NCBI GenBank assembly: GCA_040285745.1 | Contig: JAUFOR010000005.1 | Location: 1-64,000, forward strand | Direction: 5' to 3' | DNA length: 64,000 bases | Origin: Barthelona sp. PCE | Lineage: Eukaryota | Shown: one piece after another, positions 1 through 64,000 of the stretch | Numbering within the stretch: the stretch's first letter is position 1 | How the letters are laid out: the number at the start of each line of letters is the position of its first letter | Made by a program: the position numbers and the translations under genes | The notes under the pieces: generated by a model | Seen by the model: the letters and a program-made list of their open reading frames with translations, nothing else | Database searches by the model: none | Told to the model about the DNA's origin: nothing

Positions 1-559
1 GATTTCTCGCCAATTATTCATTTTCTCCCTAATATAATTCATTAGCGCCTAATAAAAAAATTCGCTTGTGCTCACTTTAAGCGAATTACTAATAAAAATA
101 TTAGTGAATTCCAAAAGTTGCGCATCACAAAAAAATCTTAACAATAGTGATGCGAACTCAAAAAGTTCACTAACACAAATATTAGTAAATACTATATTCC
201 ACGCGAATATCTAAAAGAATTGCTAATATATTATATTAGCGAAATCAGAATAAGGTCCATTCCTGATAAAATTATATATTTCAGTTTGTAAATTTACTAC
301 AACACTTGAACATCCAAATACAACTTTATATAAAAAGAAAAGAAAAATATTTTTTGCAAAAGTAATGATTTATTTTAATAGTACTAAAATTTTAGTCACC
401 TCATGTAAAATTTGGTAATATATGCAGTGGAGGATAGATTAAAGGTGTCAATTATTTACTTTAGTTTATACTTTTCATTCGTAGATTTTTGAGCATTTTA
501 GTGATAAATAGTTTAATAGATTATATATGTCATGTTAAATTTCTGTATCAGTAACATAC

Positions 560-633
560 GTTCCTGTAGTTTAGTGGTTTATAACGTCCGCCTCACACGC
601 GGAAGGTCGCAGGTTCGATCCCTGCTAGGAACA
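560..633 (+). tRNA. tRNA-Val(CAC)
   Basis: Cloverleaf: acceptor GTTCCTG/TAGGAAC, D-loop with TGG, anticodon stem TCCGC/GCGGA with loop CT-CAC-AC (594-596), T-arm GCAGG-TTCGATC-CCTGC; no encoded CCA. Confidence 0.96.
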
Positions 634-636
634 TCC

Positions 637-642
637 TTTTTT
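637..642 (+). terminator. RNA Pol III oligo-T terminator of tRNA-Val
   Basis: T6 run starting 4 nt after the discriminator base. Confidence 0.8.
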
Positions 643-731
643 ATTGCTAATTTTTAAACTTTACTTAGTGTTGCCCCTGGCTGTCTGTTGATGTCTAGTG
701 AGAGTAAAGAAGACGAGAAAGAGGTGGAAAA

Positions 732-1122
732 CGTACATTTCGGATTTCTCTTTTTTACTATTTTTTATGGGGTGGGAACTCAATTACCCGACCTCGAGCT
801 TAGGAACTTATTCACGCCATCCAACTAGATATCTGTCAGTAAACATGCATGTATCCGAGAGAACTCAGCCCCTGTGAAGTCATGTTGAATGATGGAAGCA
901 TGTGGTTGACGGAACTCATGGCAGAGTGAATCTGTGACTCATGAATGTGCTGTCCGAATTACGCCCTTTATCGTACATTCCGGATTTCTCTTTTTTACTA
1001 TTTTTTATGGGGTGGGAACTCAATTACCCGACCTCGAGCTTAGGAACTTATTCACGCCATCCAACTAGATATCTGTCAGTAAACATGCATGTATCCGAGA
1101 GAACTCAGCCCCTGTGAAGTCA
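732..1122. repeat. Two 151-bp direct repeats (732-882, 972-1122) separated by an 89-bp spacer
   Basis: Period 240 bp; the copies differ only at 740 (t) versus 980 (c). Confidence 0.95.
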
Positions 1123-1378
1123 ATATTCTGGAATAATAAAATTCGTCTTATTTGAAGTCTCTAAAACAGTTTAATTCTCTCTAAACCATCAATTTTGTGC
1201 TGTAACAAATTGAAACTATATATCTTTACTCGTTTTCATTTTTTTATAACCTTTTAAGCGTTCTTCTTTTATTATTGTCATTTCAGTCGCATCTTCTTCG
1301 GACGTATTCACATCTCCCACCCAAATTGCACCAACTGCACCAATCTTTGCAGAGGAGCCAATAGTATCCACCTTGAAG

Positions 1379-2500
1379 ATGCCCACAGCACCTACAGTAC
1401 TCCAAAATTCAACAATTCACGTCGATGAGAATGTTCAAATTAGCCCAATCACAATGTTTTTTGCCTTTATTCGAATTAGTATTGCAACCTTTGTTAAGAA
1501 GGTTTTCAGTCCACAAACTATTCTTCTAATCTTTGACTTTATCGTTGTAATTGCTCAATTATTGTCAATAGTTCAATATAACAAACTTTTTTTCTTTGTT
1601 GTTTTGCATTTTTCATTAATTTATTCAATGAGATACATTTTTTTTAAAGGAAAGTACAACACGGCACGCAAAATATGTATCCTTATAACTGGTTTGTTTG
1701 CATTTTTTACGATGTGTGGATTTTTTTGTTACATTAACAGATTAGTTAACATTTCCTCTTCAGTTTACAATAACACTAATACACTAAACTATTATGACTG
1801 TATAAACTGGGATCCAACCGTGACCCATTTTGTCATATTAACGGGGTTCATTGAAGCTTTAATTTTTCTTGCTATCTGTGGTCAAATTTGTACATTTGCT
1901 GTGCTTATCAACATGTTGATGTTTTTATACCAATACACCATCGTACAGGAGATAAACAAGATATTGGTAAAACGTACTAAAGCGAATCCAATGAATAGAG
2001 AGCGCAGATACAAGCTTTCGTTTTTTTTGCATGTTTTTGCTATGTATCTCACAGAAGCATGCATAATATTTAACAAGGGCACTATTTCCTTAGCCCTGAA
2101 CATCATTCTTTTGATTATTTGGTTGTATACTTCTGTCATCATGGTTTCTGAATTGTTTAATAACATTGAAGTTGCGATTCACCATCCTATTGGTGATTTA
2201 TTTATATCTATACAGCTCATTTACACATCCTTATATCCTATCGGGTTTACAGGTAAGTTTCTATTAAGATTTTTAAATTTTGATAATTACTTTTTGAAAA
2301 CTGATGATTTAGATTTTACTATAGGTGTAATTTTTCAGAGTTACATCAGGTTTGGGGGTATTATCTTTATTTTGTTAGTTATATTTTGGATCATAACTGT
2401 TTTATTGAGATCTTTGAAGAAATGTGGTGAGCAATACCGCGCTTTTGTTGAACAACATTCAGCAAATGCTGCGAAGAAGAAAGTTAAGATGCCAGTGTAG
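1379..2500 (+). CDS. Multi-pass membrane protein, unknown function
   Basis: Long ORF with about 8-9 hydrophobic segments; first ATG at 1379; resembles 36128-37231. Confidence 0.75.
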   Translation: MPTAPTVLQNSTIHVDENVQISPITMFFAFIRISIATFVKKVFSPQTILLIFDFIVVIAQLLSIVQYNKLFFFVVLHFSLIYSMRYIFFKGKYNTARKICILITGLFAFFTMCGFFCYINRLVNISSSVYNNTNTLNYYDCINWDPTVTHFVILTGFIEALIFLAICGQICTFAVLINMLMFLYQYTIVQEINKILVKRTKANPMNRERRYKLSFFLHVFAMYLTEACIIFNKGTISLALNIILLIIWLYTSVIMVSELFNNIEVAIHHPIGDLFISIQLIYTSLYPIGFTGKFLLRFLNFDNYFLKTDDLDFTIGVIFQSYIRFGGIIFILLVIFWIITVLLRSLKKCGEQYRAFVEQHSANAAKKKVKMPV

Positions 2501-2819
2501 ATTGCGAAATGACACTAAAACAAACCCAATGTAAATAGTTCAAAAATTTAATTCCAAAGCTCAAGATGCTTTCTGATTACAGTGCTGCTGTGCTTCACAA
2601 GCTTTATCTAATGTTGTACGACTCACAATCAGAAGGTATCTGTAAGTTTCATCCATCGTAACAAGAAAATTTAAGCACTATGAGACTGAGTTTCAGTCTC
2701 ATCAATTTACGGTTAAATCAACTGAAATTGCATGATGAAGTGGATCTATGAATCATTGAAGCATACAATATAAAAAAAGGTGATGTCGCAATAAAAATGC
2801 AGTTGAAGAATAGGTTTAT

Positions 2820-3149
2820 TCATGAGAATGGCTCAACTAATACAAAACAATTGCTTATATCTGTAACCGTTATCATTCCTACTTCCCTGGAACGAGTATT
2901 TTCGATATAATTGATCAAATTAACCTCATGCTGCCTGGTAAAATCATCAAAAGGTTCAAAAACAACAGTGGGTTTCACATAGCAAATTTGATTGTTCAAA
3001 GGAAGAACAAACACAGTCTCGTCGGTACATTCATCAGAATATTCTGAAGCATAAACATAAGTGTTTATACGATTTCTATCTGCAAAGTCGAACTTTGGGA
3101 ATTTGTTTTTCCACTTCCTAAATCCACTATATACAATATACAAAATCAC
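2820..3149 (-). pseudogene. Possible degraded gene fragment
   Basis: Protein-like 109-codon stretch with no upstream ATG, bounded by stops; no recognisable family. Confidence 0.25.
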
Positions 3150-3754
3150 TTTTATGTCATATTGTAATAATTATACCAACTAATACTTCTTTAACATTCT
3201 TCGATACTTTTGAAGAACAACTGAAACAATTAGTGGAAGCAAAAAAAATTGCACAAGAAACTGCCGATTAAATTGACTTATTTGTTTCAGATTCCCCGAT
3301 ACATATGGATAAACTGAATATTGGGGATGCTTATAAGTAAACAAAACACAAAATTATGATGATCTTTCAAATTGTTCTTATCCCAGTTAACGAAAATATG
3401 GGAATTTTGTACGCTAATACACTGATCGCGAAGAGTGATGACATGGAGAAGTGAAAAATGGAGAAAAAATGGGAAAACAAAAATGATGAAAAAACTCAAT
3501 TCACTATTCAGCCTCAAGGCATTGTCGTGTTTTGGAACACCCAAGAAAGCTATTTATAAAGATCAGTGATGAACATAACCTATATTTTTTGTTTTATAAA
3601 CTTTTTTATCATTGTCCCAGCTTTCATATACCTTTCATGATTGTTTAAGAGCACTTTATCCTTAACTTCAATGTCATATAGCACAAAAGCTTTGGGAAAC
3701 TTGGTTTCTATTTTATTCCCTGCCTCGTTCAAGAATTAAGAATAATATATCAAC

Positions 3755-4207
3755 ATGAACTGTTACCAACTACTCTTCAGCATCTGTTGGTTCCCATTTG
3801 GACTGTTTATCGCACTAGAATACTATCTGTTTGGAATTCTATTCTTCTGCTCAGAAACAGTGAGAGAATCTTTTTTCGCCATTGCTCAACTGTGGATGTT
3901 TCCGCTTAACTCTGTTGTCTATCAAGTCAATGATAGACAACATAACAGCGGTATTGCTAAGTGGTTTAACATCTTGTTTTTACCATTTTCATTATTCTAT
4001 TGTATAGGTTGTCTTTTCTCTGGAATCGGCATGATCTTAACCATCGTGTTCATTCCATTTTGCTTAGTATTCTTTAGAATTGCTCCTATATTACTCTTCC
4101 CAATTGGAAAAAGATGCTGTTTTGTGTCTGAGATGAAACAATACTCCCAATACACCATGATTTACCATCCTGATGGCAAGGAAAATAACGTAGTCTTACC
4201 GGTTTAA
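3755..4207 (+). CDS. YccF-domain (DUF307) small membrane protein
   Basis: Two repeats resembling the YccF pattern, e.g. NILFLPF...GIGMILTIVFIPFCLVFFRIAPILLFPIGK. Confidence 0.7.
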   Translation: MNCYQLLFSICWFPFGLFIALEYYLFGILFFCSETVRESFFAIAQLWMFPLNSVVYQVNDRQHNSGIAKWFNILFLPFSLFYCIGCLFSGIGMILTIVFIPFCLVFFRIAPILLFPIGKRCCFVSEMKQYSQYTMIYHPDGKENNVVLPV

Positions 4208-4734
4208 TCGTTTGGTGCTAGACGTTAATTAATAAAGTGTTTTTAAAAAATTGGTTTTCAGGATACTATTTAAAAAATCATATTCAACACGTCTTTCACC
4301 GAGCCATGTGCATTTGCATTTATATACCAGTTAAGTTGCAGAAGAATGGAAATATTTGAAACAAAAAAACTCATATTTAACTTTTGCATATTGAAGGTCA
4401 TCGGGTTTGTTTGGAAGACGGTGCTGAGCACACAAAATCATAAACTACTTTAACGAAAGTGTACAAGCACAATCAAGCTTTGAATTATTTGACTCAAGTG
4501 ATATTGTATAACGAAGTAGAATATGAATTATAGAATTTTAACAGGTAACTAATATAAATTCTCTCCCTAGCATTTTGAAAAAAGAAAACCCTTACAGATT
4601 TCCACAACAAACGAAAACATTGATCATTGAAGAATACTTGTCTGCAAGTGTTAAAAACCCAAAATATGTTTTAAAAAAAGTAAAATAACCTTAGAAAAGA
4701 GTGAGAATAGTTTCTTCAGAAGAAAATGGTAATT

Positions 4735-5562
4735 TCACCATTCAGTTCCTAAAAAGGTTGAACACCTATCGTCTCCGTAAAGCAACCTAAGAACGGTTAA
4801 TTCACCATCATTGATACATACCTTCACATTAACAAGCATGTTGCATGATTTTTTCTCATCAACCACATGGATGATTGCACGAGGACCGAAATTGCTAAAA
4901 ATATCAAAATGTGCAGAATGTTGCGTTGATGAAAACATCGGCATGCGGCAAATTGTATTTGTGTCTGACAGACCGAATGGCATATTAGGAATAATTGCAA
5001 ATCCATTAATGTTATGCAAAACAATAAATGGATAAATATAATCGCTATACACACCAAAAACGATTCCTTCAAAGCACAAAAATCTTCTGAAGTGTGAATT
5101 ACTAACCTCGATGCTACGTAGTATCTTACCGTCATCTAAGCCGCGAAAAGCAATCATAGAGGCTTGTAATGGTGAGTGAAAAATGTAGTACCCGTTCAAA
5201 CAAATAGCCTCCTTTGGAGAATTCATCCGGTTGAACCATACATCAATTTGGTAGTCAATTACTTCAGCATTTCTTTCAAATATACTCACTAAATATAATT
5301 TACCACTAATGCCAAAGAAACATGTTGGGTTTTCTGAGTTCACAACTTCAATAGCAATATCTATATTTGTTTGAAAAGGAAGGTACACCATGTCTACTTT
5401 ACCATCACTGCCCAGCATCGGTATCATATACTTTTTTTGTTGCTCTGAAACTAGAACAGTAATTCTTGAAAGCTTGCACCAAAGTCTCACATCTGGGTAC
5501 TCAATGCACTCGTTTTGTGATATGTTTGCAATGTAAGCGGTGTTTACTGAATGCTTATGCAT
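4735..5562 (-). CDS. Hypothetical beta-rich protein; 5' end lies in repeat module A, start uncertain
   Basis: Long ORF; its MHKHSVNT segment is the reverse strand of module A. Confidence 0.55.
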   Translation of the reverse strand: MHKHSVNTAYIANISQNECIEYPDVRLWCKLSRITVLVSEQQKKYMIPMLGSDGKVDMVYLPFQTNIDIAIEVVNSENPTCFFGISGKLYLVSIFERNAEVIDYQIDVWFNRMNSPKEAICLNGYYIFHSPLQASMIAFRGLDDGKILRSIEVSNSHFRRFLCFEGIVFGVYSDYIYPFIVLHNINGFAIIPNMPFGLSDTNTICRMPMFSSTQHSAHFDIFSNFGPRAIIHVVDEKKSCNMLVNVKVCINDGELTVLRLLYGDDRCSTFLGTEW

Positions 5563-5866
5563 GTGCAATGAAGCACGTCCCAAAAGGCGGCTGCTTCGAG
5601 CCGTACCCACAACGCAGCAAAAAAGTGCCCCACAACCAAGCCAATGCCCACACGTGCCAACAATCTTACGTGTCACGCGCCGAGAGCCCTGCGAAACACA
5701 TCAATAAATCTGTGAGGGGATAGAATTGCGAATGCAGTTCTGTTTCACATTCTCGCTTTCTGTTTACGCTTCACGTGTATTATATCATCTATATATGCCA
5801 CGTGCAAGCAGTAATATTAATATATACATGCTATCTCAATTTTCACCTACTTCATCACGGCTATAT
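5536..5866 (+). repeat. Module A copy 1: conserved non-coding 5' module of the ~700-aa family
   Basis: Near-identical to 40458-40789 (+) and 12583-12846 (-); CpG/CACGTG-rich; hairpin CGGCT-GCTTCG-AGCCG at 5588-5603. Confidence 0.92.
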
Positions 5867-7963
5867 ATGCCTAGGGTTCGAAAGTTCGAGGATGACCTTG
5901 TCATGCAGGCTTATCCAGAGGGGCAGATGATATTTGAGGGCCAGGGCGTAAGATTGCTTAAGTCAAGAGAAAACACTGATATTATCCTCATTGAAAGTGT
6001 TATTGAAGGTAGGGACTTTGTTGGGTATGTGGAGGATACGTGTGAGACTCTCAAATATACTTCTAAATTGAAAGCTGGAACGGGTTATATGTGTATCCAG
6101 CATAATTATGACGATATGGAGCTTGAAGTTTTATTTTTCAGAGATTTTAAGAGTGATGAACATGATGTCAGAAGAGTTTCCATTCCAATTGAGAAAGAAA
6201 ATTTTTTCTCATCCAGTGTGATTCCAGTGGATGAAAATCATCTCCTTTATGCAATTTCTGAGAGATGTGGCAATCACAGGAACGAATGTGTGACACGCTG
6301 CTATCTTTCAAACGTATTGACTGGAGAAAATAGAAAAATTGGAGAATATGAGTGCCTGCCATTGACAAATTCAAATTTTATTATTCTGATTCATGACAGT
6401 GTACTGCATCACTATAATTTTTCTAAAGATGACATGAAAGAAGAGCATGATCCGGATATTGAGCGAATGAATGACGTTGGTCTACACTCCACCATTTGCT
6501 GTTATAACGCTGATTGTGTTTGTTTTGTTTCGTATAGTAACGGTTTAATTGAAGAAATGATTGTTTTTGATTGTCAAAGGAACCATTTGAGCTTGACTGA
6601 AAGATTTCCACAGCTGAAAAAGTTGAACATTGATGGAATAACTCATTTCAGCTTATTTTCATTAACTCAAGATTGTTTTTTTGTGATTTTTTTTTACGGT
6701 GGTTCAAAATGTAGTGTAGTACATATTGAGAATGGTCATTTGAATGTGTCAAATGGTGAGATACCTGTATATAATTTATACTGTAGTGATTGGGATCATC
6801 TAGATTTGACTGAGGCTTTTAATCATGAAAGTTACGTTTTTTATGGCACATCAAGTATAGGGGTATATGGTCCTATCAAATATAGAAGCCTTTCTAGTGA
6901 GATGTTAAGTTTAAGTACTCTTCAACCAAAGAAAATATTTTTTGATGGAGTTGCAAAATTTTGTAACAATGATCTAAAACATCAATATTTCCTTAATTTT
7001 AAAGAGAACAGAATCGATATATTCAGGAATACAGATTGTATCCATAACGTTCAGATACTATTCAACAAATTCTCAGATCAACTAAATGCTTTTTGTGTAA
7101 TTTCACCAGAGCCAGGTGGAGAGCAAGGCCCAAAAGTTGTTAACATACACTGGAAATGTTCAAAACCGAAACCTATTGTGTCTGAATTACCTTATGGTGG
7201 GAGTCATTTTGTAAGTATTGTTCTAGGGTTACCATTCAGTGTTGATCATGGTAACAATAACAGCTGTCTTGTCTTTTTGGGGGATACAGTGATCTTAGAG
7301 CTTCCACAAAATTCATACGTCAATGATATCTTTGGTACTATCACTGATAACTATTTGTGCATTTTCTGTACCGATTCTGTACATTTCTTTCAATTATTGA
7401 TTGGTGAATATGGTGTAGAAGTTCAAAAACACTTCATTTTAGATCATAACGGTGAAATTTCGTATGTTCAGTGTTGTGTGTATCCTACGGCAACTGATCA
7501 CCAGCTCTTTGTTTTGAATGTATATGGGGAAGGTGTTGAAACTCAGCATTTGCATTGTTTAGATTGGACGACGGGAAATTTCTTAAAACCCATTCTGCTT
7601 TATAGGAGTGGTTCAAATTTTGACCAAGCGACACATTTCAGGAATTTCATAGGAGACTCATGCTTGTTAGTGAACCAAGGTATCGTTAAAGTATTTATTG
7701 TTGATGAAACTATAACATCACGTTTTTTCGCAAATAGCCACTTAAGTTTGAAAAATTTGAATTTTAACTTGAATCTACCCAAAAACATTGTACAGGCAGT
7801 GATATATGAGGCAGAGGCCAGGACAATGATTTTAAAAACATATAACATTGAGGAAGACCCGGAATCGATGAATCCCACAGTGGAAACGTTCCACCTTCCA
7901 TCGTTCCTGGCAGAGGCGTCCATCGTTGAGTACCACATACCTGAACTGAACAACACAAGGTGA
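5867..7963 (+). CDS. Lineage-specific ~700-aa family protein, copy 1 (possibly beta-propeller-like)
   Basis: Starts MPRVRKFEDD, ends ...FHLPSFLAEASIVEYH like paralogs; start chosen because it is the ATG shared in-frame by all four copies; no signal peptide or TM evident. Confidence 0.85.
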   Translation: MPRVRKFEDDLVMQAYPEGQMIFEGQGVRLLKSRENTDIILIESVIEGRDFVGYVEDTCETLKYTSKLKAGTGYMCIQHNYDDMELEVLFFRDFKSDEHDVRRVSIPIEKENFFSSSVIPVDENHLLYAISERCGNHRNECVTRCYLSNVLTGENRKIGEYECLPLTNSNFIILIHDSVLHHYNFSKDDMKEEHDPDIERMNDVGLHSTICCYNADCVCFVSYSNGLIEEMIVFDCQRNHLSLTERFPQLKKLNIDGITHFSLFSLTQDCFFVIFFYGGSKCSVVHIENGHLNVSNGEIPVYNLYCSDWDHLDLTEAFNHESYVFYGTSSIGVYGPIKYRSLSSEMLSLSTLQPKKIFFDGVAKFCNNDLKHQYFLNFKENRIDIFRNTDCIHNVQILFNKFSDQLNAFCVISPEPGGEQGPKVVNIHWKCSKPKPIVSELPYGGSHFVSIVLGLPFSVDHGNNNSCLVFLGDTVILELPQNSYVNDIFGTITDNYLCIFCTDSVHFFQLLIGEYGVEVQKHFILDHNGEISYVQCCVYPTATDHQLFVLNVYGEGVETQHLHCLDWTTGNFLKPILLYRSGSNFDQATHFRNFIGDSCLLVNQGIVKVFIVDETITSRFFANSHLSLKNLNFNLNLPKNIVQAVIYEAEARTMILKTYNIEEDPESMNPTVETFHLPSFLAEASIVEYHIPELNNTR

Positions 7964-8150
7964 GTGTATCAGTTTTCTTGCAAAATTACACATTTTTTCT
8001 TCTTTTCTCTTAAATTTTTTAAATTTTACAAATACTAGTAAAGCATTTGGACATCATACAGATTATACAAGCAGTATTACAGGAATGGAAAATCCTTTTT
8101 TGTTTTTGTATTTACATATTTCATCTCTTTAAGAATTTCAGCGTTTAAAG

Positions 8151-10184
8151 ATGGTAGATCTTCCATATCTTGATTTTTCATGCCGAGAAAACTCGTATTC
8201 AGATCTGGAAACTTTTTTGTATTCTCTTAGTGATGATGTGGACCCAGAAGGTGTTGATGCCGCTCTAGAAGTATTTATGGACTACAATTATGATGAGGAA
8301 ACTATTAGAGATTATATGTATGAGATGATTTCTATATATAATGGCGGAGCAGAAGATTTTGAGGATGAAGGAGGAGAGGTTGATCCTTCTATTATCGCTG
8401 AATTTGAAAGCATCGATTTTTATAACGAAAACCGTGAAGAGCTGCTTGAACAGCTTTCATATTTTATGGAAGATTTTTGTACCACTGAGTGCTTGGATGG
8501 CATATTCTCAGAATTTGTTTCAGGTGATTTGGATCCAGGAGTCTTATATGATTTATGTTGGAATCTTGTGGTTAATCCACAATTGGATGATGAAGCAAAT
8601 TTTGAAGAAGAAGCTTTTGATTATGGTGGGGAGGAAGAAGAACCAGAGTTTTACTGGGAAGCAAAGGACTATGTTGAGCCTGAAGGACCTCCTTTTACTA
8701 AAGGAGGACCATGTCCAGGAGAGTACTCTGAGGAAGGTGCTCACCCTGTTGATTTTATTCCAATGCGTCCAAACTTTGGTGAAGAAGAGCAAAGTGCTCA
8801 TCCGATAGATTATTCAGGTGCACCTAAGCATCCGAATTTTGAAGAGGAAATAGAATTGGAGAATCCAGCGATTATTCAATCAGAATCAGTTCCAGTTATG
8901 TACAGTGAGTATTCTCCCATGCAAATTCCATACCCAGAGGATCGTATAGAGATAGAACGTTATTCTGATAAAGATTTTTGGAATAACCGTTATGCGGAGG
9001 GAGTTTTTAAATTAACAGAGAGAGGAAATTATTTAAATCTTCCGTTATTCCCAGAAAACGAAGATTGGGGTTTTAACTTGAAACCGTATAATGGTTTAGA
9101 GTATTGGATAAGTACTATCGTTGTATTAACTCGTTTTTATCCAGCTGCTATTAAGTATCTTTTTAGTGAGCTAGATCATGCAAAAGGATATTTTAAGTTG
9201 CGTTTCTTTGAACCAAATGGAGCTGAGTTGTTTGTTGAAACCGATGATCAATTTCTTTTTTCAGGTAATTACAAAACTGAAGATGGAAGTGTTACTTCCG
9301 ATAGTAGTATCTCAACAGATGATCGTTTCTATATTTATGGTAATGGCGTGAAAGCACGTTCAATATGGTTGTCAGTCTTAGACAAAGCAATTGCTACGCT
9401 TCACGGTGATTATTGCAAAATGGAAGGACACAGCAAAGATATTGGCTCATTATTTCAGTTTTTTACTGGATGTAAGTCTATTAGTATTCCTTTAGATGTT
9501 GAGGATGAAGAGCTTCCAAATTTCTTCAAGTTTTTCAAAGAAGGAGCAATGATGGTTCTGGAGACTCATCAGGAAGAGAATGGAAGAAGTTATCATCGTG
9601 GATTTGGTGTTATGGGTATGACAGAAGAAATCCTGCACTTATACAACCCCAACATTAAAATGAAGGTGGAAGATCCAGCAGTTACCCAACAACAACGAGA
9701 ACATTTCAAAGAAACATTAGGTAATAGTTTATATACCGTGGTTACACATGATTTTGCGTGGAAACTGTTCAAAACTGCTCATGTTTGTCTTTTCCATGGA
9801 TCAAACAATGGGTGTAACGTTACTGCTTATGGTTATCATCATCCTAGAAGAGATCATCTTCTTCAGTTTAGTGAATTAAACATGTATGAGCTTATTTTCG
9901 ATAATGATGAACCTCAAATTTTCCAATTTGCTGCAATGCGTCACTCTGATTTGCTCACACCTCCCTATGAAAAATCCAGTGTTTATTTGTTCGAACTTCC
10001 CGAAAATGATGTGCACAAACCCGTCACGGGTGAAGATGGCATTGATGTTTCTAATTCAATCCGTATAATCGATCCAAAGAAGTTTAAGTATATTCTGTGT
10101 GGAGCTGGTTATGTTAATGAGGGTATTACAGTTAGTGATTGGTCTGTCTCTTCTGCACGTAAGTTTTCTCTTAAACTTATCTAA
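8151..10184 (+). CDS. Calpain-like protein with acidic N-terminus, probably catalytically inactive
   Basis: CysPc-like motifs: FVETDDQF, IWLSVLDKAIATLHGDY..MEG, FQFFTG, LYNP; the GDCW motif reads LEYW. Confidence 0.75.
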   Translation: MVDLPYLDFSCRENSYSDLETFLYSLSDDVDPEGVDAALEVFMDYNYDEETIRDYMYEMISIYNGGAEDFEDEGGEVDPSIIAEFESIDFYNENREELLEQLSYFMEDFCTTECLDGIFSEFVSGDLDPGVLYDLCWNLVVNPQLDDEANFEEEAFDYGGEEEEPEFYWEAKDYVEPEGPPFTKGGPCPGEYSEEGAHPVDFIPMRPNFGEEEQSAHPIDYSGAPKHPNFEEEIELENPAIIQSESVPVMYSEYSPMQIPYPEDRIEIERYSDKDFWNNRYAEGVFKLTERGNYLNLPLFPENEDWGFNLKPYNGLEYWISTIVVLTRFYPAAIKYLFSELDHAKGYFKLRFFEPNGAELFVETDDQFLFSGNYKTEDGSVTSDSSISTDDRFYIYGNGVKARSIWLSVLDKAIATLHGDYCKMEGHSKDIGSLFQFFTGCKSISIPLDVEDEELPNFFKFFKEGAMMVLETHQEENGRSYHRGFGVMGMTEEILHLYNPNIKMKVEDPAVTQQQREHFKETLGNSLYTVVTHDFAWKLFKTAHVCLFHGSNNGCNVTAYGYHHPRRDHLLQFSELNMYELIFDNDEPQIFQFAAMRHSDLLTPPYEKSSVYLFELPENDVHKPVTGEDGIDVSNSIRIIDPKKFKYILCGAGYVNEGITVSDWSVSSARKFSLKLI

Positions 10185-10252
10185 TTTAGTGATTTTGAAC
10201 AGAGAATGGAATAGAACGTATGCGAGTGTATTTCAATTTCTCACCATTTTAA

Positions 10253-10395
10253 GGTTTCCTATTTATTTTATTGTATTATTTAGTAATTGAAATAAAACTA
10301 TTTTTCAGATGTATGTACTTCCAAACTCTGAAGAAGGTACCCGTTTGCGGCACCATATCCGAACTTCAGTGATGAGACTAGGAAAAGAAAATCAT
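10253..10395 (+). repeat. Motif B copy 1 (direct repeat downstream of family copy 2)
   Basis: Blocks GGTTTCCTATTTATTTT, TTCAGATGTATG, GAAGAAGGTA, GCGGCA.CATATCCGAACTT, GATGAGACT and GAAAATCAT shared with 12900-13074. Confidence 0.85.
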
Positions 10396-10449
10396 CCTTA
10401 TAAACAATAGGAGAAAATGTGTATTCCTATATCTCCGTAGTCATGGAAA

Positions 10450-12582
10450 CTATTCATTATTCATCTGGGCATGATAGTTGGGCATATGGTACTCAACGAT
10501 GGACGCCTCGGCCAGGAACGATGGAAGGTGGAACGTTTCCACTGTGGGATTGATCGATTCCGGGTCTTCCTCAATATTGTAAGTTTTCAACAACATTGTT
10601 TTGGTCTCTCCTTCGTATGACATGTCTTGAATAACGTTGTTAGGTAGATTTGGATCGTGGTTTATCTTCATATCAGGAGAATATTGTAAATTGTTGTTTG
10701 TGAAAAAACGCGTTTTAATTGCACCATCTTCAACGTATGCTTTAATGATACCACCCCTCACGTATATGTATGAATCTCCCACGAAATTACGGAAATAGTT
10801 GCCTTCCTCCGTTCCATCATCATATGATTCCTTCCAAAGGAGAACAGGCTCTAAGAAGCTTCCTGTTGACCAATCTAAACAGTGTAAATGTTGCGTTTCT
10901 ATTTCATCATCATCTTCATATACAACAAACAGCTGATGATCAGGTGTTTCAGCCAATGGACGAGGGTTGAAGTAAACATCTACTGCAAATCTATGTTCAA
11001 AAAAAATGTGCTTTTGAACCTCCACGTCATACCCGTTGACACTGAGCTGAAAAAAATGGATTGCTTCATCACAAACAATGCACGCTGAATTATCAAAATG
11101 TGAATCATGAACATCTAGAACATAAATATTCGGTGGAAGCTCTAAAATCATCTTTTCTCCCAAATACACCAAGCCTGTATCATCTTCACGATAGTCAACA
11201 TTTAAGGGCAACCCTAGAATAAAACCATAGTTTTCAGTACCACAATGAGGCAAAATAGTTGTGATGGGTTCGGGTTCTGAGTCGTTCCAACGTAATTTGA
11301 CATATGTAGTACCTGTTTCACTAATTACATCTGCCAATACAAAAAAATCACCTGCTTCATTTGGTTGAACTGATAAGATATGGCACCACATACGTGAAAG
11401 CAGTTTCCTACGCCCACGCAGCACAATAAGCTTCCTTTCTTTAAAAAAAAAGTAACATCTTATCAAAGAATCATCATACACTTCCGCTATTCCATCAAAA
11501 AATACTTCTGCTGGTTCAAGGCTTGCCAAACGCACAACCTCACTATCAACTGCTCTGAATTTGATTGGGCCATAACGTTCTGTTATTTTATCAACGCCAT
11601 AAAAAACACAATCTTCATCACGAAAGGAATTATCGTTCAAATCTATATGCTTCAAGTCATCGCAGAGTACATTATCAAGATTCATTTCACCCTCTAACAT
11701 CTTCAATTCATCGTTTTCGATATGAATCACCGTGAAACTTGAATAAATGAATACCATTGACAAAACATCTTGAGTGAGCGTCAACAATGCAAATTTTGAG
11801 TCTCTATCAATATTCAATCCTTTAAGCTGCGGAAACCTTTCTGTCAAGTTAACTTGGTTCCTCTGACAGTCAAATATTATTAGTTCATCAATTTCTTTAT
11901 CACGAAACCTGACTGAGCAAATGCAATACGAGTTCAAACACCACCTGATGTATTCTAAATGAACACCATGTAACTGCTCAATATTAGGTTCATGTGCCTC
12001 GTCCATATCATCTGCAGAAAAATTGTAATGCCATATGGTATCATTTTGGCATTTCTTTAACAAAATGTAGTTTGGAGTTCTCACCGAAATTGAGTAATAT
12101 TCTCCAAGACATCTATAATCATAGGTTATAACATTTAATATGTAGGATTGTATCACTCTTCTATTATCAACGGTTTCCCTAATGGCGATTAATAGGTGGT
12201 TTTCATCCATCGGAATTATTCTGCTTGATAGATTTTTGATCATCGGAAACGGAAATGGTATTCTCCTGCTTGTATGTTCATCGCTCATGATATCGTTAAA
12301 CAATAAAATATCAAGATGAGTTAACATCTTACTGTCATCACGAAGCTGTTCGATGATCATGTACAATTCTCCAGCTCTCAGCTTAGATGTGTATTGAAGA
12401 GGCTTACGCGTATCCTCCACATACCCAACAAAGTCCTTGTCTTCAATAGCGCTTTCAATGAGGCTGATATCGGTGATATCTCTTGATTTAAGCAATACTA
12501 CGCCCTCTCCCTCAAATATTAGTTGCCCCTCAGGATAAGCCTGCATGACAAGGTCATCCTCGAATTTACGAACCCTAGGCAT
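10450..12582 (-). CDS. Lineage-specific ~700-aa family protein, copy 2
   Basis: Same termini as copy 1; homologous but diverged core. Confidence 0.85.
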   Translation of the reverse strand: MPRVRKFEDDLVMQAYPEGQLIFEGEGVVLLKSRDITDISLIESAIEDKDFVGYVEDTRKPLQYTSKLRAGELYMIIEQLRDDSKMLTHLDILLFNDIMSDEHTSRRIPFPFPMIKNLSSRIIPMDENHLLIAIRETVDNRRVIQSYILNVITYDYRCLGEYYSISVRTPNYILLKKCQNDTIWHYNFSADDMDEAHEPNIEQLHGVHLEYIRWCLNSYCICSVRFRDKEIDELIIFDCQRNQVNLTERFPQLKGLNIDRDSKFALLTLTQDVLSMVFIYSSFTVIHIENDELKMLEGEMNLDNVLCDDLKHIDLNDNSFRDEDCVFYGVDKITERYGPIKFRAVDSEVVRLASLEPAEVFFDGIAEVYDDSLIRCYFFFKERKLIVLRGRRKLLSRMWCHILSVQPNEAGDFFVLADVISETGTTYVKLRWNDSEPEPITTILPHCGTENYGFILGLPLNVDYREDDTGLVYLGEKMILELPPNIYVLDVHDSHFDNSACIVCDEAIHFFQLSVNGYDVEVQKHIFFEHRFAVDVYFNPRPLAETPDHQLFVVYEDDDEIETQHLHCLDWSTGSFLEPVLLWKESYDDGTEEGNYFRNFVGDSYIYVRGGIIKAYVEDGAIKTRFFTNNNLQYSPDMKINHDPNLPNNVIQDMSYEGETKTMLLKTYNIEEDPESINPTVETFHLPSFLAEASIVEYHMPNYHAQMNNE

Positions 12583-12846
12583 ATATAGCCGTGATGAAGT
12601 AGGTGAATATTGAGATAGCATGTATATATTAATATTAGTGCTTGCACGTAGCATATATAGATGATATAATACATGTGAAGCGTAAACAGAAAGCGAGAAT
12701 GTGAAACAGAACTGCATTCGCAATTCTATCCCCTCACAGATTTATTGATGTGTTTCGCAGGGCTCTCGGCGCGTGACACGTAAGATTGTTGGCACGTGTG
12801 GGCATTGGCTTGGTTGTGGGGCACTTTTTTGCTGCGTTGTGGTACG
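12583..12846 (-). repeat. Module A copy 2 (5'-truncated at the hairpin 3' arm)
   Basis: By eye, 4 substitutions and 1 indel versus 5602-5866. Confidence 0.92.
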
Positions 12847-12899
12847 ATTTCAGATATATTTGAGTGTTTTGCAGATGAACCCAAATTTTATTCTTTTAT

Positions 12900-13074
12900 G
12901 GTTTCCTATTTATTTTTTGTGTACTATCTTTACTGAAATACTATAAACTTTCAGATGTATGGACTTGAAGAAGGTAGCCCCGTGCGGCAACATATCCGAA
13001 CTTAGATCTCTGTAAAGAATCTGTTTACTCTCCCTTACCCGTTAACATGGATGAGACTCTGGATGAAAATCATA
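12900..13074 (+). repeat. Motif B copy 2 (upstream of family copy 2)
   Basis: Diverged direct repeat of 10253-10395. Confidence 0.85.
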
Positions 13075-13238
13075 TAAAGAATAAAACAACTTTTTTTAAT
13101 CAGGCAAAGCTTTTGCGCATCGATTTCATAAAAAAATTTGTTGAATTCTGAGTTACTGTAGCATTAAGCACAGTAATGCATATTCTGAAACTGAATAAAG
13201 TTGGAACATTTTGTTTTTCAAATTTTTACCATCATCAT

Positions 13239-13847
13239 ATGGAAAGCAATAACATTTTGTATCGAGGTTTAAGCAAGAACAAGAAGTTTAAACCTTCAAT
13301 TACACCTTTAAATGACTACTATGAGTACAGGATTAAGAGTGAAGCAAAAAAACGCGATGCTAAAACAATAGGGGTTAAAAAGGTATCATCTGCACCCAAC
13401 ATATTCGGAAATTCAACCGAGATCGAGTCCGAATCACTTAGTTACCAAAGAAGAATGAACAAACAGAAGTATGGTCACGCTAGAGCACATGAGATCAAAC
13501 AAAGGGAGATCAAGAAGGCCACAATTCCCAAACCCACAGGTCCCCGTCAGTGTTATTATGAGGAGGCAATAGTACGTCATCGTGAAGAACAAGCTCGTCA
13601 GAAAGAACAACGTCGTGCTGAATCAAAGCGCAAAATGGAACAGCAGTATCATGACATGGTTAAGAACAGATCAATGAAGAACCAAATCAAATCAGATTAT
13701 TCAGTGCCGATGAAGCCAGTGATTACAAGACCTTATTCACGAGGTTATACAAATGAAACAAGGCAGAAGCTGAATCAATCTTGTCTTGATTACAATAAGC
13801 AGCAGATCACGAATCCTTTCAATAATAGGAGAGCTCCTTGGGAGTAG
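13239..13847 (+). CDS. Hypothetical basic, hydrophilic protein
   Basis: Open frame; probable start MESNN; followed by AT-rich 3' region. Confidence 0.7.
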   Translation: MESNNILYRGLSKNKKFKPSITPLNDYYEYRIKSEAKKRDAKTIGVKKVSSAPNIFGNSTEIESESLSYQRRMNKQKYGHARAHEIKQREIKKATIPKPTGPRQCYYEEAIVRHREEQARQKEQRRAESKRKMEQQYHDMVKNRSMKNQIKSDYSVPMKPVITRPYSRGYTNETRQKLNQSCLDYNKQQITNPFNNRRAPWE

Positions 13848-14042
13848 AATTTTGTATTAGTAAATCACAAACTATGTTCAAGTTAGGGCAGGTTTTTTTT
13901 CCACGCTTATTTGTTAATTTTTTGTGTTTGGACACATAATTACGCAGATTGATACATCTAAAATAAACAATGAGAGGATAACCATACATCTCAAGAAATT
14001 TGTTTTTCAGTTTTTACTCTTTTTATCTCAAATTTCTTATAT

Positions 14043-14258
14043 ATGCTGACATTCCCATCTTTTTGGATTGTGACAGCAATCATCGCAGCAGTAACTATCA
14101 TTGTTTATACTGTATCATCAAGAAGCGAGCATAAAGAATTATGGAAATTCTCCACAATCGTTGCGGGCATCTGTTTTTACGTTATGTGGTTCACATGCTA
14201 TGCATCACAAAGGTATCCTATGTTGGATCCTATTCCAAAGGACTTTGGAGCTGAATAG
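14043..14258 (+). CDS. VMA9: V-type ATPase V0 subunit e
   Basis: 71 aa, two TM segments, CFYVMWFTCYASQRYPMLDP matches the subunit e pattern C.YLMW...Y.AQ..PL..P. Confidence 0.85.
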   Translation: MLTFPSFWIVTAIIAAVTIIVYTVSSRSEHKELWKFSTIVAGICFYVMWFTCYASQRYPMLDPIPKDFGAE

Positions 14259-14519
14259 TCGTTTTTGTGTGATTCTTCCCTTTTGTTCAAGGTATCTGCA
14301 CTATTTTGACCCTAGGACAATATAACCATTAGTAAACATTAATTAAAAACGTGTAAATTGGAGTATCACAAAAAGAAATTACTCGAAAATAAAAAAAATA
14401 ATGGTGTTTACAATGTAGCTAGAATTGTCAAAAATTCCGGGAACACACGCGTTTGTCAACCACAAATCATTTGTCGGAACATGACACACAAAGAAAATAT
14501 CAAAATAAAAACATCTAAT

Positions 14520-14825
14520 CTACACCGTATTTTCGTTTACCTGTATGCTAGCAATCCTATTGGAATTGATATAAAGATTCTCATACGTTTTAGATTCCTT
14601 GATAGGATGTTTGTCAGTGAAGAAAATGGTTTCTTCTCTCACATTTGATAAAAATACTGATGTATGACGATCAAAAGCGCGAAGAATTCCACTATGGCGT
14701 TTAACTTGGAAAGAAGACTCTGGATCAACAATAGAATGAACAACTACATTTTTTCCAACATTAAACATTAAAATATCAAAAGGTTCAACCTCAATTTCGT
14801 TTTTTACCTCTTGTTTTTCACCCAT
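14520..14825 (-). CDS. Sm/LSm-fold protein (SmD2/LSm3-like)
   Basis: Sm1 motif GILRAFDRHTSVFLSNVREE; Sm2-like LYINSNRIASI. Confidence 0.8.
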   Translation of the reverse strand: MGEKQEVKNEIEVEPFDILMFNVGKNVVVHSIVDPESSFQVKRHSGILRAFDRHTSVFLSNVREETIFFTDKHPIKESKTYENLYINSNRIASIQVNENTV

Positions 14826-15014
14826 GATTATAAAATAATGCTTTAGTTATCTTGAAAGGAGAGAATTTGCGTATAGCACGAATTTTGCTTCATTTTTCTT
14901 CTTCAGATCTGTTTAGTAACTAAATGTATAACTTCAAGTATATTAAGTGAGTTAAAATTAAAAGAATTGATTGGAAAAGTTAGATAATTGTTAGTTTTAC
15001 TATGCATGCTATAC

Positions 15015-16169
15015 TTAATGAGTGCGCATTTCAAAAAGCTTGATGAGACGCTTAATCTCTTTTAGAATGAATTCTTCAGGAACAGCACACATTCGTGCAA
15101 TATTTTCAATCGGTGTATTATTGAGTACTAATTCCTTAAGCAACATTTCTCTCATTTTACGTAGACGACGTTTCACAGTATTCTTTGACACCTTGAACCC
15201 ATTAGCGATTGCTTCCAGGTTAACACCATAAAACCGTTGAACAAAAACTTCAACTGGTTGAGGAAATCCTATATGAACCTGTTCTAATCCTCCACGATCT
15301 GATAGAAGGGAGTGGCATGTGCTATTTTGTTTCTGTATTAACTCATAAAATCGTTCACTAATTGCAGAGACCTCAGAAACAAAAGCCGACTGCTTTTCTT
15401 CTTGTTCATTTTGTTCTTCCTCTTCTAGTTCAATTTTCATCGGTTCCATATCGACTTGTTCAGGCGCTGTTTCTGCTTTTGATGCATCTTCACACGCCCC
15501 AAACATGGTCATCATCATGTGCAAAGCATGTAACGGATGTGGAGGGAAACCTGTTCTTCCGTTTGGCCCACGGTTAATATGATGGCCTGGTGGTCCAAAT
15601 GGAGGACAAAACGGTGGTGTGGGGAAAGGAATATCTAAATCTAACTTTAATGTTTTCATTTTAGGTTCAGATCGAGAAAATGGACAAGAAAATGCGGTTC
15701 TTTTCTTTCGCTTATGGTATCTGTGTATGAAATCGACTCTCAGGTCAGGTATAAAATCGCATAAAACGATATCACATCGCATCGCATCTTCTTCTTCAAA
15801 ACTAAGTACACATTGATATATCTCATTATCGAGGCGAAACTCGTTTATGACACCCTTCTTCTCTTCCAAAAATAGGCGTTGAATAGTAGAAAGTGTCAGT
15901 GCAAAATTGATATTTTCTTCACTGATAAAAAGCACACCAGTCAGATAAGCATCATTAAATGTTGTGGACTCAATGGCCACGGGGAACGAATCAGGGATAC
16001 CCATTTCAATAAAATGCACAAAACGAATTGTTGCTTTGCTAATATCAATGGGGTTTGATGTAGGAGCTGTGTACTTGTGTCTGCGGCGTTTTCGCCTTCC
16101 GAGACGGTGCTTCTTCTTTTCAGAACAAGGACAATGTCCTGTAAGAATGGTCTTTATGAACTTCTTCAT
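15015..16169 (-). CDS. Hypothetical protein with C-terminal helix-turn-helix-like motifs
   Basis: NLEAIANGFKVSKNTVKRRLRKMR and PIENIARMCAVPEEFI; basic NLS-like N-terminus; Pro-rich linker. Confidence 0.65.
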   Translation of the reverse strand: MKKFIKTILTGHCPCSEKKKHRLGRRKRRRHKYTAPTSNPIDISKATIRFVHFIEMGIPDSFPVAIESTTFNDAYLTGVLFISEENINFALTLSTIQRLFLEEKKGVINEFRLDNEIYQCVLSFEEEDAMRCDIVLCDFIPDLRVDFIHRYHKRKKRTAFSCPFSRSEPKMKTLKLDLDIPFPTPPFCPPFGPPGHHINRGPNGRTGFPPHPLHALHMMMTMFGACEDASKAETAPEQVDMEPMKIELEEEEQNEQEEKQSAFVSEVSAISERFYELIQKQNSTCHSLLSDRGGLEQVHIGFPQPVEVFVQRFYGVNLEAIANGFKVSKNTVKRRLRKMREMLLKELVLNNTPIENIARMCAVPEEFILKEIKRLIKLFEMRTH

Positions 16170-16425
16170 ATTATGTCAATACGACAATGATAACAAGGGG
16201 CGGGGGGTTAGGGGGGTTAATGCTGCACCAGTGTACTGCTGATGTTAGGAAAAAGTAAAATATTAATAAGCAAGGGGCATCTTAAGGGCCCTGAGGGTCC
16301 AGGGTTTGTGAATCTGTTTTCGTTGTTTTTGAAGGATTTTTATAAGAGAGCAAACATAATCAATGGATTGAAATGGTCGGATTTACATCCAAATCGTGTA
16401 TCATGTTTATTTTCGCTTACCTTGT

Positions 16426-16968
16426 ATGGATGAGCTAAAATTAGCATACGCCACCTCGGATCTAACAATAATCTTGCCAGGTGAAGGAGGTGTGCGATTA
16501 TATGGAGGTAGAAACAACATGCAAAATGAAAGTACAGATTTTATCAGGAATTCGATTCTCTATAATTCGTACATGGTGTTTATAACACCATACAATCCAC
16601 AGAGTGTTCGTTATTCAAAAGAAAAGAATGAATTAGCGTTACAGGAAATGGAACATCAGTTTACAACATTTGATCAGTTTTTCATCCATGTATCAAAGTA
16701 TAATTCACTACCTCCAGACCATGAATGGCATGAAAAAGGACTTTGCTTTTTTGCTCCTTGCACAATCATTGAAAACGATTTGATTGAACATGTGCGATCC
16801 TTATTTAGCCATTATGACCAGAAAGCATTCTATTTAGTTCAGTATAACTCTGATGATAAGTGCTTTGTACAGCAGGTCATTAATTTTGAACCAAAGGATG
16901 ACAATACCAGTAGTAGCGTATATAGCACATCATTTTGTAGCGTTGTTCATTTAAATAACAATAAATAA
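16426..16968 (+). CDS. DUF3293-like protein
   Basis: LAY.T, FITPYNPQS..S.EKN, PD.EW.E and YDQKAF resemble the bacterial DUF3293 pattern. Confidence 0.65.
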   Translation: MDELKLAYATSDLTIILPGEGGVRLYGGRNNMQNESTDFIRNSILYNSYMVFITPYNPQSVRYSKEKNELALQEMEHQFTTFDQFFIHVSKYNSLPPDHEWHEKGLCFFAPCTIIENDLIEHVRSLFSHYDQKAFYLVQYNSDDKCFVQQVINFEPKDDNTSSSVYSTSFCSVVHLNNNK

Positions 16969-17012
16969 ATGTGTTTCTGCATTCATAACATTTTTCTTTT
17001 TAACACTCGATA

Positions 17013-19199
17013 ATGCAAGTTGTCGGTGATCATGAAGTACTGCTTGAGGGCCGTAAACTGCTTATCCCTGCGAGCGTATTACTGTGGAACGATACAGAAC
17101 TAGTATTTCCCCCAAAGATTGATTTCACATTTCTGTCAGCATTAAACACGAATGTACGTATCAAGAGCGCGACAGAAACGATCAACAGTAATGCTTTTGA
17201 CCAAAAGAGTTGGAACACACTCTTAGATTATTGTAAGCGTTTGTTAAATTCTACTGAAAATACAGACAACGTAACTGAGGCTGCAAACATATTTAGGGCA
17301 TACTTACAAGTATTTCCACTTGATGCAGATATTTGGGTTGAACTTTCATATCTTCTTGATGATGATGAAGAAGTGCTTGATTTATTCTGCGAAAGGCTTC
17401 TTGCATGTCCATCCGTGAGGCTCTGGAAGGCATTCATTGATGTTGTTGCCTCCAGAACAACCTCAGTATTGAATGATCAGCGTACCGAATATGAAGAGAA
17501 GTTGAACCAAATCAAAGATGGATCTGTTGATGACATTGAGACTGAGGAGGAATTAGACGTTATCTACTCATCAAAATTCGTGGAAACGATACGTCAATTA
17601 GAGAAACACTTTGTTGTTGCTGCGTCGCATGTAGGCTGTGATATTAATGCAGGTGTTTTCTTTACAGCATATATTGACGAGCTCAAGACACTATTAGATG
17701 CATTTAAGACTTTTGAAGAGGTTTTAAAGGTTCTACAAAGGATGATTTGTGCTGCATACGAGACATCACTGACTTACCCAACTCTTCAATGTGGTGAGAT
17801 TGTTGAGCAGTACAACGCCTTCCTTGGCGAGTGCGGTACATCAACTGCACTGGCCCAACGTGCTCATGCTTACGTTACTGAAGTACTGGAACCAATGGTG
17901 GACATGAGAGAAGCTTCGTTCCCAGCGAGCGAAGATCTGTTTGGTATGACACTACCATTTGCCGAAGCTGCAAAGCTTTTACCAGTGTATCGTAACATGA
18001 TTGCGATTGAAGAGAGTTTCTTGAGCACTGTTCTCACAGGTGAAACGCGTTTCACAAAAGAAGCAGCCATCAATAGAGTGAAGCATGCGTATCGCCTTGC
18101 TTGCTGTAAGTTGAGTAATTGTGCTGAGGTATGGTGGCATTATGCATGCTTTCTGTGTAATAACAATATGTTCGAGGCAGGCCGAAATGTTCTGATTGAA
18201 GGAATCCGTCTCAACCCCACCGAGACTATTTTGTACTTTGGTCTTGTTGAAACAATTGAGCTGCAGGCAAAGGAGAATATCGAACAGAGAGATGCGTTGT
18301 TGGACGAGTGTCTTGTTGTATTTAGAACTTTGCTTCGTATTCAACCTGGTTTAAAGTGCGCATTATACCAATTTGAGCTTTTTGGAAGGCGGTATGGTGA
18401 TGCGGTTGCTCAAAGGAAGATATTCCTGGACATTATCAAAAATTCCAGTTCCGATCCTTCTCTGTATCTGATGCACGCTCGACGTGAGCACCAGATCTAC
18501 TCTGATCCAGACGTTGCACTTTCTGTTCTGGATTATGGTGACCGCGTTTGTGGTAATGATGATCGATTTTTGCTTCAAAGCCTCGCTCAGAAACAGACTC
18601 TAGGCAACCCTATTAACGTTACTATTGCGTATAATCGCGTTCTTGATAGGACAGAAACATCTTCAGCGCTTTTAAATGAGCGTATTCACAGGCAATTTTT
18701 ATCTTTTGAACAATATAATGGAACAGTGACAATGCTCCGTGCAGTTACGAAACGTATGCGTGCCTTGAAGGATGGTCCTGTATCCGACTTTGCAGAACTC
18801 ATCTTGAGAACGACTGTTCACGGTGTATCACCAGTTTCAAACGATGTGCTTACTTCACTTGGTGGTGTTTCATCTAAGCTCGTGTCAAAGCCAAATGCTG
18901 TTGTTTCACACGTGCCTGAAGCATATGATCGATATATCAAACACGGTGTTCCTGTTTTTGCATCAGTACAGAACCAACCATCTTTTGATGTGTCCAATAT
19001 GGTTAGTTGTAGAGGTACACCTCTCGTAGACGATCTACCTCGCCTTTTCAGAGATGTTATTTCGAACGAACCACTGTATTTAGGTGGAGAAATTACTGCT
19101 GATATTGTTAAAAAGCTTGTTGATGCTGTACCCACTGGTCTTAGTCGACCAAAGATTGAAGGAGGAGAGCCAGAGTACAAGATTCAAAGAACAAAGTAA
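17013..19199 (+). CDS. CSTF3: Cleavage stimulation factor subunit 77 / Rna14 (HAT repeats)
   Basis: HAT repeats with PSVRLWKAFI, VGCDINAG, RVKHAYRLAC...EVWWHYA. Confidence 0.75.
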   Translation: MQVVGDHEVLLEGRKLLIPASVLLWNDTELVFPPKIDFTFLSALNTNVRIKSATETINSNAFDQKSWNTLLDYCKRLLNSTENTDNVTEAANIFRAYLQVFPLDADIWVELSYLLDDDEEVLDLFCERLLACPSVRLWKAFIDVVASRTTSVLNDQRTEYEEKLNQIKDGSVDDIETEEELDVIYSSKFVETIRQLEKHFVVAASHVGCDINAGVFFTAYIDELKTLLDAFKTFEEVLKVLQRMICAAYETSLTYPTLQCGEIVEQYNAFLGECGTSTALAQRAHAYVTEVLEPMVDMREASFPASEDLFGMTLPFAEAAKLLPVYRNMIAIEESFLSTVLTGETRFTKEAAINRVKHAYRLACCKLSNCAEVWWHYACFLCNNNMFEAGRNVLIEGIRLNPTETILYFGLVETIELQAKENIEQRDALLDECLVVFRTLLRIQPGLKCALYQFELFGRRYGDAVAQRKIFLDIIKNSSSDPSLYLMHARREHQIYSDPDVALSVLDYGDRVCGNDDRFLLQSLAQKQTLGNPINVTIAYNRVLDRTETSSALLNERIHRQFLSFEQYNGTVTMLRAVTKRMRALKDGPVSDFAELILRTTVHGVSPVSNDVLTSLGGVSSKLVSKPNAVVSHVPEAYDRYIKHGVPVFASVQNQPSFDVSNMVSCRGTPLVDDLPRLFRDVISNEPLYLGGEITADIVKKLVDAVPTGLSRPKIEGGEPEYKIQRTK

Positions 19200-19205
19200 A
19201 GGTTT

Positions 19206-22200
19206 TTACTGTTTGCGCTTAAGTAGATAGCTTACCTCAAGACCCACATACAATTCAGGCGCAATTGTTATAAAAACATCACCCGACACTGATGACAAAT
19301 TTGTATTGATTGCTATCGTTGTTGTTGTTGAACGTATAGATTGTCGCTTCATTGTTATGAATTCTTCTAACGTATGAACATAAACAAAGACGCTTTCAAC
19401 GTTTGAGCTACGTGCTAATTTATGCGTCAATGTGCGCACTTCATCCTTTTTGTTCTTGATTTGTGGTGCGCCACGATCAACAATAAGAGTGATACACTCA
19501 TCATCATAACTAGCAGTACATGTGTAATATGGGAGACATTTAAGCTTTTTGATAATCTTCATGCCCATACTGTCAATTCCAGCATCAAAAAGTACAGGTC
19601 GCAATTCACCAACGTGTGCCAGGCGAACACATTCTCTGAAATTGGGCAACAAGAGAGCATGGTGCTTAGTTACAGCAGAAAACGCCGTGAGCGGATGGCT
19701 GTCATACCATATTCCCTGGTTACTCATCTGAAGAAGAGTTATTGTGTTACGGAACACAGCTAAATCTTTCTTTTCAGCAGACAGGTCAATCACACCCTGG
19801 AAAACACGAACAATTTGACCAAGAGCACTAAAAAGATCAGTGGCATAGTCGCTAATTGGAAGAGCAACATGGCCAAAGTGGCATTGTAACAACATTGCCG
19901 TCTTAACATGAGGCGAATCAAACCCATACTTGGGTGGGAAACGAATATGTCCAGCAAGCTCTTCATTAAGATTATCTTCGTTATGACGGACCGGCATTTC
20001 TGAGAATTCAGCGGCAGAACATGCCATATTGAGGGTGTCATTCAATGATCTTGTGAAACGAATACGGGCACAGAACAGTTGAATAGAACGGAAAGACAGG
20101 TAATAATACGCAGCCATTGTGCCGAATGGGGTGATGCACAACACACCTTCCTCCTCATCAATACACTTTGCAGCCTTTAAAAGACCAACCGCTCGAATGA
20201 CGGCATCATGGATTGTTGATCGAATGGCCTGAGATGATACTGCTTTGAGACCGTAAAAACTAGGATTTTGCCTCATTCTTTGTGCCATATACGTCTTTCC
20301 GATGAGTCTAGTTGCATCAGAGACTGTAGAAACGGCACCTGTAGCAATTTCTCCATTTAAAAAGTCCGGAAGAGCAGGAAGCAAAGCACTTTCAACGGGA
20401 AACGGTTCATACAGGAACTGGCGCCAGAAAGGCTTCTTAGAAGTGTGTGTTAATATGAGCGCAACGCCAGAGTCATTGAATTGTGGTCGGCCAGCACGTC
20501 CAATCATCTGGAGCACGTCGGTGACCGGGAGATCAACGAATTTGCATTGTTTAGCATCGAAGAAGACAGTACCTTTCACGATGACGCAGTGTGCAGGGAA
20601 GTTAAGACCCCATGCCAGAGTTGATGTTGAAACGAGAACTAAAATCTTCTGAGAGAGGAAGAGTTCCTCAACAAGCATCTTATCCTCTTTAGCAAGACCA
20701 GCATGGTGTAAGCCAACACCAAATACTAGTGCGTCGCGAAGTGCGGGATCTTTAGCTCTGTTGGCATGCATTTCAGCTTCGACAGAATCCATACGAGACC
20801 AGCGCAACCAATCATTACTCTGCACAGCGAACGCAATCAGATCCATTGCGGTTAGACGTGTTTGACGGCGAGATGCAACAAATACAATTGAGGGCTTGCC
20901 TGCAGCGTGTTGATTTAACGCGTTGAAGACTGGTTTGTTCATCTGGCGCATTCGAGGGCAGTAATGCTGCATGCTGTATCCCTGGAGATGTACGTCAAGC
21001 TTAACAGGACGGAGAGCGGCGTGGAAGTTAAACAAGAAGTTGCGCTTCACACCGAGCCACTCTGCCACATCCTCGCAGTTTGACAACGCAGTAGAAAGAC
21101 CAACAAAGCGCACATGCTTACCGAGGTTCTCAGCCATGTACCGCATGCGACAAACGATAGTCTCCAGAACAGCACCTCGATCCGTACCAAGCAAGTGAAT
21201 TTCATCCATGATGACAAGCGAACAGCGCTGGACGTAACGTCTACGCTGCCAGAAGCGAGTGACACCATCCCATTTCTCAGGAGAAGCGCATATAATATGA
21301 GCTCGTTCGATTTCATATGGTGTTGGTTGGCTCTCACCAGTGAGCTCGATGATTCGCAGGTACGGGAACTTTTTGCGCCAATCACGTGCACGTTCATTAA
21401 CTAGAGCTTTAAGCGGAGCAACATAAACACATTTGGAATCATCACCTGAACGCACCATTCTCATGAGAGCTAGCTCTGCGATGACTGTCTTTCCGGAACC
21501 TGTGGGGGCACCGAGGAGCAATGAGTCATCGTGGTGGAAGACAGAGTGGAAAACCTGCGTTTGGATTGGGTTAAAGTAGTTGAATGACCAGATACTACTG
21601 AAACGATCATTACCAACAACGCTTGTCTTGAGCGCAGTACAAGGAAGAAGCTCTGTGTGTGCATTGCTTGCGTGAGGAAAGACGAGCTCGTTCACTGGAA
21701 GATCTAGGTAGAATTCACAACCCATCATGGACTCTGGTAAAAGAGAGAGTGTGAACTCATGGTTACGCGCCTGTTCAACAAGCGGAATCATAAGTGTAAT
21801 ATCAAGAGGTTCATCAGACCGCACAATCTGAATTAATTCAGCGCTGATGATAAGATTTGCATTACAATCATGGACAACAAGCCATGTGGGAACGCTTCGG
21901 GTTCCTTTCCAGTCCATGTCACATGAAATTTTAACATTGAGACGCACAACTCCAATTGTGATGGGTTGCAGATTGTACTCAACACCAAAGACAGGGAGGC
22001 GCTCACTGAGTGCCTTGAGCGTGGCAGCCATTGAGTTGGAGTACGTATACTCGAGGAAATCGGCAGCTTCCATTACACGCATTTCAAGTGGGGATATGTT
22101 GAAATCATGGGTGATAAGTTGATTAGGTCGGCACTTTCGGTCGACGCTGAGCAAACAGGTCGAGCCCGGGAACGTACGAAGCTTCACACAATGTACGAGC

Positions 22201-25200
22201 TCCATGATAGCGACAAATGAATCGTACCATCGGCGAAAGACTGCAATGGAAAGCAAGCCCTGGACAATACGACCGATTGAGTCGTCCACCGTTTTGATAT
22301 CCGAGACAAGTGATGGGGTCTTGGGAGTGTGCTGGCTAATATGCGCCTGTATCATATAAAATGCTTTTTCGATACTCTCATCGATGTCAGCGTTGTCTTC
22401 AGGCATGGGCTGCTCATATCCATAATCAATATCCTTCTCGTTTGAATAAAGAAGCTTACGAAACACAGATTTCTTGACTTTGAGACCTTTAACATCGTTT
22501 AAAATGTAAGGACAGCGCTCTTTGATAGCCAGGAACTCATCACGTTCATCGTCTCTAATACGCATTGATCGGAATTCATGAGCGCTGGCGAGCAAATAGA
22601 TCAGATCAGCAAAAGAAGGATCTTGTGATAATTGTGAGTTGAACAACTTCATGTTTCGAGATGGGATGTAATAGTGCGCTGCAATGCGTCCTAACTCCGT
22701 TGACATGAGATTACCTGAGAATTTATCATAATTGATCATTTGTAAAAGCTTGAGTTCACTGCAAGCAGCACGAACAAGCGCTTCCTTTGTAGCGAATTGT
22801 GTGGGATCAAACCCGAGTGAGGCCATTGAACTTCCATAAGCAGCAGGGTTTTTAAGAACACGGACACCAAAAAACGTGTAATTTAACCAAGATATGGCTT
22901 CTTGATCAGTTGTGATTGTTCCACGTACGATTTCAGCATTTAGATGGTCGTTTAGAGTCTCACACAACTGGCTCTCAATAGGTAGCGCCTCAACCATGCG
23001 ATGGTAGTAATGCTGGAATTTATCTGAAGTAGTGAAAAGATAGGCTGTTGCTTCCGTATCAAATTGTGGTCTGCCGGCACGCCCAAACATCTGCTCAATG
23101 TCTAGAACGTCAAGGTCATCAAACCTGTCACCGCGACGGACGGTCGTCCCGTTAATCATGACTACGGAGGCTGGAAGGTTGACGCCCCATGCGAGGGTCG
23201 CAGTTGAGATTAGGATCTGGACAGCGCCACCCAGAAAGAGGCTCTCAGCAAGTCTTCGGTCGGATTTATGCATGCCTGCATGATGGCAAAAGAAACCTGA
23301 CTCAAAAAGGACGTTGAGCGAACGATCACGTAACTTACGTGAAACTTGTTGGCGGTAGTAGCCCCAACTGTTGAGAGTTGTTTCAGCTGGGTGCATTAAG
23401 TGCTGTTTTCGGGCTTTTCCTATAAGATTGGCAAAAAATGTACACAAACGAACTGTTTCAGCACGTCCGTGAACGAAAATGATCATTTGCTGACCCTCCT
23501 CAAGGTGTTTAAGGATATACTCAAACATGAGTTCGTTACGGTACTGCTTTTTTGACCGAGGAGCCTTTGGAGGAAGATCCGAATATTCTATATCAGTCAG
23601 CATGTGTTGGACACCAATCACGATTTGGTTTAGAGGTACAGGACGATAGCGTGGGTCAAGGAAAACAATATCATCGTCATGCACGCGCATGAACTCCGCT
23701 ACATCTTTATAGTTAGGGAGCGTGGCACTCAAAGCAACGAGTCGTACAGTTAGCTGTAAAATTTCAACCTGACGAAGACAACGAGCAATGATAGCCTCTA
23801 TGACAGCACCTCTCTCACTTGCTAACAGATGAACTTCATCTATGAGTACAAGTTTAAGCTGTTTAAGGAGCTCACTATCAAGCGAACGTCGACTCAGAAT
23901 ATCCCACTTCTCTGGTGTGCACACGAGGAGTTGAGCAGTTGAAAGCTCTTGAGGTGAAATAGACGTATCACCAGTGACTTCTTTAACGATAACACCTAAC
24001 TTACGTAATCTTTTAACCATTTTTCCAAAGATCTCTGTAACTAGTGCTTTCATAGGAGCTAAATACACCATCTTGACATTCTTCAGTTTTTCACGATCAA
24101 ATTTCATACCAGATTCATCTACACAAGTTTGTAGCGTGCGCATCACAGTCAAAAATGCCACATTCGTTTTACCTGCACCGGTGGGAGCACAAACTAGTAA
24201 GTTCTTGTCAGTATTGAACGCTTTTTCGAATACTAGTGATTGTAAAGTGTTGAATCTCTCAAAGTCAAAGACACGACGCGTCATAGAAGGACAAGTTGAC
24301 ACAGGGATGAGGGAAACATTTGGTCTTGTAGCACCAAAGTGCTGAGGGGGTGGAATTGTGAACTTATTATGCTCATTACGAACGTTTTCAACAACAGCAC
24401 GCTTACGATTACGACCCATACCAATATTTCTGACGTTATCTTTGAAGAAGACATTCTCAGCTGATGTAGGGCCAGCAGTCAATCCGCTTTCGCGCTCCAT
24501 ACGTTCGTTAATATTCTTATTAGCCGTTTCGTGTACATTAGACTTTGCATCTTTCCTACTTTCTTTGATTGCTTCCATATTACAACTGATTGTTGTAATC
24601 AACTCCAAATGATCAAAGCCTAACAGCTCAACAAGGTGCATGCTCAGGACGTTCCCATCAATGCATGTGTCAAGCATTCCATTGAATGCCTCCATTACAT
24701 CGTTAAAATCAAGCGTAGAATTAGATGAACTCAATCCATTACGAATATCCTCTCGGATAGAAGAAAATGTAATAGTGTTTTCAAGTTCCGCCTCTTTCGC
24801 CTCCTCTGCAGGAGTTGGTTGTAGTAAATGATCGATATCGGTGGGAACGGTCTCGTTGCCCAAAAACTCTGGAGCTTTCTCCCAGTGATCGTGGTGATGG
24901 ACCATTGTCGTTGTGTTGTAAGTAGGGAACATATTCTGAACCGCATCATCGGAATACTGACCTTGTTTTATGATGTTTTGAATGTTGTTGCGAATAGTGA
25001 AAATGTTACGGAACTCAAAGAGCTTAATATCGAACCCGATAATAGCCTTGTATGTTTCCCACGATCTGTTACGTTCGTCTTTCAACTCTTTGAAAGCGTT
25101 AAATCCCAACATGACCAGATCCAAAAATTCTTGGGTGGGCAGTGCAGGAATTGCCCTTGAAGAAACAAATGAGTTGACAAATGCATACACCTCATCACGT

Positions 25201-25361
25201 AGCTCACTGAAAAGTACATAAGGAAGGCTTGATACATTTGGAAGCTCAGAGATTAGAAAAAGGCTAATTTGACGAGTAGAGGCCTTTTTAACATCAGACT
25301 TCGATGACACATCGTATTCAGGCCCCGTTACATGCTTCAAAATGTCTTGAAAAGATGACAT
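19206..25361 (-). CDS. ASCC3: Tandem Ski2-like helicase ASCC3/Slh1
   Basis: Two helicase-Sec63 cassettes (APTGAGKT/DEVH; APTGSGKT/DEIH); HYCPRMRQMNKP and SRRQTRLTA favour ASCC3 over Brr2. Confidence 0.9.
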   Translation of the reverse strand: MSSFQDILKHVTGPEYDVSSKSDVKKASTRQISLFLISELPNVSSLPYVLFSELRDEVYAFVNSFVSSRAIPALPTQEFLDLVMLGFNAFKELKDERNRSWETYKAIIGFDIKLFEFRNIFTIRNNIQNIIKQGQYSDDAVQNMFPTYNTTTMVHHHDHWEKAPEFLGNETVPTDIDHLLQPTPAEEAKEAELENTITFSSIREDIRNGLSSSNSTLDFNDVMEAFNGMLDTCIDGNVLSMHLVELLGFDHLELITTISCNMEAIKESRKDAKSNVHETANKNINERMERESGLTAGPTSAENVFFKDNVRNIGMGRNRKRAVVENVRNEHNKFTIPPPQHFGATRPNVSLIPVSTCPSMTRRVFDFERFNTLQSLVFEKAFNTDKNLLVCAPTGAGKTNVAFLTVMRTLQTCVDESGMKFDREKLKNVKMVYLAPMKALVTEIFGKMVKRLRKLGVIVKEVTGDTSISPQELSTAQLLVCTPEKWDILSRRSLDSELLKQLKLVLIDEVHLLASERGAVIEAIIARCLRQVEILQLTVRLVALSATLPNYKDVAEFMRVHDDDIVFLDPRYRPVPLNQIVIGVQHMLTDIEYSDLPPKAPRSKKQYRNELMFEYILKHLEEGQQMIIFVHGRAETVRLCTFFANLIGKARKQHLMHPAETTLNSWGYYRQQVSRKLRDRSLNVLFESGFFCHHAGMHKSDRRLAESLFLGGAVQILISTATLAWGVNLPASVVMINGTTVRRGDRFDDLDVLDIEQMFGRAGRPQFDTEATAYLFTTSDKFQHYYHRMVEALPIESQLCETLNDHLNAEIVRGTITTDQEAISWLNYTFFGVRVLKNPAAYGSSMASLGFDPTQFATKEALVRAACSELKLLQMINYDKFSGNLMSTELGRIAAHYYIPSRNMKLFNSQLSQDPSFADLIYLLASAHEFRSMRIRDDERDEFLAIKERCPYILNDVKGLKVKKSVFRKLLYSNEKDIDYGYEQPMPEDNADIDESIEKAFYMIQAHISQHTPKTPSLVSDIKTVDDSIGRIVQGLLSIAVFRRWYDSFVAIMELVHCVKLRTFPGSTCLLSVDRKCRPNQLITHDFNISPLEMRVMEAADFLEYTYSNSMAATLKALSERLPVFGVEYNLQPITIGVVRLNVKISCDMDWKGTRSVPTWLVVHDCNANLIISAELIQIVRSDEPLDITLMIPLVEQARNHEFTLSLLPESMMGCEFYLDLPVNELVFPHASNAHTELLPCTALKTSVVGNDRFSSIWSFNYFNPIQTQVFHSVFHHDDSLLLGAPTGSGKTVIAELALMRMVRSGDDSKCVYVAPLKALVNERARDWRKKFPYLRIIELTGESQPTPYEIERAHIICASPEKWDGVTRFWQRRRYVQRCSLVIMDEIHLLGTDRGAVLETIVCRMRYMAENLGKHVRFVGLSTALSNCEDVAEWLGVKRNFLFNFHAALRPVKLDVHLQGYSMQHYCPRMRQMNKPVFNALNQHAAGKPSIVFVASRRQTRLTAMDLIAFAVQSNDWLRWSRMDSVEAEMHANRAKDPALRDALVFGVGLHHAGLAKEDKMLVEELFLSQKILVLVSTSTLAWGLNFPAHCVIVKGTVFFDAKQCKFVDLPVTDVLQMIGRAGRPQFNDSGVALILTHTSKKPFWRQFLYEPFPVESALLPALPDFLNGEIATGAVSTVSDATRLIGKTYMAQRMRQNPSFYGLKAVSSQAIRSTIHDAVIRAVGLLKAAKCIDEEEGVLCITPFGTMAAYYYLSFRSIQLFCARIRFTRSLNDTLNMACSAAEFSEMPVRHNEDNLNEELAGHIRFPPKYGFDSPHVKTAMLLQCHFGHVALPISDYATDLFSALGQIVRVFQGVIDLSAEKKDLAVFRNTITLLQMSNQGIWYDSHPLTAFSAVTKHHALLLPNFRECVRLAHVGELRPVLFDAGIDSMGMKIIKKLKCLPYYTCTASYDDECITLIVDRGAPQIKNKKDEVRTLTHKLARSSNVESVFVYVHTLEEFITMKRQSIRSTTTTIAINTNLSSVSGDVFITIAPELYVGLEVSYLLKRKQ

Positions 25362-25604
25362 TTTAATGAAAAGGGAAAGAATTTTTAATTAAGAATTTAC
25401 GTTCACTTTACTTGGATATTGTAGTATTAATATAGGTATTACCCACAACTCTCTGTACAAATTATGAAATGGCTTCTACAGTCTCATGTGGTTACAATAG
25501 TGTATGTTGAGCAGTTGCATACGCGATTTCCACTTTAAAAAGTCACTTAAACCGTGTAGCGAACATAAAGAAATTGTATCAACATATTTCTTTCCTTTCT
25601 GTGA

Positions 25605-26303
25605 ATGGGTTGCTGTTCTTCAAATTCTCAAACCCTGGGAGGCTCAGAATCTGTGAAGCAGATTAGGGTCCTCAGCGGTAGCATGCCTTCGATGCCAGAA
25701 TCGCCACATACACCTAGCAATCCAAAGCGTATTGATACAAGCGTTTGTCATCTTTCTGTAGAACAAATCTTTAATCACCTCATCTGTTCTGTAGGAGAAA
25801 TAATCATAGCAGCAGGTAATACAGGGACATCACATTTATTAGTTAAAGATCTTGCGGTAGCACAAAACATGTACGAGAACCAGCTATATGACGAGCTCTT
25901 GGACCATTGCTATGAGTTCATTCCACTTTTAGTTGATATGATTGAAGGTAATTATTCAGTTGAATTAAAAACACACATAATTGTTTTATTCATAAAATTA
26001 TCTTCGATTGTTGATATTCGTTCACTTCTAGTGGATGATCCTGATGTAGATTTTATTGCAACGATGATAAAGTTTTCTGAACAACCTGATGTAGTAGGTA
26101 TTTTTACACTTGTTCGTATGCTTTTCGAGAATCTGGAGGTAGAATCATCCATATTAGCACAGTTTGAAGAACAATCTAGGTTAAGAGATACACCTGATAG
26201 TTTTAAAGCTTCTATGGTTTTTTTCAGTGATGATTCTTGCTTTGAAGACGAAGAATTTGTTGTTGCTGATGATATTGCTCAACCTTCAACTTTTAAATCA
26301 TAA
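25605..26303 (+). CDS. Hypothetical protein with MGCC dual-acylation-type N-terminus
   Basis: 232-aa ORF; MGCCSS myristoylation/palmitoylation-like motif; helical core. Confidence 0.7.
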   Translation: MGCCSSNSQTLGGSESVKQIRVLSGSMPSMPESPHTPSNPKRIDTSVCHLSVEQIFNHLICSVGEIIIAAGNTGTSHLLVKDLAVAQNMYENQLYDELLDHCYEFIPLLVDMIEGNYSVELKTHIIVLFIKLSSIVDIRSLLVDDPDVDFIATMIKFSEQPDVVGIFTLVRMLFENLEVESSILAQFEEQSRLRDTPDSFKASMVFFSDDSCFEDEEFVVADDIAQPSTFKS

Positions 26304-26458
26304 CTTTTGCATTTTACATTTCTATTTTCGTTTATATTAATAGATTTGTTCACTTTACACAATTTCTAACGTCTGTCCCACCTCAGTTAATAAATAGACG
26401 CATTTATTTCGATTGTTAGAAATGAAAGTTGGTATAAAATTTTCTTCCCTTCCCATAA

Positions 26459-27049
26459 ATGTCAACCGTAAGAGATGTGAGACTCGATGCTCCGAGCACC
26501 CATATCACACTCCCAACACCCCAACACACCGTATCGCCTCCAGAAGAGGAGAATATTAGCGATTTTGATGTTAATAGGCCTTTTTGTCGTTTTTGCATGT
26601 CTAATTCAGATAGACAGGGGCCTCTTTATCAAGTATGCAGCTGTAATTCACACACACACATCTCTTGTTTGCAAGAATGGGTTCGTGCACGACCAAGCAC
26701 CTCGAGTCCGTTAGTTTGTGAAGTTTGTTTACAAAACTACTCCATAGACACAGTTGAACTTGGGTGTTGTCACGGTGGATGTCCGGATTTTGATACAGCC
26801 ACTGTGACTGCTAATATTGCAATGTGTATACTTATATTAGTCTTTATTAGTATTATTGTATTTGCAGTATGGCAGGCAATAGTTGCCGACGGCATCGTTT
26901 CGGTGGTCGTTTGGGTCATGGTTGGATGTATTGGTGCCACGTTCTTAATCATGACTATCAGTGCATCGATTCCAGTTTTCGGTGATTGTAGTGCTAAAAT
27001 ACAACAAGCCAAATATGATCTCAGACCAGAGATTCGTGCTATTCAGTAA
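26459..27049 (+). CDS. RING-CH (MARCH-type) membrane E3 ligase
   Basis: CRFC...CSC..H.H.SCL.EW...CEVC followed by two TM helices. Confidence 0.9.
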   Translation: MSTVRDVRLDAPSTHITLPTPQHTVSPPEEENISDFDVNRPFCRFCMSNSDRQGPLYQVCSCNSHTHISCLQEWVRARPSTSSPLVCEVCLQNYSIDTVELGCCHGGCPDFDTATVTANIAMCILILVFISIIVFAVWQAIVADGIVSVVVWVMVGCIGATFLIMTISASIPVFGDCSAKIQQAKYDLRPEIRAIQ

Positions 27050-27060
27050 ACAACGTTTAT

Positions 27061-28358
27061 TTAAAGTTCTAAAAGTTCACCATCACTTTCAACCTCCTTG
27101 AGATATTGTGCCACTTCAGTATCAAGCTCATCCATGTTGATATCATCCAACTCAAGGTCATCATCACTGAGATCCGCAACTAAATCAGCCGCTTCACTAA
27201 GATTAATATCATCTATAGTCAGTTCTGATTCGCTCAATAAAGAATCAATTTCTTGCATGTTCTGTTCTGCCAAATCTGCACTGTAATCAATAATAAGGGT
27301 CTCAACAACCATCGTATATTGGTCTACTACCCATTCAGGGTGCTTTAGACCTCGTTCTTTCTGCATCTTCTCCTCTTCATCCTTGCGCATATCAATGAGT
27401 CTACGTTGAGCTACCGATAGTGAGGAGTACTCCTTCTCCTGTTCAACTAGTTCTTGTGGTTTACGGATACGTGGTATGTGATCAACAATAGCAACCATCG
27501 TTGATTCGTTAACACCTGGTATATCATGTTTACGGCATACGCAAGAGATCGCCTCGCTGAGCTTGCCAAAGCCAACACATTCTAGGATCACAATGAGCCG
27601 TTGGAAAGCCTTAACTAAACTCTTTGCTCTTTGAAGTTGACTTTTCAAGAAAATCTGACGATCCTTCTTGTGTTGTGGTGTAATGAGGAGCTCCTTCTTC
27701 AGGTGCTTGGCGAATTTCTCACTTTTAGAACCAAGGGAAATAATAGTACTATCTGTGTATCCACTTCCTAAATCAAACTCAAAGAAATCACGCATCGTAG
27801 CATCAATCTCTAATGCCTTCTTACGCTGTGGTGATCCCCATGGCTTTTTGTTGTTCCTCATACGAGGTTCAGGTCGACGGTACATACCAGTGGGAAGAGG
27901 ATTCTTAACACCACGAATATATGGTGATGATTGCGCTTTTAGTTTGTGTGTAAACTCCAACTTTTTGGCATCCGATATGGGTGAATGCTCCACAGCATTA
28001 TCTTTGTTCCTCATCTTTATCGTTTTCTTGAGTAATTTTGGAGAACTCATCAATGTGTTTAATTCTGGGTTTGTATATCCGCCAAATATCTTTAATTTCC
28101 TGACTTCCTCCTCTAGATTGGCAACCTCTAAAGCTAAATGTTTAGAGAATTCTTTTTCATTTACCAGCTAAATATTAGTGATCCCACGAAAAAATTCAAG
28201 TACTGATGTGTATGTCTACCCGTGTTAGACTTGTTGCAACCACATGTACGTAAATTAAAATAACATACATCCTTTTTCGTTTTTTTCAATTCTGCCTTTA
28301 ACAATAACAGCTCTTGGCGTTGCTGCTGAACGATGTCCTCAGTTAAATCGCGAGACAT
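27061..28358 (-). CDS. Spliced coiled-coil hypothetical protein (exon 28358-28269; last exon 28167-27061)
   Basis: GTATGT donor at 28268 and CACTAATATTTAG acceptor ending at 28168 join MSRDL...KKD in frame to LVNEKEF...LMSSPK. Confidence 0.75.
28168..28268 (-). other. Spliceosomal intron region (one 101-nt intron, or 53-nt + 36-nt introns around a 12-nt exon)
   Basis: GTATGT...CTAACACGGGTAG | ACATACACATCA | GTACTT...ACTAATATTTAG. Confidence 0.7.
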
Positions 28359-28617
28359 CAATACAATATGGTACAAAAGAGCGTGAAATGGTGAAGAAAA
28401 ATGAAACACATTCAAATCTTTGAAAGTATTCTAAACGTTATTTTACACACGTTAGTGGTATTTAAATTGATATTTAGATGGACTCCAAACCTAACTTTGC
28501 GGATAAAACGCTTCATCGTTGTTAACTTTAAAAATCTTGAAAATAAAATAAATTGTGGCTTTTACACTAGTGTATGGTCAAAATACCTATACCTAATCCA
28601 TTTATGAATATGCAATT

Positions 28618-31161
28618 CTATAAAAAGTTGTGACCATCCTCATACATCTTTTGATATCTTAACAGGTCATTTCTAGTAATTACACCGCGCAGTGTACCCT
28701 GTTCAACAACCAAAACCACGCGGCAACCCAACTGTGAAAATATTCGCAGAAGACGCGAAGCGGTTGTTAAGGGAACAATTTGAGGAGGACTACTATCTAC
28801 TATGGAACTGAAACTGATAAAGTTGAAGTCCATGTATTGTGCCGGTATGCGGCCGTTAACGAACCGTATAGAATGTGTATGTAAAGACTGATTAACAGAA
28901 TCAATTTTTTTCTCCAATGTAGATCTTTCGATCCATCCAATTACAATGTTTTCATCTGTCACCACCGGGAACCCCTTGACAGATGTCTGTGTAAGCAATG
29001 ATCTGATAGAGATAACAGTCTCACCGAATGCTTTCAAAGCGACGGTTCGTTTACCTTTAATAAATTCAGTAACCGGGAAATCTTCAGAGGCCAACTCGTT
29101 GGTTAGGTAAGGGACGTTGTTGATACGCATGTGGTGCTCATAGATCGAATCATGATCAAAGCGATCAGCGATCCACTTACTAACAAACGCACCAATAAGC
29201 AGAGCAGGAGCAAGATCTATAGAGTCGGTCATTTCTATAACAATGACGCAGATGGATACGGTCATCTTCGTAACTGAGCTTAAGAATGAGATTGCACCGA
29301 CTAAGGGAAAAAAGTATGCATCACTGGTTGTGTTGAAAAGTGTTGTTATGCGGCCGAAGAATGCACCCATTAGTAGACATGGAATGAACAAACCAGAGGG
29401 AATCCTGCTGCCGAATGTTATAGCAGTTGTTAAAAAGATTATTGCAAAAGCTATCAACAACATAATGACGTTTTCACTGGATCGATGCGTGTCACACAAC
29501 ATTAACAATACCGTGTCACTTGTTTCACCATCGCAGCCAGACAGCACGATATCAAGCATATGGTGCAACGTACCACGTGTTAATAAATACGGGTAAGCAA
29601 GGATACTGGTTAATAGCGAAATACACATGACTTCCAAAACAGGGAACTTTGAAATCTTATCTTTTCTGATGTATCTGGTCCAAAGAACATTGACTTTAAT
29701 GAACATGGCACCGGCTATACCCATTACAATACCAATAAACACGTAATAAAAGAGAGAATCAAAAGAAAATGCTGCTGTGAATTTGAGAGGAATGAGTGCA
29801 ATGGAGCGAGAATGAGTTGGGTTGATGATGTGGAACACAGTATCAGATACAATGCTTGCGAAAAAGCTGTAAAAAAGAACCTTATGTTGGAAATAAGTAG
29901 ATGCTTCTTCTATCATAAACAGAATGCCACCAATTGGTGCGCCATTGAATGCAACACACACCCCTGCCGCTGTTGCTGCACTAATAAACTCCCTTTTAAC
30001 GACTTCGTTCTTCACCCTAAACAAACGCATCACCACAGAAGAGGAGAGCGCACTCGATATAGAAACAGTCGGGCCCTCCTTACCTAGGGAAAGACCAGCG
30101 CTGACACAGAAGACAATACCAACTGTTTTAACAACTAACGACCACAGCCCTAAAAATCCTTTTAGTCGAAAGCCAGCAAGAACAGATTTTGTTTCGGGGA
30201 TACCTGATCCAGCAGCAAATGGAGCAAGGTCTCGTACTAGGGTTGCGGCTATCCATACAAATACCAGTGATGCAACAACATATATTATGTACTGCATAGT
30301 GTGAGGTGATAAAGGTAAACTCTGTACGATAGGACTATTTTCCCAATCAATCCATTCGTTGCAGGCAATCTTATCAGCACAGCAGAGATCCCGCTGTAGG
30401 AATACATTATATGTACAATACCCTTCTCGCCATGTGGCTAGAACACCAGCTCCAATGTCAATCATTGAAGCAACAATTGCAGTCAACGAGCCAAGGATGA
30501 ATAGAATCACCCAGGGGCGAAGGACACCCCACCAACCCTGTTTCTTCTCTTCGTTATATGTATGGTTGAAGTGAAAGTCTATACTCTCAAAGTCCATAAC
30601 ACTCTGGCTCCTACTAATACCCGATGCTACACTTGTTGTGTGCCTGACAGCCTTTGTGTTCGGTGATAGTAACTCCTGTGTTACGCTTGTTGTGTCAGAA
30701 TATCCAGTTGAAGATCCACCACCACCCAATGTAGAAGGTGAAAGTGCTGGAGTTGGACTTAAATTCTTGGGTCTTACAAGAATTTCACTCTGAGAACGGG
30801 TAAAGAACTTCTCTACTAATTCATCTTCTGCAATAGAATCAACTTCACTTTCACTTGTTAATGAGTGTAAATCAAGGAAAATATCATCAAAATTTTTGGT
30901 CCCACCAGTGTATATGTTCTTTATAATAAGCTCCTGCTCATCTACTTCCTCTGCAATTGTTGCATCTTTCAGAGCATTGGCAAATTTGGCAGTAGTTGAT
31001 TCTACGCTCGAATTTGAGGAAGCAGATGCAATAGAAAGCCTCCTGTCCTGTTCTTTATGCCTAGGAAGTAACGGTATATCATCATTAACATCATTGTAGA
31101 GAAGCGTCTCAAATATTGAGTGAGTTGAGGACGCGCTTATCGTTGATAGACGTCTTGACAT
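28618..31161 (-). CDS. CLC chloride/proton antiporter (CLC-3/4/5-like) with CBS domains
   Basis: GSGIPE, GKEGP, FMIEE and GLFIP signature motifs; C-terminal CBS pair. Confidence 0.93.
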   Translation of the reverse strand: MSRRLSTISASSTHSIFETLLYNDVNDDIPLLPRHKEQDRRLSIASASSNSSVESTTAKFANALKDATIAEEVDEQELIIKNIYTGGTKNFDDIFLDLHSLTSESEVDSIAEDELVEKFFTRSQSEILVRPKNLSPTPALSPSTLGGGGSSTGYSDTTSVTQELLSPNTKAVRHTTSVASGISRSQSVMDFESIDFHFNHTYNEEKKQGWWGVLRPWVILFILGSLTAIVASMIDIGAGVLATWREGYCTYNVFLQRDLCCADKIACNEWIDWENSPIVQSLPLSPHTMQYIIYVVASLVFVWIAATLVRDLAPFAAGSGIPETKSVLAGFRLKGFLGLWSLVVKTVGIVFCVSAGLSLGKEGPTVSISSALSSSVVMRLFRVKNEVVKREFISAATAAGVCVAFNGAPIGGILFMIEEASTYFQHKVLFYSFFASIVSDTVFHIINPTHSRSIALIPLKFTAAFSFDSLFYYVFIGIVMGIAGAMFIKVNVLWTRYIRKDKISKFPVLEVMCISLLTSILAYPYLLTRGTLHHMLDIVLSGCDGETSDTVLLMLCDTHRSSENVIMLLIAFAIIFLTTAITFGSRIPSGLFIPCLLMGAFFGRITTLFNTTSDAYFFPLVGAISFLSSVTKMTVSICVIVIEMTDSIDLAPALLIGAFVSKWIADRFDHDSIYEHHMRINNVPYLTNELASEDFPVTEFIKGKRTVALKAFGETVISIRSLLTQTSVKGFPVVTDENIVIGWIERSTLEKKIDSVNQSLHTHSIRFVNGRIPAQYMDFNFISFSSIVDSSPPQIVPLTTASRLLRIFSQLGCRVVLVVEQGTLRGVITRNDLLRYQKMYEDGHNFL

Positions 31162-31493
31162 GTAAAAAGTAGAAATACGGGCCCTGAAGTTCAAAAAATG
31201 AACGAAAAGAGATGAATATGTATATTCAATTATAGAATCTCAAATAAACGTCTGAAAACTCCTAACTTAGGGTTCAAAGTCGAATGTGGTACACAATAAT
31301 ATGTACCAATGTAACATAGAACTGTCTAGCTTTTGACAATTGTGCAGGGTAGGGAGCGAATATCATAAAATTACATTTACCAACTATTTAGCCATACAAA
31401 AAACGCAATTCGCTACGTAAACAAATCTGTAATACTGAATACACCGTTTTATTTAATATCTCCCTTTCTTTGGCTTTCTGCACTAGTTTATTA

Positions 31494-33065
31494 ATGCAAA
31501 GGTCATTAACAATCTTTTCTGTACTGGCAATCTTTTGTATTGCCAACGCCCAGCTCTTTATTGCGGTCAAGGATAATGCTCGCATCGAAGTTCATGAAGT
31601 TCAGACTTTACCTCAAGATTATGTTGCTTATGCTGTTTACAAGAACGAGGTTAATGTCGATGGATTTGATAAATTGACTGTATTCTCAAATGGGGAATAT
31701 TCCAATGAAGATCAAATGTTTGCATACGGTATGCTCCATGGTTACAGTATGCACACACGTATCTTTGAGTATCGTAACAACTTCTTAGCGCATACATTCC
31801 CCAATGGTGTGTCAAAGTGCATCTACTCATATCTTCGTCAGCAGTTGGTCTATATGCGTGATCTATCAGTTGAAGGCGGTTGGTACAATCGTCAATTGGG
31901 CATGACAGTTGCCCAGTTTGATGGATACGTTGCTGGTTACCAACTTAGACATCCAACTGGTGAGAAATATCTCAGTCAGTATGATTTAATGCTTGTTGCT
32001 TCAGAAGGCGATATGTATGAAGTTCAACCGCATTGTGATGAAGATCTACCCAACTACACCAATTGCGATCAGAAATGTCTTGACTACCTCAGAGATCGAA
32101 GCAGTTGTACAGTTGGTATGCGAAAGATCAAGGGGGATTTTTTTGCTTTCCATAACACATGGAGCTACTATGCTTCCAATCTCCGTGTCAAGGTTGACCT
32201 CACCCTCGCTCTTTCCCCCGTCACATTCAAAACCAGATACACTTCTAAGCCTGGTTATCTTTTTTCTAAGGATGATTTCTATGTGATTGAGTCAAGCGGT
32301 CTTTTTGTGACCGAGACCACCAACAGCGTATTGGATAAGTCTGTTCTCAAAAATGTTTCACCTCATACAGTTCCAACATGGGCTCGTGTGATGATGGCAT
32401 CAAGAATGGCCACAACCGCTAAAGAATGGGCTGAAACATTCGCTAAACATTCCAGTGGTACATATGCTTCTGGATGGATCGTAGCTGACATGAAACTTAC
32501 TAAACAAGATCCTCTCCCATCTGAGTCGGTTTATCTTGCTGAAGACGCACCTGGTAAAGTATGCGTTGGCCCTATTGCCGATGCTATCGTCGAGCGCGGC
32601 AACCAATGGAGCAGCTATAATATCCCCTTCTTCCCCGAGTGTTATGAGTACATGGGGTATAAGGAGTTTAGCAAGACTCATCCAGATTATGTGTATGCCG
32701 ATGCTCCTCGTCGTAAGATTGCTGACCGTGAGCTCCCTAAAATCAACACCTACGACGAGTTCCGTGCATTTTCTCGTTACAACGAGTATAAGAGCGATCC
32801 AGTTTCTGGTGGAGATCCTTCTAAATCTATTTGCAGTCGATACGATCTTAGAGATGAACATGCAGCCGCTTTCGGATGTTTAGATGCTAAGGTCACTTCT
32901 GCTGACGATACTTTGAACGGTCAGGCTGATATAATTTGTGGTCCTACACATAGCACTGCAGATCTACCCCCTTTCCAATGGTCAACGTCTGCTTTTAAGG
33001 ATGAAGTCCATGATGGTTGTCCCGATGTATATGATTTCCCCTGGATTCGTATCTCAGAGGAATAA
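31494..33065 (+). CDS. Phospholipase B-like Ntn hydrolase (secreted/lysosomal)
   Basis: Signal peptide; SSC..HNTW, SKPG...SKDDFY, TETTN, CLDAK motifs. Confidence 0.9.
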   Translation: MQRSLTIFSVLAIFCIANAQLFIAVKDNARIEVHEVQTLPQDYVAYAVYKNEVNVDGFDKLTVFSNGEYSNEDQMFAYGMLHGYSMHTRIFEYRNNFLAHTFPNGVSKCIYSYLRQQLVYMRDLSVEGGWYNRQLGMTVAQFDGYVAGYQLRHPTGEKYLSQYDLMLVASEGDMYEVQPHCDEDLPNYTNCDQKCLDYLRDRSSCTVGMRKIKGDFFAFHNTWSYYASNLRVKVDLTLALSPVTFKTRYTSKPGYLFSKDDFYVIESSGLFVTETTNSVLDKSVLKNVSPHTVPTWARVMMASRMATTAKEWAETFAKHSSGTYASGWIVADMKLTKQDPLPSESVYLAEDAPGKVCVGPIADAIVERGNQWSSYNIPFFPECYEYMGYKEFSKTHPDYVYADAPRRKIADRELPKINTYDEFRAFSRYNEYKSDPVSGGDPSKSICSRYDLRDEHAAAFGCLDAKVTSADDTLNGQADIICGPTHSTADLPPFQWSTSAFKDEVHDGCPDVYDFPWIRISEE

Positions 33066-33122
33066 TAAACGCTTAGCTAGTCTTTTTATTTTTTTTTGGC
33101 TTTACTAAAGCTAAAGTGACTA

Positions 33123-34814
33123 TCATATTTCTAAATCATCTGTTTGCTCAACCACTTTGAATGGTTGTGTTTGACGTAAACCTGTATCATAATATGGGAA
33201 TTCTTTGACACTTAAAGGTGATATTGTTTGCAAATAAAATTGAAAATCGAGCAAGAATCGGTGTTGCATCGGCTCAGGCATACTGAACCGTGGGAAAGCT
33301 CGTTTCTCTACTGTACTACTATGTTTCTTAACCAAAATCCAAAAATCTATCTGAACATAACTTTTGTAATCAAGGGCAGCCGCATTCCAAAACTGTTCAA
33401 CCTTATCGGCCACTCCAAACGGAAACCTCTCATCGAAGAGTACATAGTCCTCTCTACGTATAACATAATAGGGTTCACACCACATCTTCCAACTAACTGG
33501 ATATGAACTGTTCGTGAAAAAATAGTGCGTGTGGCGAAGACACGACTCATAAACCCTGTACGTCTGCCACTTAGCAAAATCTATACGCCTAGGCCGATGA
33601 GTGAACGCATCAACTAATTCATTTCTTGAAGTAGGATAAAAACCAAATCTGGGCTCGAGAACAGGAACAACCTGTAATGTTTTAGCAGGTGGAATCTTAA
33701 ACTTTGTTATATCAATAGGTCCCATGATGTAGTCCGCTTCAATGTACAACACACTCAATGCCTGGGTGAGGTTATAGCCCTCGTTTCTCAGCGCATTGAT
33801 TGGGAAGACGCCTCCCTTATGTATAGAAACAGAATACGATAGTGAAGAAATATTGGAAAAGATTTGAACCACAGCATCTACTGATTCACCTTGCTTTAGA
33901 TACACAGATACGCTCACAGGCAGGTCAGTCGACGCTCTGATATCGTTGATCTGTCCCAATCGTTCACTGGTCATTACTGTAAATAGTTCCAGTTTTGGCA
34001 CTTTTTCATACACTTCTTGTTTAACTAGTACAATATTTAGAGGATAACGGTAACCAGGTTCATTCATCCAGAACGCAAGGGACGGGTCCTCACCTACAAT
34101 TGCCTTCCACATGCTATGAGTATTCAATAAAAACTTCACATCAGTAAAGCCACGATTACCATAGCTGGGTAAAACATCAATTGACCGAACAGTTGCTTTG
34201 AAATTTGGCTTTAGGTTGCTAAACAGCGTCGGAAGATTACCTATAGCAACTAGAGCAGTTGAACCTCGACCAGCTGTCCACATACGATCGTTAGTCGAAA
34301 AATCTGTCGTGTAGCTTGTATTACCACCAATGATCTGATCAATGAGGCTACGGTTAACAGGCACCTCATTGGCAGACACCCTTGCCACAGACCATAGTTG
34401 AGGATCCATAAACGCACCTACTGTTGGTGAAGAAATTGCCACATAAGTAGGTTTCATGTATGTAATGTGTTGGCATCTGGTTGGTATCACGCTTCCAACA
34501 CGCGTGTTCTTTGTTACAATAAAGCGTTCTATGTTTGAAGAATTTGGAAAAAAATGTGCTGACGAGTTAAGATGTCGATTTTTGCTTTCTAATACGAAAA
34601 CTGGTGTCTCGTATGCTACTGATGCGAGTGAAAGGGCTGTGTGTTTGGTGATTTCATGATTAAAACAGTCGAAAATAACACACATTTGTACGTTACGAAC
34701 AAAGAAACGTGTTCGAAGACCAGCAAGATTGAAAAGAAGGATTGCCCCTATTAAAAAAAGGATGTTCGTTCTTAAAATTGGTATTTTTCGTTGTACATAG
34801 CGAAATTTTTGCAT
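33123..34814 (-). CDS. Type II membrane glycosyltransferase with GT49 (LARGE/B4GAT1-like) domain; start uncertain
   Basis: N-terminal TM; FPINALRN, EAD, EPYYV, FDERF.FG.DK. Confidence 0.75.
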   Translation of the reverse strand: MQKFRYVQRKIPILRTNILFLIGAILLFNLAGLRTRFFVRNVQMCVIFDCFNHEITKHTALSLASVAYETPVFVLESKNRHLNSSAHFFPNSSNIERFIVTKNTRVGSVIPTRCQHITYMKPTYVAISSPTVGAFMDPQLWSVARVSANEVPVNRSLIDQIIGGNTSYTTDFSTNDRMWTAGRGSTALVAIGNLPTLFSNLKPNFKATVRSIDVLPSYGNRGFTDVKFLLNTHSMWKAIVGEDPSLAFWMNEPGYRYPLNIVLVKQEVYEKVPKLELFTVMTSERLGQINDIRASTDLPVSVSVYLKQGESVDAVVQIFSNISSLSYSVSIHKGGVFPINALRNEGYNLTQALSVLYIEADYIMGPIDITKFKIPPAKTLQVVPVLEPRFGFYPTSRNELVDAFTHRPRRIDFAKWQTYRVYESCLRHTHYFFTNSSYPVSWKMWCEPYYVIRREDYVLFDERFPFGVADKVEQFWNAAALDYKSYVQIDFWILVKKHSSTVEKRAFPRFSMPEPMQHRFLLDFQFYLQTISPLSVKEFPYYDTGLRQTQPFKVVEQTDDLEI

Positions 34815-34999
34815 TCCATATGTTATGGTTGAGAAAAACGTGTCTAATGACCAGGAGATGCTTTCTCCTATTAACATAAGCATAACTTTACACATAAAGC
34901 ATGTGAGTGTTGTTGAAAGAGATAGAAATTGGAAATAATGTTTTGTTCGAGTAGTAGATAAATTTATATTCTTTTTGAGTCTAAGCACTGTTGTCCAAA

Positions 35000-35043
35000 A
35001 GAGTTTGTTAATTTTTTTACGAGAGTTTGTTAATTTTTTTACG
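35000..35043. repeat. Perfect 22-bp tandem duplication in divergent intergenic region
   Basis: AGAGTTTGTTAATTTTTTTACG twice. Confidence 0.9.
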
Positions 35044-35190
35044 TGATTTTAAAAATAGAAATAGTACAATTTTGCAGGTTGACTGTGTACGAGTAAAAAT
35101 GGTTATGACTCAAATTTTTACACGGGCAGTGACGAGTCAAGGCTTTGTAAAGGTAAAACTTCAGTTTTTGTTTTTTTTCAGCATTCACAG

Positions 35191-36012
35191 ATGGTTTTTT
35201 CTGATATCAAGGTTTACATTCGGGGAGCAGGTGAAATGGCATCTGCAATTGCCGTGAGACTTGCAAAAACTGGATTAAAAGTTCTTCTAAGTGAGGTTCA
35301 ATATCCACTTGCAGTTAGACGTGCAGTTTCCTTCTGTACTGCGGTTTACACCAGCGAACATTCCATAGAGGGTATAAAGGGAGTCTTATGTGGTGATTTA
35401 GATGAATTTAATACCATTTTCATTGCTAAGAAAACAGTTGGTGTATTAGTTGATCCTGATTTTTCTCAAGGGCGCATATTCGACCCCCACTTTGTGATTG
35501 ACGCGACATTGAGCAAGACAAACAGTGTTGGAACCACAATTGATATGGCTCCATGTGTAATTGCACTTGGACCAGGATATTGTGCCGGAAAGGATTGTAA
35601 TTTTGTGGTGGAGACAAACAGAGGACACAAACTAGGTTTGTTAATAACTGAAGGTTTTTCTGCTCCTAATACTGGCATCCCTGGTGTCATAAATGGTTAT
35701 TCTTCTGAGCGGGTTTTGAGAGCACCAGTTGCTGGATGCGTCACTATTGTGAAGGGTATTGGTGAAATTGTTGAAGTAGATGAAGTAGTAATGAAAGTAG
35801 ATGATTATGAAGTTAAATCAGTAATAGCAGGAGTAGTTCGTGGTGCTATTCGCAGCTCAACAGTTGTCAAAAAGAATGAAAAAATTGGTGACGTGGATCC
35901 TAGAGCTGATGCAGTCCATTTTTTTCATTTAATATCGGATAAAGCAAGAAATATTAGTGGAAGTGTTTTAGAAATTATATTTGGTCAAGTACATGATATG
36001 CCTACCCATTAA
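35191..36012 (+). CDS. yqeB: Selenium-dependent molybdenum hydroxylase system protein, YqeB/EF2563 family
   Basis: IRGAGEMASAIAVRL, PLAVRRAVSF, IALGPG..AG.D, VETNRGH.LG, PNTGIPG, ERVLRAP, KIGDVDPR, ISDKAR.I.G.VLE. Confidence 0.9.
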   Translation: MVFSDIKVYIRGAGEMASAIAVRLAKTGLKVLLSEVQYPLAVRRAVSFCTAVYTSEHSIEGIKGVLCGDLDEFNTIFIAKKTVGVLVDPDFSQGRIFDPHFVIDATLSKTNSVGTTIDMAPCVIALGPGYCAGKDCNFVVETNRGHKLGLLITEGFSAPNTGIPGVINGYSSERVLRAPVAGCVTIVKGIGEIVEVDEVVMKVDDYEVKSVIAGVVRGAIRSSTVVKKNEKIGDVDPRADAVHFFHLISDKARNISGSVLEIIFGQVHDMPTH

Positions 36013-36127
36013 TTGCATCATTAGGTTTATTGAATGTTGTTGCGGTTTAATTTTATCAAATCATTGAACTTTTCACCGAATTGAACTAAATCTATGTTTA
36101 CTATGGGATAGAAGGATAATATAACTA

Positions 36128-37231
36128 TTAAATATCCATTAATTGATGATCATAGAATCTAAAAAGTTTTCTTCTTATTACATTAATCAAAAGTTTGATT
36201 AAGTACAACACAATGAGACCAGCAAATATGAGGATCCAATAAACATAGAATGCTACAAACTCATCACGTGGAAATTCATCATAGGGAAATGATAATGGTA
36301 GTTTTATCTTCAATAGCGAACAGATTAGAACATAAAAAGATTGAATAACAATGGGAATAGTTGTGAAAGTTGCTATAATAAGATAAAAAATGTAAAAACC
36401 TTTCCTATGTTCAACAAAATGATGAGTTTCTTCACTCAAATTTAAAGATTCCTTTATGATACAAAAAGATCTACGAGCACTTAAAAATTCTCTTAATAAA
36501 GGGAAATAAAATATTGGAGTAAAAACCATTAAGTCATCATCTTTCTCTGCAGCAGCTAAAATTAATATAAAAATTATTAAAAAAATATCACAACTAGTAT
36601 TAGCCAATAAACATGAATTATAACGAATATGTCTATAATTTGATACACCACAACAATGAAGACCCACATGTAAATACAAACTTAAACCATACCCAAATAT
36701 GAACAATATAATGACTCCTATAAACAACATTAAGATACGTAACATTCCAAACCAGAGCAGTTCAAAGTCCCAAACATTCCAACTAATGATTTTATGATAC
36801 TGTTGATGATCAAAATCAAAAAATGATGAATGATCATGTCCTCTAATACCAATTATAAACGCATTGAAGAAACTAAAGTAAACGAAGAATGAGAACAAGC
36901 GGAATCCAGTGAATATTTTTCTGATTTCCAGCTTATAAGGCTTTGATTTCTCCCAAAAAAAAGCCACTACGTAAAAAATGGAATGAATTCCACATAACGT
37001 CCACAGAATACATCTAATTGTTTGTATGGGTATAAGCAACGCACAAACGGTAAAAACAGTGAAAATGCAATCTATTAATACAAAACAATCGATACTTTCA
37101 TCAACATGGTTTGTAAAATCATCATCAATACTTTTTCCAAACATATAACTCAAGTATCTGACCATTTTATCAAGCCCTGAATACAATTTTTTAAAAAAAA
37201 CTTTGGATAAGGTGGTAAAAAAAGAAAACAT
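36128..37231 (-). CDS. Multi-pass membrane protein, unknown function
   Basis: About 8-9 hydrophobic segments; probable distant paralog of 1379-2500. Confidence 0.75.
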   Translation of the reverse strand: MFSFFTTLSKVFFKKLYSGLDKMVRYLSYMFGKSIDDDFTNHVDESIDCFVLIDCIFTVFTVCALLIPIQTIRCILWTLCGIHSIFYVVAFFWEKSKPYKLEIRKIFTGFRLFSFFVYFSFFNAFIIGIRGHDHSSFFDFDHQQYHKIISWNVWDFELLWFGMLRILMLFIGVIILFIFGYGLSLYLHVGLHCCGVSNYRHIRYNSCLLANTSCDIFLIIFILILAAAEKDDDLMVFTPIFYFPLLREFLSARRSFCIIKESLNLSEETHHFVEHRKGFYIFYLIIATFTTIPIVIQSFYVLICSLLKIKLPLSFPYDEFPRDEFVAFYVYWILIFAGLIVLYLIKLLINVIRRKLFRFYDHQLMDI

Positions 37232-37387
37232 TTTACTTCAAACGCCATCATTTGTTTTTCTGCAGCTACATATTTCAGGTAAACACTTCAGCCAAATACC
37301 ATTTCTCAAACTATGTTATTTTAAATTATTTTTCATCTTTCAGCTTAAACAATTAGTTATGGTTTGAAATTTATACTTATAACTTTT

Positions 37388-38941
37388 TTATCTGTAGCTA
37401 GACTCCATATGTTCTCTGTACTGACTCTTCCTTCCCATCATATCAGATTGCTGTCTTTTCTTTGATAATAATCGAAATACATCAGAAAGTTCCATACTTC
37501 TTTTATCTCGATGTCCACTCCAAAATCCTGATAATAATTCATAATTTTGGTCCTCTACGGTGGGAAAAAGCTCTGGCAAAGGCATCAAATGCTCTATACT
37601 CTTTGCAAATGTTGCAAATGTTGTATCTCCTTTCCATTTCAAGAAGAGTTGATATACAAAATTTCTCATACCACTGTCTTCCATATTGCTACTCACATGT
37701 AACGGCTCTAATAGTTCACGTGAGAAAATACCATTACGAAGCAGGTGAACATAAATTTCGATAATTTTGTTGGTGTCACTGAGCTTAAGTTTGTTACTAT
37801 CTTTAAAATAACCAATAAATTTGAGTTTCATTGCAGTCGTAAAATCTTGATAACCACGTGAACCCGATCTAGATAAGAATAATAGTAAATTTTTAACATC
37901 ATCACCAATTATCTTCCATTTTAAAGCTGCTGAAAGTACGCAATTACAAAATATAAATTCATCTCTTACTCTGTTGGCTGCCTTCAAATGCAACACCTTT
38001 TGAATAAGTTCATTAGGACTTATTGCAGATCTCATTGCAAAGTAAACATCATTTGTTAGTTGATCTTGATTAATAATTTTTTCTTCTTTTTTGATTTTTT
38101 TAACAAATGACATTGTGTTGAATGTATCATTACGTGCAAAAGTTGCGCTAATAAATGCTTCCCATTTTTCACAACTTTCATCCAAATTAGGAAATAATGA
38201 AATTTCATCAATTTTGATCAAAAAGTCAGTAGATATTGTATTAAAAAATTCAAATTCATGCATATTCTGACCCTTTGAATGAATTAAATTATGTTCTGGT
38301 AATAAAGCAGGGTGTGATTCAAAATTTTTTTGAAAACCTGAATATAATGATTGAAAAATCATATTATCTTTAATTTCCAAAAAAAAAGATTTGTAAAATT
38401 CAGGTTGTGTATGTTTTAGACGTTCACCAGAAGAAAAGAAAATTTCATGAATTAAATCAATTGGTAGAGGATGTGCTCCTCCTCCCTGTACAACATCTAA
38501 CAAGAAATAAGCGCATTCCACGATAAACAACTCGTTGATCACATTTTGATTCATACAGTGACAAAGAAAACGAAGGATATTTAAACAATAAGTGTGCATC
38601 ATTGCGTAAAAATTTTGAAAATCCATGATTAATACCTCAAGAAAGCGTTTACCAAGGTCAGGTAGCACACAATTGACAACAGAGAATAGAGCAGCGAATG
38701 TGGGTGTTGATAACCCGTTCATAAGTATTGCTTTCCTAAATTCGGTGCAAAACACTCGTTCTCCAAACCAAAGATTCTCTTCAAACAGTTCACTCAAGGA
38801 ATGGAACAATGTTACCGGTGTTACTTTGTTAAAAAATGAAATAAAGACAGAGCGCATGGTTTTTAGTTCGTCTTGTTGCCATTTAATCTCTTCATGTTGC
38901 AAATCCAGCTTTTCATGTTGATCTATCTGTTCCTTTGACAT
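37388..38941 (-). CDS. CWC22: Pre-mRNA splicing factor CWC22 (divergent)
   Basis: MIF4G segment NKV...ELFEENL..G...TFAALFSVVN..LPDLG; MA3-like VYFAMRSAI..NE..QKVL. Confidence 0.8.
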   Translation of the reverse strand: MSKEQIDQHEKLDLQHEEIKWQQDELKTMRSVFISFFNKVTPVTLFHSLSELFEENLWFGERVFCTEFRKAILMNGLSTPTFAALFSVVNCVLPDLGKRFLEVLIMDFQNFYAMMHTYCLNILRFLCHCMNQNVINELFIVECAYFLLDVVQGGGAHPLPIDLIHEIFFSSGERLKHTQPEFYKSFFLEIKDNMIFQSLYSGFQKNFESHPALLPEHNLIHSKGQNMHEFEFFNTISTDFLIKIDEISLFPNLDESCEKWEAFISATFARNDTFNTMSFVKKIKKEEKIINQDQLTNDVYFAMRSAISPNELIQKVLHLKAANRVRDEFIFCNCVLSAALKWKIIGDDVKNLLLFLSRSGSRGYQDFTTAMKLKFIGYFKDSNKLKLSDTNKIIEIYVHLLRNGIFSRELLEPLHVSSNMEDSGMRNFVYQLFLKWKGDTTFATFAKSIEHLMPLPELFPTVEDQNYELLSGFWSGHRDKRSMELSDVFRLLSKKRQQSDMMGRKSQYREHMESSYR

Positions 38942-39125
38942 AACATAGGCCCTTAACAATGGTAGAGGTATATAAATCACCGAAGAAAGGGTAGAATTTG
39001 TAAAACACTTTTTTTCGATACCCAAACTTTAATATGTTGTTTTTTGTTGTTCCAGTTAATCATAATCAAAGAATGTCTTTCATTTCAATTTTCCAAAAAG
39101 TTGTATCAAATTTTTGTATTTATTA

Positions 39126-40370
39126 TCATTCTAATACAACGCTGGGATCACGCTGTACTAACGCTATGGACTCAACAAACGTTGATTCCACCCTGCTGCA
39201 GTGCATATTCATAATTGCCATCAAATCATTCTCGTCCAGTTTCCCAGCATTCTGCAAATCATTGATGAGAGGCATTGTGTCATTGGCATACTGCAAAAAC
39301 GTATGAAATATTTCTACATCTTTGCTAAATTCGAAAAAAAAATTCATAAAACAAAACAATGCTTCATATACAGTACCTGATGAGTGATTCTTTGTGTTTT
39401 TAACCATGAACCTGAATATTTGTGTTTTGTAAGCAGATATAGTAGGGCATGTGAACATGTTGGATAAGAGCCAAAATAACTCCCTCAATTCCTGCTCTTT
39501 AAAATCTCTGCTCAACATAAGTAAAGTGAGATCTAGTAATTCGTCAGATGCTTCAATACATGCTACGTTGCCCAAAGTGCGGCACAACGGTGCAAAATAA
39601 ACATAGGAATGTACTACTGAAATGTACGGCAAGAGATCGCTTTTAATCCACTCCTTAATGCTCGTACTATAATTGGTGCCAAAGCATCCAGATCCCACCA
39701 CGTCTAAAAGATAGCTGATACACCATAGGGACGAGGAGGATAACGAAGGTTGGCGCTTCCAGCATTGAAGTATAAAATGGGCAATGGGGTAATAGACATC
39801 GTAGCACAAATTCTTCTTTTTCATTCTAAAAAAGTTTGAAAGAAACCAGATTACTGTTGGGAGATTTTCCAAATCATCTACAAAACACTCAAATATATTA
39901 TTCAATATTTCTACAAAATATCTCATGAACGTCTCCATTTGTTCTTTTTGTACTATTTCATCGCCCATCAAATTCGATAGCAGCCACAGGGCTTGGACAA
40001 ATACCTCCCTCGAAGAATCATCTGGAACTCTTCTATTGTGCACCCAAATCAACACAGCTTTCTCTACAACAGCACTTATTAGCTTATCTTTTCCAGCAGA
40101 TATGTCAGTAAAAGTGGTACCGCTGGCAAGATTGGTCAGAACCCACAGAAGATTTTCTTCGTGCTCACCAATAACTACGTCTGAGTCTAGCCAGCTGACC
40201 AATCGCTCAAGAATCTGGGTGTCAGTGACAACACGACTCTCATCTTGCATCATGAACCTTCGTAATGCTACCAAAAGAGTGGTATCAGGGTGGTTCAAGT
40301 CCAGCACATACTCAAAAGGCGTTTGGACATCGATATAGTCGTCCTCACGTTCGCGCTTTACGGTTGGCAT
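39126..40370 (-). CDS. Divergent importin-alpha-like ARM-repeat protein
   Basis: Repeated W..TN/SN ARM motifs: WVLTNLASGT, QALWLLSNLMGD, WFLSNF, WCISYL, RTLGNV, WLLSN; probable start MPTVKRE. Confidence 0.8.
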   Translation of the reverse strand: MPTVKREREDDYIDVQTPFEYVLDLNHPDTTLLVALRRFMMQDESRVVTDTQILERLVSWLDSDVVIGEHEENLLWVLTNLASGTTFTDISAGKDKLISAVVEKAVLIWVHNRRVPDDSSREVFVQALWLLSNLMGDEIVQKEQMETFMRYFVEILNNIFECFVDDLENLPTVIWFLSNFFRMKKKNLCYDVYYPIAHFILQCWKRQPSLSSSSLWCISYLLDVVGSGCFGTNYSTSIKEWIKSDLLPYISVVHSYVYFAPLCRTLGNVACIEASDELLDLTLLMLSRDFKEQELRELFWLLSNMFTCPTISAYKTQIFRFMVKNTKNHSSGTVYEALFCFMNFFFEFSKDVEIFHTFLQYANDTMPLINDLQNAGKLDENDLMAIMNMHCSRVESTFVESIALVQRDPSVVLE

Positions 40371-40457
40371 CGTGTGAATCAGGAAAATCTGATGAGAATT
40401 AGGCTGAAAATTTGGAAACAGAAGTTTTAACGCGTTCCAGCGGCCAGCACCGCATAC

Positions 40458-40789
40458 AGTGGTGTTTACTGAATGTTTATGCATGTACAATGAAGCACGT
40501 CCCAAAAGGCGGCTGCTGCGAGCCGTACCCACAACGCAGCAAAAAAGTGCCCCACAATCAAAACAATGCCCTCACGCGTCCAAAATCTTACGTTTCACGC
40601 GCTACAAGTCCCTGCGAACCACATCAATAAATCTGTGAGGGGATAGAAATGCGAATGCTGTTCTGTTTCACATTCTCGCTTTCTGTTTACGCTTCACGTG
40701 TATTATATCATCTATATATGCTACGTGCAAGCACTAATATTAATATATACATGCTATCTCAATATTCACCTACTTCATCACGGCTATAT
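40458..40789 (+). repeat. Module A copy 3
   Basis: Aligns end to end with 5536-5866 with the same 5' boundary; hairpin stem kept, loop changed. Confidence 0.92.
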
Positions 40790-41235
40790 ATGCCTAGGGT
40801 TCGAAAGTTCGAGGATGACCTTGTCATGCAGGCTTATCCAGAGGGGCAGATGATATTTGAGGGCCAGGGCGTAAGATTGCTTAAGTCAAGAGAAAACATC
40901 AGCCTCATTGAAAGCGCCATTGCAAGGACTTTGCTGGGTATTTAGAGGATACGGGTGAGCCTCTTCAATACACATCTAAGCTGAGAGCTGGAGAATCTTA
41001 CATGATAATTGACGAGCTTTTTGAAGATCGTATTATAACCCATCTTGATATTTTATTGTTTAGTGATATCATGAGCGATGAACATACAAGCAGGAGAATA
41101 CCCTTTCCGTTTCCGATGATCAAAAGTCTATCAAGCAGAATAATTCCGATGGATGAAAACCACCTACTATTCACCATTAATGAAACCGTTAATAACAGGC
41201 GATATTTCCATTGCTACAAATTAAATGTTATAACC
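40790..41235 (+). pseudogene. Truncated, frameshifted copy 3 of the ~700-aa family
   Basis: MPRVRKFEDD start; 4-nt deletion near 40922 shifts the frame; homology stops at ...AATGTTATAACC (41235). Confidence 0.88.
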
Positions 41236-41236
41236 G

Positions 41237-41258
41237 CAACAACAACAACAAAAAAAAA
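41237..41258 (+). repeat. (CAA)n plus A-run at the truncation point of copy 3
   Basis: (CAA)4-C-A9. Confidence 0.85.
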
Positions 41259-41468
41259 CGAACTTCATTTCCATCTCTAACTGATGTTATCACATTTTCT
41301 AACATCGTTACTTCGATTTCTTTACGTATGAGGATCCTTTAACAAATTCTTTCTTAGAAGCTATTGGTAGTCATCACCCTTGCAAAAGACCAGAAAATTT
41401 TCCATCAATACTGAGAACCATAATAAATAGCCAATCTTTTGATGTCCAACTCACATCATTCAACTGTA

Positions 41469-44400
41469 CTACTGAAACTGTTTCATGCGTTCCTGCACCT
41501 GGTCGAGTGTAACTTGCTGTATTTGTGCCACGTTGCAATAACCATGATGCCCGCACGCTGGTGAAAGACAAGCAAAACAAAAATCACGAGCGCATGTAGA
41601 ACATTTCATGCTCTTGCATGCGCCTCCATGTTCGATAGGTGTCAGACAATTTGGGCAAATGCGCACAGAAGGCACATTTTCAATTTGGTTAAACTCAATT
41701 GTTATGAGTGGTGCATTTTGTAAGCGGTTGTTAAGTTCGTCGATATCATCTTTGTTCCACTGCGATAGACTTTGTGTTATAAGGAGTTTGAACTCATTCG
41801 GCAGAATACCTCGGATGGCAAGCGGAAGCCCTTCACGTACGCGCATAACACTGTTAGGCAATCTAAGTGTATGATCACAGAGGGAGACTGATGGTAGCAT
41901 GTTGTCAGCAGGCTGCAGAATTACAGTGAACGGGTTTAATTCAGATGAGCTGTTGAGCCAGTATACGAACTGAAGTAAATCAAGTGAGTTGAATCCCTGC
42001 ATCAGCTTACTAATAACATCACGTATATCGTTGGGCACCTCATCATTATAGTCAAGGGTGGAAAGGACCTGTTCAGCAGTAAAACGAGGAGGGCCACACA
42101 TAATTGACTTAATCTCAACGAAAGTTAGTGTGACTCCCAGTTGCGAAGTAAGTTCGTGCGAGTTGAATGTTGCGTTTATCTTGTTCGAAAGATCAACCCA
42201 AGGACATGAAACCATGTCACGTGCGAGCTGCATGAATTCTTCGATGTTGTCAGCTGTTACGGGCCGTTCCTCACCTCCGAAACAGTTGAAGTTCAGGTCA
42301 TCGTGCTTCAGCATGTTGAGAATGTACGCTGATTCGGTTGGGAATACCCTGTCAAAGACTGTTGCATCGGAAAGCTTGTCGAAGTCACCACTGATTGCGT
42401 TAAGCACGAACTGTCCCACCTGCACGTCGTCAACGGGTATCTGAAACACGAAACAACAATACAAAAAACCACAAATAGCATCTATTAGATCATCTGATGA
42501 TGATATTTTGATCTGAGGCAAAGAACGATACTCAAAAACATGGTCCACAAAATGAGCAAGAGATAGTTGTTCCATACCATGTAACTTAATAGTTGCGCCG
42601 AAATATTCAGCACTGTTCATGAATAGGTCTACATCGCCAAATACCCTCAAGAAAAAATCGTCAAAGGTTACCCCAGTTTGTACAAACTTCATTATATTTC
42701 CATCTCGCTCGTTATCGCGCAATAGCGCATGTTTAGCAACGACAAATTGGTTGATCTGGAGATTAATCAATGACAGGCGGTCATGTGTTATCGTATTAGT
42801 TCGCCATTCATGACAGCTCAGCTCATAGATAGATGGTCTTAAACGAGCATCGTGGGCTTGACAGCGTTGGATGATTTCAGAGTGTGCACAGTCATTATGC
42901 AAGATTAAATTTGAAATATCACTTCTGTCTTTAGCGAAAATATACCCAACGGTTTTTCCTAGTGAAAATATATCGCTCAAAAACGTGTGAGGCTGACCTT
43001 CTGTAACCTCCCTTGCCATATAACCGATAGTACCAACCATAGTACCACCCATAGTATGATTATTTGAGATACTGACACCAAAGTCACACATTTTGAGTTT
43101 GGGATTGGATCCATCCTCATTACAGAAGACAAGGACGTTCTGGGGCTTGAGGTCTCGCAGGATGATACCAGTGGCATGCATCATGAACACAGCCATCACT
43201 AACTGGTGAGCTAAAGTATTTCTAATTGAAAGATGGAGATCAGGGAAAGATCTAAGATATTGCTCAAGATCATATTGTGCATGCTCAAGCTCGATACAAA
43301 CGAACTTTAGTTTAACAGAACCCCGCTTAACCTCAGGAACGAATACCACATTTTTGAGTGCAACAGCAAATGGGTGAAGCTTGGTTAACACACGTAGCTC
43401 TCTTCGCAATGCCTTAAGATTAAAGTTCAGACTTTCTTCTGATAATCTTTTTGATACACATATACATTTGATAAACCGATCATTTTTCCTCTTAATTCCA
43501 TTGTTCAAACCGAAATCTTCCAGATCACCATTCAAATAACTATTAAAACTAATGATTTTTGGTAAGGTGGGAAACCTGATGGAAGATAGATGAAGCTCCT
43601 CTAAAGTTGCTGTCAGATCGACAGCAAGAGAGAACTCACAAATCAAATCATCAATCAATTTCAGATTGTTTTCAGATGTGGATAACAAATCTTGCTTTGC
43701 TCTCTCAAAATGTACGGTTTCACATGCGACGATGTCCACCCGATGTCGCTCTATTTGATCTCTTAACGAATAAAGCAAATCAAAATCAAACGGAGCAGGT
43801 TCTTCATCCTTTCCCAATGCTTCTCTGAATTCAAAAATTTGCTCAGAAATCTCGACCACATGTTTAGAACTTTTAATCAACGATGCGTTTTTATCCATTA
43901 ACAATGTAATAGAATTATGTATTCTATTTAACTCAATATCTATGCAATTATTAAAAACAATAAAATAAGCATCTAATTCCTCAAGTTCCTCCAACTTAGC
44001 AACATAAAGGTCCTCATTAAGTTCTTCTGCAATTGGAAATTCTTTAATTATGTCAGCAAAATAATTTGCATAAGTTGTACTCAAAGTATTTCTCAGATCA
44101 TAATCTTTAATTATTATATCTATACCATTAACAAATTCAAAAGTCATATCTAGATCATCAAGATGTTCTTCCATAGTTTCAACTTTAGGATTTGATGATA
44201 ACCATTTAAAAAAAGATTTTTGAGGTACATTCAGTTGTTTAATTGAGGTTGCACACTCATCAATTCGTTCTGTTAATGCAACAAACTCCGCATTACCCGT
44301 ATCAGGCACAATCTTGCTTAATGTATCTAGTATTATTTGTATCTTATTATTCAATTTTGATATCTTATTATTCATTTTTGATATCTTCAAATCAGTTTGA

Positions 44401-44627
44401 GATTTATATACTTGGTGTTCAATTTTTTCATTTTCAAATTCTTTTTTCAAATCTTCTTTCTCTTTAGATAAATTTAGTATGTCTAGTGCATTTTCATCAG
44501 AAAATTCAACAATTACTTCATATAGTTCAGATTTGACTTTTCCAATTGCAACACTTGTTTGTGCAAATTTTTTGTCAACCATAGTTTCATCATCATTACT
44601 GAAATTTGAAGAACCATAATTATTCAT
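41469..44627 (-). CDS. Coiled-coil + protein kinase + HECT-like + RBR RING2/IBR-like fusion protein
   Basis: Kinase LRDLKPQN, DFG, GTIGYMARE, DIFSLG; HECT-like GGEERPVTADNIEEF, LLQFV, LPSVSLCDHTLRLP; CPNC..PIEHGGACKSMKC..C..DFCFAC. Confidence 0.8.
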   Translation of the reverse strand: MNNYGSSNFSNDDETMVDKKFAQTSVAIGKVKSELYEVIVEFSDENALDILNLSKEKEDLKKEFENEKIEHQVYKSQTDLKISKMNNKISKLNNKIQIILDTLSKIVPDTGNAEFVALTERIDECATSIKQLNVPQKSFFKWLSSNPKVETMEEHLDDLDMTFEFVNGIDIIIKDYDLRNTLSTTYANYFADIIKEFPIAEELNEDLYVAKLEELEELDAYFIVFNNCIDIELNRIHNSITLLMDKNASLIKSSKHVVEISEQIFEFREALGKDEEPAPFDFDLLYSLRDQIERHRVDIVACETVHFERAKQDLLSTSENNLKLIDDLICEFSLAVDLTATLEELHLSSIRFPTLPKIISFNSYLNGDLEDFGLNNGIKRKNDRFIKCICVSKRLSEESLNFNLKALRRELRVLTKLHPFAVALKNVVFVPEVKRGSVKLKFVCIELEHAQYDLEQYLRSFPDLHLSIRNTLAHQLVMAVFMMHATGIILRDLKPQNVLVFCNEDGSNPKLKMCDFGVSISNNHTMGGTMVGTIGYMAREVTEGQPHTFLSDIFSLGKTVGYIFAKDRSDISNLILHNDCAHSEIIQRCQAHDARLRPSIYELSCHEWRTNTITHDRLSLINLQINQFVVAKHALLRDNERDGNIMKFVQTGVTFDDFFLRVFGDVDLFMNSAEYFGATIKLHGMEQLSLAHFVDHVFEYRSLPQIKISSSDDLIDAICGFLYCCFVFQIPVDDVQVGQFVLNAISGDFDKLSDATVFDRVFPTESAYILNMLKHDDLNFNCFGGEERPVTADNIEEFMQLARDMVSCPWVDLSNKINATFNSHELTSQLGVTLTFVEIKSIMCGPPRFTAEQVLSTLDYNDEVPNDIRDVISKLMQGFNSLDLLQFVYWLNSSSELNPFTVILQPADNMLPSVSLCDHTLRLPNSVMRVREGLPLAIRGILPNEFKLLITQSLSQWNKDDIDELNNRLQNAPLITIEFNQIENVPSVRICPNCLTPIEHGGACKSMKCSTCARDFCFACLSPACGHHGYCNVAQIQQVTLDQVQERMKQFQ

Positions 44628-44754
44628 CTGTTTAGGTTTCAATAAGGTATGAGTCCTACTGCTTCTTCGTCCCACCGTTTTTCGCATAATGAAAGAGAGA
44701 AAGATAATGAAAACGTGTTATTCGTTGTATATCCTCTTTAAGTAGGCAGTTATC

Positions 44755-46128
44755 ATGAACGTAACGGGCACACTGGGCAAAACAGCTGCAGCATGGCGGA
44801 TATTCATAAACAATGTAGGCAGCACAGGATTTTGGTTATTGTTTAGCTTTGTTTTATTATTTTTTGTTTGTTTCACAGTGTATCTCCTATGTGATAGGCA
44901 TAGGGTCGTCACAACATATTATTGTGGTGTTTCCGGATTTTTCTACACACTTTTAAGTATTCAACATCCATTATTACATTTCCCATTATTAGAGGTGGAT
45001 ATTGCAGTTTCATTACACATATCTGTGTATCTTACAATCTTATTAAGCGGCGTAGTATCAAAGAAAGGTGATAATTGGATAGTTCGAGGTTTGACATTCC
45101 CTGGATACTTTTTTATCAATACTTCTTTGTTATGGCTTGTTCTACTCCCGCTCACCGTATTCCTCCCAGAGATTACTATCATGATTAGTGTTTCGCTTGG
45201 TGGGTACGGTTTCTTCCAGGCTATAAATGTAAGTTATGAAAAAGTTACACTTTTACTTGATCAAACAATTGCATATCCCTCCTTACAGCGGCTAAAGACA
45301 AACATTGGAAGACAACACGATCCAAAGAAGCCTACTGAAGAAACAAAATCACCATTATTAGAAATTTTACATTTAGCTGATTTAGATGTTGGTCCATTTC
45401 TTTCATGTAAGCGTTGTGCTAGAACAATCGCAAAGATGTTGGTATTAAAACCTGATATGGTTGTTTTTACTGGAGATCTTGCAAGTCCAATGATGTCACA
45501 ATCTCGTTCTTTACATAAAGCTCTTGTTCCTCTAAAATCATATAATGGTCCGAAATATGCGGTGTTGGGTAACAAAGATCATTATAATAAGAAAAAAGTG
45601 ATTCAAGCTCTTGAAACAGTTGGTTTTATTGTGTTAAGTGATTCAGAAGACGTTGTTTCAATCACACGAAAGGATGGAACAGATATCAACGTCCAGGTTC
45701 TCGGATCGGCATTTCACACCAGTGATCCTCAATTGAAAATTAGAAGGTTATGCAAAACTCATGCACCTAAACATGAACATTTTAGATTATTACTCAGTCA
45801 TACACCTGAGCTATTCCACCACCTAAGCGGCTACAAGCACCTGAACCAGGCTGCATCCCAGAGCATCCCATCTCAAAAAAGAGGTCGTTTTCTTATTCAA
45901 GGTGATGCTGGCACTGGTTGTGATTTAGTTTTAGCAGGTCATACACATGGTGGTTTCTGGGGTCTGTCTTCCCTATTCAATGCCATCAACTTGGTCAGTA
46001 AGATTCCATCTCGTGGTTTTTGGGCGAATGGTACTTCACGGATGTACGTTTCAAGAGGATTGGGTTGTTGTGGTGCTCCAATGCGGTTGGGCATCTCCCC
46101 AGAGATATCGTTGCTCTCAATACAATAG
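44755..46128 (+). CDS. Membrane-anchored calcineurin-like metallophosphoesterase (YkuE/TMPPE-like)
   Basis: N-terminal TMs; HLADL, FTGDL, VLGN, LLSH.P, LAGHTHGG, YVSRGLG...P.RLG..PEI. Confidence 0.85.
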   Translation: MNVTGTLGKTAAAWRIFINNVGSTGFWLLFSFVLLFFVCFTVYLLCDRHRVVTTYYCGVSGFFYTLLSIQHPLLHFPLLEVDIAVSLHISVYLTILLSGVVSKKGDNWIVRGLTFPGYFFINTSLLWLVLLPLTVFLPEITIMISVSLGGYGFFQAINVSYEKVTLLLDQTIAYPSLQRLKTNIGRQHDPKKPTEETKSPLLEILHLADLDVGPFLSCKRCARTIAKMLVLKPDMVVFTGDLASPMMSQSRSLHKALVPLKSYNGPKYAVLGNKDHYNKKKVIQALETVGFIVLSDSEDVVSITRKDGTDINVQVLGSAFHTSDPQLKIRRLCKTHAPKHEHFRLLLSHTPELFHHLSGYKHLNQAASQSIPSQKRGRFLIQGDAGTGCDLVLAGHTHGGFWGLSSLFNAINLVSKIPSRGFWANGTSRMYVSRGLGCCGAPMRLGISPEISLLSIQ

Positions 46129-46226
46129 GTTATATCATTATAATCAATAAAAACACAAACAGAAAAATTTTTTTGCTTAACATTTTTTCACCATTTTCAC
46201 ATTTGCTGATCTGAATCACAGGAAAA

Positions 46227-47768
46227 ATGAACAGCATATACCTTTTTGGAAGGAAAGTGAGTACATGGAACAATGATGTGCATCAAAAACGATATACTTT
46301 GAACAAAGCCATGTACGGGATTTGCAAAGATGATATTCCCAAGGAACTACACAATTGTGAAGATTTCACTATTGTAGAAATAGTATTCTCAAATGTTGTG
46401 AACTTTGACACCCAAGTCCTACCTCGTTTACAGGCCTATGGAAAAGTTATGTTCACTTTCCAGCACATTAGGACACAGGACGCTCAGGGATATCTTGTGC
46501 AGTATGAAGATATTATTGGAGCAGCAACTTGTTTTGACAATTGTGCAGATATGGAATGTTTAGTATTAATGAACAATGATTTGGGCGAATTAGGTCTCGA
46601 CCAAAGAGATTCATGGTTAGAACATCCTCGTACAAGCCTTTTTATAGGTTGGGCAGAACGACCAGAGTTAGATGAAGCAGGTTTAATGGAATATATAGCT
46701 CAAAAGATTGGAGTATACTGTAAGACAATTAGGCTTCCACGCGAGAGATCAAATGCTTTTCTTGATTTTAATAATACAAAGGATTGTTGCACAGTATATA
46801 AGCATTTAAGTAAGACACATAATTTATATACACCTTTACCAAAGGTACAATTCTATACGTTAGGGCTTTTATCACACCCTATCCTCGGCCCACAACTGAA
46901 GTATGCTGATGGTAAACCACGTAAGCAACACAGTGAAAATATGGGGAGGATAGCATTGTTTTTGGGTGATCATCACGATATGACAGAAGAAGATCTTTAT
47001 GATTTGTTTAACAAGTATCCAGGGTTTACACGTGTGAAATGTAAGCGGTTTGTTGAGTATGATTCTTTAGGTGATGCACGTCATGCGTTTATCGAGTTAT
47101 ATGAAATGTTCAAGGTTAGAAATCTTAAATTGCAGTGGGCTGAGACTAGTAATCAGCCTTCTATCCATGATAAAGATTTTGAAAACACAGGTCGTGGCGG
47201 TAATATGCGTAGGAGTCATTCTGGTCATGTTAGTAATGATTTATGTGAGTTATATTGGCGTTGTGAACATAGTATCTCTGAGGATAAGCTCAAGATTATT
47301 CTTCGAAATCCAAAAGATATAACTCGTATGAAACTCGCCAATGATCGTGGTTGGGCACGTTATGACACGCATATGGATGCAGAAGCAGTACTGACACAAG
47401 TTGATGGTCGGTCAATCGAGGGTAGTGGATGGATCATCCAGTGGAAGAAGAAGAAGACACGTAGGAGTCGTGGTAATAGTCATGGTGGAATGCCTTATAA
47501 ACAACAGTATACTGATTATGGTCCTCAATATACTCATGCGCAATATCCTATGTATGAATACAGACAGCGTAATAATTATCGCCAGGGTCGTAACAACGGA
47601 TATCCGCCTCACAATCACCATCATCAACCCCATCATCAACCTCACTATCATCAGTATCAGGCACCTCCTCATTATGGTCAACCTCAACATCATCATCATC
47701 AACAGCAGCAACACCAACACCAGCCTCCACACCAGCCTCAACATCAACACCAGCAGTACTACCAATAA
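46227..47768 (+). CDS. Multi-RRM-like RNA-binding protein with Q/H/P/Y-rich tail
   Basis: RRM-like blocks (SLFIG..NAFLDF, ALFLG..FVEYDS, GWARYD) and low-complexity C-terminus. Confidence 0.75.
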   Translation: MNSIYLFGRKVSTWNNDVHQKRYTLNKAMYGICKDDIPKELHNCEDFTIVEIVFSNVVNFDTQVLPRLQAYGKVMFTFQHIRTQDAQGYLVQYEDIIGAATCFDNCADMECLVLMNNDLGELGLDQRDSWLEHPRTSLFIGWAERPELDEAGLMEYIAQKIGVYCKTIRLPRERSNAFLDFNNTKDCCTVYKHLSKTHNLYTPLPKVQFYTLGLLSHPILGPQLKYADGKPRKQHSENMGRIALFLGDHHDMTEEDLYDLFNKYPGFTRVKCKRFVEYDSLGDARHAFIELYEMFKVRNLKLQWAETSNQPSIHDKDFENTGRGGNMRRSHSGHVSNDLCELYWRCEHSISEDKLKIILRNPKDITRMKLANDRGWARYDTHMDAEAVLTQVDGRSIEGSGWIIQWKKKKTRRSRGNSHGGMPYKQQYTDYGPQYTHAQYPMYEYRQRNNYRQGRNNGYPPHNHHHQPHHQPHYHQYQAPPHYGQPQHHHHQQQQHQHQPPHQPQHQHQQYYQ

Positions 47769-47922
47769 ATATGGCACCAGTTTTTTTTTTAAGACGATGT
47801 AAAAGGTTTCAACATTTTCTTACAGTGAACAAGTGGTTTTGTCGATGTGTTAAACACTGAATCATTCTTACTTTTAACAAAAATACTTGTTAAGGTTTTT
47901 CATCCCTTTCTCAACATATATT

Positions 47923-48336
47923 ATGAGTTTGATCGCCAGACCTAATTTCGCTACATTGGCATTCCCCACGTTGAAGCGTCCTTCCAAAAAGCTGTTGCTT
48001 ATCGCATTTGTGGTGGTATTTTTCCTTGTTACTGGTTCTACCGTATACAATATCATCATTTCTCCACCTTCAATTGGTTCCGAGAACGTAGGGGGCAAGC
48101 AGAAGCCCGTTACAGTTATGAAGAGGCTTAATGCAGCTTATATCATTGAATCATACACTGCTAGTACAATGTTCTGTCTTTGTGCATTGGGTATTGTGTT
48201 GGTGTACCTATCGATGAAGCCTGATCAAGAGAATGCTTCATTCTTGTTGACTGCAGGTGCTATGATGTGTTTGATTGGTTTTTCAGTGTTGATGGTCTTT
48301 TTGAAGATTAAGGTTCCTGGATACCTTAAGCGCTAG
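47923..48336 (+). CDS. OSTC: Oligosaccharyltransferase subunit OSTC/DC2
   Basis: FFLVTG..YNII.SPPSIGS, R.N..YIIE, FLKIK.PGYL. Confidence 0.88.
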   Translation: MSLIARPNFATLAFPTLKRPSKKLLLIAFVVVFFLVTGSTVYNIIISPPSIGSENVGGKQKPVTVMKRLNAAYIIESYTASTMFCLCALGIVLVYLSMKPDQENASFLLTAGAMMCLIGFSVLMVFLKIKVPGYLKR

Positions 48337-48685
48337 TTAAGTAGAATAAATGTGAATTGTACCACACAATGATTATGTAAAGATATCACTTTGGATTCAT
48401 CTTCAGGTTTTTACTACAAAACGTAAATAGCCAAAAAGAGCACAGATGACCGATCTTCATTGAGCCAATCCTACCTAAATAGACCACTAAACTGCAAGGT
48501 ATACTTAAACTCCAACAAATCTCAAAATTGGAGAATATTTGCGAATTCTACACAAAAAAATTCAGTTTATATGGGTCTAAACGATGTGAATCGACCACGG
48601 TTCATTTTTTATTAGCTTTTTAAGTGAACTACAAGAAAATACTTGTTTCGTCAATTTTGACTCATTTCAGCCAAAATTTTTCACA

Positions 48686-49894
48686 ATGGGATGCACGTCT
48701 TCGCACGCATTGGACGTAGTGTCACACGAAATAGAAGAAGAGGGAGTTGAGAAAACGAAATGCACCATTAACTCAACATCTTCAGTAGAATCAAGCAAAG
48801 CACAAACAGATCAGGATACTGGGCGGGTAGAGCAGCAAGAAGAACAGAAAGATGCTGAAAAAAGAGGATATCTAAATGTACTGGATATGTCACCCATCAT
48901 AGACGACTTAGATAGTAACATGAATTATAGCAGTGACTCAAACGCCATGCTTACAGAGCACCAAGTCATGACAAATAGTCTTACAGATTGTAGATTTGAA
49001 AGCACTTCAGAAAGTGAGGGTTTAGATTCATCTATTCCTAATTTAATTATATCACCAAACTACTCTCCAGTCTCCAATTCACTTATACTTGATAGGAATA
49101 TAGATTCTTCACCAGAAGTTATTTCTATGTCACATAAGTTAACTACACATCTTTTAGATCGTTCTGATCAATTAAGTTTACAGGTGAGAGTGTTGTTCAC
49201 AGGAGACCTGGGCGTGCTGTTCATTAGAACAGGTGTGTTACTAGTAATTGGACACGTTATATTTGAGATGGAGTATGATTTTAGTGAAGAATGTTTTTTA
49301 GGATGCTTTTCTATCCCAAAGGCATTAATGAATGCAATCTGTTATCTTTGCATTCCAAAAGGTAACGATATATATTGTAGTGACGTGGCAACTTTAAAGA
49401 ATATCATTCAAAATCAAGTAGAAGCAAATATTCAGTTATTTAACGTGGATGGTTGTTCAGAGTTAGATTTAGATGCTTCTGTTGTTGCACAGGTATGCGA
49501 TAAGTGTTCAGTGTCTGACCCGGTTGATTGCTATGTAAGTAGTCACGAAAATAGAGTGGTATCATTAGTACCAGCTCTTTTGAAGACGTCAATTTTTACA
49601 GAGCTTAACTTTGTTGCAGTAACAGAACACAGCACATTATCACTACTTTCTAATCCTACTGGAAGTTGGTACTCAACTTCAATCGATTTACATGATGCGG
49701 ATGTAGATGTAGATGAAGAAGAATTATTAATTACAATCATTTCAAATGGTTCGGAAAAAATTTTACAAACATTAGATGAATTGTCTTTTAATTATTTGTG
49801 TTCTCTATTAGCAAAAACACAATGTGAAATAGATACTTCATTGTATACAACAGTATCATTACCATCGTTTGATGTAATTGATAATTTATACTAA
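48686..49894 (+). CDS. Hypothetical protein with MGC acylation-type N-terminus
   Basis: 402-aa ORF; MGCTSS; Ser/acidic N-terminal half. Confidence 0.7.
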   Translation: MGCTSSHALDVVSHEIEEEGVEKTKCTINSTSSVESSKAQTDQDTGRVEQQEEQKDAEKRGYLNVLDMSPIIDDLDSNMNYSSDSNAMLTEHQVMTNSLTDCRFESTSESEGLDSSIPNLIISPNYSPVSNSLILDRNIDSSPEVISMSHKLTTHLLDRSDQLSLQVRVLFTGDLGVLFIRTGVLLVIGHVIFEMEYDFSEECFLGCFSIPKALMNAICYLCIPKGNDIYCSDVATLKNIIQNQVEANIQLFNVDGCSELDLDASVVAQVCDKCSVSDPVDCYVSSHENRVVSLVPALLKTSIFTELNFVAVTEHSTLSLLSNPTGSWYSTSIDLHDADVDVDEEELLITIISNGSEKILQTLDELSFNYLCSLLAKTQCEIDTSLYTTVSLPSFDVIDNLY

Positions 49895-49932
49895 TCGTTT
49901 ACAAACTAATTTCCAATAAAAAAGCATATGAA

Positions 49933-51312
49933 TTACTGTGCCATATGAGCTTCAATCTCTTCAACAGTCTTTGGTGCATTAGTCATGACTTCAACTCCAT
50001 CAGAAGTAATAAGTAGATCATCCTCAATTCTAATACCGGCTACATGTTTACGATACTCTGCAAGAACTTCAGTATCAATATGCATAGCTGTCTCAGGGTT
50101 GTCCAATAATGGCTGAATGAAAGCATCATTGAAATAGCATCCTGGTTCAGTGGTCATAGCCATACCCTCTTCAAGAACTCTACGCATACGGAGGTACATG
50201 ATACCAGGGCGATTGATGCGTTCAACGCCCTTAGGGTAACCACCAACATCGTGTACAGCAAGTCCAAGCAAATGACCTAAGCCATGTAAGTAAAAACCGT
50301 TAACAACGTGCTTAGCAAGGACTTCTTCGAGATCACCCTTAAGAATACCCAACTCAATGAGACCTTCAGCAATAATACGTTCAGTTAGGATATGCACATC
50401 CTCCCACAAAACGCCAGGCTTACACATCTTAATCGATTCAACGTTAGCCTTGAGAACAACTTCATACAAATTCTTTTGGTGTTCATTGAATTTACCAGTG
50501 GGTGGAAAAGTACGTGTGATATCACCAGCATATCCAAAGTACTCAGCGCCTGCATCGAGCAAGAAGAGTTTCTCAGTATCAATCAGGTCATCGTTCTTAA
50601 CGTAGTGCAGGGTAGCGGGGTTCATACCTGATGCTGCAATGGGAGCAAAAGCGTAGTGGCGACAGGCAGGTGTTTGTGAACGACATTCGTTCCACAGACG
50701 CATTTCAATGGCATTTTCCATCGTTCCTGGTTGGATTGGCTTCATTGCGGCACGGAAACCATCGCTTGTGAGGACAGCTGCCTTTCGTAACCACTCAATT
50801 TCCTGAGCAAACTTGTACAGACGGCATTCATTCATCTGCCACTCAATGTCTTCAAGGTTCCACTCGAATTGCAACTTGGACATGATGTCGGCAGAGGTGG
50901 TGTGCTTGACGGCATGGATAGCTGAAGGTTTGAGATCAGTTTTGATGAATTCAATAATATCATCAGCAAACATGCTCTCATCAGGTTGGTACTTCTCCAT
51001 GGTTGATTCAATGGAAGGGTTGGGGCCACACCACATCTCAAGAGCTGGGGACTGACGAGGAGGACAAAGGTAGTACTTTTTGTTGTCAAAGTCCAAAACT
51101 GCAACATAACCTGGTTCGTGACAGCCAGTGAAGTAGAGGAAGTTGTTCTCCTGCTTGAAGATCATCTCATAGTCAGACTCATAAAGATCGATCTGCTTTC
51201 CAGCTTCAAGAATAAGAATACCGGTAAAATCGGCAGCCTTATCATTAAAGAGGCGTTCGCGGGCGAGTTTAGCAATCTCGACTTGTAATTTTCTTTCTTC
51301 TTGAATGTTCAT
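49933..51312 (-). CDS. PEPD: Xaa-Pro dipeptidase (prolidase, M24B)
   Basis: F.QE.NF.Y.TG, DAGAEY.GY.GDITRTFP, HGLGH.LGL.VHDVGG, EPGCYF, GIRIEDD. Confidence 0.93.
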   Translation of the reverse strand: MNIQEERKLQVEIAKLARERLFNDKAADFTGILILEAGKQIDLYESDYEMIFKQENNFLYFTGCHEPGYVAVLDFDNKKYYLCPPRQSPALEMWCGPNPSIESTMEKYQPDESMFADDIIEFIKTDLKPSAIHAVKHTTSADIMSKLQFEWNLEDIEWQMNECRLYKFAQEIEWLRKAAVLTSDGFRAAMKPIQPGTMENAIEMRLWNECRSQTPACRHYAFAPIAASGMNPATLHYVKNDDLIDTEKLFLLDAGAEYFGYAGDITRTFPPTGKFNEHQKNLYEVVLKANVESIKMCKPGVLWEDVHILTERIIAEGLIELGILKGDLEEVLAKHVVNGFYLHGLGHLLGLAVHDVGGYPKGVERINRPGIMYLRMRRVLEEGMAMTTEPGCYFNDAFIQPLLDNPETAMHIDTEVLAEYRKHVAGIRIEDDLLITSDGVEVMTNAPKTVEEIEAHMAQ

Positions 51313-51699
51313 TGGAAGTTTGTAAAAAACTGGATATCAAACCATGACCACATTTTGTTGACCAAAAGATCGTTATGTTTTGCGTTTTATGTGGTCACAG
51401 TGTGTACTACCCATATAAACTTATCCTAAAAGTATATTCAGAAGAATCGTTTTCTTAGCATTTTTTTTAATATACACTTCATTGTTATGTATGATTTGCT
51501 TTATACAGACTGTCTATGTTGTAAAAATATGTGTATTGGAAATTTTTTAGTTAGGTTCACTTCATTTTTCAAACATTGGCATTATTTTTGTATCAAGATA
51601 TCTGTATTATGGCTGGAAACAAAGGGTACTGTTTATAAAAGTCTTAGAAATTAATATAGCATGTTTTTTTTTGTATATTCCATTTCAACGCACAAATCG

Positions 51700-54600
51700 A
51701 TGAGTTTTGTCGAAAGCAATCGATTAGTTCAAAAAACCGCCATTTCATCGACATCACAAGTACACAGGGGCTTGAAGAAACAAAGAATTTTCCCTAACAC
51801 AACATTCGATGCAAATTCGTTGATGAAACCGTTGAGCGCTGAACTTACAACACTAGGGACACAAAAACCACATATGCAAGTTGAGAAACAGAAGATCGCT
51901 GAACCGAAACAATTAGAGAAGTTTTCTATTCGATATTTACCTTCTAAATATCGTCCGGAGAAGGTTTCAATGGGTATTTCCGAGCGTGTGGCAGAACGAA
52001 CTCTTCATAGAACAAGAGAAGAGATTCATAATGAACGTTTAGAATATTTTGGCAAGAATGTTGAACAGTACCAGAAGGATATCAGACTGCATTGCATTGA
52101 CTACCACGAATGCCTCATGTATGATCTAAAACAATCTGAGATACATCTTAAAGATGTTCTTAATAACATCAATTTTGATGTCTTATCGACCTTAACAGAA
52201 CGAGAGATGGATCGTTACTGGTATGATAACTTCCAGGTCGTTCTAGACGGTCACGTGCAGCTGAGAGAGACCTATTCTACTGAAATTGAGCAAGCAACCA
52301 AGAGATTAAAAGAATATCTTGGTGAATTAACAAAGAATATTGTATATGATTTAGTTAAGAATGCTTTTAAATTACCAGACGCAATCAAAGCTGATATCAA
52401 GTTCAGAGTTGATGGTGCTAATGAAACAGTTGAAGATTTTTGTTTAAAGAGTCAAGTTCGTTTAGACACATTTACTGAAAAAGTTGATTCTATTGCTGTT
52501 TATTTCAAAACACAGTATGCAGAGATGTTAGAGAAGTGGAAGCGTCAGGCGAAGGCAGTTCGTCTTGGTCGTTTTGTAGATACAGTTTTTACTCGTGAAT
52601 TTGTTTTTTCTCCTGCTTTCCGTGATTCAGTAACTAATTTTAGTACAGAGATGAGGAACAGTTGTAAGGATATCATGACAATTGTGCAAAGATTGAGCAT
52701 ATGTGACATGAATCATGTCTCTCCTGAAGAAATGAGTAGCATAGCGGAGGAAGTTAAGAGCGTATCAAATGGTATGAAGGAACATGCCAATGCACTTAAG
52801 GAAGTACTCACCACCCATCTTCTTGATGATCTTAACACACGTTTTTCAGATTTATTACGGGAGACCATTGAGGGATTGTATTATATTATATCCAAAGGAG
52901 TTCAGGAAGTTGAACCAGATTTGGATATTTTAAAGCAGTGTATGGATATGACGCCCGAAACTCTTGAAATAGAGAAGGATGTAGTTATTATTCAAGTATA
53001 TGAGATTTATAATACTTTGTTTGGTCAATTAGAGAACATTATTAATGTTTATACTGAGCACTGTGAACGTGTTAACGGGTGCATTGATGCTCAGACGCAT
53101 GAGAACACTAATATAATTGAGATTTTTGTTGAGAATCGATCAAAAATAATTGATTATGTGAGTACATATCGTATCGGTCAACAAGAGAAGTATGACAAGC
53201 ATATCTTTGAGCAACAGCATGCATTTAAGCAACTTGATGTTGATGTTGAAGAGATGGAAAATGAATTCATGAAATTTGTAAGTGAAATTATGACTTGTAG
53301 TTCAAAAAAAATGTTATTTGAGAGAAAAGAGGAAGCAGAAAATGTTCTTAAGAAGATTGAGGATAGGTACAAGGATTTTTCAACCGATCTTGCAAGTACA
53401 AACTCTAATTCACTTGATGGCATTATCCAGTCTTCTGTTGAGACGGTTAATGAGTTTTTGATGGCTCAACAGTTGAATGTGACACGTGTTGAGTTGAAAA
53501 AGGGTCTGCTATCTCCAGATCATGGGTCTGTACGCTCAAAAAAGAGCACCAAGCGCAGCGGACGAGGTTCACAAAGGAAGAGTGCAAGACGCAGTTCAAG
53601 AAGAACGTTGACACCGCCTCCAGATCTCGTTCCATATATATTTGATTTTAAGCAGGTTACCGAAGAACTTGTTGTATCAGGTGCACGTATTTCAGAGAGT
53701 ACCGAAGAACAACAACGAACAATAAGTATAGAGAATGTATTTGAACTTGTTCGTTCGTCTAAATATCCAAATCTTTCACCATTATCAGCTGAAACCTCAG
53801 AAGCAACAACAACTCCCGTTGTTGAAGAGAAAGAAAAAAAGAAAAAGGACAAGAAGAAGAAAAAAGAAGTTGTTGATACTCCGATTCAAACGTCTGTTCT
53901 TCCTGCTCTTCCCAATATCTCAATGACAAATGACGCGAGTGAATACAAGAAGGAGTATGAAGTGATCACAGCACGTGCTCTCTCATCACGTACCCTCTCA
54001 GCAAAGAGTGAAGAGGTTGAAGAGGTTGTCGAAGAGGTTATCGAAGAAGAAGTCGGTGAAGTCTTACTGACGGATTTCAGATTGCCTTCGTTCTTATTTG
54101 AGGATCTACTTGAGACCTTTTTAAGTGATGTAATTCGTTTTTTCATTGCAGATCGTGAAGTACGTTATCTAAATTGTGAAGAATCATGTCTGGAATTTGT
54201 TAAACGTAGTGACGGTTTAGTATCTATTGCTCTCCGTGAGATCCAACCCCGATACAACGAGTTGAGGCTGGGGGTTGTTGAGCCACGCGAGAAAGAGTTA
54301 ATGCAGCATTCTCGTTCTGTAGACAGAGTTGTTAGTGGTATTGCAGCACGGGCATTACAATATATTAAGCGATTAGAACAAGGTGTTATTGAATCTGAAA
54401 GTGTATGTAGTGAACTGGAACAGAGAAGCGAAAAGTCAATTATTAATATGCATCGGTGTACAACATCCAATTCTCTTATGATTTTACTGAGAGAATTTGA
54501 GCGTAATTATCTGATCTCAGAGAAGGAATTGGGAGCAGTGCAGGATAAATGGAAGGATAAACTTACACATTGGCGAAACGAATTGGCTTCTATTGGTAGA

Positions 54601-56307
54601 AAGTTTCTAATGTCCCTCTCAAATCGACCTTCATCTGCTTTAAATACTGCACGTAGCATGGTAACAACGATGACAGGTATGACGGGTGTGCGCTCGAGCA
54701 CGTTTGTTCCTGAAGAAATAGAACATTTTGAGCAGTTAATCAATGCTTGTCTTGAAAGTATTGCAGAATCGTTTGATTCGGAGAAGATTAATATTGATGA
54801 TCAGCACAATACTTCACTTACCCGTTTGAGTGAGATTAAGGCTGCTTATGATGAATCTGTTAAAAATCACCAGGAAGACCTGAAGGTTACTGATGAGATT
54901 CAAGCAATCATGAATCATGGTTTTGGAGCATTAAGAACTGAATTTTCAGCATCAATGATGAATTTATCAACAATATCAAGACTTTTGAATGAACTTAAGA
55001 GTATAGTTGATGGTGAAGCTTATGTTCCTAATAAGGTTATCCGTATTATAAGTGATTTATCTGACGCTATTTATGCTCAGGGTACACGGGCAGATTTAAT
55101 TCGTGAAGATCCATACGTCAAGCCTGTATTTGAAAAGGATAGTGAGTATGCTTCAGTTAGTAAGATGAAACCAATATGTGAAAAAATTATTTCAGATAAT
55201 ATTAAGGAAGTTAAAGAAAAGTTTTCTTCATATTATAAGGCATTAAAACGTGACACAACACTACCAGAATTATTACCTCAAAAGACTGAAGATCAGGCTG
55301 CTATTGTTAACAAACATGAAACACGTATGAGTGAACAGTTGAGAGAACATCTCATTGATGGAGAGATTGCATTTCGTCAAAACCTCAGTGTTTTACTATC
55401 ATATATCCAGAAATTACCGCATGCTTTAGTTGAATCGATCAATAAGACTGTTTCTACTCTTAGTGATAAGATCAGTGCATCAGATATTGAAATTAAAGAA
55501 AAATTAGTTCAGTTAAAGAATGATCGAAATACTCTTTTGAAGAGACTTCCTGGACCAATGGCTGGTAATTGGGCGAATGAAGTTGTTGAAGCTTTACGTC
55601 TTGAAGAAGCAAAAGGAAGTGTTAGTGTTAAAAATACGATTGAAAATTTGGTTCAACAACAATCATCAGCAATAGTAGAAAGTTGGAGTCAAAAAGTACG
55701 TCGTATTGCGATTGAAATGTTTCAATTAGGTGAAATTTATGATAAACTTTTATTTAAGGAACATACCAAAGCGTTACATCCTGATATAGATCCTAATGAA
55801 GTCAATATGATAACTCAAAAAGATGTACGTCGTATGATGTTGGAGAGACAGCTTAACAAACAAGAGCTTGAGGAATCAAGAAGTGGGACTGATAAGTCTA
55901 AAGGTGTATTTGAAAAGCATACATGGTTAGAAATTCAATTGAAGCTTGAAACAAGAATTTCTAAACAAGAAGAAGAGGCACCAAAAGAAGCACCAAAGAA
56001 GGGAGCTGCAAAACGTGGTAAGAAGAGTGGTCGACAACAAGCTACAAAAGGTGCTTCTAAAGTGGATTCACTTGAGGAATCCGTTGCTGCTCAACCTCTA
56101 AACGTTCTTAATGTGCCTTCTCAGGATACCAGTCTATCACCTGCTCATCGTTCAGTAGATATTGTACGCCGTGTTTATTTGACCGAACTAACTGAAGAAA
56201 CCCAAGCTCATTTGGATCGGACAATAGACACTCTTGATGAATTCATCAAAAAGGAAGCAATGTGGGTACAAGATTGGGACTATCAACTTGCTCTACGTTT
56301 GCAATAA
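51700..56307 (+). CDS. Large coiled-coil protein, CCDC180/CFAP76-like
   Basis: About 1535 aa, coiled-coil with central low-complexity region; C-terminal H....R.VY...IK....W...W pattern recalls CCDC180. Confidence 0.6.
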   Translation: MSFVESNRLVQKTAISSTSQVHRGLKKQRIFPNTTFDANSLMKPLSAELTTLGTQKPHMQVEKQKIAEPKQLEKFSIRYLPSKYRPEKVSMGISERVAERTLHRTREEIHNERLEYFGKNVEQYQKDIRLHCIDYHECLMYDLKQSEIHLKDVLNNINFDVLSTLTEREMDRYWYDNFQVVLDGHVQLRETYSTEIEQATKRLKEYLGELTKNIVYDLVKNAFKLPDAIKADIKFRVDGANETVEDFCLKSQVRLDTFTEKVDSIAVYFKTQYAEMLEKWKRQAKAVRLGRFVDTVFTREFVFSPAFRDSVTNFSTEMRNSCKDIMTIVQRLSICDMNHVSPEEMSSIAEEVKSVSNGMKEHANALKEVLTTHLLDDLNTRFSDLLRETIEGLYYIISKGVQEVEPDLDILKQCMDMTPETLEIEKDVVIIQVYEIYNTLFGQLENIINVYTEHCERVNGCIDAQTHENTNIIEIFVENRSKIIDYVSTYRIGQQEKYDKHIFEQQHAFKQLDVDVEEMENEFMKFVSEIMTCSSKKMLFERKEEAENVLKKIEDRYKDFSTDLASTNSNSLDGIIQSSVETVNEFLMAQQLNVTRVELKKGLLSPDHGSVRSKKSTKRSGRGSQRKSARRSSRRTLTPPPDLVPYIFDFKQVTEELVVSGARISESTEEQQRTISIENVFELVRSSKYPNLSPLSAETSEATTTPVVEEKEKKKKDKKKKKEVVDTPIQTSVLPALPNISMTNDASEYKKEYEVITARALSSRTLSAKSEEVEEVVEEVIEEEVGEVLLTDFRLPSFLFEDLLETFLSDVIRFFIADREVRYLNCEESCLEFVKRSDGLVSIALREIQPRYNELRLGVVEPREKELMQHSRSVDRVVSGIAARALQYIKRLEQGVIESESVCSELEQRSEKSIINMHRCTTSNSLMILLREFERNYLISEKELGAVQDKWKDKLTHWRNELASIGRKFLMSLSNRPSSALNTARSMVTTMTGMTGVRSSTFVPEEIEHFEQLINACLESIAESFDSEKINIDDQHNTSLTRLSEIKAAYDESVKNHQEDLKVTDEIQAIMNHGFGALRTEFSASMMNLSTISRLLNELKSIVDGEAYVPNKVIRIISDLSDAIYAQGTRADLIREDPYVKPVFEKDSEYASVSKMKPICEKIISDNIKEVKEKFSSYYKALKRDTTLPELLPQKTEDQAAIVNKHETRMSEQLREHLIDGEIAFRQNLSVLLSYIQKLPHALVESINKTVSTLSDKISASDIEIKEKLVQLKNDRNTLLKRLPGPMAGNWANEVVEALRLEEAKGSVSVKNTIENLVQQQSSAIVESWSQKVRRIAIEMFQLGEIYDKLLFKEHTKALHPDIDPNEVNMITQKDVRRMMLERQLNKQELEESRSGTDKSKGVFEKHTWLEIQLKLETRISKQEEEAPKEAPKKGAAKRGKKSGRQQATKGASKVDSLEESVAAQPLNVLNVPSQDTSLSPAHRSVDIVRRVYLTELTEETQAHLDRTIDTLDEFIKKEAMWVQDWDYQLALRLQ

Positions 56308-56460
56308 AGCAATAATGTAAAAATATTCATTGTTTTCTTTTATTCCCTTTTTGAGGGTATAATTGTGGATAAATTCATTATACGCATGCCTAGAATACTA
56401 TTGTAAAAGATCAAAGCTTGTTTCAGTTTTTTTTCCTTTTCAGAAGAACTTACTCTTCAT

Positions 56461-57117
56461 ATGTGTTTAATTTTACCATTTAACCTTAGGACATTCAACA
56501 AAATATACATTGTAGTTATCGTTTCAGCTTGTTTACTTTCTATATCAGTTTTAGTTGGTTTGGCTTATAGTCATTATACTTTTCCTTTTATTATCTCACA
56601 AGCTGGAGTTTTTTTGCCAGAGGCTTTCTTTTTCCAATTTGCAATTTATTCAGCTGCTTTCTCTTTTGCATTATTCTGGTATCGAAGGAAAGATGTAGAA
56701 AAATACTCAAAAAAGGTCCACCTAACTATTTTATGGGTGGGGATCACTGGTTTTGTGTTTGTTGCAGCATTTAACACAAAGAGTTTTGAAATTTTTCATA
56801 CAATTGGTGCTGTGTGTATGTTTGGTGCTGTAGCTTTTGTTTTTGAAGGTAAATGGCAAACTGTATACGTGTTAGCTATTATCATTCACTTCTTTTGTAT
56901 GATAGTGAAGTTTTCAAATTATTTATATCCTGCGTTTATATCTGAATTTGCTGCTGTTGCATTAATGTATTATTATTTATATTTACAGACTAAAAAGATG
57001 GCTAAGGATGTTAGCTTTGACGAATATAACCCTCATGTTGTTGATTATCGTCAAAATTCAGAGAAAAAGCCAAAAAAATCTGAAAATAGATTTCCTGGAA
57101 AAGGAGTTAAGGTATAG
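56461..57117 (+). CDS. Frag1/DRAM/Sfk1-family membrane protein
   Basis: About 6 TMs; PFIISQAG..LPE..FF, H.IGA and SEF motifs. Confidence 0.7.
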   Translation: MCLILPFNLRTFNKIYIVVIVSACLLSISVLVGLAYSHYTFPFIISQAGVFLPEAFFFQFAIYSAAFSFALFWYRRKDVEKYSKKVHLTILWVGITGFVFVAAFNTKSFEIFHTIGAVCMFGAVAFVFEGKWQTVYVLAIIIHFFCMIVKFSNYLYPAFISEFAAVALMYYYLYLQTKKMAKDVSFDEYNPHVVDYRQNSEKKPKKSENRFPGKGVKV

Positions 57118-57331
57118 AAATAATTGATGGGATTGAATATTTTGATTTCAGCTTCACAAAACCATACAATTAATTCTTCTTCTTGAAAAAATCAAAAAGG
57201 AATAAATGGATTTTGAACTTTTCTTTTTTAGTTGTTTTTAATTTTTTTTAAAAAGAGACAATGGAACAGCAACACTTGGGGGAGGTCGTCATCCTTGGAA
57301 GTGCACGACTCAGAAGTACATTCACACTATC

Positions 57332-60300
57332 CTACGAAAAAAGTGTTTTTTTTCTTGCAACTTTATGACGTCCTGAACCGGTTCGTCTGATTTGATTTGG
57401 CAAAACAGAAGGTTGAGCGACAGTTTGTTGGTCCAAAGAGACATATGTAGAAAACCGCAAATCTCTAATATTTCCAAAATTCGTTACATACCTTCCAATA
57501 ACCTGTTTTTCACTCATAGCTTTTTTAGAACCAAATGCTAAATTTGTATATGTGTGTTGCATGGTGGAATGACCAAATCCAAAACTTTGCTGGTGATAAG
57601 TCTTCATTCTTCTGCCACGTCCACCTTCTTCAGGTTTCTTACCCTCCAATACGCATTGAATATGACCAATTAATCCAGTGGTATCCTGAAGAAGACATCT
57701 TTGATAAGCCTCTGGCATTTCTTCATGTAACGGTGCGAAAAGAATTCTTCCTTCCTCCGGTTTCGAACAAAAGTATTTCAGGAAGAAGACTATCCAGCTG
57801 TAAAGACGCTTCTTTCCAAGCTTCTTGATACTAGAAACAAACTCTTCTGGTGTAGGAGTTTTAAAACTATAATGCTGTGCTCCTCTGACATTGGGAGTTG
57901 CAATAGCAAAACGACATATATAATCAATTGCTTCAACGAACTCAACTTCCCGAACACCCATTAACAAAATGAAGTTGTTTGAGACATCAATGAACGGATA
58001 TTTGTCCATCATATTAACAGCAGTTGCAAACACTAAATCAAGGAATTCTGGTTCTTCGGCATAAACTGTATGACTGTATTTCAATGGATGTGCAGAGTAC
58101 TTGAACAATTCAATGCGATACTGATTATAATTCACTTTCATACCGGTTTTGAGAGGTTTAGTAACCATATTAGGATGAAGATTCTTCTTGTCCAAAATAT
58201 TCTTGAAATCATAAACGCCTTCAACAAATTTTGAATAAGCTTCTCTTCCAAGAGTCTTATACACTAAAAGTCCAAGACCAGGGATTGAATTATTGTAATC
58301 CATGCAAATGACATCGACTGAGTCCATGCACCACTCACCCAATTCATCACTTACGATAGAATCATAAGCTCTTGCCAATTGCAAAGAGCAGTGACGAACA
58401 ACATGAAGCATGCAACGTTTGTTGATTGGTTTAGCTTTCTCACCCTCTGGTTCGAAGCGAAGAACAGGTAAAATAACTGAACGTTCAAGCTGTGGGTAAA
58501 TTTCCAACCATGCCTCATGATCCAAGCGCTTCTTCAACGCTGTGAATAACTTACACATCTCCTTCAACAGTTCCTTGTTGGTTATGTATCGTTCGGCGCT
58601 TTCGGTAAAGATTGTGAACATTGGACTGTTTGTCCAGTCACCATTGGACTCGAACAAGCTCATTATCACTTCCACAGCAATGTTGAACAAAACCAATCGA
58701 ACATCAATAGAGATACGTTTCTTCCAGATCATTAAAATGAAATCATCAACATCAAGCGTACGATCGTGCATTGCTATCTGACGAGCGAGACAGATCACCA
58801 TCTTTGTTGAAGTAACCCCCAATTGATTTTCGCAGATATCGGTTATATCCTTCATAAACGTGTTCAATTGGTCCCCACTGAAATAGCGAATCATGGAGAG
58901 CAAATTGTTCATTGCCAGGGGTGAAGTACGGTTGAATTTGAGTGCATGCAATAAGAACTCGTAGTCGTTACCGAAACACTTGAAAATCTCGACAACAGCA
59001 TCTTCAATGTCGACAGAAAAACCGCGGCAGAGAACACATGCACCAATGACTTGATCGCGCTGAGATTCAGAAAGTGTAATGTTGTAAAAATGTGACAAAC
59101 AGTTGAACTCCTTAAAAAAGGCTTTGATATCGCCTAATCTTCCCATCAGGGCATCAAGTCTCTTCTTGGATGCCTGTGCTTCAACCTTGCTCGTTTCAGT
59201 ACTCTCCATGGTGGATAAAAGCTGCTTCTGCTTCTGAGTAATCTCTCCTAAAAGTGCGATGTACTCATCAAACTCACCCATAATCTCATCACGGATACTG
59301 TCTAGCTCACCCTGTCTTACAACCAGCAAGGGATCATACTTGATCTCTGAGGCATACTTACGCCACGTGGCACGGGTAATAGGAGGATGATAGTTTGTGC
59401 TAAAGGCGTGGAGACGTACACCTGGCTTGAACAAACGACTCTTGGCAATAGAAGTGCTCTTGATGACCTTTGCACCTGAAAGAAATCTTGCTTCTTTAAC
59501 TGCAAAAGTTGCTTTAAGATTTGGCAACGAACATCCCATATCAACCACAAGATTATCAAGACCGTACTCAGTCAAAAAATTCTGATTTGGAATCGTGATA
59601 CGTTGTTCTGTTTCGTTTTCTACACTAAAGTACTTTAGACTCTCGCAAAACTTCTTGAGAAATGCGCTGAGGTTTCCACGCATGTTGGGTTTCAGAGGAC
59701 CAGCAAACGCTCCCTTGATAACATCCACCCAGAATGGAACATTAATACTTGTGTTCTCCTTATACTTTGCAACAACATCTTTTTTAGCAGCCTGTTCCCT
59801 AAAAAAGCTATCACGGGTGAAGCTTCCATTCTTTAAAAGGTGCTTCATGGAAAACTGGGGTGGAAAATCGGGATAGATCAAAGGAATATCCAATTGGTAG
59901 GTATCCATTTCGCTTTCTGTAAAGAAGTGTGTCATCTCCCTCAGATAATATGCAGCTGCCTCAATAACATCATTCCCCTGAGGTGAAAGAGATATGCTAC
60001 AAAGTGGTGAAGTCCACGTTTCTGAGAAGAAAATGTTTTTGTTGCAACTCGTTGGAGAAGCCAACATGAAATTTAGTGACTTGAATATTTCAATGATAAT
60101 ATCAGTATGAAAGATTGCGGTACAAGGAACTATAACCTTCTCGTAACCTCCATCACAAAAAGTCAGAATGTAGGTTACGAATAATTGATTTAGAATCATA
60201 TTTGTTGCGGAAGAGTTGGATGATAAGTCTCAGTGCTTCAAGTTCGAGATCTCCTTCCCATAAAAGGTACCTAGAAAGGAAACAAGCAACAACATCAACA

Positions 60301-61449
60301 TGATAACCGCCACACTTCTTAGAAACAAATTTTTCAAACACTTCCTTAGTTGCTTCATCAACACGGATAGTTTTGATGAAGGTATGTTATCTCAACCAAA
60401 TTTTCGCTGTCAATAATCGAAACATTTCGTAAAACTGAAAGCACAACTCCTCTATCACTAGCAGGGCAAGTTTTATCGGAATTCACCTTCTTCCACACCC
60501 CTAGTTCTTCTAAGAAACCAAATGGAGCTCTAGGAGGTTGGGGAATTTTCTCTAAATATTCATAATAAACACCTAAATCAAGTAAAACAGGTTTCAGCTC
60601 ACTTAACAACATAAAATTCCCTGATTCTCTGACGATTTCCAAAAAAAGTTCTTCATCGTATTTGAGAACCATGTAAATATTGTCACCATCAACTAAAACA
60701 CTTCCGTCACGAATACTATCCACAAGCACTGTCGGATAACGAGAATAAACTTCTTTTTTCAAAGCTACCTCCAGATCAGAAAAGTTATGATTCTCGGAGT
60801 GTCCTATAATCTCAACAACACTATCAACAAATGTGTTAGATTTTTTGATTAAACGTTGCACAACCGCCTTATGTTCGCGGTAAAAATAACGCATGCTCAG
60901 TCCGTTATTGAACTTATGTAACATATATGCTTCAAGAACAGGCAGTGTTTCAGTACGTTTCAACAAAGCGGAAAGCAACTTTATATCAATTTTCTCAACT
61001 TCAATGTCTTGCAGGACTTCAATTGAACAGTTTCCGATGATTTTTGCCTTGTCTTCGAACGAGAATGAACCAGTTTCATCCGTGTAGATGTCATCACATA
61101 TGGAACCGAAGTTGCACATGCTGCGACCCAGTTTAGTGATGAATCGTTGTCTCACAGCAGGATTCAACTGCTTTAGCTTGTCCAGGACGTTATCCTGAGC
61201 CATAAAAGCCTTGAAAACTAAAGGGAAATCAAAGAATCTCAATACAAGACGCTTATCCTCGCTATTCAGTAATTCGAACATGCGCTCGTAGTCCTTGCGC
61301 ATTCTCAAATGATGCAAATATGCCTTTTTCTCTTTAATCGATGAGAATTCTGATAAAACTGCATCAAAGACTGGCAACTTGCACAACTCAGCCAAAAGCT
61401 GGTTACGGCACAGAGTGCTGTCGTTGATTAAACGTAAAAAACTATCCAT
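57332..61449 (-). CDS. Large hypothetical helical protein split into three frames (61449-60358, ~60386-60153, ~60199-57332); frameshifted gene, pseudogene or assembly error
   Basis: Three overlapping same-strand ORFs, each joined by a +1 shift, with no intergenic space. Confidence 0.6.
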
Positions 61450-61565
61450 AAACTGTTGAAAAGAAATGAAAAAAGTAAATCATATGTGCTGAATAATAGA
61501 GAAGATCATGTGCACATATCAAAATTTGTATGTGCTTATATGTATGTAATGTTGGATGATTGGTA

Positions 61566-61604
61566 ACAGAAATCTAAGATCGGATATGTTGCGCATGCGG
61601 GCTA
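61566..61604 (-). repeat. Motif B core upstream of family copy 4
   Basis: ACAGAAATCTAAGATCGGATATGTTGCGCATGCGGGCTA resembles the reverse complement of ~12976-13013. Confidence 0.8.
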
Positions 61605-61655
61605 AACAATGCTATCTCTTTTTACACTTGTTTCATCAAGGCAAGCTACTTTTAT

Positions 61656-63818
61656 ATGCCTCGAATCCGTAAATTCGAGGATGACCTTATCATTGGGGCC
61701 TTTCCCGAGGGGCAAATTATTTTTGAAGGTCAGGGTGTTAGAATGGTCAAAACTAGAGAAGACACTCATTTACACAATCTCATTGATGCTGTAGATGGGG
61801 AAGAATTTTGTGGATATGTTGAAGAAACGTGTGAAACACTTCAGTATTATTACAAGCGAAAAGCTGGAGCAGGATATATGATCGTTGAACAGCATTTTAG
61901 CGAAGATAATCGATTAACTGAACTTGAAATCATGTATTTCAACGAAATCAACAGTGATGAACACACCAAAAGAAAGATTCGTTTCCCTGAGGATTTGGAT
62001 AATTTACTTAACTATGTATCAAGCGATTTTATTCCATTAGATGACAACCACATTTTTTTTGCTATTACAGAGGTTGATCAAGACCATAATATAGAAACGA
62101 CGCATTGTTACATTCTCAATATACTAACAGAACAGTACCGGTGTCTTGGAGAGTACAACCATTACTCCATCAGCACTTGTTCCCTTCAATATCTATTGAT
62201 GAGCAATTATGAAAATGGTTTTTCAATATTTCACTACAATTTCTGCGCAGATGATATGGATGAGGCTCATGAGCCGGATATCGTACAGCTAGAAGGTGTC
62301 CATAATCAAAACTGTATAGGATGTTACAATGCTGATTGTGTTTGTTTTTCTGTTTATGGCGAGAGATTAGAAGAATTGATCATTTTTGATCGTCAACGAA
62401 ATCGTGTTGACTTACTAGAAAGATTTCCACAGTTACTTGAATTGAAAATATCCTACTGTTCTTATTTTGCCTTGTTCACATTGACACAAGATGTATTTTC
62501 TGCACTTTTCTATGATGGTTCAATTTGTACTGTTGTTCATATTGAAAACGGGGAGCTTAAGTCGACAACTGGTGATATAAGCAGTTCCATTGCTCATTGT
62601 GATGATTTAAAACAAATTGACTTGGCGAATTCTTTTCATAATGAACAATGCCAGTTTTTAGGAACTTGTAATTCAACAGGTGTTTTTGGTCCTATAAGGT
62701 TTAGGAAAGTCAATAACGAGGTGATTCGCTTGCAAAATTTTTGGCCTCACAGCGTGATGTATGATGGTATAGTATATTTTGATAATTATAGGAGAAAGAA
62801 AAGATATTACTTTAATTTCAAAGAAAAAATAATTGTCATACATAAAAGTGTTATGACCAACGATAGTGTTATGTTCGAAAGGAATTACAGAGAACTATCG
62901 AAGCATCCGGTTGAGGAAGAGCATTTCTTTGTGATTGCAAAGTGTAATGCAAGACAAGGTGCTTCAGAAATAGTTAAAATACACTGGGAAGGTTCAGAAT
63001 CAAAACCAATAATAACTTCTTTTGAAAATGATGGCTTGAATTATATTGGCTTAGTTCTTGGGTTACCATTTTTTATTGAGTACAATGAAAATGTTTGTCA
63101 AGGTTATCTTGATAATACAAAAGTTTTGGAGCTTCCTCCAAATGAGTACATAAATAATTGCAAGCCTTCAGTCACTGGAGATTCTGTGTGTGTTAGTTGT
63201 ACTAATTCAACACATTTTTTGCAATTGTTGATCAATAATAATGATGTTGAGGTTCAAAAGCACATCACTTTTCATCATGGTGATGATGTTTCGAGTGTAG
63301 TCTATTGTCATCATCCATTAACAGATACAGCTGACCACCAGCTCTTTGTTACATATAAATACAATAATGATGGTGAGGAACAGTATTTGCATTGTTTAGA
63401 TTGGTCAACAGGAAATTTTTTGGAACCCGTTTTGATATATAAATATTCAAATGTTGGTGAAATGCATGAAGAATTGATGGAAGGTAACTGTTTCTTTAAT
63501 TTCATAGGTGATTCGTACATTCAAGTGGATCAAGGTATTAATAAGGTATCCATTGTTAATGGTGTTATTGAAATGCGATTTTTTTCAAATACTATTTTAC
63601 CAAATATTGGCAACGATATTCGCAGCTTAAATCTACCTAACAACGTTGTTCAGGAAGTTATTTACGAAGAAGAAACCAAGACAATGGTGTTGAAAACGTA
63701 TAACGTTGAGGAAGATCCAGAATCAACTAATCCCACTGTGGAAAGGTTCCACCTTCCATCATTCCTGGCAGAGGCGTCCATCGTTGAGTACCACATGCCC
63801 AATTATCATGAGCATTAA
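61656..63818 (+). CDS. Lineage-specific ~700-aa family protein, copy 4
   Basis: MPRIRKFEDD...FHLPSFLAEASIVEYHMPNYH; 3' flank (63820-63865) matches that of copy 2. Confidence 0.88.
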   Translation: MPRIRKFEDDLIIGAFPEGQIIFEGQGVRMVKTREDTHLHNLIDAVDGEEFCGYVEETCETLQYYYKRKAGAGYMIVEQHFSEDNRLTELEIMYFNEINSDEHTKRKIRFPEDLDNLLNYVSSDFIPLDDNHIFFAITEVDQDHNIETTHCYILNILTEQYRCLGEYNHYSISTCSLQYLLMSNYENGFSIFHYNFCADDMDEAHEPDIVQLEGVHNQNCIGCYNADCVCFSVYGERLEELIIFDRQRNRVDLLERFPQLLELKISYCSYFALFTLTQDVFSALFYDGSICTVVHIENGELKSTTGDISSSIAHCDDLKQIDLANSFHNEQCQFLGTCNSTGVFGPIRFRKVNNEVIRLQNFWPHSVMYDGIVYFDNYRRKKRYYFNFKEKIIVIHKSVMTNDSVMFERNYRELSKHPVEEEHFFVIAKCNARQGASEIVKIHWEGSESKPIITSFENDGLNYIGLVLGLPFFIEYNENVCQGYLDNTKVLELPPNEYINNCKPSVTGDSVCVSCTNSTHFLQLLINNNDVEVQKHITFHHGDDVSSVVYCHHPLTDTADHQLFVTYKYNNDGEEQYLHCLDWSTGNFLEPVLIYKYSNVGEMHEELMEGNCFFNFIGDSYIQVDQGINKVSIVNGVIEMRFFSNTILPNIGNDIRSLNLPNNVVQEVIYEEETKTMVLKTYNVEEDPESTNPTVERFHLPSFLAEASIVEYHMPNYHEH

Positions 63819-64000
63819 CATAATGAATAGTTTTAATGATTATAGAGATATAGGAATACACATTTAATCATAAAGTGCTATGTTAGTAATCCTTAAATTT
63901 ATTTAGTTAGAGTTCAGCGCTTCTTTGAACTTCAGCGCTGAAGGGCAAACGAGTTTGACTCGGATTCATCTCCATTTGCATGAAATTTGGTGCATATAAA

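What the first reader, a model, noticed from the sequence alone, without database searches (positions are those of the whole stretch)
5536..63865. Dispersed gene family with constant DNA ends and hypervariable cores: candidate cassette/gene-conversion diversification system
Seen: four copies (5867-7963 +, 10450-12582 -, 40790-41235 + truncated, 61656-63818 +). Between copies 1 and 2, ~265 nt of upstream non-coding DNA differ by only 4 substitutions and 1 indel and the terminal coding box is 87/89 identical, yet the ~600-aa core between them is heavily diverged with many indels while staying open. Non-coding flanks being far more conserved than the coding interior is the reverse of ordinary paralog decay. 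Known: constant flanks around variable cassettes characterise conversion-driven repertoires (trypanosome VSG, Borrelia vls). Inference: ends homogenised by recombination let variable cores be swapped or mobilised. The proteins lack evident signal peptides or TMs and look beta-rich, so this would be an intracellular variable repertoire (sensor or substrate receptor) rather than a surface antigen. No transposase or RT is present in the window.
Basis: partly seen in the sequence, partly recalled or inferred. Interest (0 to 1): 0.82.

Follow-up and report, generated by a model that had tools for sequence, protein, structure and literature searches.

The report
Shuffled propeller-protein repertoire in Barthelona
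A free-living anaerobic flagellate with a very small genome carries about 60 scattered copies of a private double-propeller protein gene; they keep swapping short pieces and vary mainly on one face, as a library of variable binding proteins would, although selection for that variety has not been shown.

Summary
Copies 1 and 2 share 260 of 265 upstream bases and an 87/89 3' box, while core synonymous sites are saturated. The cassette reading does not hold. Homologues place the window in Barthelona sp. PCE, and every relative with a name came from that genome: at least 56 near-full-length genes on 7 contigs. Copy 1 is an old paralog whose ends were overwritten. Copy 2 belongs to a 33-member clade that is mosaic along the whole gene: PHI z -20.7 against |z| under 2 in 8 clonal simulations, and copy 2 is a patchwork of identical tracts from paralogs on other contigs. 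AlphaFold gives a confident tandem double beta-propeller (pLDDT 85). Variation sits on the BC/DA loops (1.31 bits) and not on the AB/CD loops (0.46 bits, strands assigned by hand). Best reading: ectopic short-tract gene conversion shuffles binding-face loops of an intracellular binder family. Positive selection, expression and ligand are not shown; the one DNA pair available gave pN below pS.

The parts
5536..5866 (+). Upstream module of copy 1 (probable promoter region); shared with copy 3 from 5536 and with copy 2 from about 5602
   Evidence: no Rfam match; RNA folding z -0.64
5867..7963 (+). Copy 1, 698 aa: old divergent paralog whose first ~70 codons and 3' box resemble the main clade
7847..7935 (+). 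3' coding box, 87/89 identical to copy 2 (10487-10575); last blade and C-terminal helix
10247..10366 (-). Element E, downstream of copy 2 (about 75% like 12894-13003)
10450..12582 (-). Copy 2, 710 aa: main-clade member, a patchwork of tracts identical to paralogs on other contigs; predicted double beta-propeller
12583..12846 (-). Upstream module of copy 2
12894..13003 (-). Element E, upstream of copy 2
40458..40789 (+). Upstream module of copy 3 (311 identities, 18 mismatches, 5 gap positions against copy 1)
40790..41235 (+). Copy 3: frameshifted, 3'-truncated main-clade fragment; like copy 1 over 5881-5971, like copy 2 afterwards
61558..61592 (+). Partial element E about 65 nt upstream of the copy 4 start
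61656..63818 (+). Copy 4, 720 aa: member of a second, 10-member recombining subfamily

Best explanation
A Barthelona-specific, dispersed multigene family encodes cytosolic tandem (double) beta-propeller proteins. SHOWN: at least 56 near-full-length copies on 7 contigs; two recombining subfamilies (33 and 10 members) plus old singletons; exchange of short tracts between non-allelic copies along the whole gene. SHOWN ON A MODEL, with hand-assigned strands: variation concentrated on BC/DA loops, with AB/CD loops and both termini conserved. INFERRED: exchange is homology-dependent ectopic gene conversion. It works over the whole gene between copies about 70-90% alike, but between old subfamilies only where protein constraint has kept DNA similar, namely the first ~70 codons and the 3' box, from which tracts run into the flanks. 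INFERRED: old loop alleles are reshuffled into new combinations on the ligand-binding faces while the conserved termini, which appear to close the second propeller together, keep a common scaffold or docking site. The family then works as a variable intracellular binder or recognition repertoire, most plausibly against foreign proteins (viruses, endosymbionts, prey-derived molecules) or as substrate receptors.
For: Family size and spread. Subfamilies. PHI z -20.7 (28 of 33 main members) and -8.8 (9 of 10 second-subfamily members) against -1.96 to +1.45 and -2.23 to +1.2 in 8 clonal simulations each. 14 of 88 supported splits recur between gene segments, against 259 of 290 in 4 clonal simulations. 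22 of 378 pairs have significant identical runs, against 0 of 378 in each of 3 simulations; copy 2 shares identical runs of 35-109 aa with 7 different paralogs. Informative sites switch partners along copies 1, 2 and 3 at DNA level. Chimeras between subfamilies: P0006, P0038. Fold: pLDDT 85, pTM 0.74, propeller matches for both halves. Face asymmetry: 22 BC/DA loops 1.31 bits against 22 AB/CD loops 0.46 bits, p 4e-7; 59 of 188 against 6 of 147 sites with pairwise difference above 0.6. The same loops are the selected ones in fungal HNWD propellers (PMC1805685, passages).
Against: Positive selection is not shown. The only main-clade DNA pair (copy 2 against the pseudogene copy 3, 147 codons) gives pN 0.215 and pS 0.309 in variable loops. 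The mean top-face difference (0.40) equals a rough neutral expectation (0.41 at 22% nucleotide difference), and the same asymmetry holds between old subfamilies (0.67 against 0.37), so relaxed constraint fits too. Blade labels were set by hand from secondary structure, without coordinates, after I had seen the entropy track; residues 300-358 were left unassigned, and one BC loop (669-680) is conserved. No effector domain was seen, and no ligand, partner or expression data exist. All family-wide tests are on proteins from a single assembly.
Confidence: 0.58

Rival explanations
1. Ordinary concerted and birth-and-death evolution. Ectopic conversion is real but is a by-product of having many similar copies; loop variation reflects relaxed constraint, and the copies are functionally near-redundant (dosage or structural role).
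For: pN below pS in the one DNA pair; top-face difference at the neutral expectation; many fragments and deletion variants.
Against: Variation is strongly one-faced, with the opposite loops conserved. Multi-residue loop alleles recur in non-nested sets of copies. About 1.3% of predicted genes are kept in a 10.2-Mb genome that is 4.46% repetitive (PMC11316075 section 6).
Confidence: 0.28
2. One reading: fixed constant ends are cassette boundaries or ends of a mobile element that swap or carry whole variable cores.
For: Near-identical 5' module in copies 1-3; dispersal with no tandem pairs in the window; a ~120-nt direct repeat flanks copy 2; the 5' end is fused to another gene in P0043.
Against: Endpoints differ by pair and copy 4 lacks the module. 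The core itself is mosaic at a scale of tens of codons. No terminal inverted repeat or target duplication at copy boundaries among the repeats shown (only the five largest per region are displayed). No transposase or RT family in 28 window ORFs scanned.
Confidence: 0.06
3. Antigenic-variation-style system: most copies are a silent archive that is converted into one or a few expressed loci.
For: Segmental mosaicism as in VSG or vlsE systems (recalled); a shared upstream module.
Against: No signal peptide or TM segment. Most copies are intact and full-length, and three window copies carry the same upstream module. The organism is free-living.
Confidence: 0.05
4. Assembly or polishing artefact: short reads mismapped between paralogs created the identical ends and tracts.
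For: The assembly was corrected with Nanopolish and Illumina reads (PMC11316075 section 17), which can erase the last differences in near-identical tracts.
Against: Nanopore 66x long-read assembly; the three modules differ from each other. By reasoning, polishing cannot turn 75%-identical regions into identical ones. The recombination signal rests on alleles shared by different subsets of copies.
Confidence: 0.03

Closest known systems
Podospora anserina HNWD/NWD NLR family (het-d, het-e; PMC1805685, passages read)
   Same: Beta-propeller recognition surface; exchange between dispersed loci; variation in the d-a loop and b-c turn on the top face.
   Different: HNWD proteins carry NACHT and effector domains and near-identical tandem WD40 units exchanged as repeats, with positive selection shown. 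Here the protein appears to be a stand-alone double propeller with dissimilar blades, exchange is between equivalent positions of paralogs, the family has about 60 members instead of 10, and selection is untested.
Trypanosome VSG mosaics, Borrelia vlsE, Babesia ves1 (VSG and vlsE recalled; ves1 seen only as a search listing, PMC4066756)
   Same: Segmental gene conversion among many paralogs yields mosaic variants.
   Different: Those are surface antigens of parasites with expression sites. This family lacks targeting signals, is in a free-living protist, and has no known expression site or fixed cassette ends.
Tandem double beta-propeller folds (chains of IFT-A and the SSU processome; single propellers of prolyl oligopeptidase, Nup133, Nup120, Vps11)
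   Same: Fold: Z 12.1, rmsd 5.3, 291 aligned for residues 355-684; Z 9.9, rmsd 4.8, 245 aligned for residues 49-352.
   Different: Mostly 5-13% identity and no hit standing clear of the others; no Pfam family; no PDB sequence relative. The fold names no function.
Lineage-specific substrate-receptor expansions such as nematode F-box/MATH-BTB and plant F-box-Kelch (recalled)
   Same: Large species-specific family with conserved ends and a variable binding domain.
   Different: No F-box, BTB or SOCS family was detected; binding to a cullin adaptor was not tested.

Membership tests
Fungal HNWD/NWD NLRs | NACHT nucleotide-binding domain | tested here: not met
   No Pfam family in copies 1, 2, 4; model is nearly all beta; no hit among 4386 candidates of 1345-3840 aa (weak evidence)
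Fungal HNWD/NWD NLRs | Near-identical tandem WD40 repeat units | tested here: not met
   No tandem repeat inside any copy among 15 rows; no internal DNA self-match
Fungal HNWD/NWD NLRs | Exchange between dispersed loci | tested here: met
Fungal HNWD/NWD NLRs | Variable residues on d-a and b-c loops of the propeller | tested here: met
   strands assigned by hand from DSSP of the model
Fungal HNWD/NWD NLRs | Positive selection on those residues | tested here: inconclusive
   pN 0.215 and pS 0.309 on 37 loop codons of one pair, one member a pseudogene
VSG/vlsE-type antigenic variation | Surface-displayed protein | tested here: not met
   Highest Kyte-Doolittle 19-residue window 1.07-1.58, charged N-terminus; no dedicated signal-peptide predictor was run
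VSG/vlsE-type antigenic variation | One expression site and a silent archive | not testable with these tools
   no expression data obtained
VSG/vlsE-type antigenic variation | Segmental conversion making mosaics | tested here: met
VSG/vlsE-type antigenic variation | Fixed conserved flanks bounding a variable cassette | tested here: not met
   Pair-specific endpoints; copy 4 lacks the module; four loci only
Transposable or mobile cassette | Terminal inverted repeats or target-site duplication | tested here: inconclusive
   None at copy boundaries among repeats shown; short ones could be missed; copy 2 alone has flanking direct repeats
Transposable or mobile cassette | Transposase, recombinase or RT | tested here: inconclusive
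   None in 28 of 34 window ORFs scanned; rest of the genome not available
Cullin-RING substrate receptors | F-box, BTB or SOCS adaptor motif | tested here: not met
   No Pfam family at E 0.01; divergent motifs could be missed
Cullin-RING substrate receptors | Binding to Skp1, DDB1 or Elongin C | not tested
   no Barthelona partner was fetched
Beta-propeller fold | Two propellers of four-stranded blades | tested here: met

The most novel reading that the evidence does not exclude
A free-living metamonad maintains an antibody-like cytosolic recognition library: about 60 dispersed stand-alone double-propeller genes whose binding-face loops are under diversifying selection and are recombined by ongoing ectopic gene conversion, with the conserved termini docking on one shared effector or ubiquitin ligase. 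This would be a conversion-driven innate immune repertoire in a unicellular non-parasite.
Probability: 0.33. Interest if true: 0.88.

Novelty: new variant of a known kind. Interest (0 to 1): 0.66.

Why it matters
Barthelona sp. PCE was reported to have what appears to be the smallest genome of a free-living eukaryote (10.2 Mb, 5064 proteins; PMC11316075 section 6). It nevertheless devotes about 1.3% of its gene models (67 of 5064) to one unannotated family that is reshuffled across contigs. Conversion-built repertoires are best known from parasite surface antigens and fungal NLR repeats. A stand-alone intracellular version in a free-living flagellate would be a concrete candidate for how such protists recognise viruses or bacteria. 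It also shows frequent ectopic recombination in a lineage with no observed sex. The public assembly and RNA-seq make the key tests (dN/dS, expression per copy) immediately doable.

Tried and rejected
No whole genome was held, so DNA of other copies could not be compared and all family-wide tests are on proteins. Sequencing-run search: none was listed, which is no evidence on expression. No relatives among 166 pattern matches in viral contigs or 169 in metagenome contigs. A 3-sequence structure prediction was poor (pLDDT 45) and was not used for fold searches. The viral fold library gave only generic matches (TMq 0.07-0.23). The ESM Atlas gave no hit at 0.9 or above. The upstream module as a structured RNA was rejected: no Rfam match, folding z -0.64. 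An in-frame upstream ATG gives an open 45-codon extension in copies 1-3, but all 5 differences fall at codon position 2 and change the residue, so it is probably not coding. The divergent ORF 4735-5562 is unrelated to the family (hhalign probability 0.5%) and to P0043. Retroposition of copy 3 was considered because of a CAA/A-rich run at its break, but judged unlikely because the copy includes 330 nt of upstream DNA. No complex prediction was run, for want of a candidate partner. Earlier scan notes held nothing for this genome or sequence.

Full report
OBSERVATION. Self-BLAST and repeat finding confirm four related loci at the stated places. Copy 1 and copy 2 share 260 of 265 upstream bases (4 substitutions, 1 indel) and an 87 of 89 box at the 3' end of the coding sequence. 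Their cores are 41% identical in amino acids with pS 0.66 (saturated), against pS 0.35 over the first 70 codons and 0.21 near the 3' end. The ends are therefore younger than the core. Copy 3 is frameshifted and stops after 446 nt. Copy 4 shares only about 40 nt of upstream sequence, and its first 70 codons are saturated against copy 1 (pS 0.76). Shared endpoints differ for each pair.

IDENTITY AND SIZE. A profile search returned 43 proteins among 4409 candidates: the window's three and 40 named as hypothetical proteins of Barthelona sp. PCE, several on a contig of the same length as the window's. An unindexed HMMER search of 1.84 billion representatives gave 19 hits. Of its 13 new ids, 7 were looked up and 2 were named, all PCE; 4 fragments were not looked up. 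The count is 56 near-full-length genes (42 + 7 cluster members + 7), 10 fragments and 1 fusion, on 7 distinct contig lengths. The genome paper reports 8 contigs, 10.2 Mb, 5064 proteins and 4.46% repeats (PMC11316075, section 6 read). No longer fused form was found among 4386 candidates (weak). No Pfam family matched, and no PDB sequence relative was found.

SUBFAMILIES. Among 51 aligned members, 33 form a main clade with copy 2 (median 73% identity) and 10 form a second clade with copy 4 (median 86%). The rest, including copy 1, are singletons 36-50% identical to copy 2. Copy 1 is 93% and 85% identical to its best main-clade match over residues 1-30 and 31-70 but 44% in the core; P0038 shows the same pattern (93%, 76%, 46%). 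P0006 is a second-clade core with a main-clade C-terminal stretch. The termini are also the best-conserved parts of far-diverged members (for example P0045: 80%, 35% core, 69%), so protein constraint contributes.

RECOMBINATION ALONG THE WHOLE GENE. Site incompatibility in the main clade rises from 0.33 of expectation at 1-2 residues to about 1 beyond 40 residues. On gap-free columns, with 5 of 33 short members dropped, PHI z is -20.7, against -1.96 to +1.45 in 8 clonal simulations on the fitted tree. The second clade (9 of 10, P0013 dropped) gives -8.8 against -2.23 to +1.2. Only 14 of 88 well-supported splits recur in trees of other segments, against 259 of 290 in 4 simulations. 22 of 378 pairs, involving 21 of 28 sequences, carry identical runs significant at p 0.001, against 0 of 378 in each of 3 simulations. 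Copy 2 matches P0062 over residues 74-131, P0024 over 140-175, P0009 over 167-238 and 307-415, P0008 and P0025 over 240-276, P0033 over 412-451 and P0029 over 665-701; most of these lie on other contigs. In the window's own DNA the odd-one-out among copies 1-3 switches in blocks: copy 3 at 5636-5736, copy 1 at 5799-5841, copy 2 at 5881-5971, then mostly copy 1. Limits: the simulations have no autocorrelated rates or indels, and the data come from one assembly.

STRUCTURE. With 49 sequences AlphaFold gives pLDDT 85.1 and pTM 0.74, nearly all beta. Foldseek's best matches are chains of the SSU processome, IFT-A and axonemal complexes at low TM-scores. VIA-align matches residues 355-684 (Z 12.1) and 49-352 (Z 9.9) to single propellers, and several single-propeller alignments run from residues 5-28 to 661-688. 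I infer from this that the N-terminal strands help close the second propeller, which would place the two conserved ends together; ranges give only first and last residues. I assigned 12 blades by hand from the secondary structure, after seeing the entropy track and leaving 300-358 unassigned. The 22 BC/DA loops average 1.31 bits and the 22 AB/CD loops 0.46 bits (Mann-Whitney p 4e-7). In the fungal HNWD family the selected residues lie in the d-a loop and b-c turn of the top interaction platform (PMC1805685, passages). Multi-residue loop alleles recur in different subsets of copies, with 20-31 distinct alleles among 33 copies per segment.

AGAINST MY READING. Selection for variety is not shown. 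Copy 2 against copy 3 gives pN 0.215 and pS 0.309 on 37 loop codons, and pN 0.053 on 110 framework codons. The top-face mean difference (0.40) equals a rough neutral expectation (0.41), and the asymmetry also holds between old subfamilies. Nothing is known here of expression, location, ligand or partner.

MECHANISM. Shown: non-allelic exchange in short tracts, a subfamily structure, one-faced variation on the model. Inferred: homology-dependent gene conversion that needs local similarity, so it acts everywhere within a subfamily but only at the constrained termini between subfamilies, spilling into flanks. DMC1 has been reported in another Barthelona strain, PAP020 (bioRxiv 10.1101/2025.05.23.655837, two passages); I did not check PCE. 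Inferred, less securely: the result is a variable intracellular binder repertoire. I put about 0.9 on conversion, 0.58 on a functionally diversified binder family, and 0.33 on an immune-like role with selection.

NOVELTY. I found no description of this family in print. Searches: Barthelona (listing), term searches in the genome paper and in its supplements (no occurrences; one scanned file and the large main supplement could not be read and might bear on this), and five combined-term searches. It works like HNWD propeller diversification and like segmental antigen mosaics but fails defining features of both. Unchecked scan notes report conversion among tandem secreted propeller paralogs in several bacteria, so recombining propeller paralogs are not rare as such. 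What is unusual here is the scale, the dispersal over contigs, the lack of targeting signals and the free-living host with a minimal genome. Verdict: new variant of a known kind, interest 0.66.

Noticed in passing
window 10247-10366, 12894-13003, 61558-61592: A ~120-nt element flanks copy 2 as a direct repeat and lies partly just upstream of copy 4; a 17-mer from it gives 4 matches against 0.22 expected. It may be an older promoter element or the 3' remnant of another gene.
   Followed up: partly
P0043; window 41469-44687 (-): P0043 fuses the family's first ~75 residues to an unrelated region and a kinase 44% identical to the kinase-HECT-IBR gene that abuts copy 3. The kinase-HECT-IBR architecture is itself unusual.
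   Followed up: partly
window 40790-41277; P0052, P0014: P0052 equals copy 3 read with a predicted intron, yet the locus tag one lower belongs to a full-length member (P0014) that is not beside copy 3 in the window. Either numbering is not positional or a second identical fragment exists.
   Followed up: no
window 4735-5562 (-) and 39126-40484 (-): Both divergent ORFs begin with the same 8 codons because they start inside the shared module, which may act as a bidirectional promoter. All four copies have a divergently oriented neighbour upstream.
   Followed up: partly
window 5770-5799 and 5842-5871: The start context of the gene is locally duplicated inside the module.
   Followed up: no
window 732-882 and 972-1122: A 151-nt direct duplication (99%) just downstream of a tRNA gene at 560-633.
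   Followed up: no
window 35191-36012 (+): A 273-aa ORF that looks to me like bacterial YqeB-type molybdenum-hydroxylase accessory proteins (recalled; no Pfam match), a possible lateral transfer.
   Followed up: no
copy 2 residues 186, 215, 217, 220, 250, 687: Only Y186, C215, N217, C220, F250 and P687 are invariant in all 49 aligned members; the C-x-N-x-x-C motif is unexplained.
   Followed up: no

What the first reader, a model, noticed from the sequence alone, without database searches (positions are those of the whole stretch)
41469..44627. Kinase-HECT-RING2(Rcat) fusion: two thioester-type E3 modules behind a kinase
Seen: coiled-coil N-terminus, kinase (~42810-43500; HRD reads LRD, APE reads ARE), a compact HECT-like region (~41850-42500) retaining the catalytic-position Cys in LPSVSLCDHTLRLP, then CPNC..IEHGGACKSMKC matching RBR RING2 (EKNGGCNHMTC) with the catalytic Cys kept and His replaced by Ser. 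Known: HECT domains are normally C-terminal, and Rcat normally needs RING1-IBR to engage the E2. Inference: the HECT could replace RING1 and relay ubiquitin Cys-to-Cys to Rcat under kinase control; I do not recognise this architecture.
Basis: partly seen in the sequence, partly recalled or inferred. Interest (0 to 1): 0.7.

Follow-up and report, generated by a model that had tools for sequence, protein, structure and literature searches.

The report
Kinase–HECT–RING2 fusion ligase family
A tiny free-living protist carries a family of large proteins that join a protein kinase to two different ubiquitin-ligase active-site modules (a HECT domain followed by an RBR-type RING2 finger), a domain order not found in any other organism searched and one that could pass ubiquitin from one cysteine to the next.

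Summary
Window 41469-44687 (minus strand) is one intact 1072-aa ORF. Pfam finds Pkinase, HECT and IBR, each above its curated cut-off. Its Cys937 aligns with the catalytic Cys of a bona fide Trichomonas HECT. The terminal finger aligns with the RING2/Rcat of ARIH1, CUL9, parkin and ARIH2, not with their IBR. Cys1024 sits on the catalytic Cys and Ser1026 on the His.

Source names place the gene in Barthelona sp. PCE. At least 21 paralogs share the architecture. A profile search of 1.84 billion representative proteins found the HECT-plus-finger combination nowhere else.

[quoted passage not shown] Thirteen of 17 paralogs that have a finger keep both cysteines. Two keep only the Rcat Cys, which argues against a strictly obligatory in-cis relay.

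The Cys-to-Cys relay remains an inference. I rate it the favoured mechanism but unproven. Verdict: a new variant built from known modules, and of real interest.

The parts
41469..44687 (-). Whole ORF, 1072 aa plus stop. Alternative start at Met21 (44625-44627).
   Evidence: The same 1072-aa protein is on record in the protein collection.
44490..44687 (-). Residues 1-66, low-confidence N-terminal tail. Full-length paralogs carry a ~340-400 aa beta-propeller-like region upstream of this point, which this copy lacks.
   Evidence: pLDDT below 50 for residues 1-69. Residue 20 aligns to about residue 338 of P0009 and P0002 and 353 of P0005. Weak WD40/beta-propeller Pfam hits in paralogs.
44316..44489 (-). 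Residues 67-124, a single long helix (candidate coiled coil).
   Evidence: AF2 secondary structure H67-124. The same segment is a repeated Lys/Glu/Gln-rich unit in paralog P0004.
43593..44300 (-). Residues 130-365, an all-helical domain with no family match. It is the most variable part of the family.
   Evidence: pLDDT about 85-92. No Pfam hit at E<=1. Mean pairwise identity 0.30.
42786..43580 (-). Residues 370-634, protein kinase domain. Lys407, Glu430, Asp512 (LRD), Asn517 and Asp535 (DFG) are present. There is no canonical GxGxxG loop.
   Evidence: Pfam Pkinase 8.9e-22. VIA Z 22.9, 245 aligned, rmsd 3.1 to FES kinase over 354-632. Residues.
41787..42770 (-). Residues 640-967, a complete but compact HECT domain (N-lobe about 640-855, C-lobe about 856-967).
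   Evidence: Pfam HECT 28.5 bits against cut-off 23.9. Foldseek gave 68 hits at E<=0.001 and every row shown is a HECT E3. VIA aligned residues 1-324 of the fragment to NEDD4 524-894, Z 10.5, 299 aligned, rmsd 7.7. HECTD3 matched by sequence profile, E 3.4e-4.
41877..41879 (-). Codon of Cys937, at the HECT catalytic position.
   Evidence: Aligned to the Cys of LPTVSTCGRFLKMP in a Trichomonas HECT. Kept in 14 of 20 paralogs that cover the column. Codon.
41790..41792 (-). Codon of Phe966, 29 residues after Cys937. Candidate equivalent of the HECT '-4 Phe'. Here it is internal, not near a free C-terminus.
   Evidence: Paralog P0012 ends ...GFNAL, so the aligned Phe is exactly at -4 there. The role of the -4 Phe is taken from a title cited in PMC13196369 and from recall.
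41664..41786 (-). Residues 968-1008, a two-helix linker between the HECT domain and the finger.
   Evidence: Helices 963-975 and 979-990. Mean pairwise identity 0.58.
41535..41663 (-). Residues 1009-1051, an RBR-type RING2 (Rcat) zinc finger with the pattern CPNC-x9-C-x4-C-x2-C-x4-C-x2-C-x4-C-x-H-x3-C.
   Evidence: Pfam IBR 27.0 bits against cut-off 24.3. The profile aligns to RING2 of ARIH1, CUL9, parkin, ARIH2 and HOIL-1. The CUL9 IBR scored -9.3 bits against +24.0 for its Rcat. Best whole-library hit outside the family is an RNF217-like RBR, E 3.2e-15.
41616..41618 (-). Codon of Cys1024, at the Rcat catalytic position. Ser1026 (41610-41612) replaces the RBR His.
   Evidence: Alignment. Cys kept in 15 of 17 paralogs with a finger. 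His at +2 in 0 of 15 (Ser 12, Asn 1, Arg 1, Met 1). Codons.
41472..41534 (-). Residues 1052-1072, C-terminal segment ending in a helix (1061-1071).
   Evidence: Conserved ending ...RMxxFQ.

Best explanation
This is one intact, intron-less gene of the free-living metamonad Barthelona sp. PCE. In order, it encodes a long helix (probable coiled coil), a helical domain of unknown kind, a protein kinase with all catalytic residues, a complete compact HECT domain with Cys937, a two-helix linker, an RBR-type RING2/Rcat finger with Cys1024 but no His, and a last helix. It belongs to a family of at least 21 paralogs in that genome. Most paralogs carry an extra N-terminal beta-propeller-like region that this copy lacks.

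Proposed working, all inferred: an E2~ubiquitin docks on the HECT N-lobe and charges Cys937. In canonical HECTs the free C-terminal tail helps aminolysis. Here it is replaced by 105 further residues, so ubiquitin would mostly not leave Cys937 for a lysine directly. It would pass to Cys1024 of the tethered Rcat, in cis or across a coiled-coil oligomer. Cys1024 might also be loaded in parallel from the same docked E2. The Rcat would then discharge ubiquitin onto the target. The kinase and the variable N-terminal parts would supply regulation and target choice.

Shown: the domains, their order, the presence and conservation of the catalytic-position residues, and the restriction to this lineage. 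Inferred: E2 docking, charging of either Cys, the relay, and kinase control.
For: The domains pass Pfam's curated cut-offs. HECT fold: Foldseek gave 68 hits at E<=0.001, all rows shown being HECT E3s. VIA aligned fragment residues 1-324 to entire HECT domains, Z up to 10.6, with all 50 rows shown being HECT. The catalytic Cys aligns with a genuine HECT. The finger aligns to Rcat and not to IBR of solved RBRs, Cys on Cys. Outside the family, the best whole-library matches of the finger that were examined are C-terminal fingers of RBR proteins.

The kinase fold scores Z 22.9, with Lys407, Glu430, Asp512, Asn517 and Asp535 present. The family has 21 members, all named Barthelona sp. PCE. Both cysteines are kept in 13 of 17 members that have a finger. 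The C-lobe (0.60) and finger (0.61) are the most conserved segments, against 0.48 for the kinase and 0.30 for the helical domain.

[quoted passage not shown] An internal HECT is therefore expected to load normally but discharge abnormally.
Against: No experiment or structure shows either Cys charged. P0013 and P0015 lost the HECT Cys yet keep an intact Rcat with its Cys. P0012 keeps the HECT Cys and ends like a canonical HECT (Phe at -4) with no finger. So the two sites can persist alone. The Rcat lacks the His of the RBR catalytic pair in 0 of 15 members, which in RBRs (recalled) impairs transfer to lysine. The same review says an acidic side chain can stand in for the C-terminal carboxylate, and Glu965 precedes Phe966, so the HECT may ligate by itself. 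Inter-domain geometry is not confident (pTM 0.44) and no coordinates were available to measure the Cys-Cys distance. Kinase-dead members (P0004, P0006, P0016) keep both cysteines, so kinase control in cis is not general. This copy lacks the N-terminal propeller-like region of its paralogs and its expression is unverified.
Confidence: 0.45

Rival explanations
1. The HECT is the only catalytic centre. The terminal finger is a non-catalytic IBR/RING2-like zinc module that binds ubiquitin, positions an acceptor or substrate, or auto-inhibits the HECT. Its conserved Cys1024 is structural.
For: The His of the RBR catalytic pair is absent in 0 of 15 members. No RING1 is present to deliver an E2. Glu965-Phe966 could supply the acidic group and Phe that the HECT tail normally provides. 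P0012 looks like a working canonical HECT without the finger. Accessory domains that hold the acceptor ubiquitin are known for HECTs, for example the UBR5 UBA domain (passage in PMC13196369).
Against: The finger resembles Rcat much more than IBR. The CUL9 Rcat scored +24.0 bits and its IBR -9.3. The non-ligand Cys at the catalytic position is kept in 15 of 17 fingers, including paralogs only 24-28% identical overall. P0013 and P0015 keep it after losing the HECT Cys.
Confidence: 0.3
2. The Rcat is the real active site. The HECT domain serves mainly as the E2~ubiquitin dock, taking the place of RING1-IBR. Cys937 is dispensable or merely ancestral.
For: P0013 and P0015 have no HECT Cys (Val at that column) but have a complete finger with Cys and all ligands, and an intact kinase. 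The finger is at least as conserved as the HECT C-lobe.
Against: The HECT Cys and its LPxxxxC...LP motif are kept in 14 of 20 members, including the deep branches P0016 and P0017. The C-lobe is as conserved as the finger. No known Rcat is loaded from an E2 held on a HECT N-lobe (recall).
Confidence: 0.12
3. This is a decaying or non-enzymatic copy. This N-terminally short paralog, or the whole family, is a scaffold or pseudo-enzyme, or the fusion is an annotation artefact.
For: The copy lacks the ~340-400 aa N-terminal region of its paralogs. Several paralogs have lost catalytic residues or whole modules (P0012, P0014, P0018-P0021). No RNA data could be obtained.
Against: The reading frame is uninterrupted over 1072 codons in the raw DNA. 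All kinase, HECT and Rcat key residues are present in this copy. The domain order recurs in 13 paralogs with both cysteines, so it is not a mis-join. The E3 part is the best-conserved part.
Confidence: 0.05

Closest known systems
Canonical HECT E3 ligases (NEDD4, E6AP, HUWE1, UBR5, HECTD3; Pfam PF00632)
   Same: Bilobal HECT fold over residues 640-963. The LPxxxxC..L.LP active-site motif has the Cys aligned. A Phe lies 29 residues after the Cys.
   Different: The domain is not C-terminal. A further 105 residues follow, including a second thioester-type module. It is about 328 residues long, where the solved HECT-domain chains it aligned to are about 375 residues. The sequence is very divergent: at E<=0.01, Pfam HECT is detected in 6 of 9 family members scanned.
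RBR E3 ligases (ARIH1/HHARI, ARIH2, parkin, CUL9, HOIL-1, RNF217): the RING2/Rcat domain
   Same: Same cysteine spacing. The family profile aligns to Rcat with the catalytic Cys matched, and the IE-x-x-G-x-C-x-x-M-x-C and FC-x-x-C signatures are shared. The best non-family library hit that was named is an RBR (RNF217-like), and all 9 finger-only hits scanned carry IBR.
   Different: No RING1 and no separate IBR were detected. The His two residues after the Cys is Ser here, and His occurs in 0 of 15 members. A HECT domain sits where the RING1-IBR would be.
MYCBP2/PHR1 RING-Cys-relay (RCR) ligase (recalled; the family is named in the abstract of PMC8453484 listed)
   Same: The idea of two cysteines in one polypeptide passing ubiquitin by internal transthiolation before discharge. 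That enzyme esterifies threonine, which makes non-lysine chemistry thinkable for a His-less Rcat.
   Different: It uses a RING plus a tandem-cysteine domain, and neither is HECT or Rcat. No homology is claimed or was tested. The resemblance is of proposed mechanism only.
CUL9 and ARIH-cullin 'E3-E3' assemblies
   Same: Two different E3 modules cooperate. In CUL9 they lie in the same polypeptide (passage in PMC13061254).
   Different: Those combine a cullin-RING with a complete RBR. Here a HECT is combined with an isolated Rcat, with a kinase in the same chain.
Kinase-bearing HECT proteins of Naegleria gruberi and Ectocarpus siliculosus (the 'GL-Bikonta' family of Grau-Bove et al. 2013)
   Same: A protein kinase domain and a highly divergent HECT domain in one protein of a protist (passage in PMC3673628).
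   Different: No terminal finger is mentioned there. Relatedness to the Barthelona family was not tested, because those sequences were not in hand. They did not appear among the 150 best profile hits.
PINK1-parkin pathway (recalled; abstracts listed)
   Same: A protein kinase switches on an Rcat-type ligase.
   Different: Those are two separate proteins. The kinase here is not specifically PINK1-like: PINK1 ranked 38th, Z 19.9, among generic kinase matches.

Membership tests
Protein kinase superfamily (Pfam Pkinase PF00069) | Profile match above the curated cut-off, and the kinase fold | tested here: met
   78.2 bits against cut-off 31.7. VIA Z 22.9, 245 residues aligned, rmsd 3.1. ULK1 is the top Foldseek hit, E 3.3e-10.
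Protein kinase superfamily (Pfam Pkinase PF00069) | Catalytic residues: beta3 Lys, alphaC Glu, catalytic-loop Asp and Asn, DFG Asp | tested here: met
   Lys407, Glu430, Asp512, Asn517 and Asp535 are present. Lys, catalytic Asp and DFG Asp are all intact in 17 of 21 paralogs.
Protein kinase superfamily (Pfam Pkinase PF00069) | Glycine-rich GxGxxG nucleotide loop | tested here: not met
   No GxGxxG lies upstream of Lys407 (the sequence reads YLNGDLEDFGLNNG). The Pfam alignment starts at profile position 29. Activity is therefore plausible but not assured.
HECT E3 ligases (PF00632) | Profile match above the curated cut-off | tested here: met
   28.5 bits against 23.9 for this protein. 6 of 9 family members match at E<=0.01, best 2.2e-9. 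Family profile against Trichomonas HECT E 1.8e-8 library-wide and hhalign E 1.2e-10. HECTD3 E 3.4e-4.
HECT E3 ligases (PF00632) | Bilobal HECT fold | tested here: met
   Every Foldseek row shown is a HECT E3, with 68 hits at E<=0.001. VIA Z 10.6-8.0 over fragment residues 1-324, with all 50 rows HECT. That model was of low confidence (pLDDT 56.6). The full-length model is better (C-lobe pLDDT 72-89) and still finds the UBR5 HECT at E 3e-9.
HECT E3 ligases (PF00632) | Catalytic Cys in the C-lobe | tested here: met
   Cys937 aligns to the Cys of a genuine HECT. Present in 14 of 20 paralogs.
HECT E3 ligases (PF00632) | Domain at the extreme C-terminus with a short free tail (-4 Phe) | tested here: not met
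   135 residues follow Cys937. The Trichomonas HECT ends about 30 residues after its Cys. Only paralog P0012 ends at Phe -4. The rule is quoted from PMC4327156.
HECT E3 ligases (PF00632) | E2-dependent ubiquitin thioester on the Cys | not testable with these tools
   Needs biochemistry.
RBR E3 ligases | RING1-IBR-RING2 supradomain | tested here: not met
   Only one IBR-type stretch (1000-1049) and no RING family were found at E<=1. A HECT domain precedes the finger. The protein is therefore not filed as an RBR.
RBR E3 ligases | RING2/Rcat finger with a non-ligand catalytic Cys | tested here: met
   Aligned to Rcat of ARIH1 (E 5.1e-5), CUL9, parkin, ARIH2 and HOIL-1 with Cys on Cys. The IBR of CUL9 scored negative. 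Cys is present in 15 of 17 fingers.
RBR E3 ligases | His two residues after the catalytic Cys | tested here: not met
   Ser1026 here. Across 15 members: Ser 12, Asn 1, Arg 1, Met 1, His 0.
Cysteine-relay E3 (as in MYCBP2 RCR) | Ubiquitin passes between two cysteines of one enzyme | not testable with these tools
   No coordinates were available for a Cys-Cys distance. pTM 0.44. Paralog patterns are mixed.

The most novel reading that the evidence does not exclude
The family is a new class of thioester E3, a 'HECT-Cys-relay' ligase. Ubiquitin (or a ubiquitin-like protein) would be taken from the E2 by the HECT Cys and handed to a tethered, His-less Rcat Cys, in cis or across coiled-coil oligomers of different paralogs. 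The Rcat would then modify a target, possibly on a non-lysine nucleophile. The whole enzyme would be gated by its own kinase and aimed by a fast-evolving propeller and helical sensor region. [quoted passage not shown]
Probability: 0.22. Interest if true: 0.85.

Novelty: new variant of a known kind. Interest (0 to 1): 0.66.

Why it matters
HECT and RBR ligases are the two main families that carry ubiquitin on their own cysteine. They have been treated as separate solutions. [quoted passage not shown] This family breaks that rule in at least 17 genes and puts the catalytic modules of both families, plus a kinase, in one chain.

If both cysteines are active, it is a natural test case for several questions. 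How does a HECT discharge when its tail is not free? Can an Rcat work without RING1-IBR? Can ubiquitin be relayed between unrelated active sites? It would also give a compact, intron-less, easily expressed system for studying transthiolation.

Even if only one site is active, the family is a striking lineage-specific expansion: 21 genes and 27,868 codons, about 0.8% of a 10.2-Mbp genome. Its members have only been annotated as 'hypothetical protein'.

Tried and rejected
- **Whole-genome search of the window's own assembly:** not possible, no genome is held. Paralog counts therefore come from protein collections and are lower bounds.
- **ESM Atlas look-alikes of residues 640-1072:** no usable hit.
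- **Earlier findings of this scan by place, words and sequence:** nothing.
- **RNA evidence:** no RNA holder was listed for window 41300-44800. Read laying was therefore not run, and expression is untested.
- **Complex prediction, HECT (fragment 1-328) against finger (362-433):** no verdict, score 0.00, and the alignments were not used. This is not evidence either way.
- **First AF2 model of the C-terminal fragment with 9 sequences:** poor for the C-lobe and finger (pLDDT below 50 from fragment residue 270 on). I used it only for the N-lobe and whole-HECT comparison.
- **Fold searches with the full-length model:** filled by kinases. I make no claim that the helical domain is a new fold.
- **Literature searches for a described HECT-RING2/IBR fusion:** the listings turned up none. 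I saw only listings and abstracts, plus passages of PMC4327156, PMC3673628, PMC13196369 and PMC13061254. The Barthelona genome paper has 0 occurrences of ubiquitin, kinase or HECT in its main text. Supplementary architecture tables of the HECT and ubiquitin surveys were closed and could list such a combination.
- **A prokaryotic or viral origin of the window, considered and rejected:** the neighbours are ordinary eukaryotic genes.
Full report
**What is there.** Window 41469-44687 on the minus strand is a single open frame of 1072 codons. The same 1072-aa protein is on record in the protein collection. Its relatives are named by their source as hypothetical proteins of Barthelona sp. PCE, a free-living anaerobic metamonad. 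Passages of PMC11316075 describe its 10.2-Mbp genome as the smallest known for a free-living eukaryote. The neighbours are unrelated eukaryotic genes, packed tightly:
- a membrane metallophosphoesterase 67 bp upstream on the other strand, an RRM protein, and a MIF4G-like protein that scores below cut-off;
- a Brr2-type helicase, a CLC channel, and a DUF4455/4456 protein.

**Domains.** Pfam gives three matches, each above its curated cut-off:
- Pkinase 406-585 (8.9e-22);
- HECT 754-959 (1.5e-6; 28.5 bits against 23.9);
- IBR 1000-1049 (4.6e-6; 27.0 bits against 24.3).

A full-length AlphaFold2 model built on 21 paralogs has mean pLDDT 78.6 and pTM 0.44. It shows, in order:
- a low-confidence tail (1-66);
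- one long helix (67-124);
- a confident all-helical domain (130-365) with no family match;
- the kinase (370-634);
- a helix-rich region followed by a small mixed alpha/beta lobe (640-967);
- two linker helices;
- a run of short beta-hairpins (994-1037);
- a final helix.

**Kinase.** The fold match is strong: VIA Z 22.9 with 245 residues aligned at rmsd 3.1 to FES, followed by IRAK4, RIPK, Roco4 and BRAF. By sequence and Foldseek, ULK1, Aurora and CaMK1 come first. Lys407, Glu430, Asp512 (in LRD), Asn517 and Asp535 (in DFG) are all present. APE reads ARE. No GxGxxG loop is visible upstream of Lys407. I regard the kinase as probably active but atypical.

**HECT.** A first model of residues 640-1072 was poor (pLDDT 56.6). 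Even so, Foldseek returned only HECT E3s: 68 hits at E<=0.001, and every row shown was a HECT structure. VIA-align placed fragment residues 1-324 (protein 640-963) on entire HECT domains, for example NEDD4 524-894 with Z 10.5, 299 aligned and rmsd 7.7. All 50 rows shown were HECT. The better full-length model finds the UBR5 HECT at E 3e-9 among the kinases.

By sequence, the family profile hits HECTD3 in the PDB (E 3.4e-4). It also hits a Trichomonas HECT protein in the 1.84-billion-protein library (E 1.8e-8; Pfam HECT 5.8e-50). The profile alignment to that protein (probability 97, E 1.2e-10) puts LPSVSLCDHTLRLPNS on LPTVSTCGRFLKMPRY, so Cys937 is at the catalytic position.

The HECT domain is therefore complete, about 328 residues.

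**Finger.** The family profile matches solved RBR ligases only through its last finger, and it matches their RING2/Rcat:
- ARIH1 RING2 (1wd2, E 5.1e-5; residues 344-380 of the full-length chain);
- CUL9 2235-2275;
- parkin RING2;
- ARIH2 295-330;
- HOIL-1.

In CUL9 the IBR scored -9.3 bits and the Rcat +24.0. In the printed alignments Cys1024 lies on the catalytic Cys, and Ser1026 lies on the His that follows it by two residues.

In the whole-library search, 135 of the 150 best rows match only the finger region. The best is an RNF217-like RBR of an oyster (E 3.2e-15). I scanned ten non-family hits with Pfam. Nine have IBR domains and no HECT, one has HECT and no IBR, and none of the ten has both.

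**Family and distribution.** Two searches were combined: the word-seeded search (14 proteins) and the exhaustive profile search (7 more, named). Together they give at least 21 paralogs, all from Barthelona sp. PCE, on contigs of at least seven different lengths. They total 27,868 residues (lengths), about 0.8% of the genome. No protein of any other organism covered both the HECT part and the finger.

Three caveats apply. The library is clustered at 50% identity. Only 150 of 673 hits are listed. I do not know whether the proteomes of the sister genera are in it.

Most paralogs are about 1300-1600 aa, with an extra N-terminal region of roughly 340-400 residues. That region gives weak WD40/beta-propeller matches below cut-off. 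The window's copy starts just after it and is sister to P0009 (SH-aLRT 98).

**Conservation of the active sites (21 paralogs).**
- The HECT Cys is present in 14 of the 20 paralogs that cover the column. It is lost in P0013 and P0015 (Val), P0018 (Ala), P0019 and P0020 (Ser), and P0021 (Thr).
- A finger is present in 17 paralogs, and the Rcat Cys in 15 of them. It is missing in P0019 and P0021.
- Both cysteines are present in 13 paralogs.
- The His position is never His: Ser 12, Asn 1, Arg 1, Met 1.
- Kinase Lys407, Asp512 and Asp535 are all intact in 17 of 21.
- Among the 15 members that keep a finger with its Cys, mean pairwise identity is 0.30 for the helical domain, 0.48 for the kinase, 0.51 for the HECT N-lobe, 0.60 for the C-lobe, 0.58 for the linker and 0.61 for the finger.

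So the ligase end, including the finger, is the most constrained part, and the N-terminal part is the most free to vary.

**Mechanism.** What is shown is architecture and conservation. Everything about ubiquitin flow is inference.

Canonical HECTs sit at the C-terminus. Survey authors state that they need this to be active and never acquire C-terminal domains (passage in PMC4327156). [quoted passage not shown] The same review cites the '-4 phenylalanine' paper (PMC13196369).

Here Phe966 lies 29 residues after Cys937. In paralog P0012, which ends ...GFNAL, the aligned Phe is exactly at -4. In this protein, however, the chain runs on for 105 more residues. I therefore expect normal loading of Cys937 from an E2 on the N-lobe, but altered discharge.

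The tethered Rcat, with a conserved non-ligand Cys, is the obvious next acceptor. I see two serious rivals:
- The HECT ligates by itself, with Glu965-Phe966 substituting for the tail, and the finger is an accessory (0.30).
- The Rcat is loaded straight from the docked E2, and the HECT Cys is secondary (0.12). This is suggested by P0013 and P0015, which keep only the Rcat Cys.

The long helix raises the possibility of oligomers and of transfer in trans between paralogs. I did not test this. The missing His, together with recalled knowledge that such mutants of RBRs load but transfer poorly to lysine, leaves room for unusual acceptor chemistry.

**Comparison and novelty.** The protein passes the tests for the kinase fold, the HECT fold and Cys, and the Rcat finger and Cys. 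It fails the HECT rule of C-terminal position. It also fails two RBR features, the RING1-IBR and the His. It is a member of the HECT superfamily with an appended Rcat-like module, and it is not an RBR.

Kinase-HECT combinations have been noted in Naegleria and Ectocarpus (PMC3673628). Two E3 modules in one chain are known for CUL9 (PMC13061254). A cysteine relay is known for MYCBP2 (recalled).

I found no description of a HECT followed by an Rcat in four literature searches, nor in the genome paper's main text. Supplementary architecture tables could not be opened.

I rate it a new variant of a known kind. It would become a new mechanistic class only if the relay is demonstrated.

**Limits.**
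- I have no expression data.
- No genome was available for an exhaustive paralog or synteny count.
- I had no model coordinates.
- The finger was not searched structurally on its own.
- The complex test returned no verdict.

Noticed in passing
P0012 (paralog, not in the window), C-terminus: This paralog has no finger and ends ...GILQNGFNAL. The family's conserved Phe is therefore exactly four residues from the end, as in canonical HECT ligases. In the tree it is nested among finger-bearing members, so this looks like a secondary truncation back to a canonical HECT end.
   Followed up: partly
P0004 (paralog), residues about 440-560: The coiled-coil segment holds four tandem copies of a ~29-residue Lys/Glu/Gln-rich unit (QKSEIEMKLQKQKKDMEDQKSEMQMNFES). 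Its close sister P0008 has fewer copies, so the helix length varies between near-identical paralogs.
   Followed up: no
Paralogs P0002-P0021, N-terminal ~340-400 residues: Most family members begin with a region that gives only weak WD40/beta-propeller Pfam matches below cut-off (EML, NWD2, CDC20 types). The window's copy and P0003 lack it.
   Followed up: partly
window 43593-44300 (-), residues 130-365: A confidently modelled all-helical domain (pLDDT about 85-92) with no Pfam match. It is the fastest-evolving part of the family (mean identity 0.30). It was not searched structurally on its own.
   Followed up: no
window 44755-46128 (+): Divergently transcribed neighbour only 67 bp from the ORF start. 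It has a hydrophobic N-terminal half followed by a calcineurin-like metallophosphoesterase domain (Pfam Metallophos 2.5e-9).
   Followed up: partly
window 46227-47768 (+): RRM-domain protein (2.2e-9) with a long His/Gln/Pro-rich low-complexity C-terminal tail.
   Followed up: no
window 19206-25361 (-): A 2051-aa Brr2/SNRNP200-type helicase with two DEAD and two Sec63 units. It coincides with the G+C peak of the window (0.45-0.47 against about 0.35-0.40 elsewhere).
   Followed up: partly
window 51661-56307 (+) and 28618-31194 (-): A 1548-aa protein with DUF4455 and DUF4456 matches near their cut-offs, and a CLC chloride channel with a CBS domain. Both are ordinary eukaryotic genes that show the compact, apparently intron-less gene packing of this genome.
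   Followed up: no
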